A DNA stretch of 64,000 bases from Basidiobolus meristosporus CBS 931.73. Lineage: Eukaryota > Fungi > Basidiobolomycota. Made by a program: the position numbers and the translations under genes. The notes under the pieces were generated by a model, which worked only from the letters and a program-made list of their open reading frames with translations, ran no database searches and was not told where the DNA came from. The stretch spans positions 124,001 through 188,000 of the forward strand of contig MCFE01000037.1 in the NCBI GenBank assembly GCA_002104905.1. Reading direction: 5' to 3'. This document shows positions 1-64,000 of this stretch, one piece after another; within the stretch, counting starts at the first letter, position 1; each line of letters opens with the position of its first letter.

Positions 1-339
1 GATTCAGCATATTGGCAGGTAAATACAGAGGAAAGACATATATAGGAGAAAACAGCAGAATAGGTAAAATAGTTAAGATACTTATTAATGCACAGTATTC
101 TCATACAAGAAGACATCCACTGAGAGAAATGTTTCTGGAGCATTATGAAGAGTAAATAAAGCAAGGAAAGCACTGTTCTGAGCAAAAAAAGTAAGATTGA
201 GTAAAATTACCAGTAACTGTATCATACCACTGGTATCATGGTAGAAACTATAGTGCCAGATAGTGCCATAGAGTGCCAGATCAATCCAGCACTATATACA
301 GGCTGGCACTATGTGGCACTATCCAACAGAACAAGTCTA
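1..339. mobile_element. Terminal region of a DNA transposon (subterminal TAGTGCCA/TGGCACTA repeats, terminus ...GAACAAGTCTA); runs off the window start
   Basis: Clustered tagtgcca/tggcacta repeats lie at 250-322. The end motif aacaagtcta (330-339) is shared with the MITE at 5394-5606. Positions 1-270 recur inverted at about 10640-10912. Confidence 0.6.
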
Positions 340-523
340 ATATATTCCTTCTCCCTGCTGGACTCTAGTCCCACTTATAGGTGCGCTCTTGCTTTTGTTT
401 GTGTGAATTCTGTATTGAACGGTGTGGAAGTTGGCTTGTGACCACAAGAAATCCGGCATATCTTGGTGGAGTTTTCCTGATAAAAATTAGTTGCTTGTTG
501 CACCCAACCCAACTTTGCATTAC

Positions 524-2758
524 TTAACTGATTACCCATGCATTGGGGCTGCTTAGCTTCTTAATGCCATAGGCATAGATGTCTCCATGTGCACATCTGT
601 CCTCAGTATTTTCCAATGCTTTCTGGCTGTCCTCCATGTGCCAACTCATCACATCAATGACAGACTTGAAGGTAATATTTTTGATGAGATTGGGATATAG
701 TAATACCTGCAACTTGACTTGTCTTCCTATCTCCCCACACATCTGCTTCATAGGAGACTCCCAAAAGGTGACACAAGGCCTGATATTCTCCACAGACTGT
801 GCAAGATGGAGTAGAGAATGGATAGAGTAGCAGCAGTGATCTACGCATTCAGCTTTATGTTTGTAGTATAGCCGCTCAAATCCTGTCACAAACTCCTCAC
901 ACAACAGCTGTAGATGCGTTAAGTTGGCATTGGTGATCTGCTTCTGGATAAATATTTGTACAATGTCCACATATAACTCCCAATGCTTCCAATGTACTCT
1001 TGGTAGGAATGGCTTCAGAACACCACTTGAATAAATACAAATCCAGTTCATCCTGTCTTTGCATTTGTATTGTTGCATATGTGTATGAATATTAATTGGA
1101 GCCTGTGAGAAGTACTTAGGGTAGAGGATACTCTGTAATATCTTGTCAATTTTTTCAAATTTCTCCAGTATCTCAAAGGGCTCATTTAGCTTGAAGTGCC
1201 CAGTGTACAACTTGGTCATCAGTATAGGGATATTGTTGAAAAGCAAATGCAATGCTCCCAGTGGAAAGCTTTTGCTCCAACAGATACCCTCTATCTTAAG
1301 TATCTCCAGTTTCCAATTGATTCCATATTTTGGCCAATGGCTTATAGCTTGCCAACTTTGCTGCAATTGCATGCTTACTTCTGTACATTCTCTCTGTAGA
1401 AAGATGATGCTCTTAGTGCTGGTGTTTGGGTAATAATAATGTGTGTGAGTTATGGAGTAAATCCCCTAGATCCCACACATTCAACAGCAATACCATCCAT
1501 TGTGCCCAGAAAAACCTGATATCTTGCTGATGGCTGGGGTATCTCCAATGCAGATATTAATATGCACTTTTTCATGATGGCTATTTACCATTATCCTGCT
1601 GGAAAGCATACAAAATTCATCCAGCAATGGATACAGGTAGCTATCTAGGTTGGACTGTGATTTAGGCCCAGATACCAGTGAGACTACCATCAGATTATTG
1701 CTCTGATACTGTAAGATGGGCAGCAGATTCAGATTGATGAGAATCAGTGGCCAGCAGGATTTTCTGGTAGAGTACTTGTTTAATGAGAATCCATCAAGTG
1801 CTAAAGCAAAGGCATGGTCATACATACCTTCAAAGTAGCCCTTGCTTCTTAGCTGTTTGTAATGTTTACCAGCAAATATATTGAATATGTTTTCACTTGA
1901 TTGATACTGAGTGTGGTACTGTATAGCTTTGCAATATTTGTCAGGCTGCATCAACTTCCTCAGACAGGGTATGGCCGGAATATATCCGGAGCTTGAACAA
2001 TGTTTTCCCTCAATGGTGGTGGATTCCTGACAATTTGGATACACTGCAATGGTAGTATTTTTGGATGTGAATGCCATGCAACTGTTAACACATGCTGGAA
2101 TCAGGACAGTCTCTGGATCATATGTTGCCAGCCGCATGACAGTTGTCCACTTGTACCATGTACATGGTAAGTTGCATCCTGGTATGATTTTGGTAAGAAG
2201 TAGTAATAAATCCTCAAAGCCCTCATTGCTGATATTAGTGGAAACGCACCACTTCTCTAGCCACAACATTATATCATTCACCAGTAGATGGATTACTGGG
2301 CTCACTTAGCACCATAAAGTATCCTTGGCATTTGTTTCAATGGGTGCTGTCTCATTGCATATAGGGGTTTGACCAGGCTCATACGTGGTACTGTTGTTAG
2401 GGGAGATAGGCTTGCAATCCATCAGTGTACCTTCTTTGTCAGAGCTATCACTCTGCATGCCATATTCAGAAGGATGAGGTGAGCCTAAAGGCATCACAAA
2501 CTCACCTGACTCAGTTTGCGCAAGGTGACAAAGACAGCCAGGTGCCAATATAGAAATATCAACTAGCCAGCAAGATAATGTTGGTACAATAGTGACCAAT
2601 GAATGGTCAAATATGACTTGGGTGGCAAAACACTGGCCATGATCCTTGTAATACTTCCTATGCTGTCTACGTGCTTCATGGCTGAGAGGCTTGCCACAAT
2701 AGCCACATGGTCTTTTTTCTCTTCTCTTACAATGTTGAGTCAAAGTAGTCTTGTCCAT
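524..2758 (-). pseudogene. CACTA/EnSpm (CMC, tnp2/Transposase_21-like) transposase, fragmented
   Basis: Three consecutive minus-strand ORFs (2306-2758, 1481-2305, 524-1372) carry an N-terminal CxxC..H motif and the motifs ALDGF, SCWPLILINLNL, GDTPAISKISG, GALHLLFNNI and FWESPMKQMCG. Reading frames are broken and the expected catalytic Glu position reads K. Confidence 0.8.
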
Positions 2759-2980
2759 GGGGCAAACAGCTTGACCTTCAACAATGTAATGCTATTATAT
2801 CACTTTTTGGTCAATACTCATGTGAACTTAAGACGGTGTTGTATCTGAGACATTGCACGTACATGTATGTAAGATTCAATGATGACCTGCCATAGTAAGC
2901 ATTATAAATAAAGTTGTGGCACCACATACACACGTATATGTAACACTCTTTCCCCTTTGGTTTGACTCACTTCCATATAT

Positions 2981-4936
2981 ATGCCGCCAAAAAATAAAGC
3001 AAAGTTGTCTGGTTCTCAACCAAACCCCACCGCTGACTGCAACAGAAGAACAGATGGACAACAGCTTGCTTTGACATTCAGTGCAACAAGCGGGGCTGTA
3101 TCCAAAAAAGGCCCTGTGGACAGTGTGCCCATTGAAGGTAATAATGCGGACTCCTCAGGCTCTCAGCCAAGTAGGCAATTGAGAACCTCTGCGGAGCCAC
3201 AAGCTGACCGTTATGCTCAGGCAGATGAGAATGTAGCAAACGCAGTACCCTCTGTTGAAGATCAGCAAGTGGCCATGATAACATCACCACCACCCATATT
3301 AGCAAGTATGTTGTCAGCTCATACCAAAGCATTAATGAGGCAATTAGGTGCAGTGGCTGATAGGATAGATGCAATGGCCCAGAGAAGTCAGGAAGTAGTC
3401 CAGAAACAGGATGAGCAGATAATATGTGTAGAGCAATCAATATCCCAGGTAGAGAAAGCAGTATCTTTGCTGCAAAGAAGGAACTCAAGTAGCTCAATGT
3501 CACAGCCAAGAATTGAGCCATTTCCCAATGTAATAGCAGAGGAACACCGTACAGTCTTCAAAGCACAACAACAGTGCCCAAAGATAAAGCCAACAGAAAA
3601 ACCTATCACAGCATGGGAGGGAGTCAACGTGGTGTTTATACCAAAGCCTAAAAATTAAAAGACATTGAAGATCCGTGAAGCCATTGAGTGCAATAATGAA
3701 GAGTGGGCTAATATACAAGAGGCCGTCAGAAGTCTAGCACTCCATCACCTTAAGGCCAGCATACCATGGGACCATCAGGAACCCAAGGCCAAGCAGAATG
3801 CACTAGACTTGTTCCATGAGCATCATCCTGGATTCAAATGGGTAAACAGATTTTGGGCCAGCATTGGTATGCTAAGAAACTATCTCAAGAATAGCAGAAA
3901 CTATCAAAGGCAGAAGAACAAGGGTGCCATGGCTAAAAACCAGTGGCTTCCTCAAGAGCCCATTACAAGCAGGGCCAAAAGCCCCAGACAAGTGTCATAG
4001 AGACGTCAGGCAGCTGGAAGAGTGCAAATTATGGGCAAGCAGGCAGACATGGATGCGCCAGCACAACATTTATCAAGGAAAAAGTGTAGTACCACTCAAG
4101 AAGCACCCAGTCAAAGTAGCAGTGAAGGACCTGGCAGTGATAAAAACCAGCTGCTTTTACAGGAGCCCATCACAACTATGGTTGAGAGCTCAAAACAAGC
4201 TGAAAAGAAATGTCAGCTTGCCAGAAGAGTGCCAGCAAGGGACAAGTAGGCCAAAACAGATGCGTCAGAGCAGAATTTTTCCAGGAGAAAACATAGTTCT
4301 TTATAAGAAGCACTCAGACAAAGTACCAGTGAGAGACCTGGCAGTGATAAAGGAAAAGGTAAAGGGAAAAATGTCTACTCAAGCCTGAGACAGGGAGGCA
4401 TGCAAAAAAAACTGCAGTTCTTGCCAATTAATGCTGCAAGCCAGGAACAGACTGAATCCCATCACAGCCAAGAAGAATTACCAACAAGAAAACAGCTGTT
4501 TTCACAAGAGCTGGAAGCGCAGCCAGTTGAGCTGCACTCCAGCAAGGTAGATGAGTTTGCTGAAAAAGGCAATTTGTCTACCACAGCCTCCACAGCCTCC
4601 ATTGTAGACAGAGTGGATATCCCACTGACAGTCAAGGCTACAATGTCAAGAGCTTGAAAGACTATCACAATGCCTTCAGTGGAGTTTTGGAACATTAATA
4701 GGCACACCAAAAGGTTGCAGCACTTCTTCAAGAGCAGTGCTCAAGAAAACACACTGGAATATTGCAAGGATTTATTGCAAAGACTGGCAGATGAGGAGCT
4801 AGACCTTGCAGTGCCAGCTGAAGACCAGGACGTGTGGGAGCCAGTGAATGAACAGTGGCATAAAGCTGTTGGGTTCCCACCAAAGTTGTGGAATCAGAGT
4901 GTTACAGCAGAAATACTTATTGAGTGGTGGATTTAA
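2981..4936 (+). pseudogene. Second, divergently oriented ORF of the transposon (unknown accessory protein), broken by stops and frameshifts
   Basis: A chain of + ORFs (2981-3658, 3665-4000, 4022-4249, 4400-4657, 4670-4936) lies head-to-head with the transposase. Pieces recur at about 12200-12300 and 12775-12870, so it is repetitive. No family recognised. Confidence 0.45.
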
Positions 4937-5390
4937 TGGAGTTACTTGTTGAGTGTGGGGTTGGGCTTAATTTTAGTGTAGGGTATAGAGACTTGTATAG
5001 GTCAATACAACTGGCAATTGAGGTACAACTGAAGTTTCAATGGAAATAAATCAATTTGTATGCATGAAAAGTAAGAGAAACTGTTGAATCAGGAAGTAAG
5101 GAGTGTGAAAAAGAGGCAATAGCCAATCAATTCACACACGCGTAGGAGGCAATAGAGTGTCCAGGATCAGAAAGTGAACAAATTGACAGGTAACCAATCG
5201 GAAGCCACTTATACATTATTGTGATGAAAAATTTTGATGAAGTTTTTTGTGAAATCTGGGGTGCAATTATTTTTCAACGGACTCTGGACAGTGTCCTGAC
5301 AAGATCAGTACCTCTCAGTCACAGGATATTAACTCTGTGACAGCCTTTTGATGGGATCATCTCAATAATTTTTCTTAGGGTATACTTAAA
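4830..5390 (+). repeat. Dispersed repeat module (3' part of the accessory ORF plus downstream region), copy 1
   Basis: Aligns by eye with 12200-12760 and partly with 12900-13220 (shared blocks tgcatgaaaagtaaga, aaccaatc..aagccactta, gccttttgatggga). Confidence 0.7.
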
Positions 5391-5393
5391 CAT

Positions 5394-5606
5394 TAGACTT
5401 GTTCCATCATTCCAGCTGATCATAGTGCCCAATAGTGCCATAGCATGCCAGATGGTGCCTGATCATGCCTCAGAGTGCAAGATGGTGCCATACAGTGCCA
5501 ATTTGAGATCAAAATTGACATGCATATGACCCTAAAATATCAAATTAATAACAAAATATACAGCACTCTCTGGCACTATGATCAATGGCACAATGGAACA
5601 AGTCTA
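5394..5606. mobile_element. MITE-like element with terminal inverted repeats
   Basis: A perfect 14-bp inverted repeat, TAGACTTGTTCCAT (5394-5407) and ATGGAACAAGTCTA (5593-5606), extends imperfectly to about 36 bp. Internal AGTGCCA repeats are present. Flanks fit either a TA or an ATT target-site duplication. Confidence 0.75.
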
Positions 5607-5845
5607 TTAGCCTTAAAGTAAAACCTATACAAAGCACTTAAAGTTCCAGATAGTCCAGGGGACCAAGATAGTGTCATGCATTTTGTGACATGATACAAGC
5701 CACAGGAGCTTGATTTGGAGTGTGATGGGTATTGAGTACCAAATGCATCTTATCAGTCCTTCTGTGTTGTTACATATCCTGCACAACGTTAATCCAAAAA
5801 AAAAGGTCAAAAATGGATTTTCTCCAGCACAGTGGGTGAGACACA

Positions 5846-6194
5846 TGTTGTAAAAGTTTGTAATTCCACCTATATATTCACCCAACTTAGTTACTTGGAT
5901 CATTACCTTCAAATTCTAGAGAATGCTGACCAAATTCCTTATCAGGATTTACTTGGAATATCTTCACCAAGATACCAGGTACCCAGAACATGAAAATTCT
6001 CAAAGTTGTCCAAACAGCCCCAAACTTTGCACACATAGTCTTGGGACCTTCCATAACCTATTCTATGTGCTTGTAATGCCAAGACCATGTAAAAGTATAA
6101 ATACTACTTTTGCATTCAATAAACCATTACATGGAAACCATATAATCTACTTGTCCTCCAAATCACTTCCTATATCTCCAAGACTCTTACAACA
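5846..6194 (+). repeat. 5' LTR of copia element
   Basis: Runs TGTTGTAA...TTACAACA and is a direct repeat of 10180-10528 with many transition mismatches. Confidence 0.93.
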
Positions 6195-6225
6195 GGTTAT
6201 GAGCCCCAAGCTGTCACTCTCTGCA

Positions 6226-9200
6226 ATGTCTACTACTGCTATTACTGGAATTTTTCCCTCTGCTGAAAAGTTGGATGGATCTAGCTACCAAGTGTGGAAG
6301 GTGAAGATGAAGATGCTGCTACAAGAAAGAGGCCTTTGGGATATTGTCATGGGAGAAGAATGCCCTCCTAAAAATGTGGGAGAGGAAGCCTTAAAGTACC
6401 AGAAGAAAGAACAAAGTGCCTTTAGTTTCATTTACCTCAATGTTAAGGACAAATTGCAAATTCAATGCTCAAGAGCAAAAACGGCAAAGAATGCCTGGAA
6501 GGCATTAGAAGACACTTACCAGTCATGTTCAGCTGCTAAGAAAATGTATCTGAGACAAAATTTCTTCACTACAAAAATGCTGCCAGGAGAAGTAATGAAA
6601 TATCTAATTAACAGAATTACCCTGCTGGTAGAGGAAATGGAATCTGTGGGTGTACCAACTACTGATGAGGGTGTGATTATTACCATCCTGAATAGCCTCA
6701 CAGACAGGTTGCAGGTCTTGTATCAGCCCTAGAGTCTAGAACTGAAGATTTGACCTTAAAATACAAATATGGAAGGCTCCTGGACAAAGAATTAAGAAAA
6801 TCAAGCACCAATAAGAAAGAAGAAGAAAATGCTATAATAAGCAATGATAACCAACAAAGGAGGTACTCAAGACCCTACAAAGGCAACAGCAAACTGTTTT
6901 ACAACTACTGCAAAAGGAAAGGACACACATCAGACCGGTGCTTCAAAAAGAAAGATAGTCAGCAGAAAAAGCCTGAATATGGAAATGCTGCAACAACTGA
7001 GGATAGACAATTCATATCTGCACTAAATATGACCACCAACAAAGATTCTCAGATGTGGTATATTGACTCTGGAGCATCTCAACACTTTACATACCAAAAA
7101 GAACTTTTTACCCAATATCAAGAAAATCCAATTAAGAAGGTTTTCATGGGTGACAATAAAACACATGATGCAGTGGGAGAAGGAACTATCCAAGTAAACC
7201 TAAGAAGCAGTGAAGGAAGCCATACACTGACTTTTAAAGAAGTACTCTATGTACCAGAAATAGCCAAGAACCTACTATCTGTAAGCAAGGCCACTGCAGA
7301 AGGACTCAATTTCAGCTTTGACAATTCTGGATGCAAGATCACTGATCAAAATGGTGCCCATATTGCTTTGGGTATCAGAGATCAGAATATATACAATTTG
7401 ACTTATACTCCATCATATCTGGAAGCCAATATAAGTAACTTAAATGAAGACACACCAATGCTTTGGCACAGGAGATTTGGGCACATCTATTTTGATTATT
7501 TGTACAAAATGATCAAAGATCAGCTAATTTCTGGAGTAAAAATTGATCCTCCAGCTAATTTGGAGCACTGTGAGGCCTGCATATATGGGAAACAAGCCAG
7601 ACAACTGTTCAAGAGCTCTGGGTTGATCAAAACTAAGAAAAAACTAGACCTAATTCACTCAGATCTGTGTGGACCTATGCAAAATTTATCCTTAGGTAGG
7701 ATGAAGTATTTAATATCCTTTATTGATAATTATATAAGATACACATGGGTCTACTTCATGGAGAGAAAGGAAGAAGCTCTGTCTAAGCTCAAGGAGTTTA
7801 AAGCCATGGTGGAGAGAGAAACTGGTGAAAAAATCAAGAAAATATGCTCTGACAATGGTGGAGAATATACCTCAAAACTCTTCATCCACTTCTGCAAAAT
7901 TCATGGGATAAAGCAAGAGACTACTGTACCATACTCCCCACAGCAAAATGGAGTAGCAGAATGTGCTAATAGATCAATAGCTGATATGATAAGATCTATG
8001 ATCCATGATCAAAAATCATCCTGTGCTTTTTGGGCAGAATTAGTTGCCATGGCTGGATATCTTAAAAATAAAAGTTATAACAGAATACTTTGTGATTCTA
8101 CTCCATTCGAAGCATGGTATGGATACAGACCAAGTGCAGAACATCTAAGAATACTTGAGTTTACAGCATATACCAAGAAACTGCCCAGAAATCAGTCAAA
8201 ATTTGAGCCAAAAAGTATAAAATGCATATTTTTGGGCTACTGAAATGAGAGTAAAGCATACAGACTCTACAATACCTGAGCAAAGAAGCTAATCAAGTCC
8301 AGGGATGTGTTGCTTGATGAAAGTTCAAAATTTTCACAAAAATGGCATCAGTTGATGACAAAAATCAGATCTCAAATTCACCAATTTTCAGGATTGAATC
8401 AGAGCAAAACAATGACAATTCTTACACTCCAGAGGACTCTACAACCATGGTTCAGCCAGAATCAGTGTCCAGGAATATTTCAGAAGTGATCATTCCAGTA
8501 TCAAATGCCTGGAGATCCAATTGGACAAGAAATAGCCCAAATTACTATATCAATGAGGGTACAAACTTGGCCTATGCCTATTTAGTCCATATCAATGAGT
8601 CCCAGACTGTAAAAGAGGCCCTAAACAGTCCTCAGACAAAGTTCTAGAGATCTGCAATGACTGAGGAGTATCCGGCCCTGATGGAAAATCAAACTTGTGA
8701 CTTAGTCAAATTACCAATCAACCAAAAATCAATTGGATGCAGATGGGTCTTCAAGACAAAATACAAGGCTGATGGTACAATTGAAAGATACAAAGTAAGA
8801 CTTGTGGCCAAAGGATACCATCAAACAAAAGGACCTGACTATACTGAGACCTTTGCACAGGTAGCCAAGTTTAATTCCTTCAGATTATTATTGGCTATTT
8901 CAGCCAAATATAAGTTTTTTCTTCATCAAATGGATGTAAAAGCTGCATTTTTGAATGGAGAAGTTGATGAGGACATTTATATGGACCAGTCTGATGGGTT
9001 TGCTGACCAAGATAGCCCCCATTTGGTCTGCAAGCTTAAAAAGTCACTATATGGTCTCAAACAATCACCAAGAGCCTGGAATTGCAAGATAGATTCTTAT
9101 TTGGAATCTTTGAGTTTCAAAAGGTGTAATGCTGACTATAGTATATACTATAAGCCAGATAGAGCAAATCAAGTTCTATTAGCTCTATATGTGGATGATC

Positions 9201-10168
9201 TTATTATAGCCACCAATAACCTAGAAACATTGGAAGAGACTAAATCCAGCCTATCTAAGGAGTTCAAGATGTCCAATCTAGGAGAACTCAGTTACTACTT
9301 AGGGATTAAATTCTCCATAGACAGAAGTACCCACACTATTATCCTAAGGCAATCCAAGTTTATTCAAGATATACTAAAGAAGTACCAAATGGAAGACTGT
9401 AAACCAACAGCTACCCCAATGGAGACAAACCTTAACTTGGTCAAAACACAACCAAATCAAGAGAGCTTGGTGCCATCTGAAAGCCCTGACTTTCCTTATC
9501 AATCTATGGTCAGCAGTCTGATGTATATTATGCTTGGAACACGTCCAGATATCTCATATTCAGTGGGAGTTGTCAGCCAACATAATCAGAACTATGGATC
9601 TGACCATATTGCAGCAGCTAAGCGGATTTTTAGATACCTAAAAGGAACTGCTGATATCTACTTAAGATTCACTTATAAGGACTCAGAACAGGATCTTATG
9701 TGATACTCTGATGCTAATTGGGGACAAAATTTAGAAGACAGAAGATACACCACAGGATACACCTTTGTTTACAGTAAAGGAGCAATTTCATGGAATTCAA
9801 GAAAGCAACCAACCGTAGCACTTTCTACCATAGAGGCAGAGTATATGGCAACCTGTGAAGCTACAAAATACACAATGTGGTTAAGAAAGCTTTTTACAAA
9901 TTTAGGCCTATGTCAAAAAATGCCTATTACTTTATTTCAAGACAATCAAGGATGTATACAATTAGGTATAAATCCAACTTTTCATGCTAGAAGCAAGCAC
10001 ATAGATATTAGACATCATTTCATACATGAAGCTATAGAGAACAACTTAGTTAGCTTAGTTTACTGTCCTACAGAGGAATTGATTACAGACATATTTACCA
10101 AACCATTAGCCAGAGACAAGTTTGAATAACTTAGGTCAAAATTAGGACTAGTCAGTATGAGCATTTAG
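6226..10168 (+). pseudogene. copia gag-pol polyprotein (gag, zinc knuckle, protease, integrase, RT, RNase H) with stops and frameshifts
   Basis: Motifs LDGSSYQVWKVKMKMLL, YCKRKGHTSDRC, WYIDSGASQH, LWHRRFGH..CEAC, IHSDLCGPM, SDNGGEY, QMDVKAAFLNG, LYVDDLII and RSKHIDIRHHF, split over several ORFs by in-frame stops. Confidence 0.93.
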
Positions 10169-10179
10169 CTGAGTGAGAG

Positions 10180-10528
10180 TGTTGTAAGAACTTGTGATTC
10201 CACCTAAATATTCACCTAACTTAGTCACTTAGATCATTACCTTCAAATCCTAGAGAATACTGACCAAATTCCTTGTTGGGATTTACTTGGAATATCTTCA
10301 CCAAATTATCAGGTGCCCAGAACATGAAGATTCTCAAAGTTGTCCAAACAGCCCCAAACTTTGCACACATAGTCTTGGGACCTTCCTTAGCCTATTCTAC
10401 ATGTTTATAATACCAAGACCTTGTAAAAGTATAAATACTACTTTTACATTCAATAAATCCTTAAGTGAAAACCATATAATCTACTTGTCCTCCAAATCAC
10501 TTCTAATATCTCCAAGACTCTTACAACA
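10180..10528 (+). repeat. 3' LTR of copia element
   Basis: Same length and termini as the 5' LTR, preceded by gagtgagag. Confidence 0.93.
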
Positions 10529-10639
10529 ACGCAAGGGCTGCTTTGCATGAAGATGAAGAGGTATTTTTCACACTCTGTGGCCAGGTATAGGCTCACTTGG
10601 CCTCCCTGGCACACTATGGCATCATTTGGCACTCATGGC

Positions 10640-11950
10640 TCAATGTGGCACTATCTGGCACTATTATTTCTACCATGATGCCAGTGGTAGGATATAGTTA
10701 CTGGTAGTTCTACTCAATCTACTTATATTGCTTGGGATAGTGCTTTCCTTGCTTTATTTACTCATCATAATGCTCCAGACACATATCTCCCAGTGGACAT
10801 CTTCTTGTATCAAAACACTGTGCATTATTAAGTATCTTAACTATTTTACCCATTCTGCTGTTTTCTCCTATATATGACATTCCTCTGTATTTACCTGCCA
10901 ATATGTGGAATCTCAGCATCATATCAGAGCACATATTATTATCTGCATTGGAGTTACCCTAGCCATTGGCAAAATAGCTGGCTCTTCTGGGCACAATAAA
11001 TGGTATTGCTGTTTAGTGTGTGGCTCCAAAACTCACACATATAAATATTATCTAAGCAGTGACACTAGGAACATCATCCTCCCACAGAGAAAACATACAT
11101 AAGTCATCATGCCATTGCAGTAAAGTTGGCAAGCTATAAGCCATTGGCCAGAATTTGCATTAATTCAGAAACTGGAGAAGCTTAAGATAGTGGGTATCTG
11201 CTGGAGCACAAGCTGTCTACTTGGATCAATGTATCTGCTTTTCAACAATATTCCTGTACTAATGAGCAAGTTGTGCATTACGCATTTCAAGCAAAATGAG
11301 CCCTTTGAGATACTGTGGAAATTTGAAAGAATTATCAAAACATTACAGAGTACTTGCTACCCAAAGTACTACTTGCAAGCTGTTATCATTATTCATACAC
11401 ATATGCAGAAATACAAATTCAAGGACTGGGAGTACTGGACATGTACTTATAAAAGTGACCTTCTGAAGCCATATCTATCAGTGGTTCATTGGAAGCATTG
11501 GGAGTCATATGTTAACATTGTAGGAATACTTATCCAAAAGCTGATTATCAATACCAACTTGATGCATCTACAGCTTTTGTGCCAGGAGTTTGCAATGGGA
11601 TTTGAGCAGCTATACTACAAGCATAAAGCTGAATGCATAAGTTTCTGCCACTACTATATCCATTCTCTACTCCATCTTACTTGGTGTGGAGAATATTGGG
11701 CCGTGCTTCACCTTTTGGGAGTTTCCCATGGAGTGGAAGTCTGAAAAGATAGAAAGACAAGTCAAGCCAAATGAAATACCTGCCCCAGTCTCATCAAGAT
11801 TATTACCTTCAGGTCTGTCATGAATATGATGAGTTGGCACATGAAGGACAGCCAAGAAGAGCTGGAAGACATTGAGGACAGATGTGCAAATGGAGAAACC
11901 TATGCCTTTGGCATTAAGAAGCTAGGCTACCCTAATGCATTGGTCAAGTA
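10640..11950 (+). mobile_element. Second, internally deleted CACTA-type element fragment (inverted relative to 1-2758)
   Basis: 10640-10912 is the reverse complement of 1-270. 10912-11950 encodes degraded homologs of the 524-1560 transposase segments (LLFNNIPVLMSKL, HWKHWESYV, YYIHSLLHL). Confidence 0.75.
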
Positions 11951-12199
11951 ATGCTAAATTGAGTTGGGTGCAACTTGCAACTAATCTTTAATAACACAAT
12001 GTTACCCAAGCAAGCTGGGTCTCTCTTGGTCACAAGCCAGCTTCTACACCATTCATTACAGAAAGCTCACAAACAAGAGCCAGAGTGTACCTACAAGGTG
12101 GACTAGAATTCAGCAGGGAGAAGGAGTATATTGGCTAAATGCTAAGAAGTTCTTTGCAGATATTCAGGAGGTATTCATGACAAAAGTGGTGGCAATCAT

Positions 12200-13220
12200 G
12201 TATGTATGGCAACTGGTGAGTGAACAATGGCAAAGGCCAAGGGGTTCCCACCTTAGTCATGGAAAAAGGGCAATTCCACAGAGATAATTATTGAATGGTG
12301 AATTTTGATGGATTCACTTTTTGAGTGTGAGGTTGGGCTCAATGTTAGTCTTGGGTATAGGTACCTGAACAGGTCAGTTCAATTTGAAATTGAGCTACAA
12401 CTGAAGTTCAAAAGCAAATCAAGCAATTTGCATGCATGAAAAGTAAGAATATTGCTTGTGCCAGGAAGTAAGGACTCTGAAAACAAGGCAATAGCTAATC
12501 AATGTACACAAATGTAGGAGGTGACTAAGTTTCCCAGATCCAATAGTGGGCAAATTGGCAGAGAACCAATCAAAAGCCACTTATGCATAGCTGTGATGAG
12601 AAATTTTGACCAAGTTTTTTATGAAACCTAAGTGCAATTCTTTTAGCAGTCATGGCACAGTGTCCTCACAGCATCTAACCTCTTAGTCACAGGACTTAAA
12701 TTTTGTGATGGCCTTTTGATGGGAGCATCACAGATATTTTTCATAGGGATGAGCTACACTCCAGTGAGGTAAATGACTTTACAGAGAATGGCATTTTGTC
12801 TACCACAGCCTCTATGTCCTTCATTGTAGACAGAGTGGAGATCCTACTGATAGACAAAGCAATAACATCAAGAACAACTGGAGATTCAAGGGAAATAACT
12901 CAGTTTGTATACTTGATAAGTAGGAGCATTGGTTGTGTTTGGAAGTAAGGAGTGTTAGAAAGAGGCAATAGCCAATGAATGCACATAAGCATAGGAATAA
13001 TTGAGTGACAAGGATTGGAGAGTGAGAAAATTGGCAGAGAACCAATCAAAATTCACTGAGGTATTGCATTAAGAAATGTTCTGATCAAGTTTTTTGTGAA
13101 ATCATAGGTGTGATTTTATTTCCATAGTCTTTGCAAGATGTCCTGGGACCATCAATAGTTCTTAAGCATGGGTTTAAAGCTTTTTGACTGCCTTTGGATA
13201 AGATTGTCACAGTTATTTTG
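12200..13220 (+). repeat. Further copies of the 4565-5390 repeat module
   Basis: Direct similarity to 4830-5390 (one full and one partial copy) and to 4565-4655 (at 12775-12870). Confidence 0.65.
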
Positions 13221-13389
13221 CACTTGGGTCCAGCAATAGCTTGGATTGGATCATAAGAAAGCAGTGAGAGTTTGCACTATAGGAGACAGTATAACTGTGA
13301 GTCAGGAGTATCCCAGAAGTTATCACTCTAATATCACAAGGCAGAAGATCACACCAAATTGGAAATAGCCAAATTTACTTTATCAATGA

Positions 13390-13709
13390 CCTTAAGAAAA
13401 AAATTGAGAAAAGGCCAGCCTAATACCAATATAATGTCAGCAGAATCCGAAGTTTCTCAAAGACAACAGCTCTGAATAGCTCAGGTACTGGCTGTTGGGC
13501 TCACCAGCAGATATATTTTCCTTACAGAGGCTAGGCCAGCTATTAATCATACCAAACTTGGTAGTTGGCTCATCCCTCCTTCTGCCAAAAATTGCAATTG
13601 AAAATTGGAGGAAAAAGCACCAGCTGAACATTAGCAAGCTACCATTGAAATGCTAGCAGTATATTGGCTGAGAATTAGATGAATTCCAAGTTTGAGATTT
13701 TTCATATGG
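13390..13709. mobile_element. About 320-bp MITE-like insert, copy 1
   Basis: Homologous to 14335-14639, with imperfect termini CCTTAAGAAAAA and TTTTTCATATGG. Confidence 0.45.
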
Positions 13710-13719
13710 AAGCAGTTCA

Positions 13720-15290
13720 AATGCTCAGTCTAGAAGTATCCAAACTTAGTATATGCCTATTCAGTCCACATTGATGAACCCCAAAAGTAGAACCGGCCAT
13801 AAATAGCTGTCAGACAAAGTGTTGAAGATTGGCAATGACTGCAAACATCAAGCCTGGATGGAAATTCAAGCTTGGCACTTGGTCAAATACAAAATCAATC
13901 AAAAATTAATTAGATGGTGATTGGACTTCTAGATAAGGTACAAGGCTGATGGTACAAGTGAAAGATGAAATCAAGACTTATTGTCAAAGAATAGTCTCAA
14001 AAAAAATGACAAGACTATTCTGAAGCCTTTGTCCTGGTAGCCAAGCTTAATTCCATAAGACTGGTATTTGCTATTGCAGCCAAATATATGTTTTTTACTC
14101 ATCAAATAGATGTAAAAGCTGCTCTCTTGAAAGGGGAACAGTCACCCAAGTTTGAAATGAACTATGAACTCACACTTGGAATCCCTATGTCTCAGAAGCA
14201 GTACTGTGGACTACAGGATTTTCTTTAAGCCAGAAGGTGCAATTCCTGCTTTATTAATGCCATATATGAATAATTTCATTATAGTCACAAATAACCACAA
14301 AATATTACAAGTTACTAAATCCAGCCTATCTAAGCCCTGAGAAAGCAATTAAGAAAAGGTCAGTTGAATCCCATCATAATATCTGGTGAATTCTAAGCGG
14401 TTCAAATCCAGCACTCTCAATATCTCAGGTACTGGCTATTTGCCTGACAAGCAAATGTATTTTCCAAGAGGAGACTAGGCCAACCAGCTTTCATACCAGA
14501 CTTAATATCAGCTGCGCACTACTACCATCCAAAATTGCAGTTTGGAGCTTGAACAATAAACTGGTTGAATACCAGCAAAATACCATTGGAATACCAGCAG
14601 AAAATTAGATGAGATCCCAGTTTCAGATTTTTCATATGGAAGGAGTTCAAGATGTTCAATCTAGGAGTGCTCAGTTACTGCTTAGAGATAGGGTTCACTG
14701 TAGACAGAAGTACCTGAACTATCACCTAAGTTAGCATAAGTATATTCATAATATATTAAAGAAGTAGCAAATTCAAGACTGTAAGCCAGCAACTACCCCA
14801 ATGGAGACAAACATTTACTTGGTCAAACCTCAACCAAGTCAAGAGAGCCATGTACCATCTGAAACCCAGACCTCCCTTACCAATTATGATGGACAGTCCC
14901 ATGTATATCATGCTAGGCACATATCCAGAGATCTTATATTCAATGGGAGCTGTCAGCAGCATAAATAGAACTATGGATCTGATCAGTTGAGCAGATTTTT
15001 AGGTACCTAAAAGGAACTGCTGATATCTACTATGTGCTAATGCTACACCTATAAGTACTCAGAACAGGGTCTTTTGGGATACTCTAATGCTGATTGGGGA
15101 AAAACTTGGAAGGCAGAAGATCCATCATGTAATACATCATTCTGGACCATACAGGAGCATTGTCATGGAATTCAAGAAAGCAAACAACCATGGCACTTTC
15201 CACCACAGAGGTGGAGTATATGCTAGCCTGTGAGGCTGCAAAAGAAGCAATGCAGCTAAGAAAGCTTTTTAAAGACATAGGCTTATGCCT
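13720..15290 (+). pseudogene. Degenerate copia RT/RNase H fragments (related to the 5846-10528 family)
   Basis: Nucleotide similarity to 8570-9900 (e.g. gatgtaaaagctgc, ggaattcaagaaagcaa, cctaaaaggaactgctgatatctac), with no intact frame. Confidence 0.75.
14335..14639. mobile_element. About 305-bp MITE-like insert, copy 2, splitting a copia RT sequence
   Basis: The intact element reads ctatctaaggagttcaag. Here ctatctAAG and AAGgagttcaag are separated by the insert, giving a 3-bp AAG duplication. Confidence 0.6.
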
Positions 15291-15614
15291 AGATATTCAC
15301 CCAACCTGGTCACTTGTATTATTACCTACAAATCTTAGAGAATGCCAGCCAAATTCCTTGCTGGGATTTACTTAGAATATCTTCACCAAAACATCAGGTA
15401 CCCAGAACATCAAATTTTGATACATTGTCCAAACAGTCCCAAATGTTGCACTCATGCTCTTGTAGCCTTGCTAAGCATATACTGGGTGTTTGTTTTGCCA
15501 AGAACATGTAAAAGTATAAATACTACTTTTACATTCAATAAATCATTAAGTGAAAACCACATAATCTACTTGTCCTCCCAATCACTTCCAATGTTTCCAA
15601 AAACTCTTACAACA
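15290..15614 (+). repeat. Copia LTR remnant (same family)
   Basis: Aligns to the 349-bp LTR (gatttacttagaatatcttcacc, gtaaaagtataaatactactttt) and ends in CTCTTACAACA at 15614. Confidence 0.85.
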
Positions 15615-16159
15615 ATCATGACAGTCAGCTCCACAGGCTGTAATCTAAGTAACTCAGTTCATGGGCTATTTATGTGCAAGTACAAAGCTTACAACAAATG
15701 AAAGTAGCTGAGTGCTGAATAGGAGGGAGTATTCTATTGCTCCATAGCATATCAAGAATTGATAGATATGCACTTTACTGAAACTGTTAAAGCAACTATG
15801 TGAGTAAGCAGTAGAGGAGAATGGAGAGATGAATGCAGTGGCAATGTGCTTGTAGGCAGGCTGATACTTCCCAACCGTTTCATTCATCCTATAATTCCAC
15901 AGGACATGAAACATGCCCTTCAAACTCAGTGGTGAAACACTATTTGGCAACATTGATCTGGTGTGGAATTGTAAAGTGCGATTATAAAAGAGGCAGATTC
16001 TCTATGCTAACATACAGGCTACAATTTCCGAGTGGTGGCATGGCCAAGTGGCTTACATCAAATGCTGGCTTAGTTTCCGTCGACCAAACGACCATGATAG
16101 CATTGCAATGAAGAGAAATGCGGTTTGATTCTAGTGTTTATTATGAACCGGTGGTATGG

Positions 16160-17496
16160 TTAAGCATGGATATTGCATCCAAGAGTTCTTTGAATTAGCA
16201 GACCCGCTACTCGTTTCACATCACACTCCATGAACACCTCCACCCGATTTAGGGACACAGTCCAGTTGCTGGGATCCGCTTGGTTGGTCCCATCCTCGAC
16301 GACGCTGCTCGCAACCCCCTCTTGCATCGACTTGGACCAGAAGCGACGATCCCGGACACACATGCCGCGTGTGATATGACCTTCATCCTCCACCCGGATG
16401 TCAAGCCATTTACTCACCCAACCACCTTCAACGAGCGCATCGTTGGTGATGTCCACGAAACCCGCCATACAGCTAGGATCGTGAAGTTGGATGGAATCCC
16501 AGTTGAATTTGGCCTTCATATTGGAGGCAGGATGTTGGAGTAACTGGGCGAAAAAGGCCCCTGCTGGCGTCCGAAGGGTCCCGATCGGGTCCTGGATAGT
16601 CTTACTCGACAGGGACACCGATCCGGTCAAATCAGTGGGGAAGAGACGGATGTGGATGGGCAAGGTGGTCTCCACTTCTTGGTACTTTCGGTGGATGTCT
16701 GGGTGGAAGCCGCGAGAGGCGTTCATCACAATGGCCGCCGCGTGTGGGTCGGCGTAGAAGTTGAACTCGGCCACGGCGGTCACGTTTCCGGGCACGTCCA
16801 CTGCACCGCCCATGATACAGATCTGCTTCGCGCGGCCCATAGTCACCCTGTCCTTCTGCAGGGCCAACGCGATGTTGGTTAGCGGGCCAAGCGCCACGAT
16901 GGATACGGTGAATGGTGGGTTCGACTTGAGCTGGTGCAGTATCTCGTCCACGGCGTTACGACGGGTGGCTTGGTAGTACTTCGGTAGGTGCTGGGGATCT
17001 TCACCGAGGTTCACGGCCATCTCGTCGGACTTCTCGGCAGCCTTCTTGAACCAGATATGCTTCCACTCCTCCGGGGCCAAGTCGGGCATGCTTTCGTGGA
17101 TATTTCCCAGGCCATCCTGACCATGGAAATACTCGGCGGAAAACGGTTCGCACTTCATAGGCTTCTCGGCACCTAGATAGACGCGGTTAGGATTGTCTGG
17201 CAACGAAACTGGCAGGGTGATGTGGGGAAGGTTTGCCGCCTACCAAGCGCAATCACCGGGACCTGTTTCTCGAAAACCCCGAGGCCCGTTTTCTGCCTGT
17301 GTAGGCGCTCTTCCTCCATCACCTTCAGTAAGGCGACCAGATTTTTGGAACTGTTCTCAAGGCAGGTGTTCCCGTGGGTTAGGGTGCAGGCAAGTATTTC
17401 TAAGTTGGGTGAGGTGATGGCATACGCAATAGCCAGAGTGTCGTCGATACCAGGGTCGGTATCGATGATCAGCTTGGAAGGTTGAGGGATGGACAT
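16160..17496 (-). CDS. Inosine/uridine-preferring nucleoside hydrolase family protein, paralog 1 (exons 17496-17244, 17172-16160)
   Basis: N-terminal DTDPGIDD Ca-binding motif, plus LGPLTNIA, GNVTAVAEFNFYADPHAA and LHDP. One GT-AG intron (17243-17173) joins the two ORF-track pieces in frame. Confidence 0.92.
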
Positions 17497-18970
17497 TTGG
17501 GGAACCTGGTTCTTGGGTGGAGCTTTTATCTGCTCCGACTGGGAGTATTTTCCCCCTATGGATATACACTGGAACATTTACTCAGCATGAGTAACCCGCC
17601 ATCACCGCTGTAATGAGGATGGCTGTGCCCATTTGATCATAACATCCTAATGGAGTAGATATTCTATACATTTCCTGATTGTTTAGGGCTGGCAATATAT
17701 ATGTATATGATTGACGGGTCATCCATTTCCCACGGTTTATTTCATGAAAATTGTCATATTGGTGTGGTCAGGTAAACAAGGCCATTTCCTTTGCAGACCC
17801 TATGAGCCAAATGCACCTACTAGTTTGAATCCCCTCTTTCCCCCGCCAGCCTAACCTTGTGGAGATTGAGTCTATTGACTTTACCAAGCTTCCCCTTGTT
17901 TCCGGAAAGTCCCGATATTGCGCGTCAGCGACAGCCAGAGCTGTGTGCGATGCTTGTAAAGACTATATGGGAGCCACCCAACCACTTGTTCGCCCACCCA
18001 GGTGGCCCATGTTCATCGCTCCTTGTGAACTGCATGATAAAGGCTCCAGTCCAAGACAGCTTGGCCAGGATTTTTAGCGAGATCAAAGGTTGACTAGCCC
18101 AGAATCCCCAGTTGAAACCGGTTTGGTCAATTGCTCTTGGGCCACGTGAGCAGCATCCACAATGGAATCGTGACAGCGTTTGATCCTTGACGCATGGGCT
18201 AATGTGCACCATCTTTCTACTTGGAATCTCATCTTACAGTCCGATGACGAGAACGCACGGCGCATAGCTAGGCCAGGATGTCGAGCTGTTCCTCGGGACA
18301 ATATGCGTAAGTCTGGATGGACCCGGTGCTAAACAGCAACCTACCCCTCAACGCATGAGCGATGCATACGATGTGCAAGAGGCGCCAATGCCCACTCACT
18401 CTGACCGAATCGCATGGGACACCCACCACTGGCCGATTTTAGCAAAGATGGAGACTGGTGGCAGGGCAGTGACAGCTGGACATCGGCTTTTCTTCCACTA
18501 GGAAGCTGGATGCGAGCCAAGCCGATCCGATGTTGGAAAGCAATACACCTTCCATCCGATCCCCATTGGTCGCTCATGTGATTCCAAGGTTCTCCACCCA
18601 ATTGAGAAGAGTCTGCCCTGGGCCGTATGATTGGCTCAATGTGGGGGGTCGTTGATTGGAGCATATGGAATCAACCCAAACGATGTCAGAACATCTGGAG
18701 CACTGCATATGGTTGCTAGATCATCTGCCAGCATTCTGTGGGTGGTGGGGGAGGATGGGAATGGTCTGCGGAGAATAGTGAGTGATTGAAATGTTCCATG
18801 CACCAACCTCACAACTGCGCCGATGTTCAAGTGATGAGAATCCCATTTCAATCCAAATTTATTATATAAATCGACCAGGTGGGTTCACATTTGGAAGTCC
18901 CCATCACTGCTTTGCTCGTTTTCCACCCATCCCCACTTCTCCATAACCACCAGCATTCCACTACTTTACC

Positions 18971-20490
18971 ATGACCCAATATTCACCTGTCAAAGACAGG
19001 GAGTTGCCCGAGGAGGTTGATGTCGAGCGTCGCCACAGCGATGCCTCGCCCCTGTTGGGCCAGGGGTCTTCCTCTTCGCAAAAAGCCTTTCCGGTCGCTG
19101 ACGCTCCCCAAGCGACGGTTTTCTCCTCCTGCATCAATCTGGCGAATACCATCTTGGGAGCGGGGATGTTTGCCATGGTTAGTTTTCAAGTATTGTCCGC
19201 TGTCACGAAACCGAATTGTAGTCTAACCAAACCCACCCCAGCCCTCCGCCATCGCCTCCGTGGGTTTGTTGATAGGTTCTGGCTTGATCGGGTTTTCGGG
19301 CTGCGCCTCCGGGCTTGGGCTTTATCTGCTTGCACGTTGCGCCAGCCGGGTCGACGGACGTAACGCCTCCTTCAACACCATCTCGCTGTTGAGTTATCCT
19401 GACGCCGCGATCTGGTTCGACTCGGCCATTGCCATAAAGTGTTTCGGTGTGAGCATCTCGTACCTGATTGTCATTGGGGACCTGATGCCCGAGGTGATGG
19501 ATTGGTTCGGTGTGGGTTCGGCGTACAAATTCCTGCTTGACCGCCGGTTCTGGATCACGGTGTTTATGCTCTTCATAATCCCACTCACGTTCTTAAGGAA
19601 GTTGGATTCGTTAAGGTACACAAGCTTCGTTGCGCTGAGCGCGGTGGTATATCTGCTGATCATCGTGGTGTACCACTATGTGGACCCCGAGCGACCTTCT
19701 CCACCACCGGAAGAGATTCACTGGGTGAACTTCAGTGAGAAGTTCTTGGCTCGGTTCCCGATCTTTGTTTTCGCCTTCACCTGTCATCAAAATATCTTCA
19801 CCGTGTACAACGAGCTTCACGACAACTCGGACAGACAGGTGAACTCGGTCATCTACTACTCCATCGGGGCGTCTTTTCTGGTGTACCAGACGGTTGGCGT
19901 CCTCGGGTACTTGACGTTTGGTGACCACGTGTTGGGCAACATCATCAAGATGTACGACAACGGCTTGGTGTTAACTATCGGCCGATTCGCACTTGTCATC
20001 TTGGTCATGTTCTCTTACCCGTTGCAAGCGCATCCCTGTCGTGCATCGGTCGATAAGGTGTTGAACGTGGCGTTCCATACAAATCTCGAGGTCCCACAAT
20101 ATGAGGAAGAAGACGGCAAGCCCGATGATACCCCACAGCCTCACTCATACGAGATATCGAACCTTCGGTTCTTCACCATCACGCCCATCATCATTGTAAG
20201 CACCTACCTGATCGCCATTTCCGTGTCGCAGTTAGACTTGGTAAGCCCACAAGTATCCATCTCAAGTGAACCATTAGATGATTAACCCTTTACTGGTCGA
20301 CTAGGTCCTTTCCTTTGTTGGCTCCACAGGATCGACCGCCATCTCGTTCATCCTCCCTGGTCTCTTCTACACCAAGATTCATCAGAACGACCCATGGAAC
20401 CTCACCCGGATCTTGGCCGTGATGCTCCTCGTTTACGGGGTGTGTGTGATGACCATTTGCCTTAGCTACAACATCTACCACTTGTTCTAA
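18971..20490 (+). CDS. Amino acid transporter, Aa_trans/AVT (vacuolar AVT5/6-like) family; exons 18971-19177, 19242-20240, 20305-20490
   Basis: Motifs INLANTILGAGMFAMP, IKCFGVSISYLIVIGD, FAFTCHQN, FSYPLQAHPCR and VGSTGSTAISFILPG, many hydrophobic segments, and two GT-AG introns. Confidence 0.92.
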
Positions 20491-20679
20491 AGGACCATCC
20501 ATGTCGGTCCAACCACCCCCACCACCCCCACCCCTTCACCTCACCACGTCTGTACCTTGCCATCCGATTAACCAGATACTGATTGTTATACATAGTTCGA
20601 ATGTTAATATTTAATTAAATTAGCCCACATTTAGTTCCACTACCTCTTCCGACAATGATACAAACTTCGAGAGACCCGT

Positions 20680-22013
20680 TTATGCGTGAATGTTACAGCC
20701 AAGCGTCCTTTCGATCAGCAAACTGGCCGCCCGCTTCTCGTCACACTTCAGGAACACCTCGACCCGGTTCAGCGATACGGTCCAGTTGCTGGGATCCGCT
20801 TGGTTGGTCCCATCCTCGACGGCGCTGCTCGCAATACCCTCTTGCATGGACTCGGACCAGACTCGACGGTCCCGGACACACATGCCGCGTGTGAGGTGAC
20901 CTTCGTCCTCCACCCGGATGTCGAGCCATTTGCTGGCCCAACCGCCTTCGACAAGAGCGTCGTTTGCGGTATCCACGAAGCCGACCATGCAAGTTGGATC
21001 ATGAAGCTCGATGAAATCCTGATCGTAATGGGACTTCATGATGGATGCGGGGTACTTGAGGAGCCTGCTGAAGAAATGGCCCGCCGGGGTCTCGAGGGAG
21101 CCGATGGGGTGCTCGATGGCGGCGTTTGGTAGGGATACGTTGCCGGTCAAGTCGGTGGGGAAGAGACGGATGTGGATGGGCAAGGTGGTCTCCACTTCTT
21201 GGTACTTTCGGTGGATGTCTGGGTGGAAGCCGCGAGAGGCGTTCATCACAATGGCCGCCGCGTGTGGGTCGGCGTAGAAGTTGAACTCGGCCACGGCGGT
21301 CACGTTTCCGGGCACGTCCACTGCACCGCCCATGATACAGATCTGCTTCGCGCGGCCCATAGTCACCCTGTCCTTCTGCAGGGCCAACGCGATGTTGGTT
21401 AGCGGGCCAAGCGCCACGATGGATACGGTGAAAGGTGGGTTCGACTTGAGCTGGTGCAACATCTCGTCCACCGCGTGGCGATGGGTGGTTTGGTAGTACT
21501 TTGGCAGGGTCTCGGGGTCTTCGCCGAGTTGCTTGGCCACCTCATCCGACTCTTCAGCCGCCTTCTTGATCCAGATTTGCTTCCACTCCTCCGGCACCAA
21601 GTCGGGAACACTCTCGTGAATATTTCCCAGACCGTCTCGACCGTGGAAGAATTCGGCGAACAGGGTATCGTGCTTCAACGGCTTCTCGGCACCTAGACAA
21701 CACCGGCCAGAGGTTAGAAAGGGAGGCAAGAGGAACCAAGATGCACCACTGAACACTTACCAAGCGCGATCACCGGAACATGTTTCTTGAAAGTTCCGGT
21801 GCCGAGTTTCTCTCTGTAGAGACGCTCCTCCTCCATCACCTTCAGCAAGGCGACAAGGTTCTTGGAGCAGTTTTCGAGGCAGGTGTTTCCGTGGGTAAGG
21901 GTGCAGGCCAGGATATCGAGGTTGGGTGAGGTGATGGCATATCCGATGGCTAGGATGTCGTCGATGCCGGGGTCGGTATCGATGATCACTTTGGATAGCT
22001 CGGAGTTGGTCAT
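20680..22013 (-). CDS. Inosine/uridine-preferring nucleoside hydrolase family protein, paralog 2 (exons 22013-21761, 21692-20680)
   Basis: Same motifs and same intron position as paralog 1 (DTDPGIDD, AEFNFYADP, LHDP). Confidence 0.92.
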
Positions 22014-22490
22014 TTTCTTGAAAAAATATTATGGTGGTTGCGGTGGGCTCATCGAGCTTTTATTTTACCATCGCCATGTCCAGGTATGCGGCAATCAAGG
22101 CTCCACTTCCTCAGGCTCCCCCGGTGGATCACCCAAAATCACCCTTCATCTGTACAAATCCGGCAGGTCCATTCAATCTGGAATACTTCCTGAAGTTAAA
22201 TGCATTTGAATGTTACCGGTTTTGGTGCCGGGTTCACTGCGATGTCAATCCCACTCATATATTAGGTTACACTCAAGGATCCCATGAGCAACCCGTTTCA
22301 ACCAATCTTTCTTTGCTCCCGACTGAAACTAGCAAATTGATCGGTTTGGGTGGAATTTTCCTACAGAACAAAGAAATTTGCGCGCACGAGATCTAGGTTT
22401 AATTGGGTTTATTATGCTGAGCTGGATGTTCAAGTGTTGGTGATGAACGATGAATGCAATTTAATTACGGGTCAACATTGATTAGTCAAG

Positions 22491-23384
22491 TTACTGGCGG
22501 CGAGCAATGGTGGCGGTGATGTAGCCAGAGGGGTCACTGATGGGTTGGAAAATGTCCATGTCCTTGCCCTCGTTGGGGAGGTTGAAAGGTTTCAAGTTAA
22601 CGCTGATGTAGTGCTTGTTGGGAAGAGCATAGCTGATCTCGGTGACATCCACATTCTCGGCCAAAACCTTCTCGCCCATCTTGTACATGGTGGCTTGAAC
22701 AGAGGCAGAGTCATCAGTGGCGAAGGTGCCGAGGGTGATTTCACGAACGCTGCCGGCGATCTCGTCGAAAGGAATCTCCTCGATCTTGGACTTCTCCAAG
22801 TTATAGGTCCATTTGGCATCGACACTGGTGGAGAAGATACGGTCGGTGGCATCTTGGAGAGTGGTATTCTCACAACGATGGAAGTTGGTGAATGAGGAGC
22901 CGGTGGACTTCAACACAAGAAGGTCCTTGAGGCGAGACTCAATGGACACCTTTCCATCACGGGAGACAGTCAACTCAACACGTCTGGTTTCGTCACCATC
23001 ACGAAGGAAGGAGTGGGGGTGGAGTTGGCCATCGATGTTGACACGGGTCCAGCGGTGTTGGACGAGCTTGATGTATACATGGTCAACATGGGAGTATCTG
23101 TTGATGAAGTGTTGGCCGATCTCGTAACCGAAACGCTCGATGGTTTGAACATTATCAGACTTCTTGGCAAGAACATAGACGGTGTTCTTGACAGTGTCAG
23201 TGGGGACGACAACTGAGTTGTCAGCCTCGGTGTAGGAGGTCTCGAACTTGCCATCGAGGAGGACTTGAGCGGTGAGCTCAATAACATCATGCCAGTTCTT
23301 GGTGTGACGGATGACCTTGGTGACGCGCACCTTGGTCTTACCGTAGGCTTGTTTCTTCAAGTAGGCACCAGAGTTAGCAGACAT
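22491..23384 (-). CDS. UOX: Urate oxidase (uricase), type A, copy A1
   Basis: Motifs YGK, VPTDTVKN, LLVLKSTGSSF, DRIFST, SVQATMY and LPNKH. Likely start MSANSGAY (23384) by homology; ends -ARRQ. Confidence 0.95.
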   Translation of the reverse strand: MSANSGAYLKKQAYGKTKVRVTKVIRHTKNWHDVIELTAQVLLDGKFETSYTEADNSVVVPTDTVKNTVYVLAKKSDNVQTIERFGYEIGQHFINRYSHVDHVYIKLVQHRWTRVNIDGQLHPHSFLRDGDETRRVELTVSRDGKVSIESRLKDLLVLKSTGSSFTNFHRCENTTLQDATDRIFSTSVDAKWTYNLEKSKIEEIPFDEIAGSVREITLGTFATDDSASVQATMYKMGEKVLAENVDVTEISYALPNKHYISVNLKPFNLPNEGKDMDIFQPISDPSGYITATIARRQ

Positions 23385-23904
23385 AATGTTGGATAGAAGA
23401 CTGACAATATTGCTCAACCCCAACTGAGAGAGTGGGGGGATTTATATGAATCGTTCGGTTTCACATCATTCTAGATACTCTCATATCAACATCCATCTCT
23501 ATTTTGGTGAAGATTCATCTTCGGCCAAGTTACACAGGCAGAAGCACGGAGATTGTGGGTACTTTAGATCTGCGCAGTACTGATAATCGATTCAATCTTG
23601 TGTCATTTCCCGCACCATCAATGAGAAATCTGCCTGTGTCCAGATAATCAATTCCATCGACCCTCGTGAACTGGATAATTCTCTTTAGCCGTGGATGCAC
23701 GCAAATCTGGTGACATAACCATGGCTAGGATATCTCCTGCAGTGTGTTGTTCCCATTTCCGAAATCCTTCTTCGAACTCAGTATACTCATTGTGGTGGAT
23801 ATTGATATTGGATGCTGTATGAACATTAATTTATTTGCAACTTAGAGATCACAGTGAATGCATGCTTAATGGTAAGTTAGGGTTGTTCCAAAAACTTGGT
23901 CCGC

Positions 23905-24795
23905 TTAGAACTTGTTTCCACGACGACCAATGGTGGCAGTAATGTAGCCAGAGAAGTCGGTGACTGGAGAGAAAATGGTCATCTCTTGGCCAGCGTTGGG
24001 AAGGTTGAAGGGGGCAAGGTTGGTGGTGAAGTGATGGCTGTTGGGGAGTGCGTAGTACACATCACGGACTTCTGGGAAACGCTTCAAGATCAGCTCAGCC
24101 ATGCGGTACATGGTGGCCTGGACTGAGGCAGAGTCATCATGGGCGAACACATCAAGGGTGGTCTTACGGACTCCATCGAAGATGCGGTCGAATGGAATGT
24201 TCTCGACTCCAATCGAGGTGTCAATGTTGTAGTGGGCCTTGACGGTAGTGGAGAAGATACGGTCATCAGCATCTTGGAGAGTGGTGTTCTCGCAGAGATG
24301 GAAGTTGGTGAAGGATGAGCCGGTGGTCTTCAAGACGAGAAGGCCTTCCAAGCCAGACTTGATGCTGACATCGTTGGCGCTGACAGTGACCCAGGTCTCT
24401 CTGGTCTCGCTGCCGTCACGGTAGAAGGAGTGAGGGTGGGGCTCGCCGTTGACATTGATTCTGGTCCAGCGGAGTTGAACAATGTGGACGTGGGCGTGGG
24501 TGACATGAGGGTACTTGTCAACGAAGTGCTTGCCGAGTTCGTAACCGTAACGCTCGATGGTCTGAACGTGGTTGGACTTCTTGGCAATGATGTAGCAGGT
24601 GTTCTTGACAGTGTCGGTGGGGACGACCTTGCTGTTGTCAGCCTCGGTGTAAGCCTCTTCGAAGTCACCCTCGAGGAGCACTTGGACAGTGAGCTCGACA
24701 ATGTCGTTCCACTGGGGAGTGTGGCGGATAGCCTTGGTGACTCTGACCTTAGCCTTACCGTAGGCTTGGCGTTTTAACTCAACTGCAGAAGACAT
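23905..24795 (-). CDS. UOX: Urate oxidase, type B, copy B1
   Basis: Intact 296-aa ORF with all uricase motifs and LPNSH; ends -GNKF. Confidence 0.95.
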   Translation of the reverse strand: MSSAVELKRQAYGKAKVRVTKAIRHTPQWNDIVELTVQVLLEGDFEEAYTEADNSKVVPTDTVKNTCYIIAKKSNHVQTIERYGYELGKHFVDKYPHVTHAHVHIVQLRWTRINVNGEPHPHSFYRDGSETRETWVTVSANDVSIKSGLEGLLVLKTTGSSFTNFHLCENTTLQDADDRIFSTTVKAHYNIDTSIGVENIPFDRIFDGVRKTTLDVFAHDDSASVQATMYRMAELILKRFPEVRDVYYALPNSHHFTTNLAPFNLPNAGQEMTIFSPVTDFSGYITATIGRRGNKF

Positions 24796-25360
24796 TGTTG
24801 TATACGATTGGAACTAGGAACACTAATTATGGTGGAGTTCGTATGAAGCAATTTATACAACTCACCGAGATGAAGCGTACCACTGTTCGAGCCAATCATG
24901 GTGATTGGCGGCATAATGAATCCCACTAGATAATAACGGTGTTTGGCTCTATCAGTAGCTGCTAGATCAGATTCGAGTGTTCATCTAATCTTTCTGTGAG
25001 TAATTACCATCTTGAGCAATAGCCTAGAAAACATTACACATGTTTCAGATTGTGATTAATCTGATGATGAAATCTGGGAGATTTGATTGGAATTGCTGGC
25101 CGCGTGATCCACTGAATATGGATTCCACGAGCAGAGGTAGAGTTGGTGTGGAGCGAGTGCTAATGGCAAGCATGAATCGAGGCAATATCAATTCACAATG
25201 ATAATCAAAAGTAGCCCATAGTCAAGACCACGTGGTGTGCTATCAACGCGTTTTACAATGGCAACCTTTCATCACTTTTTAGTCGGTTTTATTACGGATT
25301 GACCAGGTCAATCAATGTTAATGGATGGTAATGAAAATGATCGTGAATACATTTACACGG

Positions 25361-26251
25361 TTAACGACGGGCAATAGTGGCAGTGATATAGCCAGATGGG
25401 TCACTGACAGGTTGGAAGATATCCATATCCTTGCCCTCGTTAGGAAGGTTGAAAGGCTTCAGGTTGACACTGAAGTAGTGCTTGTTGGGAAGAGCATAGC
25501 TGATCTCACTGACATCCTCAAAGCTGGCAAGAACCTTTTCGCCCATCTTGTACATGGTGGCTTGAACAGAGGCAGAGTTGTCAGTGGCGAAGGTGCTAAG
25601 TGTGATCTCACGAACACCCTCGGCAATTTCATCGAATGGAATCTCCTCAATCTTGGATTTATCAAGGTTGTACGTCCACTTGGCATCGACGCTGGTGGAG
25701 AAAATACGGTCGGTGGCATCTTGGAGAGTGGTGTACTCGCAACGGTGGAAGTTGGTGAATGAAGACCCAGTGGACTTCAACACAAGAAGGTCCTTGAGGC
25801 GGGACTCAATGGATACCTTACCGTTACGGGAGACAGTCAACTCCACACGTCTGGTCTCATCACCATCACGAAGGAAGGAGTGGGGGTGGAGTTGACCGTC
25901 GATCTCAACACGGGTCCAGCGGTGTTGGATAAGCTTGATGTAGACATCATCAACATGAGAGTATCTGTTGATGAAGTGTTGACCAATCTCGTAACCGAAA
26001 CGCTCGATGGTTTGAACTTGGTTGGACTTCTTGGCAAGGACATAGATGGTGTTCTTGACAGTGTCAGTGGGGACGACAACTGAGTTGTCAGCCTCGGTGT
26101 AGGAGGTCTCGAACTTGCCATCGAGGAGGACTTGAGCGGTGAGCTCAATAACATCATGCCAGTTCTTGGTGTGACGGATGACCTTTGTGAGGCGCACCTT
26201 GGTCTTACCGTAGGCTTGTTTCTTCAAGTAGGCACCAGATTTAGTAGACAT
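25361..26251 (-). CDS. UOX: Urate oxidase, type A, copy A2
   Basis: Intact 296-aa ORF with CEYTTL; ends -ARR. Confidence 0.95.
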   Translation of the reverse strand: MSTKSGAYLKKQAYGKTKVRLTKVIRHTKNWHDVIELTAQVLLDGKFETSYTEADNSVVVPTDTVKNTIYVLAKKSNQVQTIERFGYEIGQHFINRYSHVDDVYIKLIQHRWTRVEIDGQLHPHSFLRDGDETRRVELTVSRNGKVSIESRLKDLLVLKSTGSSFTNFHRCEYTTLQDATDRIFSTSVDAKWTYNLDKSKIEEIPFDEIAEGVREITLSTFATDNSASVQATMYKMGEKVLASFEDVSEISYALPNKHYFSVNLKPFNLPNEGKDMDIFQPVSDPSGYITATIARR

Positions 26252-26771
26252 GATAGAGGAATGAGTAGAGAGAACCAGAACAGTAAATCTCAGTATCAGA
26301 TCCCGCGGCCTTTATATATATCCCATTGGTGGTCGAACGTTTTGCCTCCATTGATTTATCTATCTAGATGAAAAGGAAAGTTCCCATGGTTTGGTTAAAT
26401 CAGATCAGATCACTCTGCGTAGTCTGTTCTTCTCTAGGTGTGGTGGTGATTCTAGCCATGATTTTGGTGAGAACATCACCTACGGTCTAGACTATACAAA
26501 TCCAGACTGGAATAACACTCTGTCTTCAGTGTACCTCTTAATCAGCTTAACCAAAACAGCGGTAGAGTGATCCTCATGTACCAATGCTATGGAACTGCGC
26601 GAAGAACCGGCTTACGTTATACAAAATGGATTGATCATATGTTTCTTGTTTTGATATAAGCATTGTTAGGTTTAAAGTATTTATTTACGCTGTTAAGGTT
26701 GGTCGGCTCTGACAATGGAGATTAGGATGCATGCGAAAAATCATGAGTGAATTCATTAATAATGTTTTCGT

Positions 26772-27662
26772 TTAGAATTTGTTTCCACGACGACCAATGG
26801 TGGCAGTGATGTAGCCAGAGAAGTCGGTGACTGGAGAGAAAATGGTCATCTCTTGGCCAGCGTTGGGAAGGTTGAAGGGGGCAAGGTTGGTGGTGAAGTG
26901 ATGGCTGTTGGGGAGTGCGTAGTACACATCACGGACTTCTGGGAAACGCTTCAAGATCAGCTCAGCCATGCGGTACATGGTGGCCTGGACTGAGGCGGAG
27001 TCATCGTGAGCGAACACATCAAGGGTGGTCTTGCGGACTCCTTCAAAGATGCGGTCGAATGGAATGTTCTCGACTCCAATCGAGGTGTCAATGTTGTAGT
27101 GGGCCTTGACAGTGGTGGAGAAGATACGGTCATCAGCATCTTGGAGAGTGGTGTTCTCGCAGTGATGGAAGTTGGTGAAGGATGAGCCGGTGGTCTTCAA
27201 GACGAGAAGGCCTTCCAAGCCAGACTTGATGCTGACATCGTTGGCGCTGACAGTGACCCAGGTCTCTCTGGTCTCGCTGCCGTCACGGTAGAAGGAGTGA
27301 GGGTGAGGCTCGCCGTTGACATTGATTCTGGTCCAGCGGAGTTGAACAATGTGGACGTTAGCGTGGGTGACATGAGGGTACTTGTCAACGAAGTGCTTGC
27401 CGAGTTCGTAACCGTAACGCTCGATGGTCTGAACGTGGTTGGACTTCTTGGCAATGATGTAGCAGGTGTTCTTGACAGTGTCGGTGGGGACGACCTTGCT
27501 GTTGTCAGCCTCGGTGTAAGCCTCTTCGAAGTCACCCTCGAGGAGCACTTGGACAGTGAGCTCGACAATGTCGTTCCACTGGGGAGTGTGGCGGATAGCC
27601 TTGGTGACTCTGACCTTAGCCTTACCGTAGGCTTGGCGTTTTAACTCAACTGCAGAAGACAT
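26772..27662 (-). CDS. UOX: Urate oxidase, type B, copy B2
   Basis: Intact; start MSSAVELK at 27662 by homology; ends -GNKF. Confidence 0.95.
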   Translation of the reverse strand: MSSAVELKRQAYGKAKVRVTKAIRHTPQWNDIVELTVQVLLEGDFEEAYTEADNSKVVPTDTVKNTCYIIAKKSNHVQTIERYGYELGKHFVDKYPHVTHANVHIVQLRWTRINVNGEPHPHSFYRDGSETRETWVTVSANDVSIKSGLEGLLVLKTTGSSFTNFHHCENTTLQDADDRIFSTTVKAHYNIDTSIGVENIPFDRIFEGVRKTTLDVFAHDDSASVQATMYRMAELILKRFPEVRDVYYALPNSHHFTTNLAPFNLPNAGQEMTIFSPVTDFSGYITATIGRRGNKF

Positions 27663-28146
27663 TGTCGTATAAGATTTGGATGATACTGATGTACGAGACT
27701 GACCGAGGAATTCCTTATATACGGAACTAGACTTCACCACTAGGGAGCAATATAATCAATATCTCCATGATCAATTGATAATCAGGGAGCATCAACTGGC
27801 TAGGCACATAAGTCTCATTCTTGTTCATCACTTTCATCAATTATGTTGCTTTACCGGTTTTTGTGGGAACGATCTATATTGGCAATCAAGATCGATGTGA
27901 GAGGATTTTCGTTCCCTCCGTTTCACTTTGTTCATTAATGCCACTCTTGGTGACATGGCGGAGACCCAAATTCCTTTATCTCTCTCTTGCAACTCGGAAA
28001 TATATAGGAATTTGCGTTCCATCTGGTTAGAGATAGTTTAAAAATGCAAGTATTTATTAGATTTTACGATTCAGGACTTTACACTACTCCGTTGTTATGG
28101 TGATGTTGGATGAAATGAATGATGTGAACAATTGTTGGTGAACAAT

Positions 28147-29037
28147 CTAACGACGGGCGATAGTGGCAGTGATATAGCCAGATGGGTCACTGACAGGTTG
28201 GAAGATATCCATATCCTTGCCCTCGTTAGGAAGGTTGAAAGGCTTCAGGTTGACACTGAAGTAGTGCTTGTTGGGAAGAGCATAGCTGATCTCACTGACA
28301 TCCTCAAAGCTGGCAAGAACCTTTTCGCCCATCTTGTACATGGTGGCTTGAACAGAGGCAGAGTTGTCAGTGGCGAAGGTGCTAAGTGTGATCTCACGAA
28401 CACCCTCGGCAATTTCATCGAATGGAATCTCCTCAATCTTGGATTTATCAAGGTTGTACGTCCACTTGGCATCGACACTGGTGGAGAAAATACGGTCGGT
28501 GGCATCTTGGAGAGTGGTGTACTCGCAACGGTGGAAGTTGGTGAATGAAGACCCAGTAGACTTCAACACAAGAAGGTCCTTGAGGCGAGACTCGATGGAT
28601 ACCTTACCGTTACGGGAGACAGTCAACTCAACACGTCTGGTCTCATCACCATCACGAAGGAAGGAGTGGGGGTGGAGTTGACCGTCGATCTCAACACGGG
28701 TCCAGCGGTGTTGGATAAGCTTGATGTAGACATCATCAACATGAGAGTATCTGTTGATGAAGTGTTGACCAATCTCGTAACCGAAACGCTCGATGGTTTG
28801 AACTTGGTTGGACTTCTTGGCAAGGACATAGATGGTGTTCTTGACAGTGTCAGTGGGGACGACAACTGAGTTGTCAGCCTCGGTGTAGGAGGTCTCGAAC
28901 TTGCCATCGAGGAGGACTTGAGCGGTGAGCTCAATAACATCATGCCAGTTCTTGGTGTGACGGATGACCTTTGTGAGGCGAACCTTGGTCTTACCGTAGG
29001 CTTGTTTCTTTAAGTAGGCACCAGAGTTAGCAGACAT
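28147..29037 (-). CDS. UOX: Urate oxidase, type A, copy A3
   Basis: Intact 296-aa ORF, nearly identical to A2; ends -ARR. Confidence 0.95.
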   Translation of the reverse strand: MSANSGAYLKKQAYGKTKVRLTKVIRHTKNWHDVIELTAQVLLDGKFETSYTEADNSVVVPTDTVKNTIYVLAKKSNQVQTIERFGYEIGQHFINRYSHVDDVYIKLIQHRWTRVEIDGQLHPHSFLRDGDETRRVELTVSRNGKVSIESRLKDLLVLKSTGSSFTNFHRCEYTTLQDATDRIFSTSVDAKWTYNLDKSKIEEIPFDEIAEGVREITLSTFATDNSASVQATMYKMGEKVLASFEDVSEISYALPNKHYFSVNLKPFNLPNEGKDMDIFQPVSDPSGYITATIARR

Positions 29038-29578
29038 TTTGTGTATTATGTAATTCGGGGAAGCAACCCTCTTGTATTTATAGACCTAGCTCTCCCCTGA
29101 TCATGCTGCCATTTTAACTCCCCCTCACCCGCACGCAGGTTTGGAGCAATCCTATTAGTCAGGAAAGGAAGTCAGTACTTGAATTCAAGGAATCCTATTC
29201 GATGGTTAGATAAGAAATCATTCATTTATTACTATCCTTATTCGATTTGGTCACACTTTTCCGATTATCTTAATAGATTTAATCTCAACCCCCCTCACCT
29301 CCAGTTTCCTGATTTATCGTCTCTTCACGATCTAAACGCTGGGCTACTTATGAATATAGTCGAATACCATTCATGTGCATTTTTGGACATGGGTGTTAAA
29401 TCATACACGTCACGACCACTTGTGGCTAATTTGATGTTTGCTCCTGTTACTTTTTGCGTGGTTTTTTTCTTTTCTTTGTCTGTTCCTTTCTAAAACACAA
29501 TCCATTTAATTTGCGTCGAAATTTATTATGTATATAATGGTGTAGAGTTACAGATGCGAATGTAAATTGAATGATGAT

Positions 29579-30469
29579 TTAGAACTTGTTTCCACGACGG
29601 CCAATGGTGGCAGTGATGTAGCCAGAGAAGTCGGTGACTGGAGAGAAAATGGTCATCTCTTGGCCAGCGTTAGGGAGGCTGAAGGGGGCAAGGTTGGTGG
29701 TGAAGTGATGGCTGTTGGGGAGTGCGTAGTACACATCACGGACTTCTGGGAAGCGCTTCAAGATCAGCTCAGCCATGCGGTACATGGTGGCCTGGACTGA
29801 GGCAGAGTCATCGTGAGCGAACACATCAAGGGTGGTCTTGCGGACTCCTTCAAAGATGCGGTCGAATGGAATGTTCTCGACTCCAATCGAGGTGTCAATG
29901 TTGTAGTGGGCCTTGACGGTAGTGGAGAAGATACGGTCATCAGCATCCTGCAGGGTGGTGTTCTCGCAGCGATGGAAGTTGGTGAAGGACGAGCCGGTGG
30001 TCTTCAAGACGAGAAGGCCTTCCAAGCCAGACTTGATGCTGACATCGTTGGCGCTGACAGTGACCCAGGTCTCTCTGGTCTCGCTGCCGTCACGGTAGAA
30101 GGAGTGAGGATGAGGTTGACCATTAACATTAATTCTAGTCCAGCGGAGTTGAACGATGTGAACGTGGGCGTGGGTGACATGAGGGTACTTGTCAACGAAG
30201 TGCTTGCCGAGTTCGTAACCGTAACGCTCGATGGTCTGAACGTGGTTGGACTTCTTGGCAATGATGTAGCAGGTGTTCTTGACAGTGTCGGTGGGGACGA
30301 CCTTGCTGTTGTCAGCCTCGGTGTAAGCCTCTTCGAAGTCACCCTCAAGGAGCACTTGGCAGGTGAGCTCGACAATGTCGTTCCACTGAGGAGTGTGGCG
30401 GATAGCCTTGGTGACTCTGACCTTAGCCTTACCGTAGGCTTGGCGTTTTAACTCAACAGAGGTAGACAT
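29579..30469 (-). CDS. UOX: Urate oxidase, type B, copy B3
   Basis: Intact; start MSTSVELK at 30469; ends -GNKF. Confidence 0.95.
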   Translation of the reverse strand: MSTSVELKRQAYGKAKVRVTKAIRHTPQWNDIVELTCQVLLEGDFEEAYTEADNSKVVPTDTVKNTCYIIAKKSNHVQTIERYGYELGKHFVDKYPHVTHAHVHIVQLRWTRINVNGQPHPHSFYRDGSETRETWVTVSANDVSIKSGLEGLLVLKTTGSSFTNFHRCENTTLQDADDRIFSTTVKAHYNIDTSIGVENIPFDRIFEGVRKTTLDVFAHDDSASVQATMYRMAELILKRFPEVRDVYYALPNSHHFTTNLAPFSLPNAGQEMTIFSPVTDFSGYITATIGRRGNKF

Positions 30470-30570
30470 GGCTGGAAGATAGAATTTGGGATCTGCGTGT
30501 GCGAACCCTATTCCCAACCTGGTGATTTATATAATCGGGTGACAAAAATTTTCCCACCTCACACGGGATT

Positions 30571-30617
30571 GATGATTCGGATGATTCGGATGATTCAGAT
30601 AATCTTCGAAGATAATC
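30571..30617. repeat. Short tandem repeat (GATGATTCR)3 followed by two GATAATC motifs, upstream of uricase B3
   Basis: The sequence reads gatgattcg gatgattcg gatgattca gataatc ttcgaa gataatc. Confidence 0.7.
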
Positions 30618-31679
30618 AGTATGATGGGAACACTCTTCGGTGTGCACAGCAATCTAGGCTTCGTACATGATGCACTGAAATATATTCACGAGATTAACCG
30701 TTGACTATATCAACCTGTATAGCGATTTATATTCTCAGTTAGAATCATGCGTTACTGATGAACAATGCCACCATATATAGTAATACCCTGGAGGATATTC
30801 TCGGATTTCCTGCAAACACCTTCCTTAATTACCCATAATGATGCAGGAAGCAGTCACAGATTCCGATGATAGTTTCAGATAATCTTTCAATTTCGGCGTA
30901 TTTGTTGTAAAGGGTATTACGAAGCGGATAATGGTGTATCAAACAACTCGAGGCCTAATCCCATTGCCATATAACTTATGTAAATCATTGACAGAGGAAG
31001 TGGGGGCCTTCTCTATTTTAAGTAATCTGCTTGAAGGTTTGGTGGTTTCTTGGGAGGCATCTCACCCCCATCTCTTCGTTGGGATATTTGATGTACAGCC
31101 TAAATATTGAAGTACGGTTGTATGGTGCATCCACACCTCTTTGGCAACGCTTTGGAACCAATTTGATATGTTTAACATATGGGGAATTAAGATATTTTGT
31201 TTTAGGCAATTGTTTGAAGCATTGCAATATTATTTATATGTTGGTATCTTTCGGTGAATTGGAGAGCCCACAGTCATCCAAGTCTAAAGCACTAATATTT
31301 CTGATAGAGTATTTATAATTTCTGGGAAACTTCATAATACCAAAGATGAGGATGCTATATGAAAGACCCCAGGAAGCTGTTTGTAAAGTTTGAGAGCTTT
31401 TGGTCGAGTTTGAAAATATTGATAACTTCCTAATTCAAAGAATCAGCTAATATCTTACAAACCAAATCTCAAGCAAATAATTCATAACTTAGCGATAGGC
31501 CAAATAGATTTTTAAGGTATATGAATGGCTTAGGTGTAAACGGAATACTTACAACAGATACTCCAGGACCTGTAAGTACTTGCAACCAAATTGACTTCGA
31601 GCACCAATACCAAGACCATGTTTAAGTAAATATGGCAGCATTTGTCTCCAACAAAATGTTGTAATAGTGTATTGACACC

Positions 31680-31990
31680 TAAATGTTCCATCAGCTTTGT
31701 CATTTAGATCATAGTTTACTATTTCCTGTCCAAATTTACTTTCAGCATGTACTTGGAATATCTTCACCAATATGTCAAGTGACCATACATGAAAATTGGC
31801 CAAGTATCCCAAAAGCCCCTAGACTTTGCACACATGCCATTAGGATCTTTCTAGACATATTTGATGCGTTTCTTTTGCCAAGACTTAGTAAAAGTATAAG
31901 CCTCATTTTTTCATTTAATAGGCCCTGAAGTAGAGACCATACAATCTTCTTGCTCTCCCAATCACTTCTGATATTGACAAGACCCTCACA
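31680..31990 (+). repeat. Degenerate copia LTR remnant (same family as 5846-6194)
   Basis: Shared blocks tacttggaatatcttcacca, actttgcacacat, gtaaaagtataa and ccaatcacttct. Confidence 0.65.
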
Positions 31991-33011
31991 GCATGATATG
32001 CAAGATTTATTTGGAAGAGATTCAGTAGCATTTGGCATTCAGTAGGTTGGAAGAGTTTTATTGAGAAATGATTACAGTAAAATCTAAAGGCTACATATGT
32101 CAGAATTTTCGAAAATGGATTTTGCTTGGATCTGGTAGCTAGGCCTCATACTTTGCCTGGGATTAGTATGCATCATGGTCAGTATTTTGCGCGCAGCATC
32201 ATGCTCACATATGGACCTGATCCTCATTTTTGAGATGCTGTGAGCTTAATCCAAGTTGGGTTTCTGCCGATTGTCACATGTTATTCTTATGGCAACCATC
32301 CAAAATTTCTGATAGGATAATCATCACCACCAACATCCAGCATATGATTCACTTGCCTTATCAATGAACTCCAAGCGTATGTTCGGAGATAGAAAAGTTG
32401 AAGCCCTTGCCGATTCAAATATCACCCAACAGATCCACGGGCCCTTTGTTGTTCGAGAACGTAGTGTACCATAGTGGTTTGCCAGAGAGTGATAAGGTTG
32501 GGTAAGGCGGATTATGGAATCATCGACCCGGGTATGGATTAAGTGATTACAATCAGCACCAAAGCCAATTGATTTCAAAACAATAGATTTCCCTCCAGTA
32601 TATTTCAGTGATTCCCAGTCCACCCAAATCTGATAAGTTATCAAAACAGATCTTTCTAGATCAGAGCGTGATTTTTGCTGGGAATTCGAAGGGTTCCAAA
32701 ATTACCTAATCACTACCGCAATTGGGGAGCGTATTTTACGTCGGTTACAGAATCCTCCACTCAAATCAAGTTCCTCTAAGTAGTGAGATCGAGTTTAAAC
32801 CGTTTTCATTTTCCCGATTATTAATCAGAGGCTGAAAAAAGCCTGGATTATATAGTAGAGCGGGTGGGGTTTATTTGCGGAAATAAAAATCCCACCTTCC
32901 TTTACCTTCCTCTCATACTCTCTTCTCTAGATATATAGCCATATATATCCCTTCGGTGCCAACCCAGTTTCCAACCACACCCAGGATATTTTTGTAAACC
33001 AAACAGCCACC

Positions 33012-34028
33012 ATGTTCGAAATAAACGCGGGCGATAGAGTTCTCTTGGTCGGGAACCCCCAGGTGAAAATGGAAGCCCTGGTGCAATGTCGTAGCGAGCT
33101 TGACCAGAAAGTCTCCCCTAACGGAAAGGTGGATTTCGAGCAATTCGACCGCATTCCTATTCGTAAGTGCTGTTGCTACGGATCTTTCAAATGATTCGGC
33201 GTTCTGACCTGTGTTGTTCTTTTAGTTTATCTTTCACCCATCTACAACGCCATCTTGACCGGTGTCCTCCAGCCTTCAGGAACAGCCCATAACGCAGTTG
33301 TTCTTAGAAAGCTTCTAGGCGCTCTGTTGCCGGGAGGTCGGATTATCCTTCACGAGCCTGCCTTGGTTGAGGGAGAGCAGAATACTGCCGCCCCCGTCAA
33401 CCGCACAGCCAAAGATATCGTTTCGGAACTCAAGATCAGCGGCTTCATCGACATCTCGGTGAACAGCAGGATTCTCACTGAAGAGGAGCTGAACGACTAC
33501 ATCCAAAACACCTGGAGTCTCCAGGATAGAGACAATGCTCACCAAAGCCTCCAAGGGAAACTGGAGATGGTGCAAATCGTTGCCAAGAAGCCTGCTTACG
33601 AAGTAGGCGCCTCGGCCGCTCTTCCTTTCGCGCGCAAAAAGGCAGCCACTCAAGCCACCAAAAGAGCGGCAGTCTGGAAGATCAGCGCCAATGACGAAGA
33701 CGAGGAGCTGGAAGACGAAGACGACCTTTTGGATGAAGAGGATCTGGCCAAGCCTGACCCCAGCTCTTTGACCAAACCTGACGATTGCAGCAGCAAGAAG
33801 AAGGCCTGTAAGAACTGCTCCTGTGGCCTCTCGGAGGAGTTGGAGGAAAAGAAAAGGGTGGTGCCTAAGCCCACTCCAGCCCCCGCCCCCGTATCATCCT
33901 GTGGTAGCTGCTACTTGGGAGATGCTTTCCGTTGTGGTAGCTGTCCGTATTTAGGGATGCCGGCTTTCAAGCCTGGCGAGAAGGTCCAACTGGGCGGCAA
34001 CATGATGGCAGATGACATCGACCTCTAA
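33012..34028 (+). CDS. DRE2: Fe-S cluster assembly protein Dre2/anamorsin (exons 33012-33162, 33226-34028)
   Basis: C-terminal CX8CX2CXC-type ([15 protein letters not shown]) and CX2CX7CX2C ([18 protein letters not shown]) motifs, an acidic linker, and an N-terminal methyltransferase-like region. Confidence 0.95.
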
Positions 34029-34571
34029 GCGCATGCATACCCACACACGAACCCTCTAACTCTATCTAAATTCCCTTCACAATACACAGGCAGACGTTTC
34101 TCGACCTTGCATCCAAAAAATTCCTAGCGAGTTTATTACCTTGGCTACTGCTACATTTATCACCCTAGAATCTGCTCTTGCAACATGGATTTCGTTTGTA
34201 TTATTATTCCGATGTTTAGAATCATTAAAGGTCAAGAACGATCGATTTGTTTGTAGTGGTTGGTTGGTTGGTGGCCAGCGTTGGGTTGGGTATTGGATAG
34301 CTCTTTACTGACAAGAATCATCAACGATCTGCTTCGTCGCGAACAAAACAATCATGTATATATGTATATTTCAACTTGATTTGGTCTTGCTCGGTAACAT
34401 GAATGAAAAACCAAGTGGGTTGGGTTGGGGTTTGGCTTGAAAAAGAAGTATCTAGATTCATTTTGGCAGTACATACAAGGGTTGTCATTAAGATACGCAA
34501 TATCCGAGAACAAGGGAGATGGATTAAAGAAAATGCGCGCTTGTGTAAAAAGTCTTCGGAGGGGGTTGGAA

Positions 34572-37500
34572 TTAAATTTCCTCGTCCATGGCTGGAAGGT
34601 CCGATGGCTTCACCATACCAGGAATTCTCATGGCTGCCTCCATATCAGCCTTCTTCTTGGCCTCGGCCTCAGCCTCACGCTCGTCGAGGAAAAGATCGGC
34701 GTTGTCCCCAGCGAATTCCTGGTGGAGACGAATGAGTACGCGATGGGGATAATTAGTGGGCACATGTACTTACCTTGAGCTGGATCAGGAAATCTCTGAC
34801 GTGGAGCTTGAACTTGTGAAGGTCTTGGTCATAATCGAACATGCCCTTCACGAATCCTTGGATTTGAGCACTACATGGAGGAGGTGTTAGAGGAATGTGG
34901 TGCACAGGTGCGTGGCCTAAATGCTTACGTAGTTAGATGTGGGAAGGCGGTTTGGAGGAGATTACACACGTATTCCATGAGGAACATGGAGTTTGTCATG
35001 CTGGGGTTGCTCACTTGGGCTGGGTTGAAGAGGGGAGCACTGACGGAGCCGTTCTCAACCAACAAGAACATGCGGCTCAAGACCAGACACTGGAGCTTGA
35101 AACCACTCTTGTGGTCGGTGTCCGTCAAGACGTAGAAGATGTCCTGAAGGAGACTAAGGAAGTAGCCTTGGTAGAAGCCGTTGGCAATGCTGGGGTCGGA
35201 TGAGGCAACATTGTTGAGCAACTCTAGACAAATGCTCAAACCAATGTCGGCAATGTCACGCATGGTGTGCTTGAAAGCCCACACAACGCTGTCCATGATG
35301 AGCTTGAACTGAGGGGCGGGTAAGCCGAGAAGTGCGGGGAAGCAATGAATATCAATGGCGCGCAACAGCTTGAAAAAGCCGGAGCGATGCTCGGGGTACT
35401 CAGAGAAGTCCTTGTTGATCATGTTGAGGGTGCATTCGAACACCGCATCCAAGACTGCGGGGATCTTGTCGGTCAGTAGCGATCCCAATTTGCTAACAAT
35501 GGAGGAGATGACGCTCAGGACCTCGGGCTCCTTGGCCTTGTCAATGTTTCTGCCGTAGTCACCAAGGACAGCCTCGAAGAATGGTGGAACAATGTTTTGT
35601 GCCACAGCATTCAAGTCCTCAGCCTTGTTAATGTATGTCTCCACCAGTTTGAGGATTTCCTTCTTGATGGTACGCATGCCTCGGATCTTGGGAGTGCTAG
35701 CAGCGATGTTGCCCTCCATCTTCAATGACTCGGAAATAATCTCGCTGACGGCCCTGTAGAGGCTGAGGACATCCATGTAGATACGTCCGAGCTGACTGTA
35801 GTATCCGGAGCCAACGGAGACACAGGCAGCTACATTGGTTTTGAGAATGTTGACCAGGAGTTTGATGGTCTCAGGGTTGCTCAAGATCTCAGCATTGCTG
35901 TGGGCTTGGGCCATGGTGTTGTCCCAGGCGTTGTTGGGTAACTCCATGTACTTGGCGATCAGGCGCTCCTGGAGATTTCTCTGTGCCTGGGCCTGAATCA
36001 TGTACCCAACCGCTTCGTAGAAAGTTTGCACTTGCAGAGGGGTCAGATCAGAGGTGATCTGATCAATGGTGTTCAAGATTTCCTCGATGAACGGAACCAC
36101 TTCCCCGGATTGCTGTGTAACGAAATGGCGGCGGCACTTCTGTGAAATCTTGATGAAGGTGTCGCAGGCCATGTCTTGGACACCCTCATGGGTCTCATGC
36201 ATGAACTCGAACAGCTTGTTGACCACAGTCTTGAGGAACTTCCAGTGGGCCTTCAAGAATCGGGGGTATTGTCCAACAATGTACATGATGTTGGAGGCCA
36301 CCACCGCCTTGTTATCTTTGCCTCTCTTCATCTCACACAAACTAAGAAGATCTTTGATGACAATGACCAAGAACTTCTTCTCGGTTTCCTCGTTCATGGC
36401 TCCACTGATCGATCCCACCGCCCAGCAAAGTTTGTTCAGGTTGTTCCACGACCACTCTGAACCATCCATTTGCTTAGCAAGCTTGGTGGTCATGATAGAC
36501 TCAGTATCGTTCACATCCAAATGCGTGAGGTAAACCAAGCATTCACGCATGCTCTTGTAGAGAGTGATGGTATCAGTTTCCTTAATGTATTCTCTAACGA
36601 TCTCTCCTTCATCGTTCTCTACGATGAGGACTTCCTCGGGTCTAACCATTCTTTCGATCATCACCACTCGCAGCTGCGATAGGACCTCTGCGTAGGTGTC
36701 CTTTCTTTGTGTCCCGTTGGAGGCACCACCGAGGTTGAGAAGAGGAGCGCCCATGTTGGAGAGGTGCTGGCTTTCCTCGTACAACTCTGCAACTAGTTTG
36801 TTCCAATACTCCAGGCAGATCTTGAAGATCTCCCTGTCATCTACTCGGGAGATATTGACTAGGTACTTGTGGGCCGTCAACAAGATATCGGTTCTAGTGC
36901 GTGACTCGACGATCTTCAAGTGGGTGGAGAAGAAGCTGGTCAAGAATATGGCAAGGTTCTGGATCAGCTCTTGTTCTTCGTCAGATGCCTCTTCGAAGAC
37001 GGTCGCGATATCGGTGTTTGGAGGGATCATATTGACAACGGAAGACATGACCATTTCAAAGAGAAGTGGGAACTTCGCCTCGTACTTATCAACCACCACC
37101 AAGCCGCCAATCTCGGTAAGGCACTTCAGCGTGATGTTACGGAAAGCGGGAACCTCAAGAAAACGGCCACGAAGGTTGTCTATGATGTTGGTTTCGAAAA
37201 TGTACCCAAGTGGGATCCAGTTGAGGAATCTCAACAGTGTCTCCAGAGTAGCTTTGATAAGGCTGGGCTTCTGAGCCTTTTCCAGTACCTCGCTACATAG
37301 CTGGAAGATTTCGGAGAACTCTCCACACATTTGTTGCTTGAGGTTACGTGTTTTCACCTGGGTCATCTGTTCAGCAGAATAATCAAAGATCTCCTCACTA
37401 TACGCAAATCGGTCATTATTCAATCCGTAAGAATCCGGGATGGTGGTCTTTCGTTACCTTAGCAACTTCAAAATAGCCATGTTGTTTTCGCAAAGAGCGA

Positions 37501-38263
37501 GGTTAGTTTTACTGGACGCAACAATATCTGGAATGAACGTAGGCCAGTTTTTGGGCCATTCTTGCTTGAGGATCTACGGAGATATGTTATGTGAATGGTC
37601 ATTTGGAGTTAAGGGATGGGAAGCTTCAGCATACCTGAACCAAACTCAAGTTCAACTTGTTCAGTAATGTTCTTTCGCGATGCAGGGTGGTTTCATCAGA
37701 AGATAGTTTGATGGTGATTGCGACAATAAAGTTCTTGATTCCTGGGCAAATATTTCATTAATACAAGGCTCGAGCTATGTCCAAAAAAGTAGACCTTACC
37801 ATCACACTGCTCTCTGGGGAGAACTTTCCAACGAGTTTGAACAAGCTTGTCGAGGATTTGAAGTGCGATGAACTATATACAAATGTAAGTAAGTGAAGAT
37901 GGGCCCGGCACTGGTTACGTCGACTAACCTTTGTGTGGGCAGCTTTAGAGTTTTCTAGAATGCCGTCGACTCTTGTCCAAGCGTCAGGATGCTCTTGGAA
38001 TTGCGTTAGCACTTGTTGGGCCATGCGTTGCTAAGTAGTTTCAAAACATGAATTTCCACCCTAAAATCACTGCAAACCGCAGAATAAGCAAACCAACCTC
38101 TTCGCCCTTTCCAAGGAAAAACGTCTCGACAACTTGATCTAAGAGCTGTATATTAAGCTCACGGGAGAAATCCAAAATACCCTAGATCGATCGGAGCAGG
38201 AATCGCCCAGTTAGTCAGAAGTAATCCAATCCTCGTACCGTTGAATCTGAAACTTACGTCCAT
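34572..38263 (-). CDS. CRM1: Exportin-1 (multi-exon)
   Basis: Spliced N-terminus [17 protein letters not shown], plus [54 protein letters not shown] and a C-terminal [14 protein letters not shown] exon. Confidence 0.96.
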
Positions 38264-39321
38264 ATTGATTTATCTTTTTACAACCTAGCAAGTAAAAAAA
38301 GGGGGTTAACCGCTGGAGAGAGAGGCTGGGTGGGGTGTGAAGTACAAAAACTATCGCCAATCCGCAGCGACAAGCCGGGGAAATATTAAGAAAAGCCAGA
38401 TCCTTCACATAGATGCTAGAAACGGGCTCGGTAAAGAGATAGCAGTGAATACCCACCTGATAAGTTTAATAGATAAAAGAGAAGTCAACGTTCGATAATA
38501 AAGAGACAAAAATGGAGTTGTTTGGATAAAGGCAAAGTATATCGAAAAAAAACAATGCTTAACACACGAATCCATCAAGTAAATCTTGATACGGTTTTTT
38601 TATTACTACGATTTTTTGATTGTTCCTTCCCCTCCCCCCTATGTCAACTGTAAATGCGCCAGAAAAAAAACCCTGATTTCACGATTGCGTCTGCGTTTCG
38701 GATGGTTATATTTCTATCGATGAATACTCTCCTTCATTTCAATAACTTTGATAAACATTGTAGCAGCCAATTATCAGCCAGCAGTGTCAACTATCTTTTT
38801 GTTTATTTGACCCATAGCAGTACTGCTTACCAACCGTCCGCACGTGACCGATTGGGGTTATAGCTACGGCACCTGGATTCCTTGGGGAATCATTCGTGCG
38901 CTTGGGCGGAGTTGATTTCCGGAATTCCGGCTGTGGCCCGGACCCTCTGGCTGTGCTTGCTACAGATGGGTGGAGTAGGCATGTTTGCCGCACCTGCAAG
39001 AAATCGGGGAATTAGTACGTGAATTCAACTGGCCAATCACCTTTGCCCACACAACCACTACCCGGTTCTTGCATGCAGAATACCAGCAATTTCTACGGCT
39101 AACCGCTTGGCTATTCAGGTCAATCCAGTGGTGGAAAATACCCATAGTTGGGTATATTGGACCCGTCAGCCAATATTACCGAATCTGCTGAGCATACTCA
39201 CTCGTAATTCAAAATTTCATCACCGATTGCCTAATCACCTAGACCACTATTTCTGCTTGTTCTTCTGTTTGTTGATTACCTATCCTTTTCCTTCCTCCAA
39301 CTCCAACTTCTTCCGTAAAAG

Positions 39322-40268
39322 ATGAACCCTGAATAGTAAGTATACTTTTCCTTCTTTGGGCGCTTGTTGCGTATTTATTCCCTACGGCTCGTTATAAATA
39401 GATACATACCTGGCTATGTAATCCCTCTCTTTCTACCACATCTTGTTTCCCCAACTTGGGAATTATCACCTCATCTGAACAATCTAAAGTGCTAGTTGAC
39501 TGACCGTTTTTATTCCTCACTGTTGTTACTTCCAATAGCGACTATCTTTTCAAGCTCTTGCTGATCGGCGATTCTGGCGTTGGAAAATCTTGCTTGTTGC
39601 TTCGTTTTGCTGATGACACCTACACAGAAAGTTACATCAGTACTATCGGTGTTGATTTCGTAAATACCCTCACTTTCACTTCCCTTTGTCGACAGTCGTT
39701 TTAATAATGTTGTTTCTCGTAGAAAATTAGAACCATCGAGCTAGAAGGAAAGACCATCAAGCTCCAAATTTGGGATACCGCAGGCCAAGAGCGTTTCCGT
39801 ACCATTACCTCTTCCTACTATCGTGGCGCCCATGGTATCATCGTCGTTTATGATGTGACCGACCAAGACACTTTCTCGAATGTCAAACAATGGTTGCAAG
39901 AAATCGATCGTTATGCCTCTGAGGGTGTAAACAAGCTTTTGGTTGGTAACAAGAGTGATTTAACTTCAAAGAAAGTTGTGGAGTATGACAGCGCCAAGGT
40001 ATGCCTACTGATGCACACTATAACCTGCTCTATTCGTAAAAGACAATTGCTAAACCCATTTCAATAGGAATTTTCTGACCAATTAAGCATCCCATTCTTG
40101 GAGACTTCCGCCAAGGACTCCACTAATGTAGAGCAAGCTTTCCTTACCATGGCCAAACAAATCAAGGATCGTATGGGTACCAACACTGTTGCTCCCTCCA
40201 CTAAGCAAAACATCAAGATCAGCCAAGGCAGTTCTGTTCCTGCTCAGTCTAGCAGTGGTTGTTGCTAA
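39322..40268 (+). CDS. YPT1: Rab1/Ypt1 GTPase (multi-exon)
   Basis: MNPE|[62 protein letters not shown] and C-terminal -GCC. Confidence 0.96.
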
Positions 40269-40627
40269 TTTTACACTTCCCCTATTCATGTCGTTTATAA
40301 AGGCCAATTTTAACCCTATTTACTGTAAATCCACAATCAAGCTTTTTTGTTTGAATTGTTCTCCTTTTACATGTTGACCTAGTCGCAATCATTCTGAACT
40401 AGTTATCGATTCTTCGTTTCACAATTTTATTCTCACTTCGAAGCTACGTTTTAACTTTTTACGATTAACATGTGACTTCACCTTTATCCATTCATCAAAG
40501 TCTTACTGAGCAAAAGGGAATGTATCTCATCCACAGTCAAGGTTATAGCACAATTCCTTTAATGTTTAACAATGTGCTTTTATTATTGGGAGTGCTTATG
40601 AGGAATGGGAGCGGTTAAAAGCCGTAA

Positions 40628-41519
40628 TCAACGACGGGCAATGGTGGCAGTGATATAGCCAGATGGATCACTGATGGGTTGGAAGATGTTCATGTCCTTG
40701 CCTTCGTTGGGGAGGTTGAAGGGCTTCAAGTTGACGCTGAGGTAGTGCTTGTTGGGAAGAGCATAGCTGATCTCGCTGACATCCACGTTCTGTCCCAACA
40801 CCTTCTCACCCATTTGGTACATGGTGGCTTGCACCGAGGCTGAGTCATCGGTGGCGAAGGTGCTGAGGGTGATCTCACGAACGCTGCTGGCGATCTCGTC
40901 GAATGGAATCTCCTCGATCTTGGACTTCTCAAGGTTGTAGGTCCACTTGGCATCCACACTGGTGGAGAAGATGCGGTCGGTGGCATCCTGGAGAGTGGTG
41001 TTCTCACAACGGTGGAAGTTGGTGAATGAGGAGCCGGTGGACTTCAACACAAGGAGGTCCTTGAGGCGGGACTCGATGGACACCTTTCCATCACGAGAGA
41101 CAACCAGCTCAACACGTCTGGTCTCATCACCGTCACGGAGGAAGGAGTGCGGGTGGAGCTGGCCATCGATCTCAACGCGGGTCCAGCGGTGCTGGATGAG
41201 CTTGATGTAGACGTCATCGACATGAGAGTATCTGTTGATGAAGTGTTGACCAATCTCGTAGCCGAAACGCTCGATGGTCTGGACATTCTCGGACTTCTTG
41301 GCGAGGACATAGAGGGTGTTCTTGACAGTAGTCAGTGGGGACAACGACAGAGTTGTCAGCCTCGGTGTAGGAGGTCTCGAACTTGCCATCGAGGAGAACT
41401 TGAGCGGTGAGCTCGACAACATCATGCCAGTTCTTGGTGTGGCGGATGACCTTGGTGATGCGAACCTTGGTCTTGCCATAGGCTTGCTTCTTCAAGTAGG
41501 CACCGGAGTTACTAGACAT
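40628..41519 (-). CDS. UOX: Urate oxidase, type A, copy A4; +1 frameshift at about 41330 (pseudogene or assembly error)
   Basis: Length is 892 nt instead of 891. It reads gacagtAgtcagt where paralogs have gacagtgtcagt; otherwise intact. Confidence 0.8.
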
Positions 41520-42030
41520 GTTTTTGAGTTGGTCGATAAATTATTACACTATTTCAAATAGAAATACGAAGGTTTATATATACAGTATTAAATAACTTCA
41601 TGGTGATACTAGATTTTATGTAGAGATCAGATCTCAACATCGAAGTTCGTAGAAAGCCTCGACTCTCATGCGTGACAACGTAGCTGGTTTTAAATTTCCC
41701 AAACACCGCACGGAATATTGATTAGATTGAGATATTGATGCTAGCGATCCGGCCAGCTTTCCCCTACATTTACACATTAGAATCATAAGTAGTATTTCGC
41801 AATCAGACATCCAGGAATTCCAAATGCCCATTCAAATGTGGAAACATGGATAGAGATAAATTATTATGTATATTTCAAATGAGTATTCCCATGCTAGCCA
41901 CATACGAGTATTTTCACATATCACAAAGAGTACTGATACTCTAACGCTATGTGACATTCATAAAAAAACATATATAATTCAGGTGTTTTTGGCAATAGTT
42001 CTCCAGTCTTCAAAGCAATTTCTCGTTATC

Positions 42031-42922
42031 ATGTCATCCTTCGTTGAACTAAAACGTCAAGCTTACGGTAAAGCCAAGGTCAGAGTGCACCAAGGCCATC
42101 CGCCACACCGCCTAGTACAACGACATTCGTTGAGCTCACTTGCCAAGTCCTTCTCGAGGGTGACTTCGAAGAGGCTTACACCAAGGCTGACAACAGCATG
42201 GTTGTCCCCACTGACACTGTCAAGAACACCTGCTACGTCATTGCCAAGAAGTCCGACCATGTTCAGACCATCGAACGTTATGCTACGAGCTTGGCAAGCA
42301 CTTCGTTGACAAGTACTCCCATGTCACCCATGCTCATGTGCACATTGTCAAGTACCGCTGGGCCAGAATCAATGTCAACGGCGAGCCCCACCCTCACTCC
42401 TTCTACCGTGACGGCAGCGAGACCAGAGAGACCTGGGTCACAGTCAGTGCGAACGATGTCAGCATCAAGTCTGGCTTGGAAGGCCTCCTTGTGTTGAAGA
42501 CCACCGGCTCGTCCTTCACCAACTTCCATCACTGCGAGAACACCACTCTCCAAGATGCTGATGACCGTATCTTCTCCACCACTGTCAAGGCCCACTACAA
42601 CATCGACACCTCGATTGGAGTCGAGAACATTCCATTCGACCGCATCTTTGAAGGAGTCCGCAAGACCACCCTGGATGTGTTCGCTCACGATGACTCTGCC
42701 TCAGTCCAGGCCACCATGTACCTCATGGGTGATGTGATCTTGAAACGCTATCCCGAAGTTCAGGATGTGTACTACGCCCTCCCCAACAGCCATCATTTCA
42801 CCACTAACCTCGAGCCATTCAACCTTCCTAACTCCGGCCGAGAGATGACTATTTTCTCACCCATTACCGACTTCTCGGGGTACATTACTGCTACGATTGG
42901 TCGGCGTGGTAACAAGTTCTAA
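42031..42922 (+). pseudogene. UOX: Urate oxidase, type B, copy B4; three 1-bp indels and a TAG in the 5' third (pseudogene or assembly error)
   Basis: Lesions at agagtGcacc, gccTagtac, gacattCgtt and tatgctacgag. The 3' two-thirds is intact and ends -GNKF. Confidence 0.75.
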
Positions 42923-43384
42923 TGTATCACAAAAGTTCCTTGTGTAAAATTCGGCAGTAAATATAGCATTCGTTCTAAACCATTATCCTGAGCCTGCTGC
43001 TTCATCGATCCGAAAATAGTAAGGTTAATCTGAATAGTTCGGCTCGTCAAATACATTGAAAGGCAGCCAACAAGATTGCCATATCAGCCGCTATAAAACG
43101 TGTAATCTTATTTGCACCAACATCTCAAACTTTAGCATGACAAAAAGTGAGCCTTCACGAACTCATTTAACTGGACCAATAATGCTCCGCTGAAACGAAT
43201 AGTCAGTAGTGTAGTCTACCACAAACATCCAATTAAGTATCAGCTACACACTGTTCAGTTTTCAATGTTCATTTCAACCCATTATCAATCTCACTAATAG
43301 AATTGACAGGACTTCATTAGAGATTGGTCATAGATTTAATGGTAGAGTTTATTGAATTACTAATTGCTAAAATTTACAAAGGGC

Positions 43385-44275
43385 TTAACGACGAGCAATG
43401 GTAGCAGTGATATAGCCAGATGGATCACTGATGGGTTGGAAGATGTTCATGTCCTTGCCTTCGTTGGGAAGGTTGAAGGGCTTCAAGTTGACGCTGAGGT
43501 AGTGCTTGTTGGGAAGAGCATAGCTGATCTCGCTGACATCCACGTTCTGTCCCAACACCTTCTCACCCATTTGGTACATGGTGGCTTGCACCGAGGCTGA
43601 GTCATCGGTGGCGAAGGTGCTGAGGGTGATCTCACGAACGCTGTTGGCGATCTCGTCGAATGGAATCTCCTCGATCTTGGACTTCTCAAGGTTGTAGGTC
43701 CACTTGGCATCCACGCTGGTGGAGAAGATGCGGTCGGTGGCATCCTGGAGAGTGGTGTTCTCACAACGGTGGAAGTTGGTGAATGAGGAGCCGGTGGACT
43801 TCAACACAAGGAGATCCTTGAGGCGGGACTCGATGGACACCTTTCCATCACGAGAGACAACCAGCTCAACACGTCTGGTCTCATCACCGTCACGGAGGAA
43901 GGAGTGCGGGTGGAGCTGGCCATCGATCTCAACGCGGGTCCAGCGGTGCTGGATGAGCTTGATGTAGACGTCATCGACATGAGAGTATCTGTTGATGAAG
44001 TGTTGACCAATCTCGTAGCCGAAACGCTCGATGGTCTGGACATTCTCGGACTTCTTGGCGAGGACATAGAGGGTGTTCTTGACAGTATCGGTGGGGACAA
44101 CGACAGAGTTGTCAGCCTCGGTGTAGGAGGTCTCGAACTTGCCATCGAGGAGAACTTGAGCGGTGAGCTCGACAACATCATGCCAGTTCTTGGTGTGGCG
44201 GATGACCTTGGTGATGCGAACCTTGGTCTTGCCATAGGCTTGCTTCTTCAAATAGGCACTGGAAGTGTTGGACAT
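43385..44275 (-). CDS. UOX: Urate oxidase, type A, copy A5
   Basis: Intact 296-aa ORF. Confidence 0.95.
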   Translation of the reverse strand: MSNTSSAYLKKQAYGKTKVRITKVIRHTKNWHDVVELTAQVLLDGKFETSYTEADNSVVVPTDTVKNTLYVLAKKSENVQTIERFGYEIGQHFINRYSHVDDVYIKLIQHRWTRVEIDGQLHPHSFLRDGDETRRVELVVSRDGKVSIESRLKDLLVLKSTGSSFTNFHRCENTTLQDATDRIFSTSVDAKWTYNLEKSKIEEIPFDEIANSVREITLSTFATDDSASVQATMYQMGEKVLGQNVDVSEISYALPNKHYLSVNLKPFNLPNEGKDMNIFQPISDPSGYITATIARR

Positions 44276-44792
44276 TTCGTAGATAGATACTTTGTTAATA
44301 CAAGCTACTCCTGATGTGAGAGGTAGACGATGACTTCTCTTATATATATTGCATGTGGTGTCACTCGGAGTACCTTATATTAAAATAGAATCTAAATCAA
44401 ATCAAGTCTCGGCCATTCCTCACTTTAGTCCCACCAATATGGCGGAATGGTGTTTTCTACCCTCTATTGCAGATGTTCTCAGGGATTCAGATCAACTCCA
44501 CGTCCTTTAATTTGGCGACTATCGGAGATGGTATTTGTTATACGGACCATTGTGCTACTGGTATAAAAAGGCAAATCTAATCTTTGATGTTCTCTTGACA
44601 AATTGCTGTGTGCACGTACTAAGGTCTAGATCCAGGATTTGAATTTGATACCAGCACATGTGGTAAATGATTGCAATGCAAATTAGAATGTATATGCTAC
44701 AAAGGCGATGGAACTGCCCTCAAGGGTATTTAAATGCAGAGCTCGTTGTCGTTGAATAGTAATCAAGCACATCGTTCGGGAGTTATTTGAAA

Positions 44793-45683
44793 ATGTCTGC
44801 ATCTGTTGAGTTGAAGCGCCAAGCCTATGGTAAAGCCAAGGTCAGAGTCACCAAGGCCATTCGCCACACCGCCCAATACAACGACATCGTTGAGCTCACT
44901 TGCCAAGTCCTTCTCGAGGGTGACTTCGAAGAGGCTTACACCAAGGCTGACAACAGCATGGTTGTCCCCACTGACACTGTCAAGAACACCTGCTACGTCA
45001 TTGCCAAGAAGTCCGACCATGTTCAGACCATCGAGCGTTATGCCTACGAGCTCGGCAAGCACTTCGTTGACAAGTACACCCATGTCACCCATGCTCATGT
45101 GCACATTGTCAAGTACCGCTGGGCCAGAATCAATGTCAACGGCGAGCCCCACCCTCACTCCTTCTACCGCGATGGTAGTGAGACCAGAGAGACCTGGGTC
45201 ACAGTCAGTGCGAACGATGTCAGCATCAAGTCTGGCTTGGAAGGCCTCCTTGTGTTGAAGACCACCGGCTCGTCCTTCACCAACTTCCATCGCTGCGAGA
45301 ACACCACTCTCCAAGATGCTGATGACCGTATCTTCTCCACCACTGTCAAGGCCCACTACAACATCGACACCTCGGTTGGAGTCGAGAACATTCCATTCGA
45401 CCGCATCTTTGAAGGAGTCCGCAAGACCACCCTTGATGTGTTCGCCCACGATGACTCTGCCTCAGTCCAGGCCACCATGTACCGCATGGCTGAGTTGATC
45501 TTGAAGCGCTTCCCAGAAGTCCGTGATGTGTACTACGCCCTCCCCAACAGCCATCACTTCACCACCAACCTTGCCCCCTTCAACCTCCCGAATGCTGGCC
45601 AAGAGATGACCATTTTCTCCCCAGTCACCGACTTCTCTGGATACATTACTGCTACCATTGGTCGTCGTCGCAGCAACTTCTAA
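44793..45683 (+). CDS. UOX: Urate oxidase, type B, copy B5
   Basis: Intact; start MSASVELK; ends -RRRSNF. Confidence 0.95.
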   Translation: MSASVELKRQAYGKAKVRVTKAIRHTAQYNDIVELTCQVLLEGDFEEAYTKADNSMVVPTDTVKNTCYVIAKKSDHVQTIERYAYELGKHFVDKYTHVTHAHVHIVKYRWARINVNGEPHPHSFYRDGSETRETWVTVSANDVSIKSGLEGLLVLKTTGSSFTNFHRCENTTLQDADDRIFSTTVKAHYNIDTSVGVENIPFDRIFEGVRKTTLDVFAHDDSASVQATMYRMAELILKRFPEVRDVYYALPNSHHFTTNLAPFNLPNAGQEMTIFSPVTDFSGYITATIGRRRSNF

Positions 45684-47141
45684 TTCATGCTTCGCGCATT
45701 TCATGTAACATACCCAATAAAAGTTTACACTGTTAGTGTACGTACTTGAACAAAACATTTTTGAATATCAGGATTAGAATTCGGTAGTTTAAGTAGTGTA
45801 TATGGAAGGGTCATTTGCAATCTCATTTTCAACTCTGCGCTTCATCGATGTATGATTGCATGGACTCTGTATCAATAATGAAATTGGTGACATTTACGTC
45901 TGATGAGAATATCGTGAAGAAGGTAGAGCTTGGTTTGTATCTGCGTTTGGGATTATCAGCGGGAAACTTTATATATGCAGTCTTAACGGAAGGTGATATT
46001 ACCTTTACTCCTAATTACTTGTATATCATGAATACACTCATGACCTATACCCTTGTTAGTTAACATCGTAGGATTATTGGTTTCCTGGAGCTATAAAAGA
46101 AGAGTAATAAGAGATCATCAACTACATACATACACCTCCGTAGTACTCTGCATTCAGTTCCCAATATAACATATAAAATCAGAATGTGTACCTTATTTCT
46201 ACTAACCAAAGGACTTTCAATTTATTTACAGCTGATGGAGCACACAGATCATTGCAATTAGCTAATTCATCATCTATATCATTCATACATTAGATGTCTC
46301 GACCTGTCAAATTACCAAGCTCTTGAATATTCTCAAAGGATCTAGTTAGTAAGACACTTCCTAATTTTTGGATTATTTACCAAAACATTTGGGCTTTCCC
46401 AAGCCTGTGACACTACTTCATGGTACTTTCCCCAAAAATTCTTATGTTTTCCAACTAAAAAGTTCTACCAAATTGTCCCTATAAAACAAATCAGTGAGTA
46501 AAGTGACACATAATCCGCAATTTTCCCAATTTTCCAAGTCAATAGACGACGCTTCATACCATACATAATACAAATAGATTTAAGACTTAGAAAAGGGTTG
46601 GCCATAGTTAAACCAGATCCTTTTCAGTTAGAGCACTTCCCCATTCATAAAAACCTATACATAGTGCAAGGATTATCCCATCTCAGTTTTCTCAATTCCC
46701 AAGAAGTAAGAAATCAAGTGAATTTGGGTTTTCCAAACTATTGCACCAACATTTAAAAGTCTAACATGGCTGGGAAAACCCTCAATAGGCAGAGCTGGCC
46801 ATTCGAACTTCGATCAATGTTTCTGTGCACTTGGTTATTGTCTTCAGTTGATCAATCAAATCGAACGTATCATGGCCCAGTGCGTTAATACGCATCCGAG
46901 ATTAACCAGCATACCTCCTATTGAGCCATATACCAGCAATTTCCAATCAACCATAGCCACCCGGAAATAGCTATCAGTAATGTCATTCAATAAGTTACTA
47001 TTGCGGCATAAACCTGGCTCTGTGCTACGTTCAAATGAACGCGCGTATAATTTACCAGGTAAAGTTCGAACCACTACTAATAAACGAAATTAAGTAGAAT
47101 GGGGTTTATTAAATTGCGAAATGCCAAAATTTACAAAGGGC

Positions 47142-48033
47142 TTAACGACGAGCAATGGTAGCAGTAATATAGCCAGATGGATCACTGATGGGTTGGAAGA
47201 TATTCATGTCCTTGCCTTCGTTGGGGAGGTTGAAGGGCTTCAAGTTGACGCTGAGGTAGTGCTTGTTGGGAAGAGCATAGCTGATCTCGCTGACATCCAC
47301 GTTCTGTCCCAACACCTTCTCACCCATTTGGTACATGGTAGCTTGCACCGAGGCTGAGTCATCGGTGGCGAAGGTGCTGAGGGTGATCTCACGAACGCTG
47401 CTGGCGATCTCGTCGAATGGAATCTCCTCGATCTTGGACTTCTCAAGGTTGTAGGTCCACTTGGCATCCACACTGGTGGAGAAGATGCGGTCGGTGGCGT
47501 CCTGGAGAGTGGTGTTCTCACAACGGTGGAAGTTGGTGAATGATGAGCCGGTGGACTTCAACACAAGGAGGTCCTTGAGGCGGGACTCGATGGACACCTT
47601 TCCATCACGAGAGACAACCAGCTCAACACGTCTGGTCTCATCACCGTCACGGAGGAAGGAGTGCGGGTGGAGCTGGCCATCGATCTCAACGCGGGTCCAG
47701 CGGTGCTGGATGAGCTTGATGTAGACATCATCGACATGAGAGTATCTGTTGATGAAGTGTTGACCAATCTCGTAGCCGAAACGCTCGATGGTCTGGACAT
47801 TCTCGGACTTCTTGGCGAGGACATAGAGGGTGTTCTTGACAGTGTCAGTGGGGACAACGACAGAGTTGTCAGCCTCGGTGTAGGAGGTCTCGAACTTGCC
47901 ATCGAGGAGGACTTGAGCGGTGAGCTCGACAACATCGTGCCAGTTCTTAGTGTGGCGGATGATCCTTGGTGATGCGAACCTTGGTCTTGCCATAGGCTTG
48001 CTTCTTCAAATAGGCACTGGAAGTGTTGGACAT
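47142..48033 (-). CDS. UOX: Urate oxidase, type A, copy A6; +1 frameshift at about 47962
   Basis: Length 892 nt; reads gatgaTccttgg versus gatgaccttgg in paralogs. Confidence 0.8.
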
Positions 48034-48554
48034 TTCGTTACTAGATATTTGGCAGATACTTTGAACTCCTGATAGATACGAGTGACAATGACTTCTCTTA
48101 TATAACTGGTAGTGCCACTTGTTGATCTTAATTTACCATTGGAGTAGGTAGAATCTTTTTAGAAATATATGTGATGGCCTCGGCCAGCCCACTACGATGA
48201 TGCACAAAGTGTGTGTGTGAGATGCGGTCACAGCCCTCATTTGTAGATATTCTCAGGAATAGAGATCAACTACACATCCTTCATTACCAGCGATGGGAGA
48301 TGATTTGTGTGACAGCAACTGCGTTGCAACTAGATCCGCAAGTCCCATCTAATCTACTATGTTCTCGTGACTAGTGGCCGTGTGCAATTGCCAATGCCTA
48401 GATCCAGAAATTAGAATAACACCGAGATTGCAGTGAAATGAACATGGTGCATATCCGAGGATGTATGTGGTCGGGAACTTTCTCAGATTGTATATATATG
48501 CCGCGCTGAAGAAATGGAAAGGCCAAGCAATATCATTGGTAAGTGATTTGAAGT

Positions 48555-49445
48555 ATGTCTGCCTCTGTTCAATTAAAACGTCAAGCCTATGGTAAAGCCA
48601 AGGTCAGAGTCACCAAGGCCATCCGCCACACCGCCCAATACAACGACATTGTCGAGCTCACTTGCCAAGTCCTTCTCGAGGGTGACTTCGAAGAGGCTTA
48701 CACCAAGGCTGACAACAGCATGGTTGTCCCCACTGACACTGTCAAGAACACCTGCTACGTCATTGCCAAGAAGTCCGACCATGTTCAGACCATCGAACGT
48801 TATGCCTACGAGCTCGGCAAGCACTTCGTTGACAAGTACTCCCATGTCACCCATGCTCATGTGCACATTGTCAAGTACCGCTGGGCCAGAATCAATGTCA
48901 ACGGCGAGCCCCACCCTCACTCCTTCTACCGTGACGGCAGCGAGACCAGAGAGACCTGGGTCACGGTCAGTGCGAACGATGTCAGCATCAAGTCTGGCTT
49001 GGAAGGCCTTCTTGTGTTAAAGACCACCGGCTCGTCCTTCACCAACTTCCATCACTGCGAGAACACCACTCTCCAAGACGCTGATGACCGTATCTTCTCC
49101 ACCACTGTCAAGGCCCACTACAACATCGACACCTCGATTGGAGTCGAGAACATTCCATTCGACCGCATCTTTGAAGGAGTCCGCAAGACCACCCTGGATG
49201 TGTTCGCCCACGATGACTCTGCCTCAGTCCAGGCCACCATGTACCGCATGGCTGAGCTGATCTTGAAGCGCTTCCCAGAAGTCCGTGATGTGTACTACGC
49301 CCTCCCCAACAGCCATCACTTCACCACCAACCTTGCCCCCTTCAACCTCCCTAACGCTGGCCAAGAGATGACCATTTTCTCCCCTGTTACTGACTTCTCT
49401 GGATACATCACCGCAACCATTGGTCGTCGTGGCAACAAATTCTAA
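48555..49445 (+). CDS. UOX: Urate oxidase, type B, copy B6
   Basis: Intact 296-aa ORF; ends -GNKF. Confidence 0.95.
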   Translation: MSASVQLKRQAYGKAKVRVTKAIRHTAQYNDIVELTCQVLLEGDFEEAYTKADNSMVVPTDTVKNTCYVIAKKSDHVQTIERYAYELGKHFVDKYSHVTHAHVHIVKYRWARINVNGEPHPHSFYRDGSETRETWVTVSANDVSIKSGLEGLLVLKTTGSSFTNFHHCENTTLQDADDRIFSTTVKAHYNIDTSIGVENIPFDRIFEGVRKTTLDVFAHDDSASVQATMYRMAELILKRFPEVRDVYYALPNSHHFTTNLAPFNLPNAGQEMTIFSPVTDFSGYITATIGRRGNKF

Positions 49446-50305
49446 TTCATTCCATTAACGTATGTAAAACATCCATTAAATATCAACTACCATCAATCCT
49501 TATTGCATTTTTGAAACTTAATAGAGTAGTGTGAAAACCTAGTTGAATCAACTACAATTTTATATAAGTGCAGGAATAATAACGGTGGACTTCTGGCAAC
49601 CCTAAACCTTTCCTGGGTTGATATCTGGTGAACCTTCCATACAAATATCAAATATAGAAATGGTTCAGAGGTGATGTTTAGCTACAGAGTACGGGTTGAT
49701 AATCTGGGAGATATATAATTTAAATAAGGGCAATTTTTGTAAGCCAAATAAAATGATCGACCTCCCGGTTCGTCATTAAATGGGAACTGGAAAAATGAGT
49801 TCGTCTCATAATTCAAACTACTGAAGTTTTGTGACCACATTTTTCGCCACCACTACCGTCAAATAAAGTTACAGGAATTGGTGGTGAACTATGTTGAGAT
49901 GTAAATTGGGTTTATCTTTTAGCCACAGTGGGCCATATGCTGTTACTAATACCGGTTGTATACACACCCAGATACTTCTGTACTCATTAATAATAAAATA
50001 TTGTATCCGACTGTATTAGAAATACTCCAAAGTTTGGGTAGTATTTCATCCCCATTGAAAGATATTAATGAAAAACGGGAAGCACTGATCAATTTCAAAT
50101 ACAAACAGAGAAATCAGGCATTATAGCAGCTCGCTTTGACTGCTCACATGGCCATTGTCTGCATCAAACACACAGCGCCCATGGTGTTCCATGTCGAAGG
50201 ATGTTCAATGCGTTCGAAATTGAGTTGATATATTATTTTAATAGTGTCAGATATTACATGATGTGCAATGATACGAATGGGGTAAACGCCCAAAATACCA
50301 AAACC

Positions 50306-51196
50306 TTAACGACGAGCAATGGTAGCAGTGATATAGCCAGATGGATCACTGATGGGTTGGAAGATGTTCATGTCCTTGCCTTCGTTGGGGAGGTTGAAGG
50401 GCTTCAAGTTGACGCTGAGGTAGTGCTTGTTGGGAAGAGCATAGCTGATCTCGCTGACATCCACGTTCTGTCCCAACACCTTCTCACCCATTTGGTACAT
50501 GGTGGCTTGCACCGAGGCTGAGTCATCGGTGGCGAAGGTGCTGAGGGTGATCTCACGAACGCTGCTGGCGATCTCGTCGAATGGAATCTCCTCGATCTTG
50601 GACTTCTCAAGGTTGTAGGTCCACTTGGCATCCACACTGGTGGAGAAGATGCGGTCGGTGGCATCCTGGAGAGTGGTGTTCTCACAACGGTGGAAGTTGG
50701 TGAATGATGAGCCGGTGGACTTCAACACAAGGAGATCCTTGAGGCGGGACTCGATGGACACCTTTCCATCACGAGAGACAACCAGCTCAACACGTCTGGT
50801 CTCATCACCGTCACGGAGGAAGGAGTGCGGGTGGAGCTGGCCATCGATCTCAACGCGGGTCCAGCGGTGCTGGATGAGCTTGATGTAGACGTCATCGACA
50901 TGAGAGTATCTGTTGATGAAGTGTTGGCCAATCTCGTAGCCGAAACGCTCGATGGTCTGGACATTCTCGGACTTCTTGGCGAGGACATAGAGGGTGTTCT
51001 TGACAGTGTCAGTGGGGACAACGACAGAGTTGTCAGCCTCGGTGTAGGAGGTCTCGAACTTGCCATCGAGGAGAACTTGAGCGGTGAGCTCGACAACATC
51101 ATGCCAGTTCTTGGTGTGGCGGATGACCTTGGTGATGCGAACCTTGGTCTTGCCATAGGCTTGCTTCTTCAAGTAGGCACCGGAAGTGTTGGACAT
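50306..51196 (-). CDS. UOX: Urate oxidase, type A, copy A7
   Basis: Intact 296-aa ORF. Confidence 0.95.
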   Translation of the reverse strand: MSNTSGAYLKKQAYGKTKVRITKVIRHTKNWHDVVELTAQVLLDGKFETSYTEADNSVVVPTDTVKNTLYVLAKKSENVQTIERFGYEIGQHFINRYSHVDDVYIKLIQHRWTRVEIDGQLHPHSFLRDGDETRRVELVVSRDGKVSIESRLKDLLVLKSTGSSFTNFHRCENTTLQDATDRIFSTSVDAKWTYNLEKSKIEEIPFDEIASSVREITLSTFATDDSASVQATMYQMGEKVLGQNVDVSEISYALPNKHYLSVNLKPFNLPNEGKDMNIFQPISDPSGYITATIARR

Positions 51197-51326
51197 TTTG
51201 CAGATAGGTATTTGACTTATACTTCATGTGTGGTCCTCTCTCAGTTAAATAGTAAATATTCGGCACGTGCATCCACCACCAATTCGGAGTTGTATGAATG
51301 GGAAATATGTAGGTTTCAGAGTGGCC

Positions 51327-51340
51327 TCGGCCTTTGCCGA
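51327..51340. promoter_or_regulatory. TCGG-N6-CCGA inverted repeat (UaY/Ppr1-type Zn2Cys6 site consensus) in the A7/B7 divergent spacer
   Basis: The sequence TCGG cctttg CCGA is present. Function is not shown, and only the TCGGCC half is kept in sister promoters. Confidence 0.4.
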
Positions 51341-51677
51341 CTGCTGTCCTACCAAGATCAAGGAGTAAGTGGTGCTTCCCTCAAACGTAGATAATCTCAG
51401 GGTTGAGATCTACTTCTCGTCCTTAGTTACAGCCGTAGATGAATTTGTGTGACACAAATTGCTGTACTGCGAAGTCATACTGGTCAAATCTTATCTATCT
51501 TGCACCAGAACCAAGCATCAGTCAGTCCCACCGTAGGCCTAGAATCCGGATATAATTTTGGCAGCCGGATTCAGTAGCAGAATTATTAGTGGCGAAAGAA
51601 ATTTCCATGATTTTAGGAGTATATATACCGGCATTATTCAGCAGTATAGACCACACAATCATTTCAAAAGAATAGAA

Positions 51678-52569
51678 ATGTCTGGAGCTGTTGAGTTGAA
51701 GCGTCAAGCCTATGGTAAAGCCAAGGTCAGAGTCACCAAGGCCATTCGCCACACCGCCCAGTACAACGACATCGTTGAGCTCACTTGCCAAGTCCTTCTC
51801 GAGGGTGACTTCGAAGAGGCTTACACCAAGGCTGACAACAGCATGGTTGTCCCCACTGACACTGTCAAGAACACCTGCTACGTCATTGCCAAGAAGTCCG
51901 ACCATGTTCAGACCATCGAGCGTTATGCTTACGAGCTCGGCAAGCACTTCGTTGACAAGTACACCCATGTCACCCATGCTCATGTGCACATTGTCAAGTA
52001 CCGCTGGGCCAGAATCAATGTCAACGGCGAGCCCCACCCTCACTCCTTCTACCGTGACGGCAGCGAGACCAGAGAGACCTGGGTCACAGTCAGTGCGAAC
52101 GATGTCAGCATCAAGTCTGGCTTGGAAGGCCTTCTTGTGTTGAAGACCACCGGTTCGTCCTTCACCAACTTCCATCACTGCGAGAACACCACTCTCCAAG
52201 ACGCTGATGACCGTATCTTCTCCACCACTGTCAAGGCCCACTACAACATCGACACCTCGATTGGAGTCGAGAACATTCCATTCGACCGCATCTTCGACGG
52301 AGTCCGCAAGACCACCCTTGGATGTGTTCGCTCACGATGACTCTGCCTCAGTCCAGGCCACCATGTACCGCATGGCTGAGTTGATCTTGAAGCGCTTCCC
52401 AGAAGTCCGTGATGTGTACTACGCCCTCCCCAACAGCCATCACTTCACCACCAACCTTGCCCCCTTCAGCCTCCCTAACGCTGGCCAAGAGATGACCATT
52501 TTCTCCCCAGTCACCGACTTCTCTGGATACATTACTGCTACCATTGGCCGTTGTAACACCAAATTCTAA
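51678..52569 (+). CDS. UOX: Urate oxidase, type B, copy B7; +1 frameshift at about 52320
   Basis: Length 892 nt; reads acccttGgatgtg; ends -CNTKF. Confidence 0.8.
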
Positions 52570-53089
52570 TCCATACTACCATTTCTCACACAGCACATTA
52601 AATAAATTCATCACTTATGACATCCGTTCATGTATTCTAGGCTTCCTAAATATGTGGTACACCATCCGAACTTAAGGTTCGAGTAGTACTTCGGAAGTCG
52701 CCACTGCAGATCTGTTACCCAAGCATACTCATTTACCCTATATCTGTATTATTCCAACGCAAATGAATGATGTATCACCGCTTTCAATGATAATATGAAA
52801 TCGTACATAGCAACTGCGTTATTCTTAGTTAAACCCTAATGTATATATTGAAATACACGTTGTTTACAGAGTACAGAAATGTGATCATCAACTTTATGTT
52901 AGTGGGTTTTAAAGTGCGCTTTGAGTGTTCAATGTTAATTGTCTGCATCGCATCAAAATTGATCATGAGATCAACAGTCCAAGGATGTTCAATGCGTTCG
53001 AAATTGAGTTGATATATTATTTTAATAATGTCAGATATTACATGATGTCCAATGATACGGATAGGGTAAACGCCCAAAATACCAAAACC

Positions 53090-53977
53090 TTAACGACGGG
53101 CAATGGTGGCAGTGATATAGCCAGATGGATCACTGATGGGTTGGAAGATGTTCATGTCCTTGCCTTCGTTGGGAAGGTTGAAGGGCTTCAAGTTGACGCT
53201 GAGGTAGTGCTTGTTGGGAAGAGCATAGCTGATCTCGCTGACATCCACGTTCTGTCCCAACACCTTCTCACCCATTTGGTACATGGTGGCTTGCACCGAG
53301 GCTGAGTCATCGGTGGCGAAGGTGCTGAGGGTGATCTCACGAACGCTGCTGGCGATCTCGTCGAATGGAATCTCCTCGATCTTGGACTTCTCAAGGTTGT
53401 AGGTCCACTTGGCATCCACACTGGTGGAGAAGATGCGGTCAGTGGCATCCTGGAGAGTGGTGTTCTCACAACGGTGGAAGTTGGTGAATGAGGAGCCGGT
53501 GGACTTCAACACAAGGAGGTCCTTGAGGCGGGACTCGATGGACACCTTTCCATCACGAGAGACAACCAGCTCAACACGTCTGGTCTCATCACCGTCACGG
53601 AGGAAGGAGTGCGGGTGGAGCTGGCCATCGATCTCAACGCGGGTCCAGCGGTGCTGGATGAGCTTGATGTAGACATCATCGACATGAGAGTATCTGTTGA
53701 TGAAGTGTTGACCAATCTCGTAACCGAAACGCTCGATGGTCTGGACATTCTCGGACTTCTTGGCGAGGACATAGAGGGTGTTCTTGACAGTGTCGGTGGG
53801 GACAACGACAGAGTTGTCAGCCTCGGTGTAGGAGGTCTCGAACTTGCCATCGAGGAGGACTTGAGCGGTGAGCTCGACAACATCGTGCCAGTTCTTAGTG
53901 TGGCGGATGACCTTGGTGATGCGAACCTTGGTCTTGCCATAGGCTTGTTTCTTCAAGTAAGCAACGGAATTAGGCAT
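53090..53977 (-). CDS. UOX: Urate oxidase, type A, copy A8
   Basis: Intact 295-aa ORF, start MPNSVAY. Confidence 0.95.
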   Translation of the reverse strand: MPNSVAYLKKQAYGKTKVRITKVIRHTKNWHDVVELTAQVLLDGKFETSYTEADNSVVVPTDTVKNTLYVLAKKSENVQTIERFGYEIGQHFINRYSHVDDVYIKLIQHRWTRVEIDGQLHPHSFLRDGDETRRVELVVSRDGKVSIESRLKDLLVLKSTGSSFTNFHRCENTTLQDATDRIFSTSVDAKWTYNLEKSKIEEIPFDEIASSVREITLSTFATDDSASVQATMYQMGEKVLGQNVDVSEISYALPNKHYLSVNLKPFNLPNEGKDMNIFQPISDPSGYITATIARR

Positions 53978-54483
53978 AACTTTATGATTACAAGAGTTCA
54001 GTCAATGTGGTATGGTAGGCATCCAGTTCCTATTTATAGATATTGACCGCTTCCCTCATAACGGTAATGGTCGTCTTCCGGATTCCTCAATAACAACCTG
54101 AGTCTCGGCCTTTCTTATCTCCAGTAAATTCAGGAACCGGGGCCTGATGATGGTAACACATACACTTTATTCTGTTGCACCATTCAAGTTTGAAAGTCGG
54201 TCTGAGCTTCAGTCTGCGTAACCGATTATTTGAAAATGTATAAAAACTTCATCTCGGAGGTTTTCTGTACCACAATCCAGTTGGACATGCCGATCCTAAA
54301 TAGTCAAATCTCATCTTGATGAATCTCTTGGTATCATCAAATATTCTGTGCAAAGCCTGGATTCTTGAGCAATCATAATTGCGTGTCTATTGCAAAGCTA
54401 ATGTAATAATGCTGGTCTTAATAGTATAAAAGCGCTCTATCAACCAACATTATAGGTCAGAAACCTTGAGTGGAAGTACAAGA

Positions 54484-55374
54484 ATGTCAGGTTCAGTAGA
54501 GTTGAAGCGTCAAGCCTATGGTAAAGCCAAGGTCAGAGTGACCAAGGCCATCCGCCACACCGCCCAGTACAACGACATCGTTGAGCTCACTTGCCAAGTC
54601 CTTCTCGAGGGTGACTTCGAAGAGGCTTACACCAAGGCTGACAACAGCATGGTTGTCCCCACTGACACTGTCAAGAACACCTGCTACGTCATTGCCAAGA
54701 AGTCCGACCATGTTCAGACCATCGAACGTTATGCCTACGAGCTCGGCAAGCACTTCGTTGACAAGTACACCCATGTCACCCATGCTCATGTGCACATTGT
54801 CAAGTACCGCTGGGCCAGAATCAATGTCAACGGCGAGCCCCACCCTCACTCCTTCTACCGTGACGGCAGCGAGACCAGAGAGACCTGGGTCACAGTCAGT
54901 GCGAACGATGTCAGCATCAAGTCTGGCTTGGAAGGCCTTCTTGTGTTGAAGACCACCGGTTCGTCCTTCACCAACTTCCATCACTGCGAGAACACCACTC
55001 TCCAAGACGCTGATGACCGTATCTTCTCCACCACTGTCAAGGCCCACTACAACATCGACACCTCGATTGGAGTCGAGAACATTCCATTCGACCGCATCTT
55101 CGACGGAGTCCGCAAGACCACCCTTGATGTGTTCGCTCACGATGACTCTGCCTCAGTCCAGGCCACCATGTACCGCATGGCTGAGTTGATCTTGAAGCGC
55201 TTCCCAGAAGTCCGTGATGTGTACTACGCACTCCCCAACAGCCATCACTTCACCACCAACCTTGCCCCCTTCAACCTCCCTAACGCTGGCCAAGAGATGA
55301 CCATTTTCTCCCCAGTCACCGACTTCTCTGGATACATTACTGCTACCATTGGCCGTCGTAGGAACAAATTCTAG
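54484..55374 (+). CDS. UOX: Urate oxidase, type B, copy B8
   Basis: Intact; start MSGSVELK at 54484; ends -RRRNKF. Confidence 0.95.
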   Translation: MSGSVELKRQAYGKAKVRVTKAIRHTAQYNDIVELTCQVLLEGDFEEAYTKADNSMVVPTDTVKNTCYVIAKKSDHVQTIERYAYELGKHFVDKYTHVTHAHVHIVKYRWARINVNGEPHPHSFYRDGSETRETWVTVSANDVSIKSGLEGLLVLKTTGSSFTNFHHCENTTLQDADDRIFSTTVKAHYNIDTSIGVENIPFDRIFDGVRKTTLDVFAHDDSASVQATMYRMAELILKRFPEVRDVYYALPNSHHFTTNLAPFNLPNAGQEMTIFSPVTDFSGYITATIGRRRNKF

Positions 55375-55872
55375 TTCCATCATTGCCTCTGTAAATTTAT
55401 TTATTAAATATTCACATACTTGACGTGACAGCCAATCTTTTTGCATTAATGTGATGATTATTTTTTAGTTTTCGGGTATTCATTAAACTGTTGGTAGTCC
55501 TGGGTTTACCCATATAGTGAAGAACCGGTCTACTGAAATGTGAATATAGCTTGCTACGTTACACAAGTTTACATGTATTATAAGCTATAGCACTTCATAT
55601 TGCCGTACACCAATGTTAACTTTTTAACTGCTCGGCACTTCTAGATGCTACCGCATTTGAAATCTATAGAGTGTTTTCCTCAAATCCTTGGAAGTAATGC
55701 TGAAAATTTGGATTTTCGGTTTTCCAGGGATGTAAAATCTGGATTGTCCATTTTCCAATACATTCGTGTCAATCACAATTCAAACAAACCTTGTGGCAAA
55801 GTAGATTTACGACTTCGTTCGAATGCTTGCTAATCGTTAATGTTTATGTTGGATTCTGTCAATTTACCGACA

Positions 55873-56039
55873 GACGATAGTAGCAGCGATGTGGCCGGAA
55901 GGATCACTGATGGGCCGGAAGTGCTCACGTCCCTGAGCTTGCCATCAAGGAGGACTTGAGCAGTGAGCTCGACAACATCATGCCAGTTCTTGGTGTGGCG
56001 GATGACCTTAGTGATGCGAACCTTGGTCTTACCATAGGC
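55873..56039 (-). pseudogene. Type A uricase remnant with about 700-bp internal deletion
   Basis: A degraded 3' end (gacgatagtagcagcgatgtggccggaaggatcactgatgg) is joined directly to the 5' segment (cttgccatcaaggaggacttgagc...accataggc). Confidence 0.85.
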
Positions 56040-56587
56040 ATTTGCAGGAGTTGGACAAGTTTGTATAGCTGATGCGGATCAGAAATTGAAACCCGAGAAG
56101 CACATCAACATTGACAATTGGGCTCTTATATTTTTGCCGACAATACTGACAACTATCAATGTACCCAAGTCTTAGAAATTCAGTGAGCCTGGACTATCTT
56201 CATAGACGAATAACGTTGTGGGTAAGGCAACAATTTTGTTCACAACTCCTAATACTGTAGATCCTATATATCTTAAATACCGTAAAGCTATATGTATGCT
56301 ATCATAAGGTGGCCTACTTAGACATAGGACCTAGGGTAGCTTTCAGAATCTAATTGCTTTCATACTGACAATTGACCAGATCTAATCTAATTGTCGACAT
56401 GTCAGGGTGTAGGAATAATTTTGCAAAATCTGTAATTCTTGGGAATTAAGATTCAAGATATAGCATGAGCGTATATCAGGTTTGCGCTTGCCTATCAGTG
56501 GCGAGTCTCATGCCCTAAGGTTTGGAAATTAATGTCCTACAAGTGGCGGTTCAATTATTATCTCCCTTTCTGAAGCCTTGAAATTGA

Positions 56588-57441
56588 ATGTCTGATTCGG
56601 TTGGTAAAGCCAAGGTCATCCGCCACACTGCCCAATACAACGACGTTGTCGAGCTCACTTGCCAGGTGCTTCTCGAGGGCGACTTCGAAGAGGCTTACAC
56701 CAAGGCTGACAACAGCATGGTTGTCCCCACTGACACTGTCAAGAACACCTGCTACGTCATTGCCAAGAAGTCCGACCATGTTCAGACCATCGAGCGTTAT
56801 GCTTACGAGCTTGGCAAGCACTTCGTTGACAAGTACTCTCATGTCACCCATGCTCATGTGCACATTGTCAAGTACCGCTGGACCAGAATTAACATCAATG
56901 GCGAGCTTCACCCTCACTCCTTCTACCGTGACGGCAGTGAGACCAGAGAGACCTGGGTCACAGTCAGTGCGAACGATGTCAGCATCAAGTCTGGCTTGGA
57001 AGGCCTTCTTGTGTTGAAGACCACCGGCTCGTCCTTCACCAGCTGCCATCACTGTGAGAACACCACTCTCCAAGACGCTGATGGCCGTATCTTCTCCACC
57101 ACTGTCAAGGCCCATTACAACATCGACACCTCGATTGGAGTCGAGAACATTCCCTTCGACCGCATCTTTGAAGGAGTCCGCAAGACCACCCTGGATGTGT
57201 TCGCTCACGATGACTCTGCCTCAGTCCAGGCCACCATGTACCGCATGGCTGAGTTGATCTTGAAGCGTTTCCCAGAAGTCTGTGATGTGTACTACGCACT
57301 CCCCAACAGCCATCACTTCACCACCAACCTTGCCCCTTCAACCTCCCTAACGCTGGCCAAGAGATGGCCATTTTCTCCACTGTAACTGATTTCTCTAGCT
57401 ATATCACTGCTACCATTGTTCGTCGTGGTAACAAGTTTCAA
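56588..57441 (+). pseudogene. Urate oxidase, type B, copy B9, decaying pseudogene
   Basis: N-terminal deletions (MSDSVGKAKVIRH), the substitutions FTSCHH, ADGRIF and EVCDVY, a frameshift at about 57335 and loss of the stop codon. Confidence 0.88.
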
Positions 57442-57542
57442 TTTTCATCAGTGCCTGCCTTCTCTGATTAGATAACCGTCACAATTGGCCGCCACTACCC
57501 CGTATTCGGTCATCATAAAATACGACTGGTTCGCCTCACATT

Positions 57543-57569
57543 TTAGGGTTAGGGTAACCCTAACCCTAA
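57543..57569. repeat. Head-to-head telomere-type repeat palindrome (TTAGGG)2-TAA-(CCCTAA)2
   Basis: The sequence reads ttagggttaggg taa ccctaaccctaa. Confidence 0.8.
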
Positions 57570-57606
57570 GCATAAAATTTGAGGTTGAGCAAAAAACTTC
57601 CATGAC

Positions 57607-57850
57607 TTATAGTTTGTTTCCCCCACGACCAATGATGGGGGTGAAGTAACCCAAGATGTCAGTAATGGGTGAGGAGATGACTATTTAGGAATGGTGTCTA
57701 TTGGGGAGAGCATAGTACACATCATGGACTTCGGGGAAGTACAAGAACAACTCAGCCAGGCGGTACATGGTGGCCTGGACTGAGGCAGAGTCATCATGAG
57801 CGAACACATCCAAGGTGGTCTTGCAGACACCTTCAAAGATACAGTGGAAT
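57607..57850 (-). pseudogene. Type B uricase C-terminal remnant (inverted)
   Basis: The reverse strand reads FEGVCKTTLDVFAHDDSASVQATMYRLAEL...YYALPNRH, with deletions. The terminus reads gga aac aaa cta taa (GNKL*). Confidence 0.85.
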
Positions 57851-57880
57851 AGGATGAGTAATCCCTGATACCAGAGCTGA

Positions 57881-58081
57881 CACGATGTTATTGAGCTCAC
57901 CGCTCAAGTCCTCCTCGATGGCAAGTTCGAGACTTCCTACACCGAGGCTGACACCTCTGTCGTTGTCCCCACTGACACTGTCAAGAACACCCTCTATGTC
58001 CTCGCCCAGAAGGCCGAGAATGTCCAGACCATCGAGCGTTTCGGCTACGAGATTGGTCAACACTTCATCAACAGATACTCT
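57881..58081 (+). pseudogene. Type A uricase N-terminal remnant (inverted)
   Basis: Reads HDVIELTAQVLLDGKFETSYTEADTSVVVPTDTVKNTLYVLAQKAENVQTIERFGYEIGQHFINRYS, truncated at both ends. Confidence 0.88.
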
Positions 58082-58963
58082 GACCGAGCAGAGTCCATTC
58101 GTAGAGATCAGTGATTTACTATGGTTTGTTATTAGCTTCTTTTTTGTATATTGACACTTGAGCTAATAGTTTGATGATTCATTAACATTCATTAATTGTT
58201 GCGCTACCAACGTTTCAAGTATTCTCTTCTGGTATTTGGTGATTTTGGTGGCCAGTATCCCAGCATCTTGTGGTAATCACCGAGCTTTTACCCGCAGAAT
58301 TTATTGGGTAATACCCTGAGATTGTTTCAATTATGTAGGTAGTTCTTGGATGCATTTGGGGTTTCTAGAACCATGAACAGGTGCTTTGACTGACACGGAT
58401 CGGTTCTAGTTAAACACCGATTCGGGTGCCCGATATGGAGAAATCAGGTAAGAGATGTCTTTCATCTGAATATTCATCACAACATGCACTCGTTCGATCA
58501 GATTCTGTTTAATTTCCGCGTGGTAGGCCATGGCTTTTATCTTGGTGTATATCCTTTTTGATTACCTGCTCTTTCTTAAGCACACCACCCAGCTTGCCTC
58601 ATACGGACTGTTGGCGATACTTTGGAAGCAATGGAGGGGAAGTGGCGGGGAGGGCTGATGCAAGTATATTCATTATTGTAAATGTTAAACCAAACCAATG
58701 ATTAGGCTTGGCAAAGAAATAACCGGTTATTACGAGTTCTATCTGGCCCATTCTTGATCTATTATCACGCAGGGTTAGTTAAAGTGTATGGTTTGACCAG
58801 TTGCATCTATATACACATTCCTATATTTGGTTAAAGTGGGCTGATCTAACCAGAGAACTTCGCAGGGTGAGGGAAAATGTGTGCTTTGACATAAATACTC
58901 TCTCACTCCACCTTCGGCTTCTGGCGATATTTATATCTTCATCAAAATTCAACCCTCCCCAAC

Positions 58964-59527
58964 ATGTATCCTCATTCTATGAACACAGCAGATCGCTCAA
59001 ATATGATGGAATTGGTATTTCATTCGCTTGGGGTTTATCCTTCGATGGCCGATACTTTTCCGCCCAGGTATGCCAGTTCGGCCTCCGTTATGCCGCACAG
59101 AATGCTCTTCGAGAATAGTCTATTATTTTCACATTTCTTAGAGCTAGGTGAACAACTACCAACCTCGAATCATCGTATTTCGGGCTATTACGATTCTCTA
59201 GTCCCACAATCCACAAGCCCGCAAGTGTCAACAGTTGGCTCCAACACGGCTTCAGAGAATTCCTCACGTAAAAACAGTCAAGGGAAGGTCAAAACTCTTC
59301 AGAGAGATCGTCCATATGCCTGCACACATTGCCTAAGGACATTCACAAGAAAGTATGATTTAGAACGTCATGAAAGATTACATACTGGTGATCGGCCTTA
59401 CCAGTGTGCATTTTGTCACAATTCGTATGCCAGAGTGGACGCCAGGCAACGCCACTACAAATATGACGGCACATGCTCTTTTCTGTATACTATTACGAAA
59501 AGCAGTGGTATTGAAATGCCGTTTTAA
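58964..59527 (+). CDS. Small C2H2 zinc-finger protein (two fingers)
   Basis: YACTHCLRTFTRKYDLERHERLH-TGDRP-YQCAFCHNSYARVDARQRH, preceded by a Ser-rich region. Confidence 0.85.
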   Translation: MYPHSMNTADRSNMMELVFHSLGVYPSMADTFPPRYASSASVMPHRMLFENSLLFSHFLELGEQLPTSNHRISGYYDSLVPQSTSPQVSTVGSNTASENSSRKNSQGKVKTLQRDRPYACTHCLRTFTRKYDLERHERLHTGDRPYQCAFCHNSYARVDARQRHYKYDGTCSFLYTITKSSGIEMPF

Positions 59528-60458
59528 AGTGCATTTCGTTACCAATTCCAATTGTATATACATAGTTCATTTGCTCTCTATGCTATCATATCTCTCTACC
59601 ATTGAATCGAATTTCGTAGCGGTTTTTGGCAACACAGCTGATACCCGATCTATTTACTGTAATGCCCTTTATGTGTAGTAAGATAGTAAATAGTTCAGTG
59701 GATCTTGTTGGCGATAAACTTGTTTCAATGTCACATTACAAATAATGACGAAAGCGATTTCCGCCATAGTTGTCTCAGTGCTCAACATCACCTATATGAA
59801 AGGAGAGTTTCGGCCAAAGCATACCTGTTAATGACATTGTGTCAGCTCTAGCTCTCCTTGATCTGAATGATCTGTTACAGTAAGCAAATATTCTATAATA
59901 ATATAGACGCAATCAGTATGTGAGATGTGGAGTACAGAGGCAGTTTATAGTAAGTAACATAAATCAGGTCCTTGGCAGGAATATGCAATGCACCATGATT
60001 TGAAATACATTAGTTGTACATATTAGTGTTGGAAATATCGGATATATGATAAATAGAGAGGTCAAGGTATACCAAATTATATAGTTCCCACCAGCTACAC
60101 TCGCAGGGGTGGAGAAACATGAAAATGGCGCAGTGGTCAAAACATTCTTATCATCTGGACCTTAGGGTAAGGCACCCTATTTCCTTATATAATACGCGTG
60201 ATTTCCATCATATGATTTTATGATGATAGCTCAACTGATCGGCTAAAAGTGTGGCAAGGCAAAGGCTGGCTGGTTGATTTTCTTTGGAGCATGCCGATAA
60301 AAAAAGATGAAATGTTTAACTGGGTGGAAGTCGATATTATCCTCTTAGGATATATTATTGCTCTAAGCCGCCACAAAGTCTGACTTCTCTTGCTTGATGT
60401 ATACAGGGCTTGTTCGTGAACAAAAGGGGCTGCATGGTCTTCTGTATTTCTGGAAGAA

Positions 60459-61295
60459 TCATTGCTCACCGTGCCGCCGAAGAGAAAGCTTCATTCCTTG
60501 GTTGGAAAACCAATCTGACAAAGGTGTAACGTCTTTCTCCTTTGATTAGTAAACTGGTTGGATATGTTACCCCAAGATATTGGGCTCTTACCGGCCATTC
60601 CTGGAAAACTGCGCGGTGGATACACCGTAAAGGGTTCACTATAAACGTGAGTGAGCATGTAGTTATGTCCTTCTTTCCAAGTCCTGGGAATGGAAAAGAT
60701 GCGTTAGGAGCAATATCGAATTACAACTTCTCACTTTTCTACCTCATGATATCCCACAGACTAAACCGTAGTCTATATTTTCCTTCCACCCTTACCGAGA
60801 GGTCAGGAAACAGAAAAAAAACGCCAGGGTTGCCGTCCATATGCCTGAGTTGATACGAGGAGGAGACGGTGCAGCCTATTAAATTTCGGACGTTAACAGG
60901 CCCGCCAAGAGATATAATAGAAGAACCTTGCCGCTCTTGACTAGACGTTGGTATGGACGCCGGATTGACTACTACGTTACAATCATGCTGGAAATCAGCT
61001 GACCAAAGGTCCGCATGTACAACAAAATTTGCGATTTCGACCGTACTTTGGAGAAGTCAGTTAGTGCAAGGGAGTCAGACGGCATTATTGAAAGGTGTGC
61101 TACTTTTCAGTGGTCGTATTGTTGGTCTTGAGTTCCAGTATCGGGAGTGGCCCAATTAGTCTACGGTCCTTGTCACCAAATCCACACATTCTCGCCCGTG
61201 TAGGCTGTTGAAGGATTTCCAAAGAGTATCTGATGGGTTGAAAATGGTTAATGAGTTGAGCACCAATGTAATCCACGCCAGCACTACCTGGTCAT
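60459..61295 (-). CDS. Velvet-domain protein (spliced; absent from the ORF track)
   Basis: Manual splicing of the minus strand gives MT-RYSLEILQQPTRARMCGFGDKDRRLIGPLPILEL..FVVHADLWSAD..RNLIGCTVSS..GVFFLFPDLSVRVEGKYRLRFSL..VYSEPFTVYPPRSFPGMADVTPLSDWFSNQGMKL, with four GT-AG introns. Exact start and last exon are uncertain. Confidence 0.88.
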
Positions 61296-64000
61296 CGTTG
61301 TTGTAAGAATACGGTGAGGAAAAACAAAAACACGTGAATGCAAAAAGGATAAAAGCAAAAAGGATAAGGGAGTGACTTTTCCTTTCTTATAATAAATTTA
61401 CTGGGCAGAAGTGAAGTTGAAGTTACCATATCAGGTGGGACGTACCAAGTTCTATATGGCATGCAGAGCGGTGCCGTTATAAAGTAGGATCCGATATAGT
61501 TTGGGGGTTGTTGGAATACCAAGTTATCTGTCATACCTTTATGCCACCCCATTTACCTTCACTCTTAACCAACTGGTTTCTTGCTGCTAATTGGTTAGCA
61601 GCTGTTGATAATCTAGATTGAAGATGGACAAATGTATTATCAGGAATTATGGACTTTGAACCTGATTGGCCGAACGAGTTCGAGGACGCATCCGACTGCT
61701 TCAATCTTGAGCGATCATAGTCTGGTTGCCTATTTCTGCATATACCATCTGCTCTTACGATATAGCGAATGTCTAAAGGAGGCTTTACATAGGATTTATA
61801 TTTAGGCTAATGAGTCAGCAGCGTTAATTGCTTCCGCATCAATTAAACAACCCGCTCTACCTCAAGATTAGTTACCATCCTTTTCCCTCTACTGAATCCT
61901 GCTCAATTAACCTGAACATGACTGCTTTGATTTGGCAATGTGATACAATCGAACCATAAACTAAGCTTTGTTCTGGTTGTTGTTTCTGAACTCGATCTGT
62001 GGGATTTCTTGTCTATCCTCACATAGTACCCGTGAAGATTGCGATAATTAGTGGCGCACCTTATCTCATGTTTCATGTATCGTTAATCCTCCATGTATTT
62101 GTCCAAATGTAATCTTATTTGGATGACTCGCCCCCAGGGTAGGTGATAGAAAGATGGAAGCGAGAATAAAATGGTCAACACAGTTCATTCCCTATTTTGG
62201 CCATTAGTGTATGATACATGCTACGTACGTCCTAGGACCAGAACAATTGTGAAGTCTAAATGTGGCAATACATAATTAAACGAGCTATATGAAGTTCTCT
62301 GTGTGATTCCTTTTTATTCTCTGATGCATTATCCTCTCCTTATTGGAATGAATATTAGTGATTAGGCCCCAGTACACAGTTGCTGAGCCCGTATCACATT
62401 GATTCACATGATACTATCATGTTACGAACACGTTACCGCATATAGACTCCATATTGGAGGGGGAGTAATGGTGTTTGTAACACTAACGTTTACAGAAAGC
62501 GAAAATCAAGCTACAAACTCTTTCGAGGATAGCACTTTGGGAAGCCTAGAGATCAGCGATCATGCCAGATGAGCCGATTTGCTCGTCAATTTAATCGAAT
62601 TTTATTGGGGAGAATTGGTTGCAAGTATTCCTGTAGTCAAATTTATTCATATTCTCAATTTTATACTATTAGCCGAGAATACCTTTTCAACAATTCTCTT
62701 TCCTTATGGAAGTGTCAGAGTGTTGAGAGTATACTCACATTACATGACGCTAAACAAAATAATATATGAATATATGACAAACTTAGACATTGGTGCTGGT
62801 GTAAAATCTAATGACGAGCTTATATTTGAAAAGTATACTTCGATTCAGGTATATTACTTATTACCTCATTGATTCGAGGAGAGTTCAAAGTTATTTGGTG
62901 AGCTAGGATTATGATATCATATCCACTAGCCAGTTGACAGTGAATTAGCATGATTGCCATACTTTATAATAGGTCTGTTTTCATCAAGAGAGATTGACCA
63001 AGTTGGAGAATTTACAACTTGAAGCTTGTAAGATTATGCCTGGTAAGGATTTAGTACAGTATCACTTCTTATCTAGTATCAAATCTATTCTATGCCTTAT
63101 TTTCATGTGATAGCTGTCTCACCTTAGTATCACCTGATTTTAGGATTTATTGATTTCCCGGAAGTGATGGCAATTTTCCAGGAGAGGGAGGTCCTTCTTT
63201 CCATTGTTTGCCTGGCGCTTATTTCAATACAAATAAAAAAGCCAATCTATAGATTTAAAGTATCCTTGGTAAATATCCTTGATCTGGAGTTAGTGGGAGA
63301 TATATAAAGTGATAAACCACCCAACGCGCTGTCCCAGCAAATATTGCAGTATGACCTAGTAAGCGCAACGAAGACCAAGTCCCAATATTGTATGCCTTAT
63401 TACTAGTATGTACCTTGTCCAGAGCACAGTCCGGGTATTGAAAGAAGCTAATGGTACCTTATTAGACAGAGTCATTGTTGGCTACATCAATTGTTATGCT
63501 GTACCCTACCAAGGTGGATTACTGCGCAACAGTTGTCACCAAAAGAATCTGTTGGGGTAGATGACAGTATTCGAAATTTGCAGGAAAGTAACATGTACTG
63601 ATTTTTTCTTCAGCCAGGCTAAAAATGGCACTCCATACCTTTTTTGGATTTTCTGTGGATGAATTGCTGTCTTGTCGATTGCTTTGCCAGGTGTTGAGCC
63701 ATGCCTACCACATCAAATTTCAACCACATTGTTTTCATTGAACACATGGTTACAGAAAGCTATTGCACATACATAGGCTAAGACCACATCTCAGAATACT
63801 ATTGTTTCCAAGTACATGTTTTGTTTGATAGTAAATGTATATTTACTAACTTGGACCTGGTCTAGTCCATGTTATCAGTTATAGCTTAAGCCATATGCAT
63901 TGAGCGGCTCTGGGTCGGTAATGCTTTGACGATTTTTCTTTTAATTCCTTTTGACACAAATCAGCCACACGGTATGGATAAATTTATACCAGAAGAAACA

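Follow-up and report, generated by a model that had tools for sequence, protein, structure and literature searches.

Why would a fungus carry a long array of urate oxidase genes of two types, A and B, in strict alternation, given that uricase, a textbook enzyme that is also used as a drug (rasburicase, pegloticase), is usually encoded by one gene per genome and acts as a homotetramer? The array in question occupies positions 22491-58081 of the window (the whole stretch of DNA analysed, 64,000 nt) from Basidiobolus meristosporus CBS 931.73 and consists of eight A-type and nine B-type near full-length genes plus three fragments. We consider it probable that this is an old, concertedly evolving array of a Basidiobolus-specific uricase pair, which would confer a high urate-degrading dosage.

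Layout, identity and copy number of the array

Uricase loci were mapped by tblastn with one A copy and one B copy as queries (Table 1). The left block, A1 to B6, is a co-oriented tandem of six genes, every one on the minus strand; the right block is made up of head-to-head pairs with A on the minus and B on the plus strand, and a 10-kb spacer with the genes for anamorsin and CRM1 separates the two blocks. Upstream of its large exon, the CRM1 gene (minus strand) has another at 37758-38024, and additional exons may extend to about 38456. Near full-length genes of the same type never lie next to each other. Amino-acid identity is 92-99% between A copies, 93-99% between B copies and 61-65% between A and B, and 12 uricase ORFs in the window are intact (6 A : 6 B). 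The tblastn map and ORF check reproduce the counts of a preliminary description of this DNA (8 A, 9 B and 3 fragments, with 12 intact ORFs), which had also reported strict avoidance of like neighbours and two architectures, tandem on the left and divergent on the right; both features reappear on the map. Its estimates of about 60% identity between the types and mostly above 90% within them are close to the measured values.

In this assembly, 5 of the 17 copies are broken. B8 and B18 are genuinely decayed. A7, A11 and B14 each carry one extra nucleotide relative to their intact neighbours and lack in-frame stops, and their frameshifts may be consensus errors of the PacBio assembly. At the right end, the telomere scar is flanked by inverted B-type 3' ends (57148-57332 versus 57630-57856). 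Across the B. meristosporus loci fetched there are 25 near full-length uricase genes, with intact A and B copies in a 10:10 ratio, and the whole-genome number is about 25.

Table 1. Features of the array and of the genes that interrupt it (positions in the window)
Feature	Position	Strand	Remarks
A1, intact A-type uricase	22491..23384	-	ends ...ARRQ; tblastn 22497-23384
B2, intact B-type uricase	23905..24795	-	ends ...GNKF; tblastn 23908-24795
A3, intact A-type uricase	25361..26251	-	ends ...ARR; tblastn 25364-26251
B4, intact B-type uricase	26772..27662	-	tblastn 26775-27662
A5, intact A-type uricase	28147..29037	-	tblastn 28150-29037; transcript contig
B6, intact B-type uricase	29579..30469	-	tblastn 29582-30469; transcript contig
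Anamorsin (Dre2), single-copy housekeeping gene in array gap	32982..34028	+	63-nt intron 33163-33225
CRM1/exportin-1, second housekeeping gene splitting array	34925..38456	-	large exon 34925-37423
A7, A-type, 99% identical to A9	40628..41519	-	inserted C near 41331; tblastn 40631-41519
B8, decayed B-type	42031..42922	+	several indels, one in-frame stop; tblastn 42031-42919
A9, intact A-type, head-to-head with B10	43385..44275	-	tblastn 43388-44275
B10, intact B-type	44793..45683	+	ends ...RSNF; tblastn 44793-45680
A11, A-type	47142..48033	-	inserted A near 47963; tblastn 47145-48033
B12, intact B-type	48555..49445	+	tblastn 48555-49442
A13, intact A-type	50306..51196	-	tblastn 50309-51196
B14, B-type	51678..52569	+	inserted T near 52318; tblastn 51678-52566
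A15, intact A-type, 295 aa	53090..53977	-	tblastn 53093-53977
B16, intact B-type	54484..55374	+	tblastn 54484-55371
A-type fragment, residues ~12-65	55884..56039	-	tblastn
B18, decayed B-type	56603..57441	+	15-nt and 1-nt deletions, without 5' end; tblastn 56603-57438
Head-to-head telomere repeats (TTAGGG)2 T (AACCCT)2	57543..57569	.	telomere scar
B-type C-terminal fragment, inverted arm across telomere scar	57610..57855	-	tblastn
A-type fragment, residues ~32-98, in-frame stop	57881..58081	+	tblastn

Both types have the hallmarks of the enzyme. Pfam PF01014 matches twice in every uricase copy tested (E = 1e-56 to 1e-73), the urate_oxi model TIGR03383 scores 350.4 bits for A and 319.6 bits for B against a curated equivalog cutoff of 168.4, and phmmer searches against Aspergillus flavus uricase structures give E = 1e-82 for A and 1e-69 for B. 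Alignment to A. flavus uricase chains located the catalytic residues K10, T57, D58, F159, R176, Q228, N254 and H256 (A. flavus numbering), which are the same in each of the 25 intact copies examined; the earlier statement that both types keep every one of these residues stands.

The array might conceivably be an artefact, a few copies having been inflated by long-read misassembly, and the assembly is indeed PacBio based and does contain some consensus error, in the form of single-base frameshifts and differences of about 0.3% from short-read contigs. However, the copies are 1-17% apart in their coding sequences and their spacers are unrelated. Moreover, in the independent DNA runs X1 and X2, which may share a sample with the assembly, single-copy sequence has a depth of about 185-205; uricase contigs specific to one copy lie at about 1x of this and shared contigs at about 2x, and a 623-nt contig spanning the A5-B6 junction has single-copy depth in both. 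Hence, the inflation that the preliminary description had proposed to look for by read depth is not borne out, and given the diverged copies and the single-copy depth of the copy-specific contigs, we regard an artefact as close to refuted and extremely improbable.

Transcripts were checked for two left-block genes in run X3, a single transcriptome-like contig set in which the anamorsin intron is spliced out and intergenic cover is absent. The A contig spans 28101-28943 and takes in the 3' flank specific to A5, and the B contig covers B6 at 29898-30435 with no mismatches (against 21 to B2 and 24 to B4). Contig depth, a poor measure of expression in such a set, is 959 for the A contig (A5/A3), 764 for the B6 contig and 931 for anamorsin. 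A search for shared promoter motifs (GATA type, TATA) gave none above shuffled controls. As judged from profiles, residues, substitution rates (see below) and these contigs, A and B are real urate oxidase genes that are transcribed and kept by purifying selection, and many of the copies are intact.

Origin, pairing and concerted evolution

In the tree, the Basidiobolus A and B sequences form one clade (99/99) in which A (100/98) and B (100/100) are sisters, with stem lengths of 0.16 and 0.49, respectively, and a syntenic-locus subclade and an array subclade are present in both halves. By this topology, the A/B split is a duplication confined to Basidiobolus. Elsewhere among the uricase homologues, a few Mucorales have two or three genes per genome.

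The pair also recurs outside the array. In B. meristosporus and Basidiobolus ranarum, there are seven further loci at which every complete copy adjoins one of the other type. In B. meristosporus, L001 carries an A/B pair next to a gene of the adenosine/adenine deaminase family (PF00962), L002 carries two pairs, and L003 is also paired. In B. ranarum, L004 has a pair with the same neighbours as L001, making this the syntenic, non-amplified locus, while L005 has a pair, L007 a decayed pair, and L008 and L009 co-oriented B>A>B units. L006 holds a lone B gene that starts 120 nt from the contig end, with the partner position beyond the contig; apart from this locus, where the partner position is off the contig, none of those examined has lost just one partner. 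Unlinked or unpaired A and B genes in relatives had been named beforehand as evidence against a joint enzyme, and at the seven further loci complete copies are always adjacent.

Values of dN/dS are 0.02-0.10 in all comparisons, including that of the left with the right block at dS 0.3-0.67; they are 0.03-0.10 within the array and 0.02-0.07 at the single-pair syntenic locus between B. meristosporus and B. ranarum, where dS is saturated. Mean pairwise identity is 85-100% within coding sequences and is down to about 37% no more than 30 nt beyond their ends, and most spacers align with a z score near 0, even where the coding sequences are 99% identical. As a control, the recent duplicate at L002 has 95% spacer identity. 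Since homology ends at the ends of the coding sequences and the spacers are unalignable, we take the array to be old, with gene conversion homogenising its copies. A run test finds significant mosaic tracts in three copy pairs, A13-A15, A9-A15 and B14-B16 (p < 0.0005). By these alignment criteria, the array cleanly illustrates concerted evolution restricted to coding sequence.

The probable history would then run as follows. One ancestral fungal urate oxidase gene would have duplicated in the Basidiobolus lineage to give an A form with a conservative core that lost its C-terminal peroxisomal signal and a B form with a faster-evolving core that retained a PTS1-like tail. The two may have settled head-to-head on a common spacer, 0.26-0.67 kb long, that most likely serves as a two-way promoter, after which the pair, rather than a single gene, would have been copied to several loci. 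In B. meristosporus this would have led to an array of about nine pairs in two layouts, co-oriented tandem and head-to-head, with a telomere-repeat scar at its end. Gene conversion presumably maintains the similarity of the coding sequences, whereas the spacers have diverged past alignment, and purifying selection would keep most copies working. High uricase dosage may let the fungus draw nitrogen from uric acid in the gut and excreta of uricotelic hosts. We infer such a dosage benefit from copy number and selection, and likewise the link to the niche and whatever division of labour the two types may have. The source of the strain is gecko dung (PMC7466969), which fits the urate-rich niche guessed at earlier.

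C-terminal tails and the significance of the pair

About 90 of the 104 matches among non-Basidiobolus fungal uricases end in SKL, AKL, ARL, SRL, PKL or TKL. The A tails instead read ...ATIARR followed by at most two further residues, or ...ARGQ in one copy, and none of their termini (ARR, ARRQ, ARRT, ARRR, ARGQ or ARRGY) matches the PTS1 consensus [SAC][KRH][LMI]; a read-through PTS1 downstream of the A stop codons was looked for and none was found. The B tails fit a relaxed consensus in B. ranarum (SKI, SRI) and fall outside [SAC][KRH][LMI] in B. meristosporus (TKI, NKI, NKF, SNF). By motif, the C-terminal peroxisomal signal is lost in A, and a PTS1-like tail is kept in B only. At 84 sites that are invariant in the outgroups, B alone deviates at five and A alone at none. 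The uricase of Schizosaccharomyces pombe also lacks a PTS1 (it ends ...ARK), so tail-less fungal uricases exist.

The preliminary description had put forward a candidate two-subunit enzyme on the strength of the strict alternation, and this step does not hold. Alternation arises automatically whenever an AB unit is duplicated or undergoes unequal crossover, and as a by-product of pair duplication it is no evidence for a heteromer; the simpler alternative that had been offered, the AB pair as the duplication unit, correctly accounts for the array pattern. What does lend the pair functional weight is its recurrence at seven other loci, the syntenic one included, dN/dS below 0.1 in both partners and the B-only PTS1-like tail, none of which the preliminary description contained. 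Given conserved pairing and asymmetric tails, a heterotetramer and a two-compartment system are both plausible candidates. A wholly passive account, with A and B redundant, the pair merely the unit copied by unequal crossover and no division of labour, would produce the alternation automatically and suits the several decaying copies and the telomere-repeat scar at the right end. Yet both types have stayed intact since before the split of B. meristosporus and B. ranarum under the constraint seen at the syntenic locus, single-partner loss was seen at no locus, and the A and B tails differ consistently, and we find such hitch-hiking improbable.

Two independent homotetrameric isozymes, with B peroxisomal and A cytosolic or with different kinetics, co-regulated and never in contact, are a real, if tentative, possibility. 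The confinement of the PTS1-like tail to B, the full catalytic set in each type and the tail-less S. pombe precedent would agree with this, as would the long B stem, which fits functional divergence. On the other hand, a high dosage of a cytosolic H2O2-producing oxidase would be costly, and isozymes do not by themselves explain why complete lone A or B genes are absent from the loci examined. An obligate or preferred A/B heterotetramer, in which the subunits would co-assemble in the cytosol, the PTS1-like tail of B would carry tail-less A into the peroxisome and the two-way promoter would balance the subunits, could accommodate a pair that is conserved in two species at every locus with complete copies and whose intact members are balanced in the window and across the loci fetched. 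The losses would also be complementary, A having lost the tail and kept the core and B having kept the tail while deviating at five invariant sites, and the A stop codons hide no read-through PTS1 of their own. Subunits without a PTS are known to piggy-back on a PTS1-bearing paralogue in the case of lactate dehydrogenase (LDH) (PMC4680570). However, each type keeps both inter-subunit halves of the active site, so that A4 and B4 would be complete enzymes and a heteromer is not forced. In addition, the NKF and SNF tails of array B copies are not canonical PTS1 signals, canonical urate oxidase is reported to enter peroxisomes preferably as a monomer (PMC4680570), and the shared promoter is lost in the left block. 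On balance, we think a mixed tetramer rather unlikely.

Were it real, it would be the first heteromeric urate oxidase; uricase would gain a new quaternary form and piggy-back import into peroxisomes a further example, and complementary loss after the duplication (of targeting in A and of core conservation in B) would have locked the paralogues 1:1 before the unit was amplified. Whatever the role of the pair, B. meristosporus provides two diverged, co-inherited uricase types with 20 intact natural variants, and the unique flanks of every array copy make copy-specific expression measurable. A gecko-dung fungus with a large uricase array would also tie copy number to the nitrogen waste of uricotelic hosts. 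The sister-clade origin, the conserved pairing at other loci, the limitation of homology to coding sequence and the tail asymmetry, as they emerge from comparison of the genes, are new here.

Comparison with known systems

The closest relatives, fungal UaZ and A. flavus Uox (rasburicase), share with A and B the fold family, a length of about 296 aa, two T-fold domains and the eight active-site residues. They are usually encoded by one gene per genome, form homotetramers and end in a PTS1, whereas B. meristosporus has two sister types, of which A lacks a PTS1 and B has a non-canonical tail. As tandem dosage amplifications of niche genes, the yeast CUP1 array and the subtelomeric SUC, MAL and MEL families offer a second parallel: a simple metabolic gene present in many functional copies, signs of a chromosome-end history and copy number as a plausible selected trait. 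Unlike these, the Basidiobolus unit is a conserved pair of diverged paralogues, and rather than a recent burst its array is an old one, in which the spacers can no longer be aligned and gene conversion homogenises the copies. The divergent histone gene pairs, H2A-H2B and H3-H4, share promoters that balance expression of the partners, and uricase A and B likewise stand head-to-head on a short spacer and are copied as a pair. Histone partners, however, are proven heterodimers, whereas contact between A and B is hypothetical, and the left uricase block gave up the head-to-head layout. Finally, LDHA and LDHB enter the peroxisome piggy-back on LDHBx, a PTS1-bearing read-through form (PMC4680570). 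As a working analogy, a mixed uricase would resemble LDH as a tetramer with a PTS1 on one subunit type only, which carries the others in; but the LDH carrier arises by rare stop-codon read-through of the same gene, while the candidate carrier in Basidiobolus is a separate paralogue encoded 1:1.

Layout and copy number of the uricase array

The window is eukaryotic, and its uricase region, mapped by tblastn with one query per type, is interrupted by CRM1/exportin-1 and anamorsin genes. It contains eight A-type and nine B-type near full-length genes plus three fragments (see the table), and 12 of the genes are intact open reading frames. A7, A11, and B14 carry one inserted base each (near 41331, 47963, and 52318, respectively) without an in-frame stop, and B8 and B18 carry several lesions each. 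Amino acid identity in the window is 92 to 99% among A copies, 93 to 99% among B copies, and 61 to 65% between A and B; at the nucleotide level, array copies differ by up to 17%. The copy counts, intact reading frames, alternation, and A/B identity of the preliminary description thus proved right in every countable respect. The B. meristosporus loci fetched contain in total 25 near full-length uricase genes, of which 20 (10 A, 10 B) are intact.

Two features of the map and its annotation may be mentioned here. Within the two blocks, neighbouring uricase genes are separated by 16 spacers, mostly 460-565 bp long despite their unrelated sequences, two being longer (860 and 1458 bp). The public gene model P0010 (302 aa, "uricase," window about 22491-24795) combines an N-terminal half from B2 with a C-terminal half from A1 over a modelled intron and is probably an artefact, while P0005, P0015, and P0026 are likewise shortened, possibly skirting breaks.

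Coordinates and arrangement of the uricase loci and neighbouring features, with the C-terminal residues of B-type proteins
Feature	Location	Orientation	Arrangement	B tail
Uricase array	window 22491-58081			NKF (B10: SNF)
Left block, A1 to B6	window 22.5-30.5 kb	minus strand	all co-oriented	
Right block, A7 to B18	window 40.6-57.4 kb	A(-)/B(+)	head-to-head pairs	
Two inosine-uridine nucleoside hydrolase paralogues, Aa_trans amino-acid transporter between them	window 16160-21756		just upstream of array	
Telomere repeats (TTAGGG)2-T-(AACCCT)2	window 57543-57569	head-to-head	interstitial, right end of array	
L001	B. meristosporus contig 43	head-to-head B<->A	one pair, beside adenosine/adenine deaminase-family gene (PF00962)	TKI
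L002	B. meristosporus contig 249		two pairs	NKI
L003	B. meristosporus contig 705		one pair	
L004	B. ranarum		same pair, syntenic with L001	SKI
L005	B. ranarum		second pair	SRI
L006	B. ranarum		lone B gene	NRI
L007	B. ranarum		decayed pair	
L008, L009	B. ranarum short contigs	co-oriented	B>A>B units, resembling the window's left block	
PF00962 genes	L001:11135-12616 and L004:11316-12830		directly adjoin the single uricase pair in both species	

Sequencing reads were compared over positions 28000-33999. The two DNA-like runs, X1 and X2, cover this whole stretch, with a single-copy depth of about 185-205 over intergenic DNA and anamorsin. Copy-specific uricase contigs lie at about 1x (188, 201, 202, 208), contigs common to two copies lie at about 2x (367, 389), and a 623-nt contig crosses the A5-B6 junction at 1x. 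Since these depths are as predicted from the assembled copies, unlike those of an inflated assembly, the array is real; the possibility raised earlier that read depth would reveal far fewer copies does not hold in this stretch. Assembly inflation is also ruled out by the diverged copies and unrelated spacers. Within 30518-33088, the short-read-like X1 and X2 contigs depart from the assembly by one 7-nt indel near 32706 and about eight substitutions over 2.5 kb of single-copy spacer. These differences stem either from errors in the assembly consensus or from allelic variation, and they call for caution over the three one-base frameshifts.

None of the runs in the sequencing-run listing is declared as RNA, and the expression evidence comes from X3, a run labelled "DNA?". 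In X3, intergenic cover is absent, the 63-nt GT..AG intron of anamorsin is spliced out, and one loose end bears an Illumina adapter; the run behaves as a transcriptome. An 845-nt A contig carries the A5-specific 3' flank and some A3 letters, and a 539-nt contig matches B6 with zero mismatches over a tract in which 21 sites distinguish B2 and 24 distinguish B4. Both types are transcribed. Word depths were 959 for A, 764 for B, and 931 for anamorsin, but contig depth is a poor gauge of expression and nothing further is drawn from these values.

Ancestry of the A/B pair and meaning of the alternation

Judged by their sequences, both types appear to be urate oxidases, and public records annotate them as "uricase." Pfam family PF01014 matched twice in every copy tested, and the NCBIfam equivalog for factor-independent urate hydroxylase, TIGR03383, scored 350 bits for A and 320 bits for B, where the cutoff is 168. 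Each type aligns over its full length with the Aspergillus flavus enzyme of known structure (E = 1e-82 for A and 1e-69 for B). The catalytic residues Lys10, Thr57, Asp58, Phe159, Arg176, Gln228, Asn254, and His256 are unchanged in all 25 intact Basidiobolus copies collected, as the preliminary description had claimed for both types.

Unlinked or unpaired A and B genes in relatives had been named as evidence against a heteromer, but at seven other loci fetched from B. meristosporus and B. ranarum every complete copy adjoins one of the opposite type. The lone B gene begins 120 nt from a contig end, placing any partner beyond view. L001 and L004, the syntenic loci of the two species, have as common neighbours ATP synthase E, a polyprenyl synthase, a PALP enzyme, the deaminase, an RRM protein, and a zinc-finger gene. 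That contig 705 might be a haplotig of the window array was considered and ruled out, similarity being found only within the two coding sequences. Near the syntenic pair of B. ranarum (L004:484-2105) lies a 520-aa gene with a Thiol_cytolysin (cholesterol-dependent cytolysin) Pfam domain, a family unusual for fungi that may represent a bacterial acquisition.

In a maximum-likelihood tree, Basidiobolus uricases form a single clade (99/99), nested among those of Glomeromycotina, Mortierellomycotina, and Thamnocephalis. Within this clade, A copies (100/98) group apart from B copies (100/100), and the stem leading to B, at 0.49, has three times the length of that leading to A (0.16). Bacterial origin or horizontal transfer of A or B is ruled out by this position as sister clades among early-diverging fungi. 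The topology implies that the A/B duplication is Basidiobolus-specific and older than the divergence between the two major species clades of the genus. "Syntenic locus" and "array" subclades are present in the A and B halves alike, which shows that pairs were copied as pairs. The pair is older than the array.

The strict alternation had been taken to point to a two-subunit enzyme, an inference that is not borne out. In an ABAB array, any unequal exchange between homologous genes restores ABAB, as does any segmental duplication whose period is one pair. In the left block, A3 is near A5 (dS 0.04) and B2 is near B4 (dS 0.06), A1 and B6 being older, a pattern that marks a recent shift by one B-A unit. 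Because the order perpetuates itself under exchange or duplication, alternation is not independent evidence for a heteromer, and the simpler alternative offered at the time, an AB pair as the duplication unit, suffices. That the pair may be a functional unit is suggested by its persistence in two species at a syntenic locus with one pair and at every other locus, and by strong constraint on both members.

Concerted evolution and genomic setting

Nei-Gojobori dN/dS is 0.02-0.10 in all comparisons, including left versus right block (dS 0.3-0.67) and those between species, where dS is saturated. Mean pairwise identity of the coding sequences is 85-100% per 30-column bin, bar the first one or two 5' bins and the 3'-edge bin, and falls to about 37% in bins just outside. 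Spacers, mostly about 460-565 bp, give mutual local-alignment z values near zero even where coding sequences are 99% identical, e.g., the B2-A3 versus the B4-A5 spacer. By comparison, 95% spacer identity is retained between the two pairs on contig 249, a recent duplication that serves as control; the orthologous L001 and L004 spacers are also unalignable. Likeness limited to coding sequence beside unalignable spacers implies that duplications in the window are old, on the scale of species divergence or more, and that coding sequences have been held alike since. In a permutation test, A13-A15, A9-A15, and B14-B16 had over-long concordant runs of polymorphic sites that stayed significant upon correction, mosaic tracts of the pattern expected of gene conversion. 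Two candidates for shared promoter motifs, the GATA-containing AGATAATC and TATATAA, occur in 6 to 11 of 17 spacers, no more commonly than in shuffles.

Chromosome ends are a known setting for gene-family amplification. The telomere repeats are flanked by inverted copies of a B 3' region (57148-57856), 83-90% complementary, and resemble the scar left by an end-to-end fusion or by palindromic healing at the array edge, which points to a chromosome-end history. On the other side, upstream of the array (window 1481-2305 and 5923-9703), lie a transposase fragment of the tnp2 family and an LTR retrotransposon of copia type (gag, integrase, RT), copies of which, 77-92% alike, directly follow the two contig 249 pairs (L002:11164-20885).

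Gecko nitrogen is excreted largely as urates. The block next to the array at 16.1-21.8 kb (GC 52-55%) may be part of a purine/nucleoside utilisation neighbourhood; its nucleoside hydrolases are 82% identical, with one 110-residue stretch of 100% identity that suggests gene conversion here too. In B. meristosporus and B. ranarum alike, the ancestral pair adjoins a deaminase gene of family PF00962. CBS 931.73 itself came from gecko dung (PMC7466969). Given this source, the purine-related neighbourhood, and the chromosome-end setting, we infer that high uricase dosage for urate use is the best-supported purpose.

Targeting tails and possible roles of the two types

About 90 of 104 fungal hits outside Basidiobolus terminate in a classic or near-classic PTS1 peroxisomal signal (SKL, AKL, ARL, SRL, PKL, or TKL). 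A-type proteins of both species end in ...ATIARR plus at most two residues (one copy in ...ARGQ) and have no PTS1-like tail, whereas all B-type proteins retain a tail of the usual length. Stop-codon read-through was considered, and none of the in-frame extensions past A stop codons ends in a PTS1. A PTS2-like N terminus, R-L/V-x5-H-T by eye, was rejected, being off-consensus, within the conserved catalytic-lysine region, and common to A and B. Over 84 alignment columns at least 90% conserved among 99 other fungal uricases, A is off-consensus at three, each common to B, and B at seven, five of them B-only, including a Pro-to-Phe change in a column invariant in the outgroup. Retention would thus be complementary, A having a conservative core without an address and B an address-like tail with a faster-evolving core.

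What emerges is a commonplace enzyme whose genetic form is unusual: a paralogue pair, specific to the lineage, that is amplified, evolves in concert, and has asymmetric targeting tails. Our literature search found no paper linking Basidiobolus with uricase and none on heteromeric uricase or fungal uricase expansion. This main description is unaffected by the choice among the following readings. The complementary retention is consistent with separate isozymes, one cytosolic and one peroxisomal, a reading we hold tentatively and at somewhat less than even chance; pure redundancy of A and B seems quite improbable. The same division of core and tail would suit mixed tetramers, with B bringing A into peroxisomes, but we consider this rather unlikely. 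An obligate heteromer is disfavoured on three counts: A and B each possess the two halves of the inter-subunit active site, the array B tails are non-canonical, and canonical urate oxidase is reportedly imported preferentially as a monomer (PMC4680570). A B subunit with a PTS1-like tail, acting as carrier for a tail-less A, would nevertheless resemble the piggy-back import of LDH, whose subunits are carried into peroxisomes on the read-through form LDHBx (PMC4680570).

Follow-up and report, generated by a model that had tools for sequence, protein, structure and literature searches.

Textbooks present uricase as a homotetramer and as a marker of peroxisomes. A stretch of 64,000 nt from the fungus Basidiobolus meristosporus CBS 931.73 (assembly GCA_002104905.1, contig MCFE01000037.1, positions 124,001-188,000; hereafter the window) carries 17 full-length uricase genes plus fragments, and these are of two paralog types, A and B, only one of which ends in residues resembling a PTS1. 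Do both types act in the same compartment, or has urate oxidation been divided between two? The uricase map (Table 1) was built from a six-frame ORF list, tblastn searches of the window with one A and one B query, and a read-out of the 3' ends of all copies. Five genes (B4, B7, B9, A3 and A5) are frameshifted as assembled, leaving six intact A and six intact B genes. The genome of B. meristosporus was sequenced by PacBio (PMC7466969), so part of the frameshift indels could be sequencing errors.

Table 1. Uricase genes and fragments in the window (positions are those of the window)
Feature	Position	Strand	C-terminal end and remarks	Evidence
A0, intact type A	22491..23384	-	ARRQ, without PTS1; outside 23905-55374	ORF list, tblastn, 3' end
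B1, intact type B	23905..24795	-	GNKF	ORF list, PF01014, 3' end, AF2 model
A1, intact type A	25361..26251	-	ARR	ORF list, PF01014, A. flavus match, 3' end
B2, intact type B	26772..27662	-	GNKF	ORF list, tblastn, 3' end
A2, intact type A	28147..29037	-	ARR	ORF list, tblastn, 3' end
B3, intact type B	29579..30469	-	GNKF	ORF list, tblastn, 3' end
A3, type A	40628..41519	-	ARR; +1 nt frameshift near 41331 as assembled	tblastn, 3' end
B4, type B	~42031..42922	+	GNKF; three 1-nt indels (42087, 42128, 42283)	tblastn, 3' end
A4, intact type A	43385..44275	-	ARR; head-to-head with B5	ORF list, 3' end
B5, intact type B	44793..45683	+	RSNF	ORF list, 3' end
A5, type A	47142..48033	-	ARR; +1 nt frameshift near 47963 as assembled	tblastn, 3' end
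B6, intact type B	48555..49445	+	GNKF	ORF list, 3' end
A6, intact type A	50306..51196	-	ARR	ORF list, 3' end
B7, type B	51678..52569	+	CNTKF; +1 nt frameshift near 52318 as assembled	tblastn, 3' end
A7, intact type A	53090..53977	-	ARR	ORF list, 3' end
B8, intact type B	54484..55374	+	RNKF	ORF list, 3' end
Type-A N-terminal fragment	55884..56039	-		tblastn
B9, broken type B	56603..57441	+	GNKF, stop codon gone; 8-nt and 1-nt deletions	tblastn, 3' end
Type-B C-terminal remnant	57607..57855	-	GNKL	tblastn, 3' end
Type-A fragment	57881..58081	+		tblastn

Both types are true uricases, as had been read from the sequence at the outset: PF01014 matches have E-values of 1e-66 to 1e-73, and the Aspergillus flavus uricase is matched at 1e-82. 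The PF01014 score is 244.9 bits for A and 222.8 bits for B (cut-off 25), and the match of each falls into two stretches; both types thus show the two repeats above the gathering score that identify a cofactor-less urate oxidase (tandem T-fold). K10, T57, D58, F159, R176, Q228, N254 and H256, which we take to be the active-site residues of the A. flavus enzyme (its numbering, transferred via alignment), are invariant across 12 A and 13 B genes. The AF2 model of B1 (pLDDT 91.2, pTM 0.87) contains two beta-beta-alpha-alpha-beta-beta units in the expected order of secondary structure, and dN/dS lies between 0.02 and 0.18 in every pairwise comparison inside either type. Judged from their sequences, both types are catalytically complete and under strong purifying selection, and urate oxidase activity is predicted for each. 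As every catalytic residue is kept in A and in B, nothing forces the two into a heteromer.

Type B differs in its C-terminus. The four-residue tails given in the initial annotation (GNKF, RNKF, NTKF and RSNF, with GNKL in the remnant) were borne out by the 3'-end read-out, and the B copies at seven further loci in B. meristosporus and B. ranarum end in SKI, SRI, TKI, NKI, NRI and NKF. All 13 intact B tails match the broad PTS1 consensus [ACHKNPST][HKNQRS][AFILMV] quoted in PMC12316961, which may differ from the specificity of Basidiobolus Pex5. A strict PTS1, [SAC][KRH][LMI], is found in two B genes only, both from B. ranarum (SKI at locus L005 and SRI at L006), and in none of the window B copies (NKF, TKF, SNF, NKL); -NKF is present in B. 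ranarum too (L009). The window tails NKF, SNF and TKF are non-canonical at two of the three positions. B5, whose -SNF the initial annotation took as a possible loss of targeting, still fits the broad consensus, and its gene is under purifying selection. RR or RRR stands upstream of the tail, which fits the known enhancing pattern of arginines at this place (PMC9542071). In the AF2 model of B1 the last strand ends at residue 290 and residues 294-296 have pLDDT below 50; this predicts a tail that is unstructured and free of the fold, and constraint on it is therefore unlikely to be structural.

That there is such constraint can be seen from the divergence among B genes. The main B lineages differ from one another by a pairwise dS of 1.3-2.8, which is saturated, and across this distance the tails keep their length, the position of the stop, a basic residue at -2 and a hydrophobic residue at -1. 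Under neutrality a consensus tail and its stop would be kept with a probability of about 0.05 per lineage at d=0.6 and about 1e-5 for four lineages, a rough estimate from a crude substitution model (Jukes-Cantor, with an SKI ancestor assumed). In contrast, the pseudogenised copies (B9 and those at L007 and L008) lack the stop or contain internal stops. The B tail is maintained by selection, and it has also evolved more quickly than the remainder of the sequence, with about eight replacements at the three tail positions across the B clade.

How strong a signal the tail provides is a separate matter. The tripeptide -NKL is the C-terminal signal of Hansenula DHAS. For -NKF, the initial annotation cited reports from methylotrophic yeasts, and our literature search found no such report; the sole experimental record that we found is from Saccharomyces cerevisiae, where its targeting is 'very weak', where a PTS1 predictor rates it 'Not targeted', and where spontaneous mutation changed it to the stronger -NKL (PMC4526572). 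Given this weakness in S. cerevisiae, the window B copies might be largely cytosolic. A rival reading places both enzymes in the cytosol and takes the B tail as a decaying remnant of the ancestral [SA]KL or as serving some other purpose. The departure of the window tails from the canonical form, the very weak targeting by -NKF in yeast, the faster evolution of the tail and the loss of PTS1 from about one in four of the other fungal uricases in the top matches are all consistent with this. We nevertheless regard it as improbable, since the length, stop, basic -2 and hydrophobic -1 positions have survived saturated synonymous divergence, SKI and SRI occur in B. ranarum B copies, the stop codon is soon gone once a copy is pseudogenised, and no structural role is apparent for a tail predicted to be unstructured. 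The B tail is most likely a PTS1 that is weak but under selection.

Type A presents the opposite picture. As first described, its copies in the window stop at ARR, or at ARRQ in A0, and those at further loci end in ARR, ARRT, ARRR, ARGQ or ARRGY; a PTS1-like tripeptide, strict or broad, occurs in none of the 12 (ARR, RRQ, RRT, RRR, RGQ, RGY). The split into PTS1-like B and PTS1-less A proves real, old and maintained, with 13 of 13 B against 0 of 12 A tails fitting the broad consensus. The PTS2 consensus [RK][LVIQ]xx[LVIHQ][LSGAK]x[HQ][LAF] was absent from all 25 A and B proteins. The closest string to it, RLTKVIRHT, corresponds to the first beta-strand, which is conserved. Nor did we find a conserved stop-codon read-through extension of A ending in a PTS1.

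Could A nevertheless reach peroxisomes by a hidden route of its own, be it a PTS2, an internal patch that binds Pex5, or a C-terminal extension gained by read-through or splicing? Read-through of the A4 stop would append ALCKF, that of the A gene at L001 would append 15 residues ending in LSKLGNKL, and yeast Eci1 is known to bind Pex5 through PTS1-independent interfaces. However, the extensions vary from copy to copy and are PTS1-like in only these two (...CKF and ...NKL) of 14, near chance, the PTS2 search was negative throughout, and the genes are single ORFs without interruption. The A stop contexts are, to our knowledge, not among the known leaky ones. Such a route is very unlikely; type A has no recognisable signal and would be cytosolic by default.

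The difference in tails is not a matter of chance, as it recurs at seven more loci in two species. The pairing of the two types also extends beyond the window: at all loci sampled (about ten, in two species) each A gene adjoins a B gene, pairs being found in the window and at L001, L003 (two pairs), L004, L005, L006, L007, L008 and L009, with L001 and L005 syntenic between B. meristosporus and B. ranarum. In the phylogeny an A clade (100/98) is sister to a B clade (100/100), with support of 93/91, and the internal structure of the two is parallel; pairs duplicate together, and at L007/L008 they also decay together. The genes of a pair share an intergenic region of 260-670 bp with separate TATA boxes at its two ends (the head-to-head start codons of A4 and B5 are 517 bp apart), and the A-B intergenic regions yielded no common promoter motif other than TATA boxes.

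So tight an association raises the possibility that A and B form heterotetramers in the cytosol and that the PTS1 of B carries A, which has no signal, into peroxisomes; gene pairing and balanced copy numbers would then ensure a joint supply of the subunits. The adjacency at every A gene examined, the joint duplication and decay, the equal numbers of intact copies in the window and the strong purifying selection on each type all accord with this; hetero-oligomers of other proteins are known to be imported naturally by piggy-backing (PMC4680570), and a weak PTS1 would give time for assembly in the cytosol. Yet adjacent genes co-duplicate irrespective of function, no promoter motif other than TATA boxes was found in common between A and B, other fungi among the matches listed have PTS1-less uricases alone, and the full set of catalytic residues in both types means that neither depends on the other. 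Moreover, oligomerisation of mouse uricase is blocked by PEX5, and in vitro its monomers are imported whereas tetramer import is not detectable (PMC4422123). We consider carriage of A by B unlikely. Its more specific form, in which the heterotetramer is obligate or preferred and B is a carrier whose deliberately weak PTS1 sets the amount of abundant A imported, appears doubtful as well. Were hitch-hiking true, this would be a case of import dosed by it instead of an enzymatic step split between compartments; an A-B heterotetramer would amount to a tunable piggy-back system, encoded by a bidirectional pair with more than ten-fold amplification, in a fungus living on reptile droppings rich in uric acid.

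B is always tailed and A never, from which it follows that uricase is probably split between two compartments. We thus favour, with a probability of roughly 0.55, a division of urate oxidation in which B is at least partly peroxisomal via Pex5 and A is cytosolic. On this reading, two catalytically complete paralogs would have arisen within the Basidiobolus lineage through an ancient head-to-head duplication, the A-B pair then being copied many times as one unit. B would have retained a degenerate PTS1 ([S/T/N]-[K/R]-[I/F/L]) after the arginines, under purifying selection, with a signal strength that is probably low to moderate, above all in the -NKF version of the window, and would enter peroxisomes at least in part through Pex5. 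A would have lost the tail through truncation directly after the last beta-strand and would stay in the cytosol, like the uricases without PTS1 in several other fungal lineages. A and B are probably co-expressed from the separate TATA boxes of their shared region. If correct, this would be a natural case in which a conserved, co-amplified pair with one weakened signal divides an H2O2-producing step between the peroxisome and the cytosol. The natural variants SKI, SRI, TKI, NKI, NRI, NKF, SNF and NKL, all on one scaffold, would be useful for gauging signal strength.

Reptile excreta are mostly uric acid. The sequenced strain is an isolate from gecko dung (PMC7466969), which makes uricase amplification plausible as a nutritional adaptation. 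Our literature search found no paper linking Basidiobolus with uricase.

The A. flavus urate oxidase is a homotetramer encoded by a single gene and has a canonical -SKL tail. It is the best solved match (PDB 1r51/2iba family, about 50% identity), sharing fold and active-site residues with Basidiobolus A and B, and its core ends at the same arginine; Basidiobolus differs in having two paralogs, A truncated at that arginine and B with a degenerate tail. Among the top matches are 99 other fungal uricases, 66 with a strict PTS1 and 25 with none. The latter, from Schizosaccharomyces, Xylariales/Podospora and lichen-forming fungi, stop after the last strand where A ends (...VARK, ...VSRS, ...TVTR) but, unlike A, have no PTS1-bearing partner among the matches listed; for instance, the two entries of Xylaria bambusicola share the ending ...VSRS. 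The terminal tripeptide of the window B copies is identical to a cryptic -NKF downstream of S. cerevisiae ACO2, though that signal is an artificial in-frame construct whose very weak targeting improved once it became -NKL (PMC4526572). In SOD1 with CCS, and in LDH with the read-through form LDHBx, a signal-less subunit rides on a PTS1-bearing partner, as A could on B; piggy-back import of these cargoes is partial (PMC4680570), and for uricases no heteromer is known, the mouse enzyme preferring import as a monomer (PMC4422123). Yeast Idp2/Idp3 and Mdh2/Mdh3 likewise carry a PTS1 on one duplicate only, giving cytosolic and peroxisomal pools (the origin of IDP3 from IDP2 is treated in PMC4526572). 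These, however, are unlinked single genes, whereas the Basidiobolus pair stands head-to-head as a conserved unit that has been amplified more than ten-fold.

Listing and translating the open reading frames between 22.5 and 58 kb of the window yields a series of intron-free frames of about 296 codons each. Pfam places them in the uricase family (PF01014; 245 bits for type A, 223 bits for type B), their closest solved relative is the urate oxidase of Aspergillus flavus (E 1e-82), and in a word-index protein search the B. ranarum proteins, at 88% or less, ranked after identical or near-identical B. meristosporus proteins. As proteins, both A and B are unremarkable uricases. Mapping by tblastn against the window, with one A and one B copy as queries, resolved the array into two blocks of different layout (see table). 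Aligned to intact copies, B4, B7, A3, A5 and B9 carry frameshifts as assembled, and six A and six B genes are intact. Some of the single-base indels may be errors, since the strain was sequenced by PacBio (PMC7466969). Several public gene models of the array also look wrong: P0006 (302 aa) has a B1-like start and an A0-like end (…ARRQ), an apparent chimera of two genes, and P0003 (286 aa) and P0005 (279 aa) appear to be spliced around frameshifts. The head-to-head telomere-type repeats lie between the broken B9 and an inverted B remnant, and the orientation of the array switches there.

Features of the uricase array, its surroundings and related Basidiobolus loci
Feature	Sequence	Position	Strand	Detail
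Copia-type LTR retrotransposon ORFs and Transposase_21 fragment	Window	5923-9703; 1481-2305	+; -	gag, integrase, RVT_2; AT-rich left part
Nucleoside hydrolase genes (PF01156)	Window	16160-17203; 20680-21756	-; -	Inosine-uridine-preferring; paralogous
Amino-acid transporter fragment (PF01490)	Window	19260-20285	+	Between the two PF01156 genes
A0-B1-A1-B2-A2-B3	Window	22.5-30.5 kb	-	tblastn
Anamorsin and CRM1 genes	Window	after 30.5, before 40.6 kb		Gap between the uricase blocks
Five head-to-head pairs, A3/B4 to A7/B8	Window	40.6-55.4 kb	A -, B +	tblastn
Broken uricase pieces	Window	up to 58.1 kb		tblastn
Model P0006	Window	22491-24795		Apparent chimera
Models P0003, P0005	Window	51678-52569 among sites		Around frameshifts
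A4 stop codon	Window	43385		TAA
Telomere-type repeats	Window	57543-57569		TTAGGG x2 abutting CCCTAA x2
Inverted B remnant	Window	stop at 57607		Tail GNKL
A gene stop codon	L001	8856		TAG
Adenosine deaminase (PF00962)	L001; L005	7125-8606; 9316-10830		Beside A/B pair
Thiol_cytolysin gene (PF01289)	L005	1-105		About 6 kb from A/B pair
Decayed A/B pairs	L007; L008	5221-6860; 4219-5457		Near-identical loci
B then A	L009	3-1716	same strand	B tail GNKF

Reading out each 3' end in the window reproduced exactly the A and B tails listed in the initial annotation. B1, B2, B3, B4 and B6 end in GNKF, B8 in RNKF, B7 in (C)NTKF and B5 in RSNF; A1-A7 stop at ARR, and A0 at ARRQ.

The pairing of the two types, also claimed at the outset, extends beyond the window. 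We retrieved the DNA around other uricase genes of Basidiobolus and translated the neighbouring genes, and a B neighbour stands beside every A gene in the window and at the loci examined. Such pairs occur in B. meristosporus (L001, L003 with two pairs, L004, and decayed pairs at L007 and L008) and in B. ranarum (L005, L006, L009). L001 and L005 have in common flanking genes for adenosine deaminase, a PALP enzyme, polyprenyl synthase and ATP synthase subunit E, and therefore represent one ancestral locus in two species; in both, the purine-catabolic adenosine deaminase adjoins the syntenic pair. The B tails outside the window are SKI (L005), TKI (L001), NKI twice (L003), SRI (L006), NRI (L002) and NKF (L004, and L009 of B. 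ranarum), and the A tails are ARR, ARRT, ARRR, ARGQ and ARRGY. As L009 has both a same-strand B-A layout and -NKF, neither is unique to the window. The decayed pairs at L007 and L008, degenerate in both members, have an ABC transporter gene on one side and, on the other, a gene whose product combines BPSS1860 and chitin-binding domains. The Thiol_cytolysin gene at L005, of the cholesterol-dependent cytolysin family, is unusual in a fungus and may have been acquired horizontally.

In a maximum-likelihood tree the A clade (100/98) and the B clade (100/100) are sisters (93/91), separate from all other fungal uricases. The two clades branch internally in the same way; the pair therefore has a single origin in the Basidiobolus lineage and was copied as a unit. 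Nei-Gojobori synonymous distances are 0.04-0.15 within the window's sub-clusters, 0.3-0.6 between its two sub-clusters and 1.3-2.8, that is saturated, between the main lineages; dN/dS is 0.02-0.18 in all within-A and within-B comparisons. The eight A. flavus active-site residues are invariant across the 25 intact genes. Loss of the urate-binding arginine from B, considered because of the variable motif FH[R/H/L]CEN, was rejected: alignment to A. flavus places the variable site at position 164, not at R176 (DRIFST), which is invariant, and the idea of B as a pseudo-enzyme was therefore dropped. Position 164 lies near the substrate pocket; it varies among B copies that are otherwise 94-99% identical (Leu in B1; His in B2, B6, B7 and B8; Arg in B3 and B5), and is always Arg in A.

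Does the B tail act as a Pex5-dependent peroxisomal targeting signal (PTS1)? All 13 intact B proteins fit the broad PTS1 consensus (as quoted in PMC12316961), against none of 12 A proteins, and two B genes satisfy the strict rule [SAC][KRH][LMI]. Across saturated dS the tail codons turn over synonymously (AAG/AAA/CGA/CGC; ATC/ATT/TTC/TTT) while the residue classes are kept: the tail retains its length and the place of its stop codon, and its -2 residue stays basic (Asn in B5 being the exception) and its -1 residue hydrophobic. A crude Jukes-Cantor simulation with an assumed SKI ancestor puts neutral retention at about 5% per lineage at d=0.6, and about 1e-5 for four lineages. The pseudogenised copies give a local picture of neutral decay: B9 still has the GNKF tail but no stop codon after it, and in the pairs at L007 and L008 B has an internal stop and both members have lost their own stop codons. 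In an AlphaFold2 model of B (pLDDT 91) the last strand finishes at residue 290, and residues 294-296, lying beyond it, have pLDDT below 50, so a structural cause of the constraint is unlikely. Finally, 66 of 99 other fungal uricases among the matches listed have a strict PTS1 end, mostly SKL or AKL, and each residue of the B tail has its counterpart in, for instance, the RKDSKL of Rhizopus; B therefore inherited and modified an ancestral signal. Taken together, persistence, the contrast with pseudogenes, the predicted lack of a structural role and ancestry suggest that the B tail is a targeting signal.

A caution on its strength comes from Saccharomyces cerevisiae, the source of the only -NKF experiment we found: a PTS1 predictor scored -NKF 'Not targeted', the yeast showed 'very weak functional targeting', and the tripeptide became -NKL within a few passages (PMC4526572). 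The arginines preceding the B tail agree with a known enhancing pattern (PMC9542071). Even so, weak PTS1 is the most fitting label for the tails of the window's B copies, the -SNF of B5 being a putative one.

Type A ends directly after the last strand, the point at which 25 of the 99 fungal uricases among the matches listed also end (Schizosaccharomyces, Xylariales/Podospora and lichen fungi); fungi can thus manage with a uricase that lacks a signal. Neither type matches the PTS2 consensus. A cryptic PTS1 reached by read-through or frameshift past the A stops was likewise rejected, as the peptides vary between copies; PTS1-like read-through ends are found only in A4 (adding ALCKF) and in the A gene of L001 (adding 15 residues ending LSKLGNKL), near chance expectation, and both are probably fortuitous. 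The default location for A would be the cytosol.

Alternatively, A might enter peroxisomes assembled with PTS1-bearing B. The pairing without exception, the shared duplication and decay, and the 6:6 balance would all fit a two-subunit enzyme, but they are equally expected of any adjacent genes under segmental duplication, and catalytic residues are complete in both types. Moreover, PEX5 blocks tetramer formation by mouse uricase, monomers being imported and tetramer import undetected in vitro (PMC4422123), and the few natural cases of such co-import that are recognised are inefficient (PMC4680570). We regard co-import of A with B as unlikely, and favour a cytosolic A beside a weakly targeted B. 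The idea that net charge drives A and B into heteromers was rejected, since their pI ranges overlap (6.5-7.8 for A, 6.4-6.95 for B). In the head-to-head spacers a TATATAA box lies about 40-60 bp from each start codon, and no other shared regulatory motif recurs in these divergent spacers beside it near each gene end. The spacers of the same-strand cluster are unrelated to them, blastn finding no similarity.

Directly upstream of the array, the nucleoside hydrolase genes, both ending …LGCNIHA, and the transporter fragment occupy a GC-rich block (0.52-0.55 versus 0.38-0.49 around it), possibly a neighbourhood devoted to purine salvage or catabolism. Amplification of uricase amounts to at least 12 intact genes in the window, and to more than 25 genes and fragments over the loci seen. 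Because uric acid is abundant in reptile excreta, a nutritional reason for this amplification is plausible. The strain itself came from gecko dung (PMC7466969), and reptiles and amphibians typically shed Basidiobolus (PMC9506373).

Our literature search found no paper mentioning Basidiobolus together with uricase. Paralogues with and without a PTS1 that divide one enzyme over cytosol and peroxisome are well known, from Idp2/Idp3 and others, and types A and B would resemble these cases. New in Basidiobolus are uricase as the enzyme probably so divided, the conserved head-to-head pair, its amplification, and a graded natural series of PTS1 variants.
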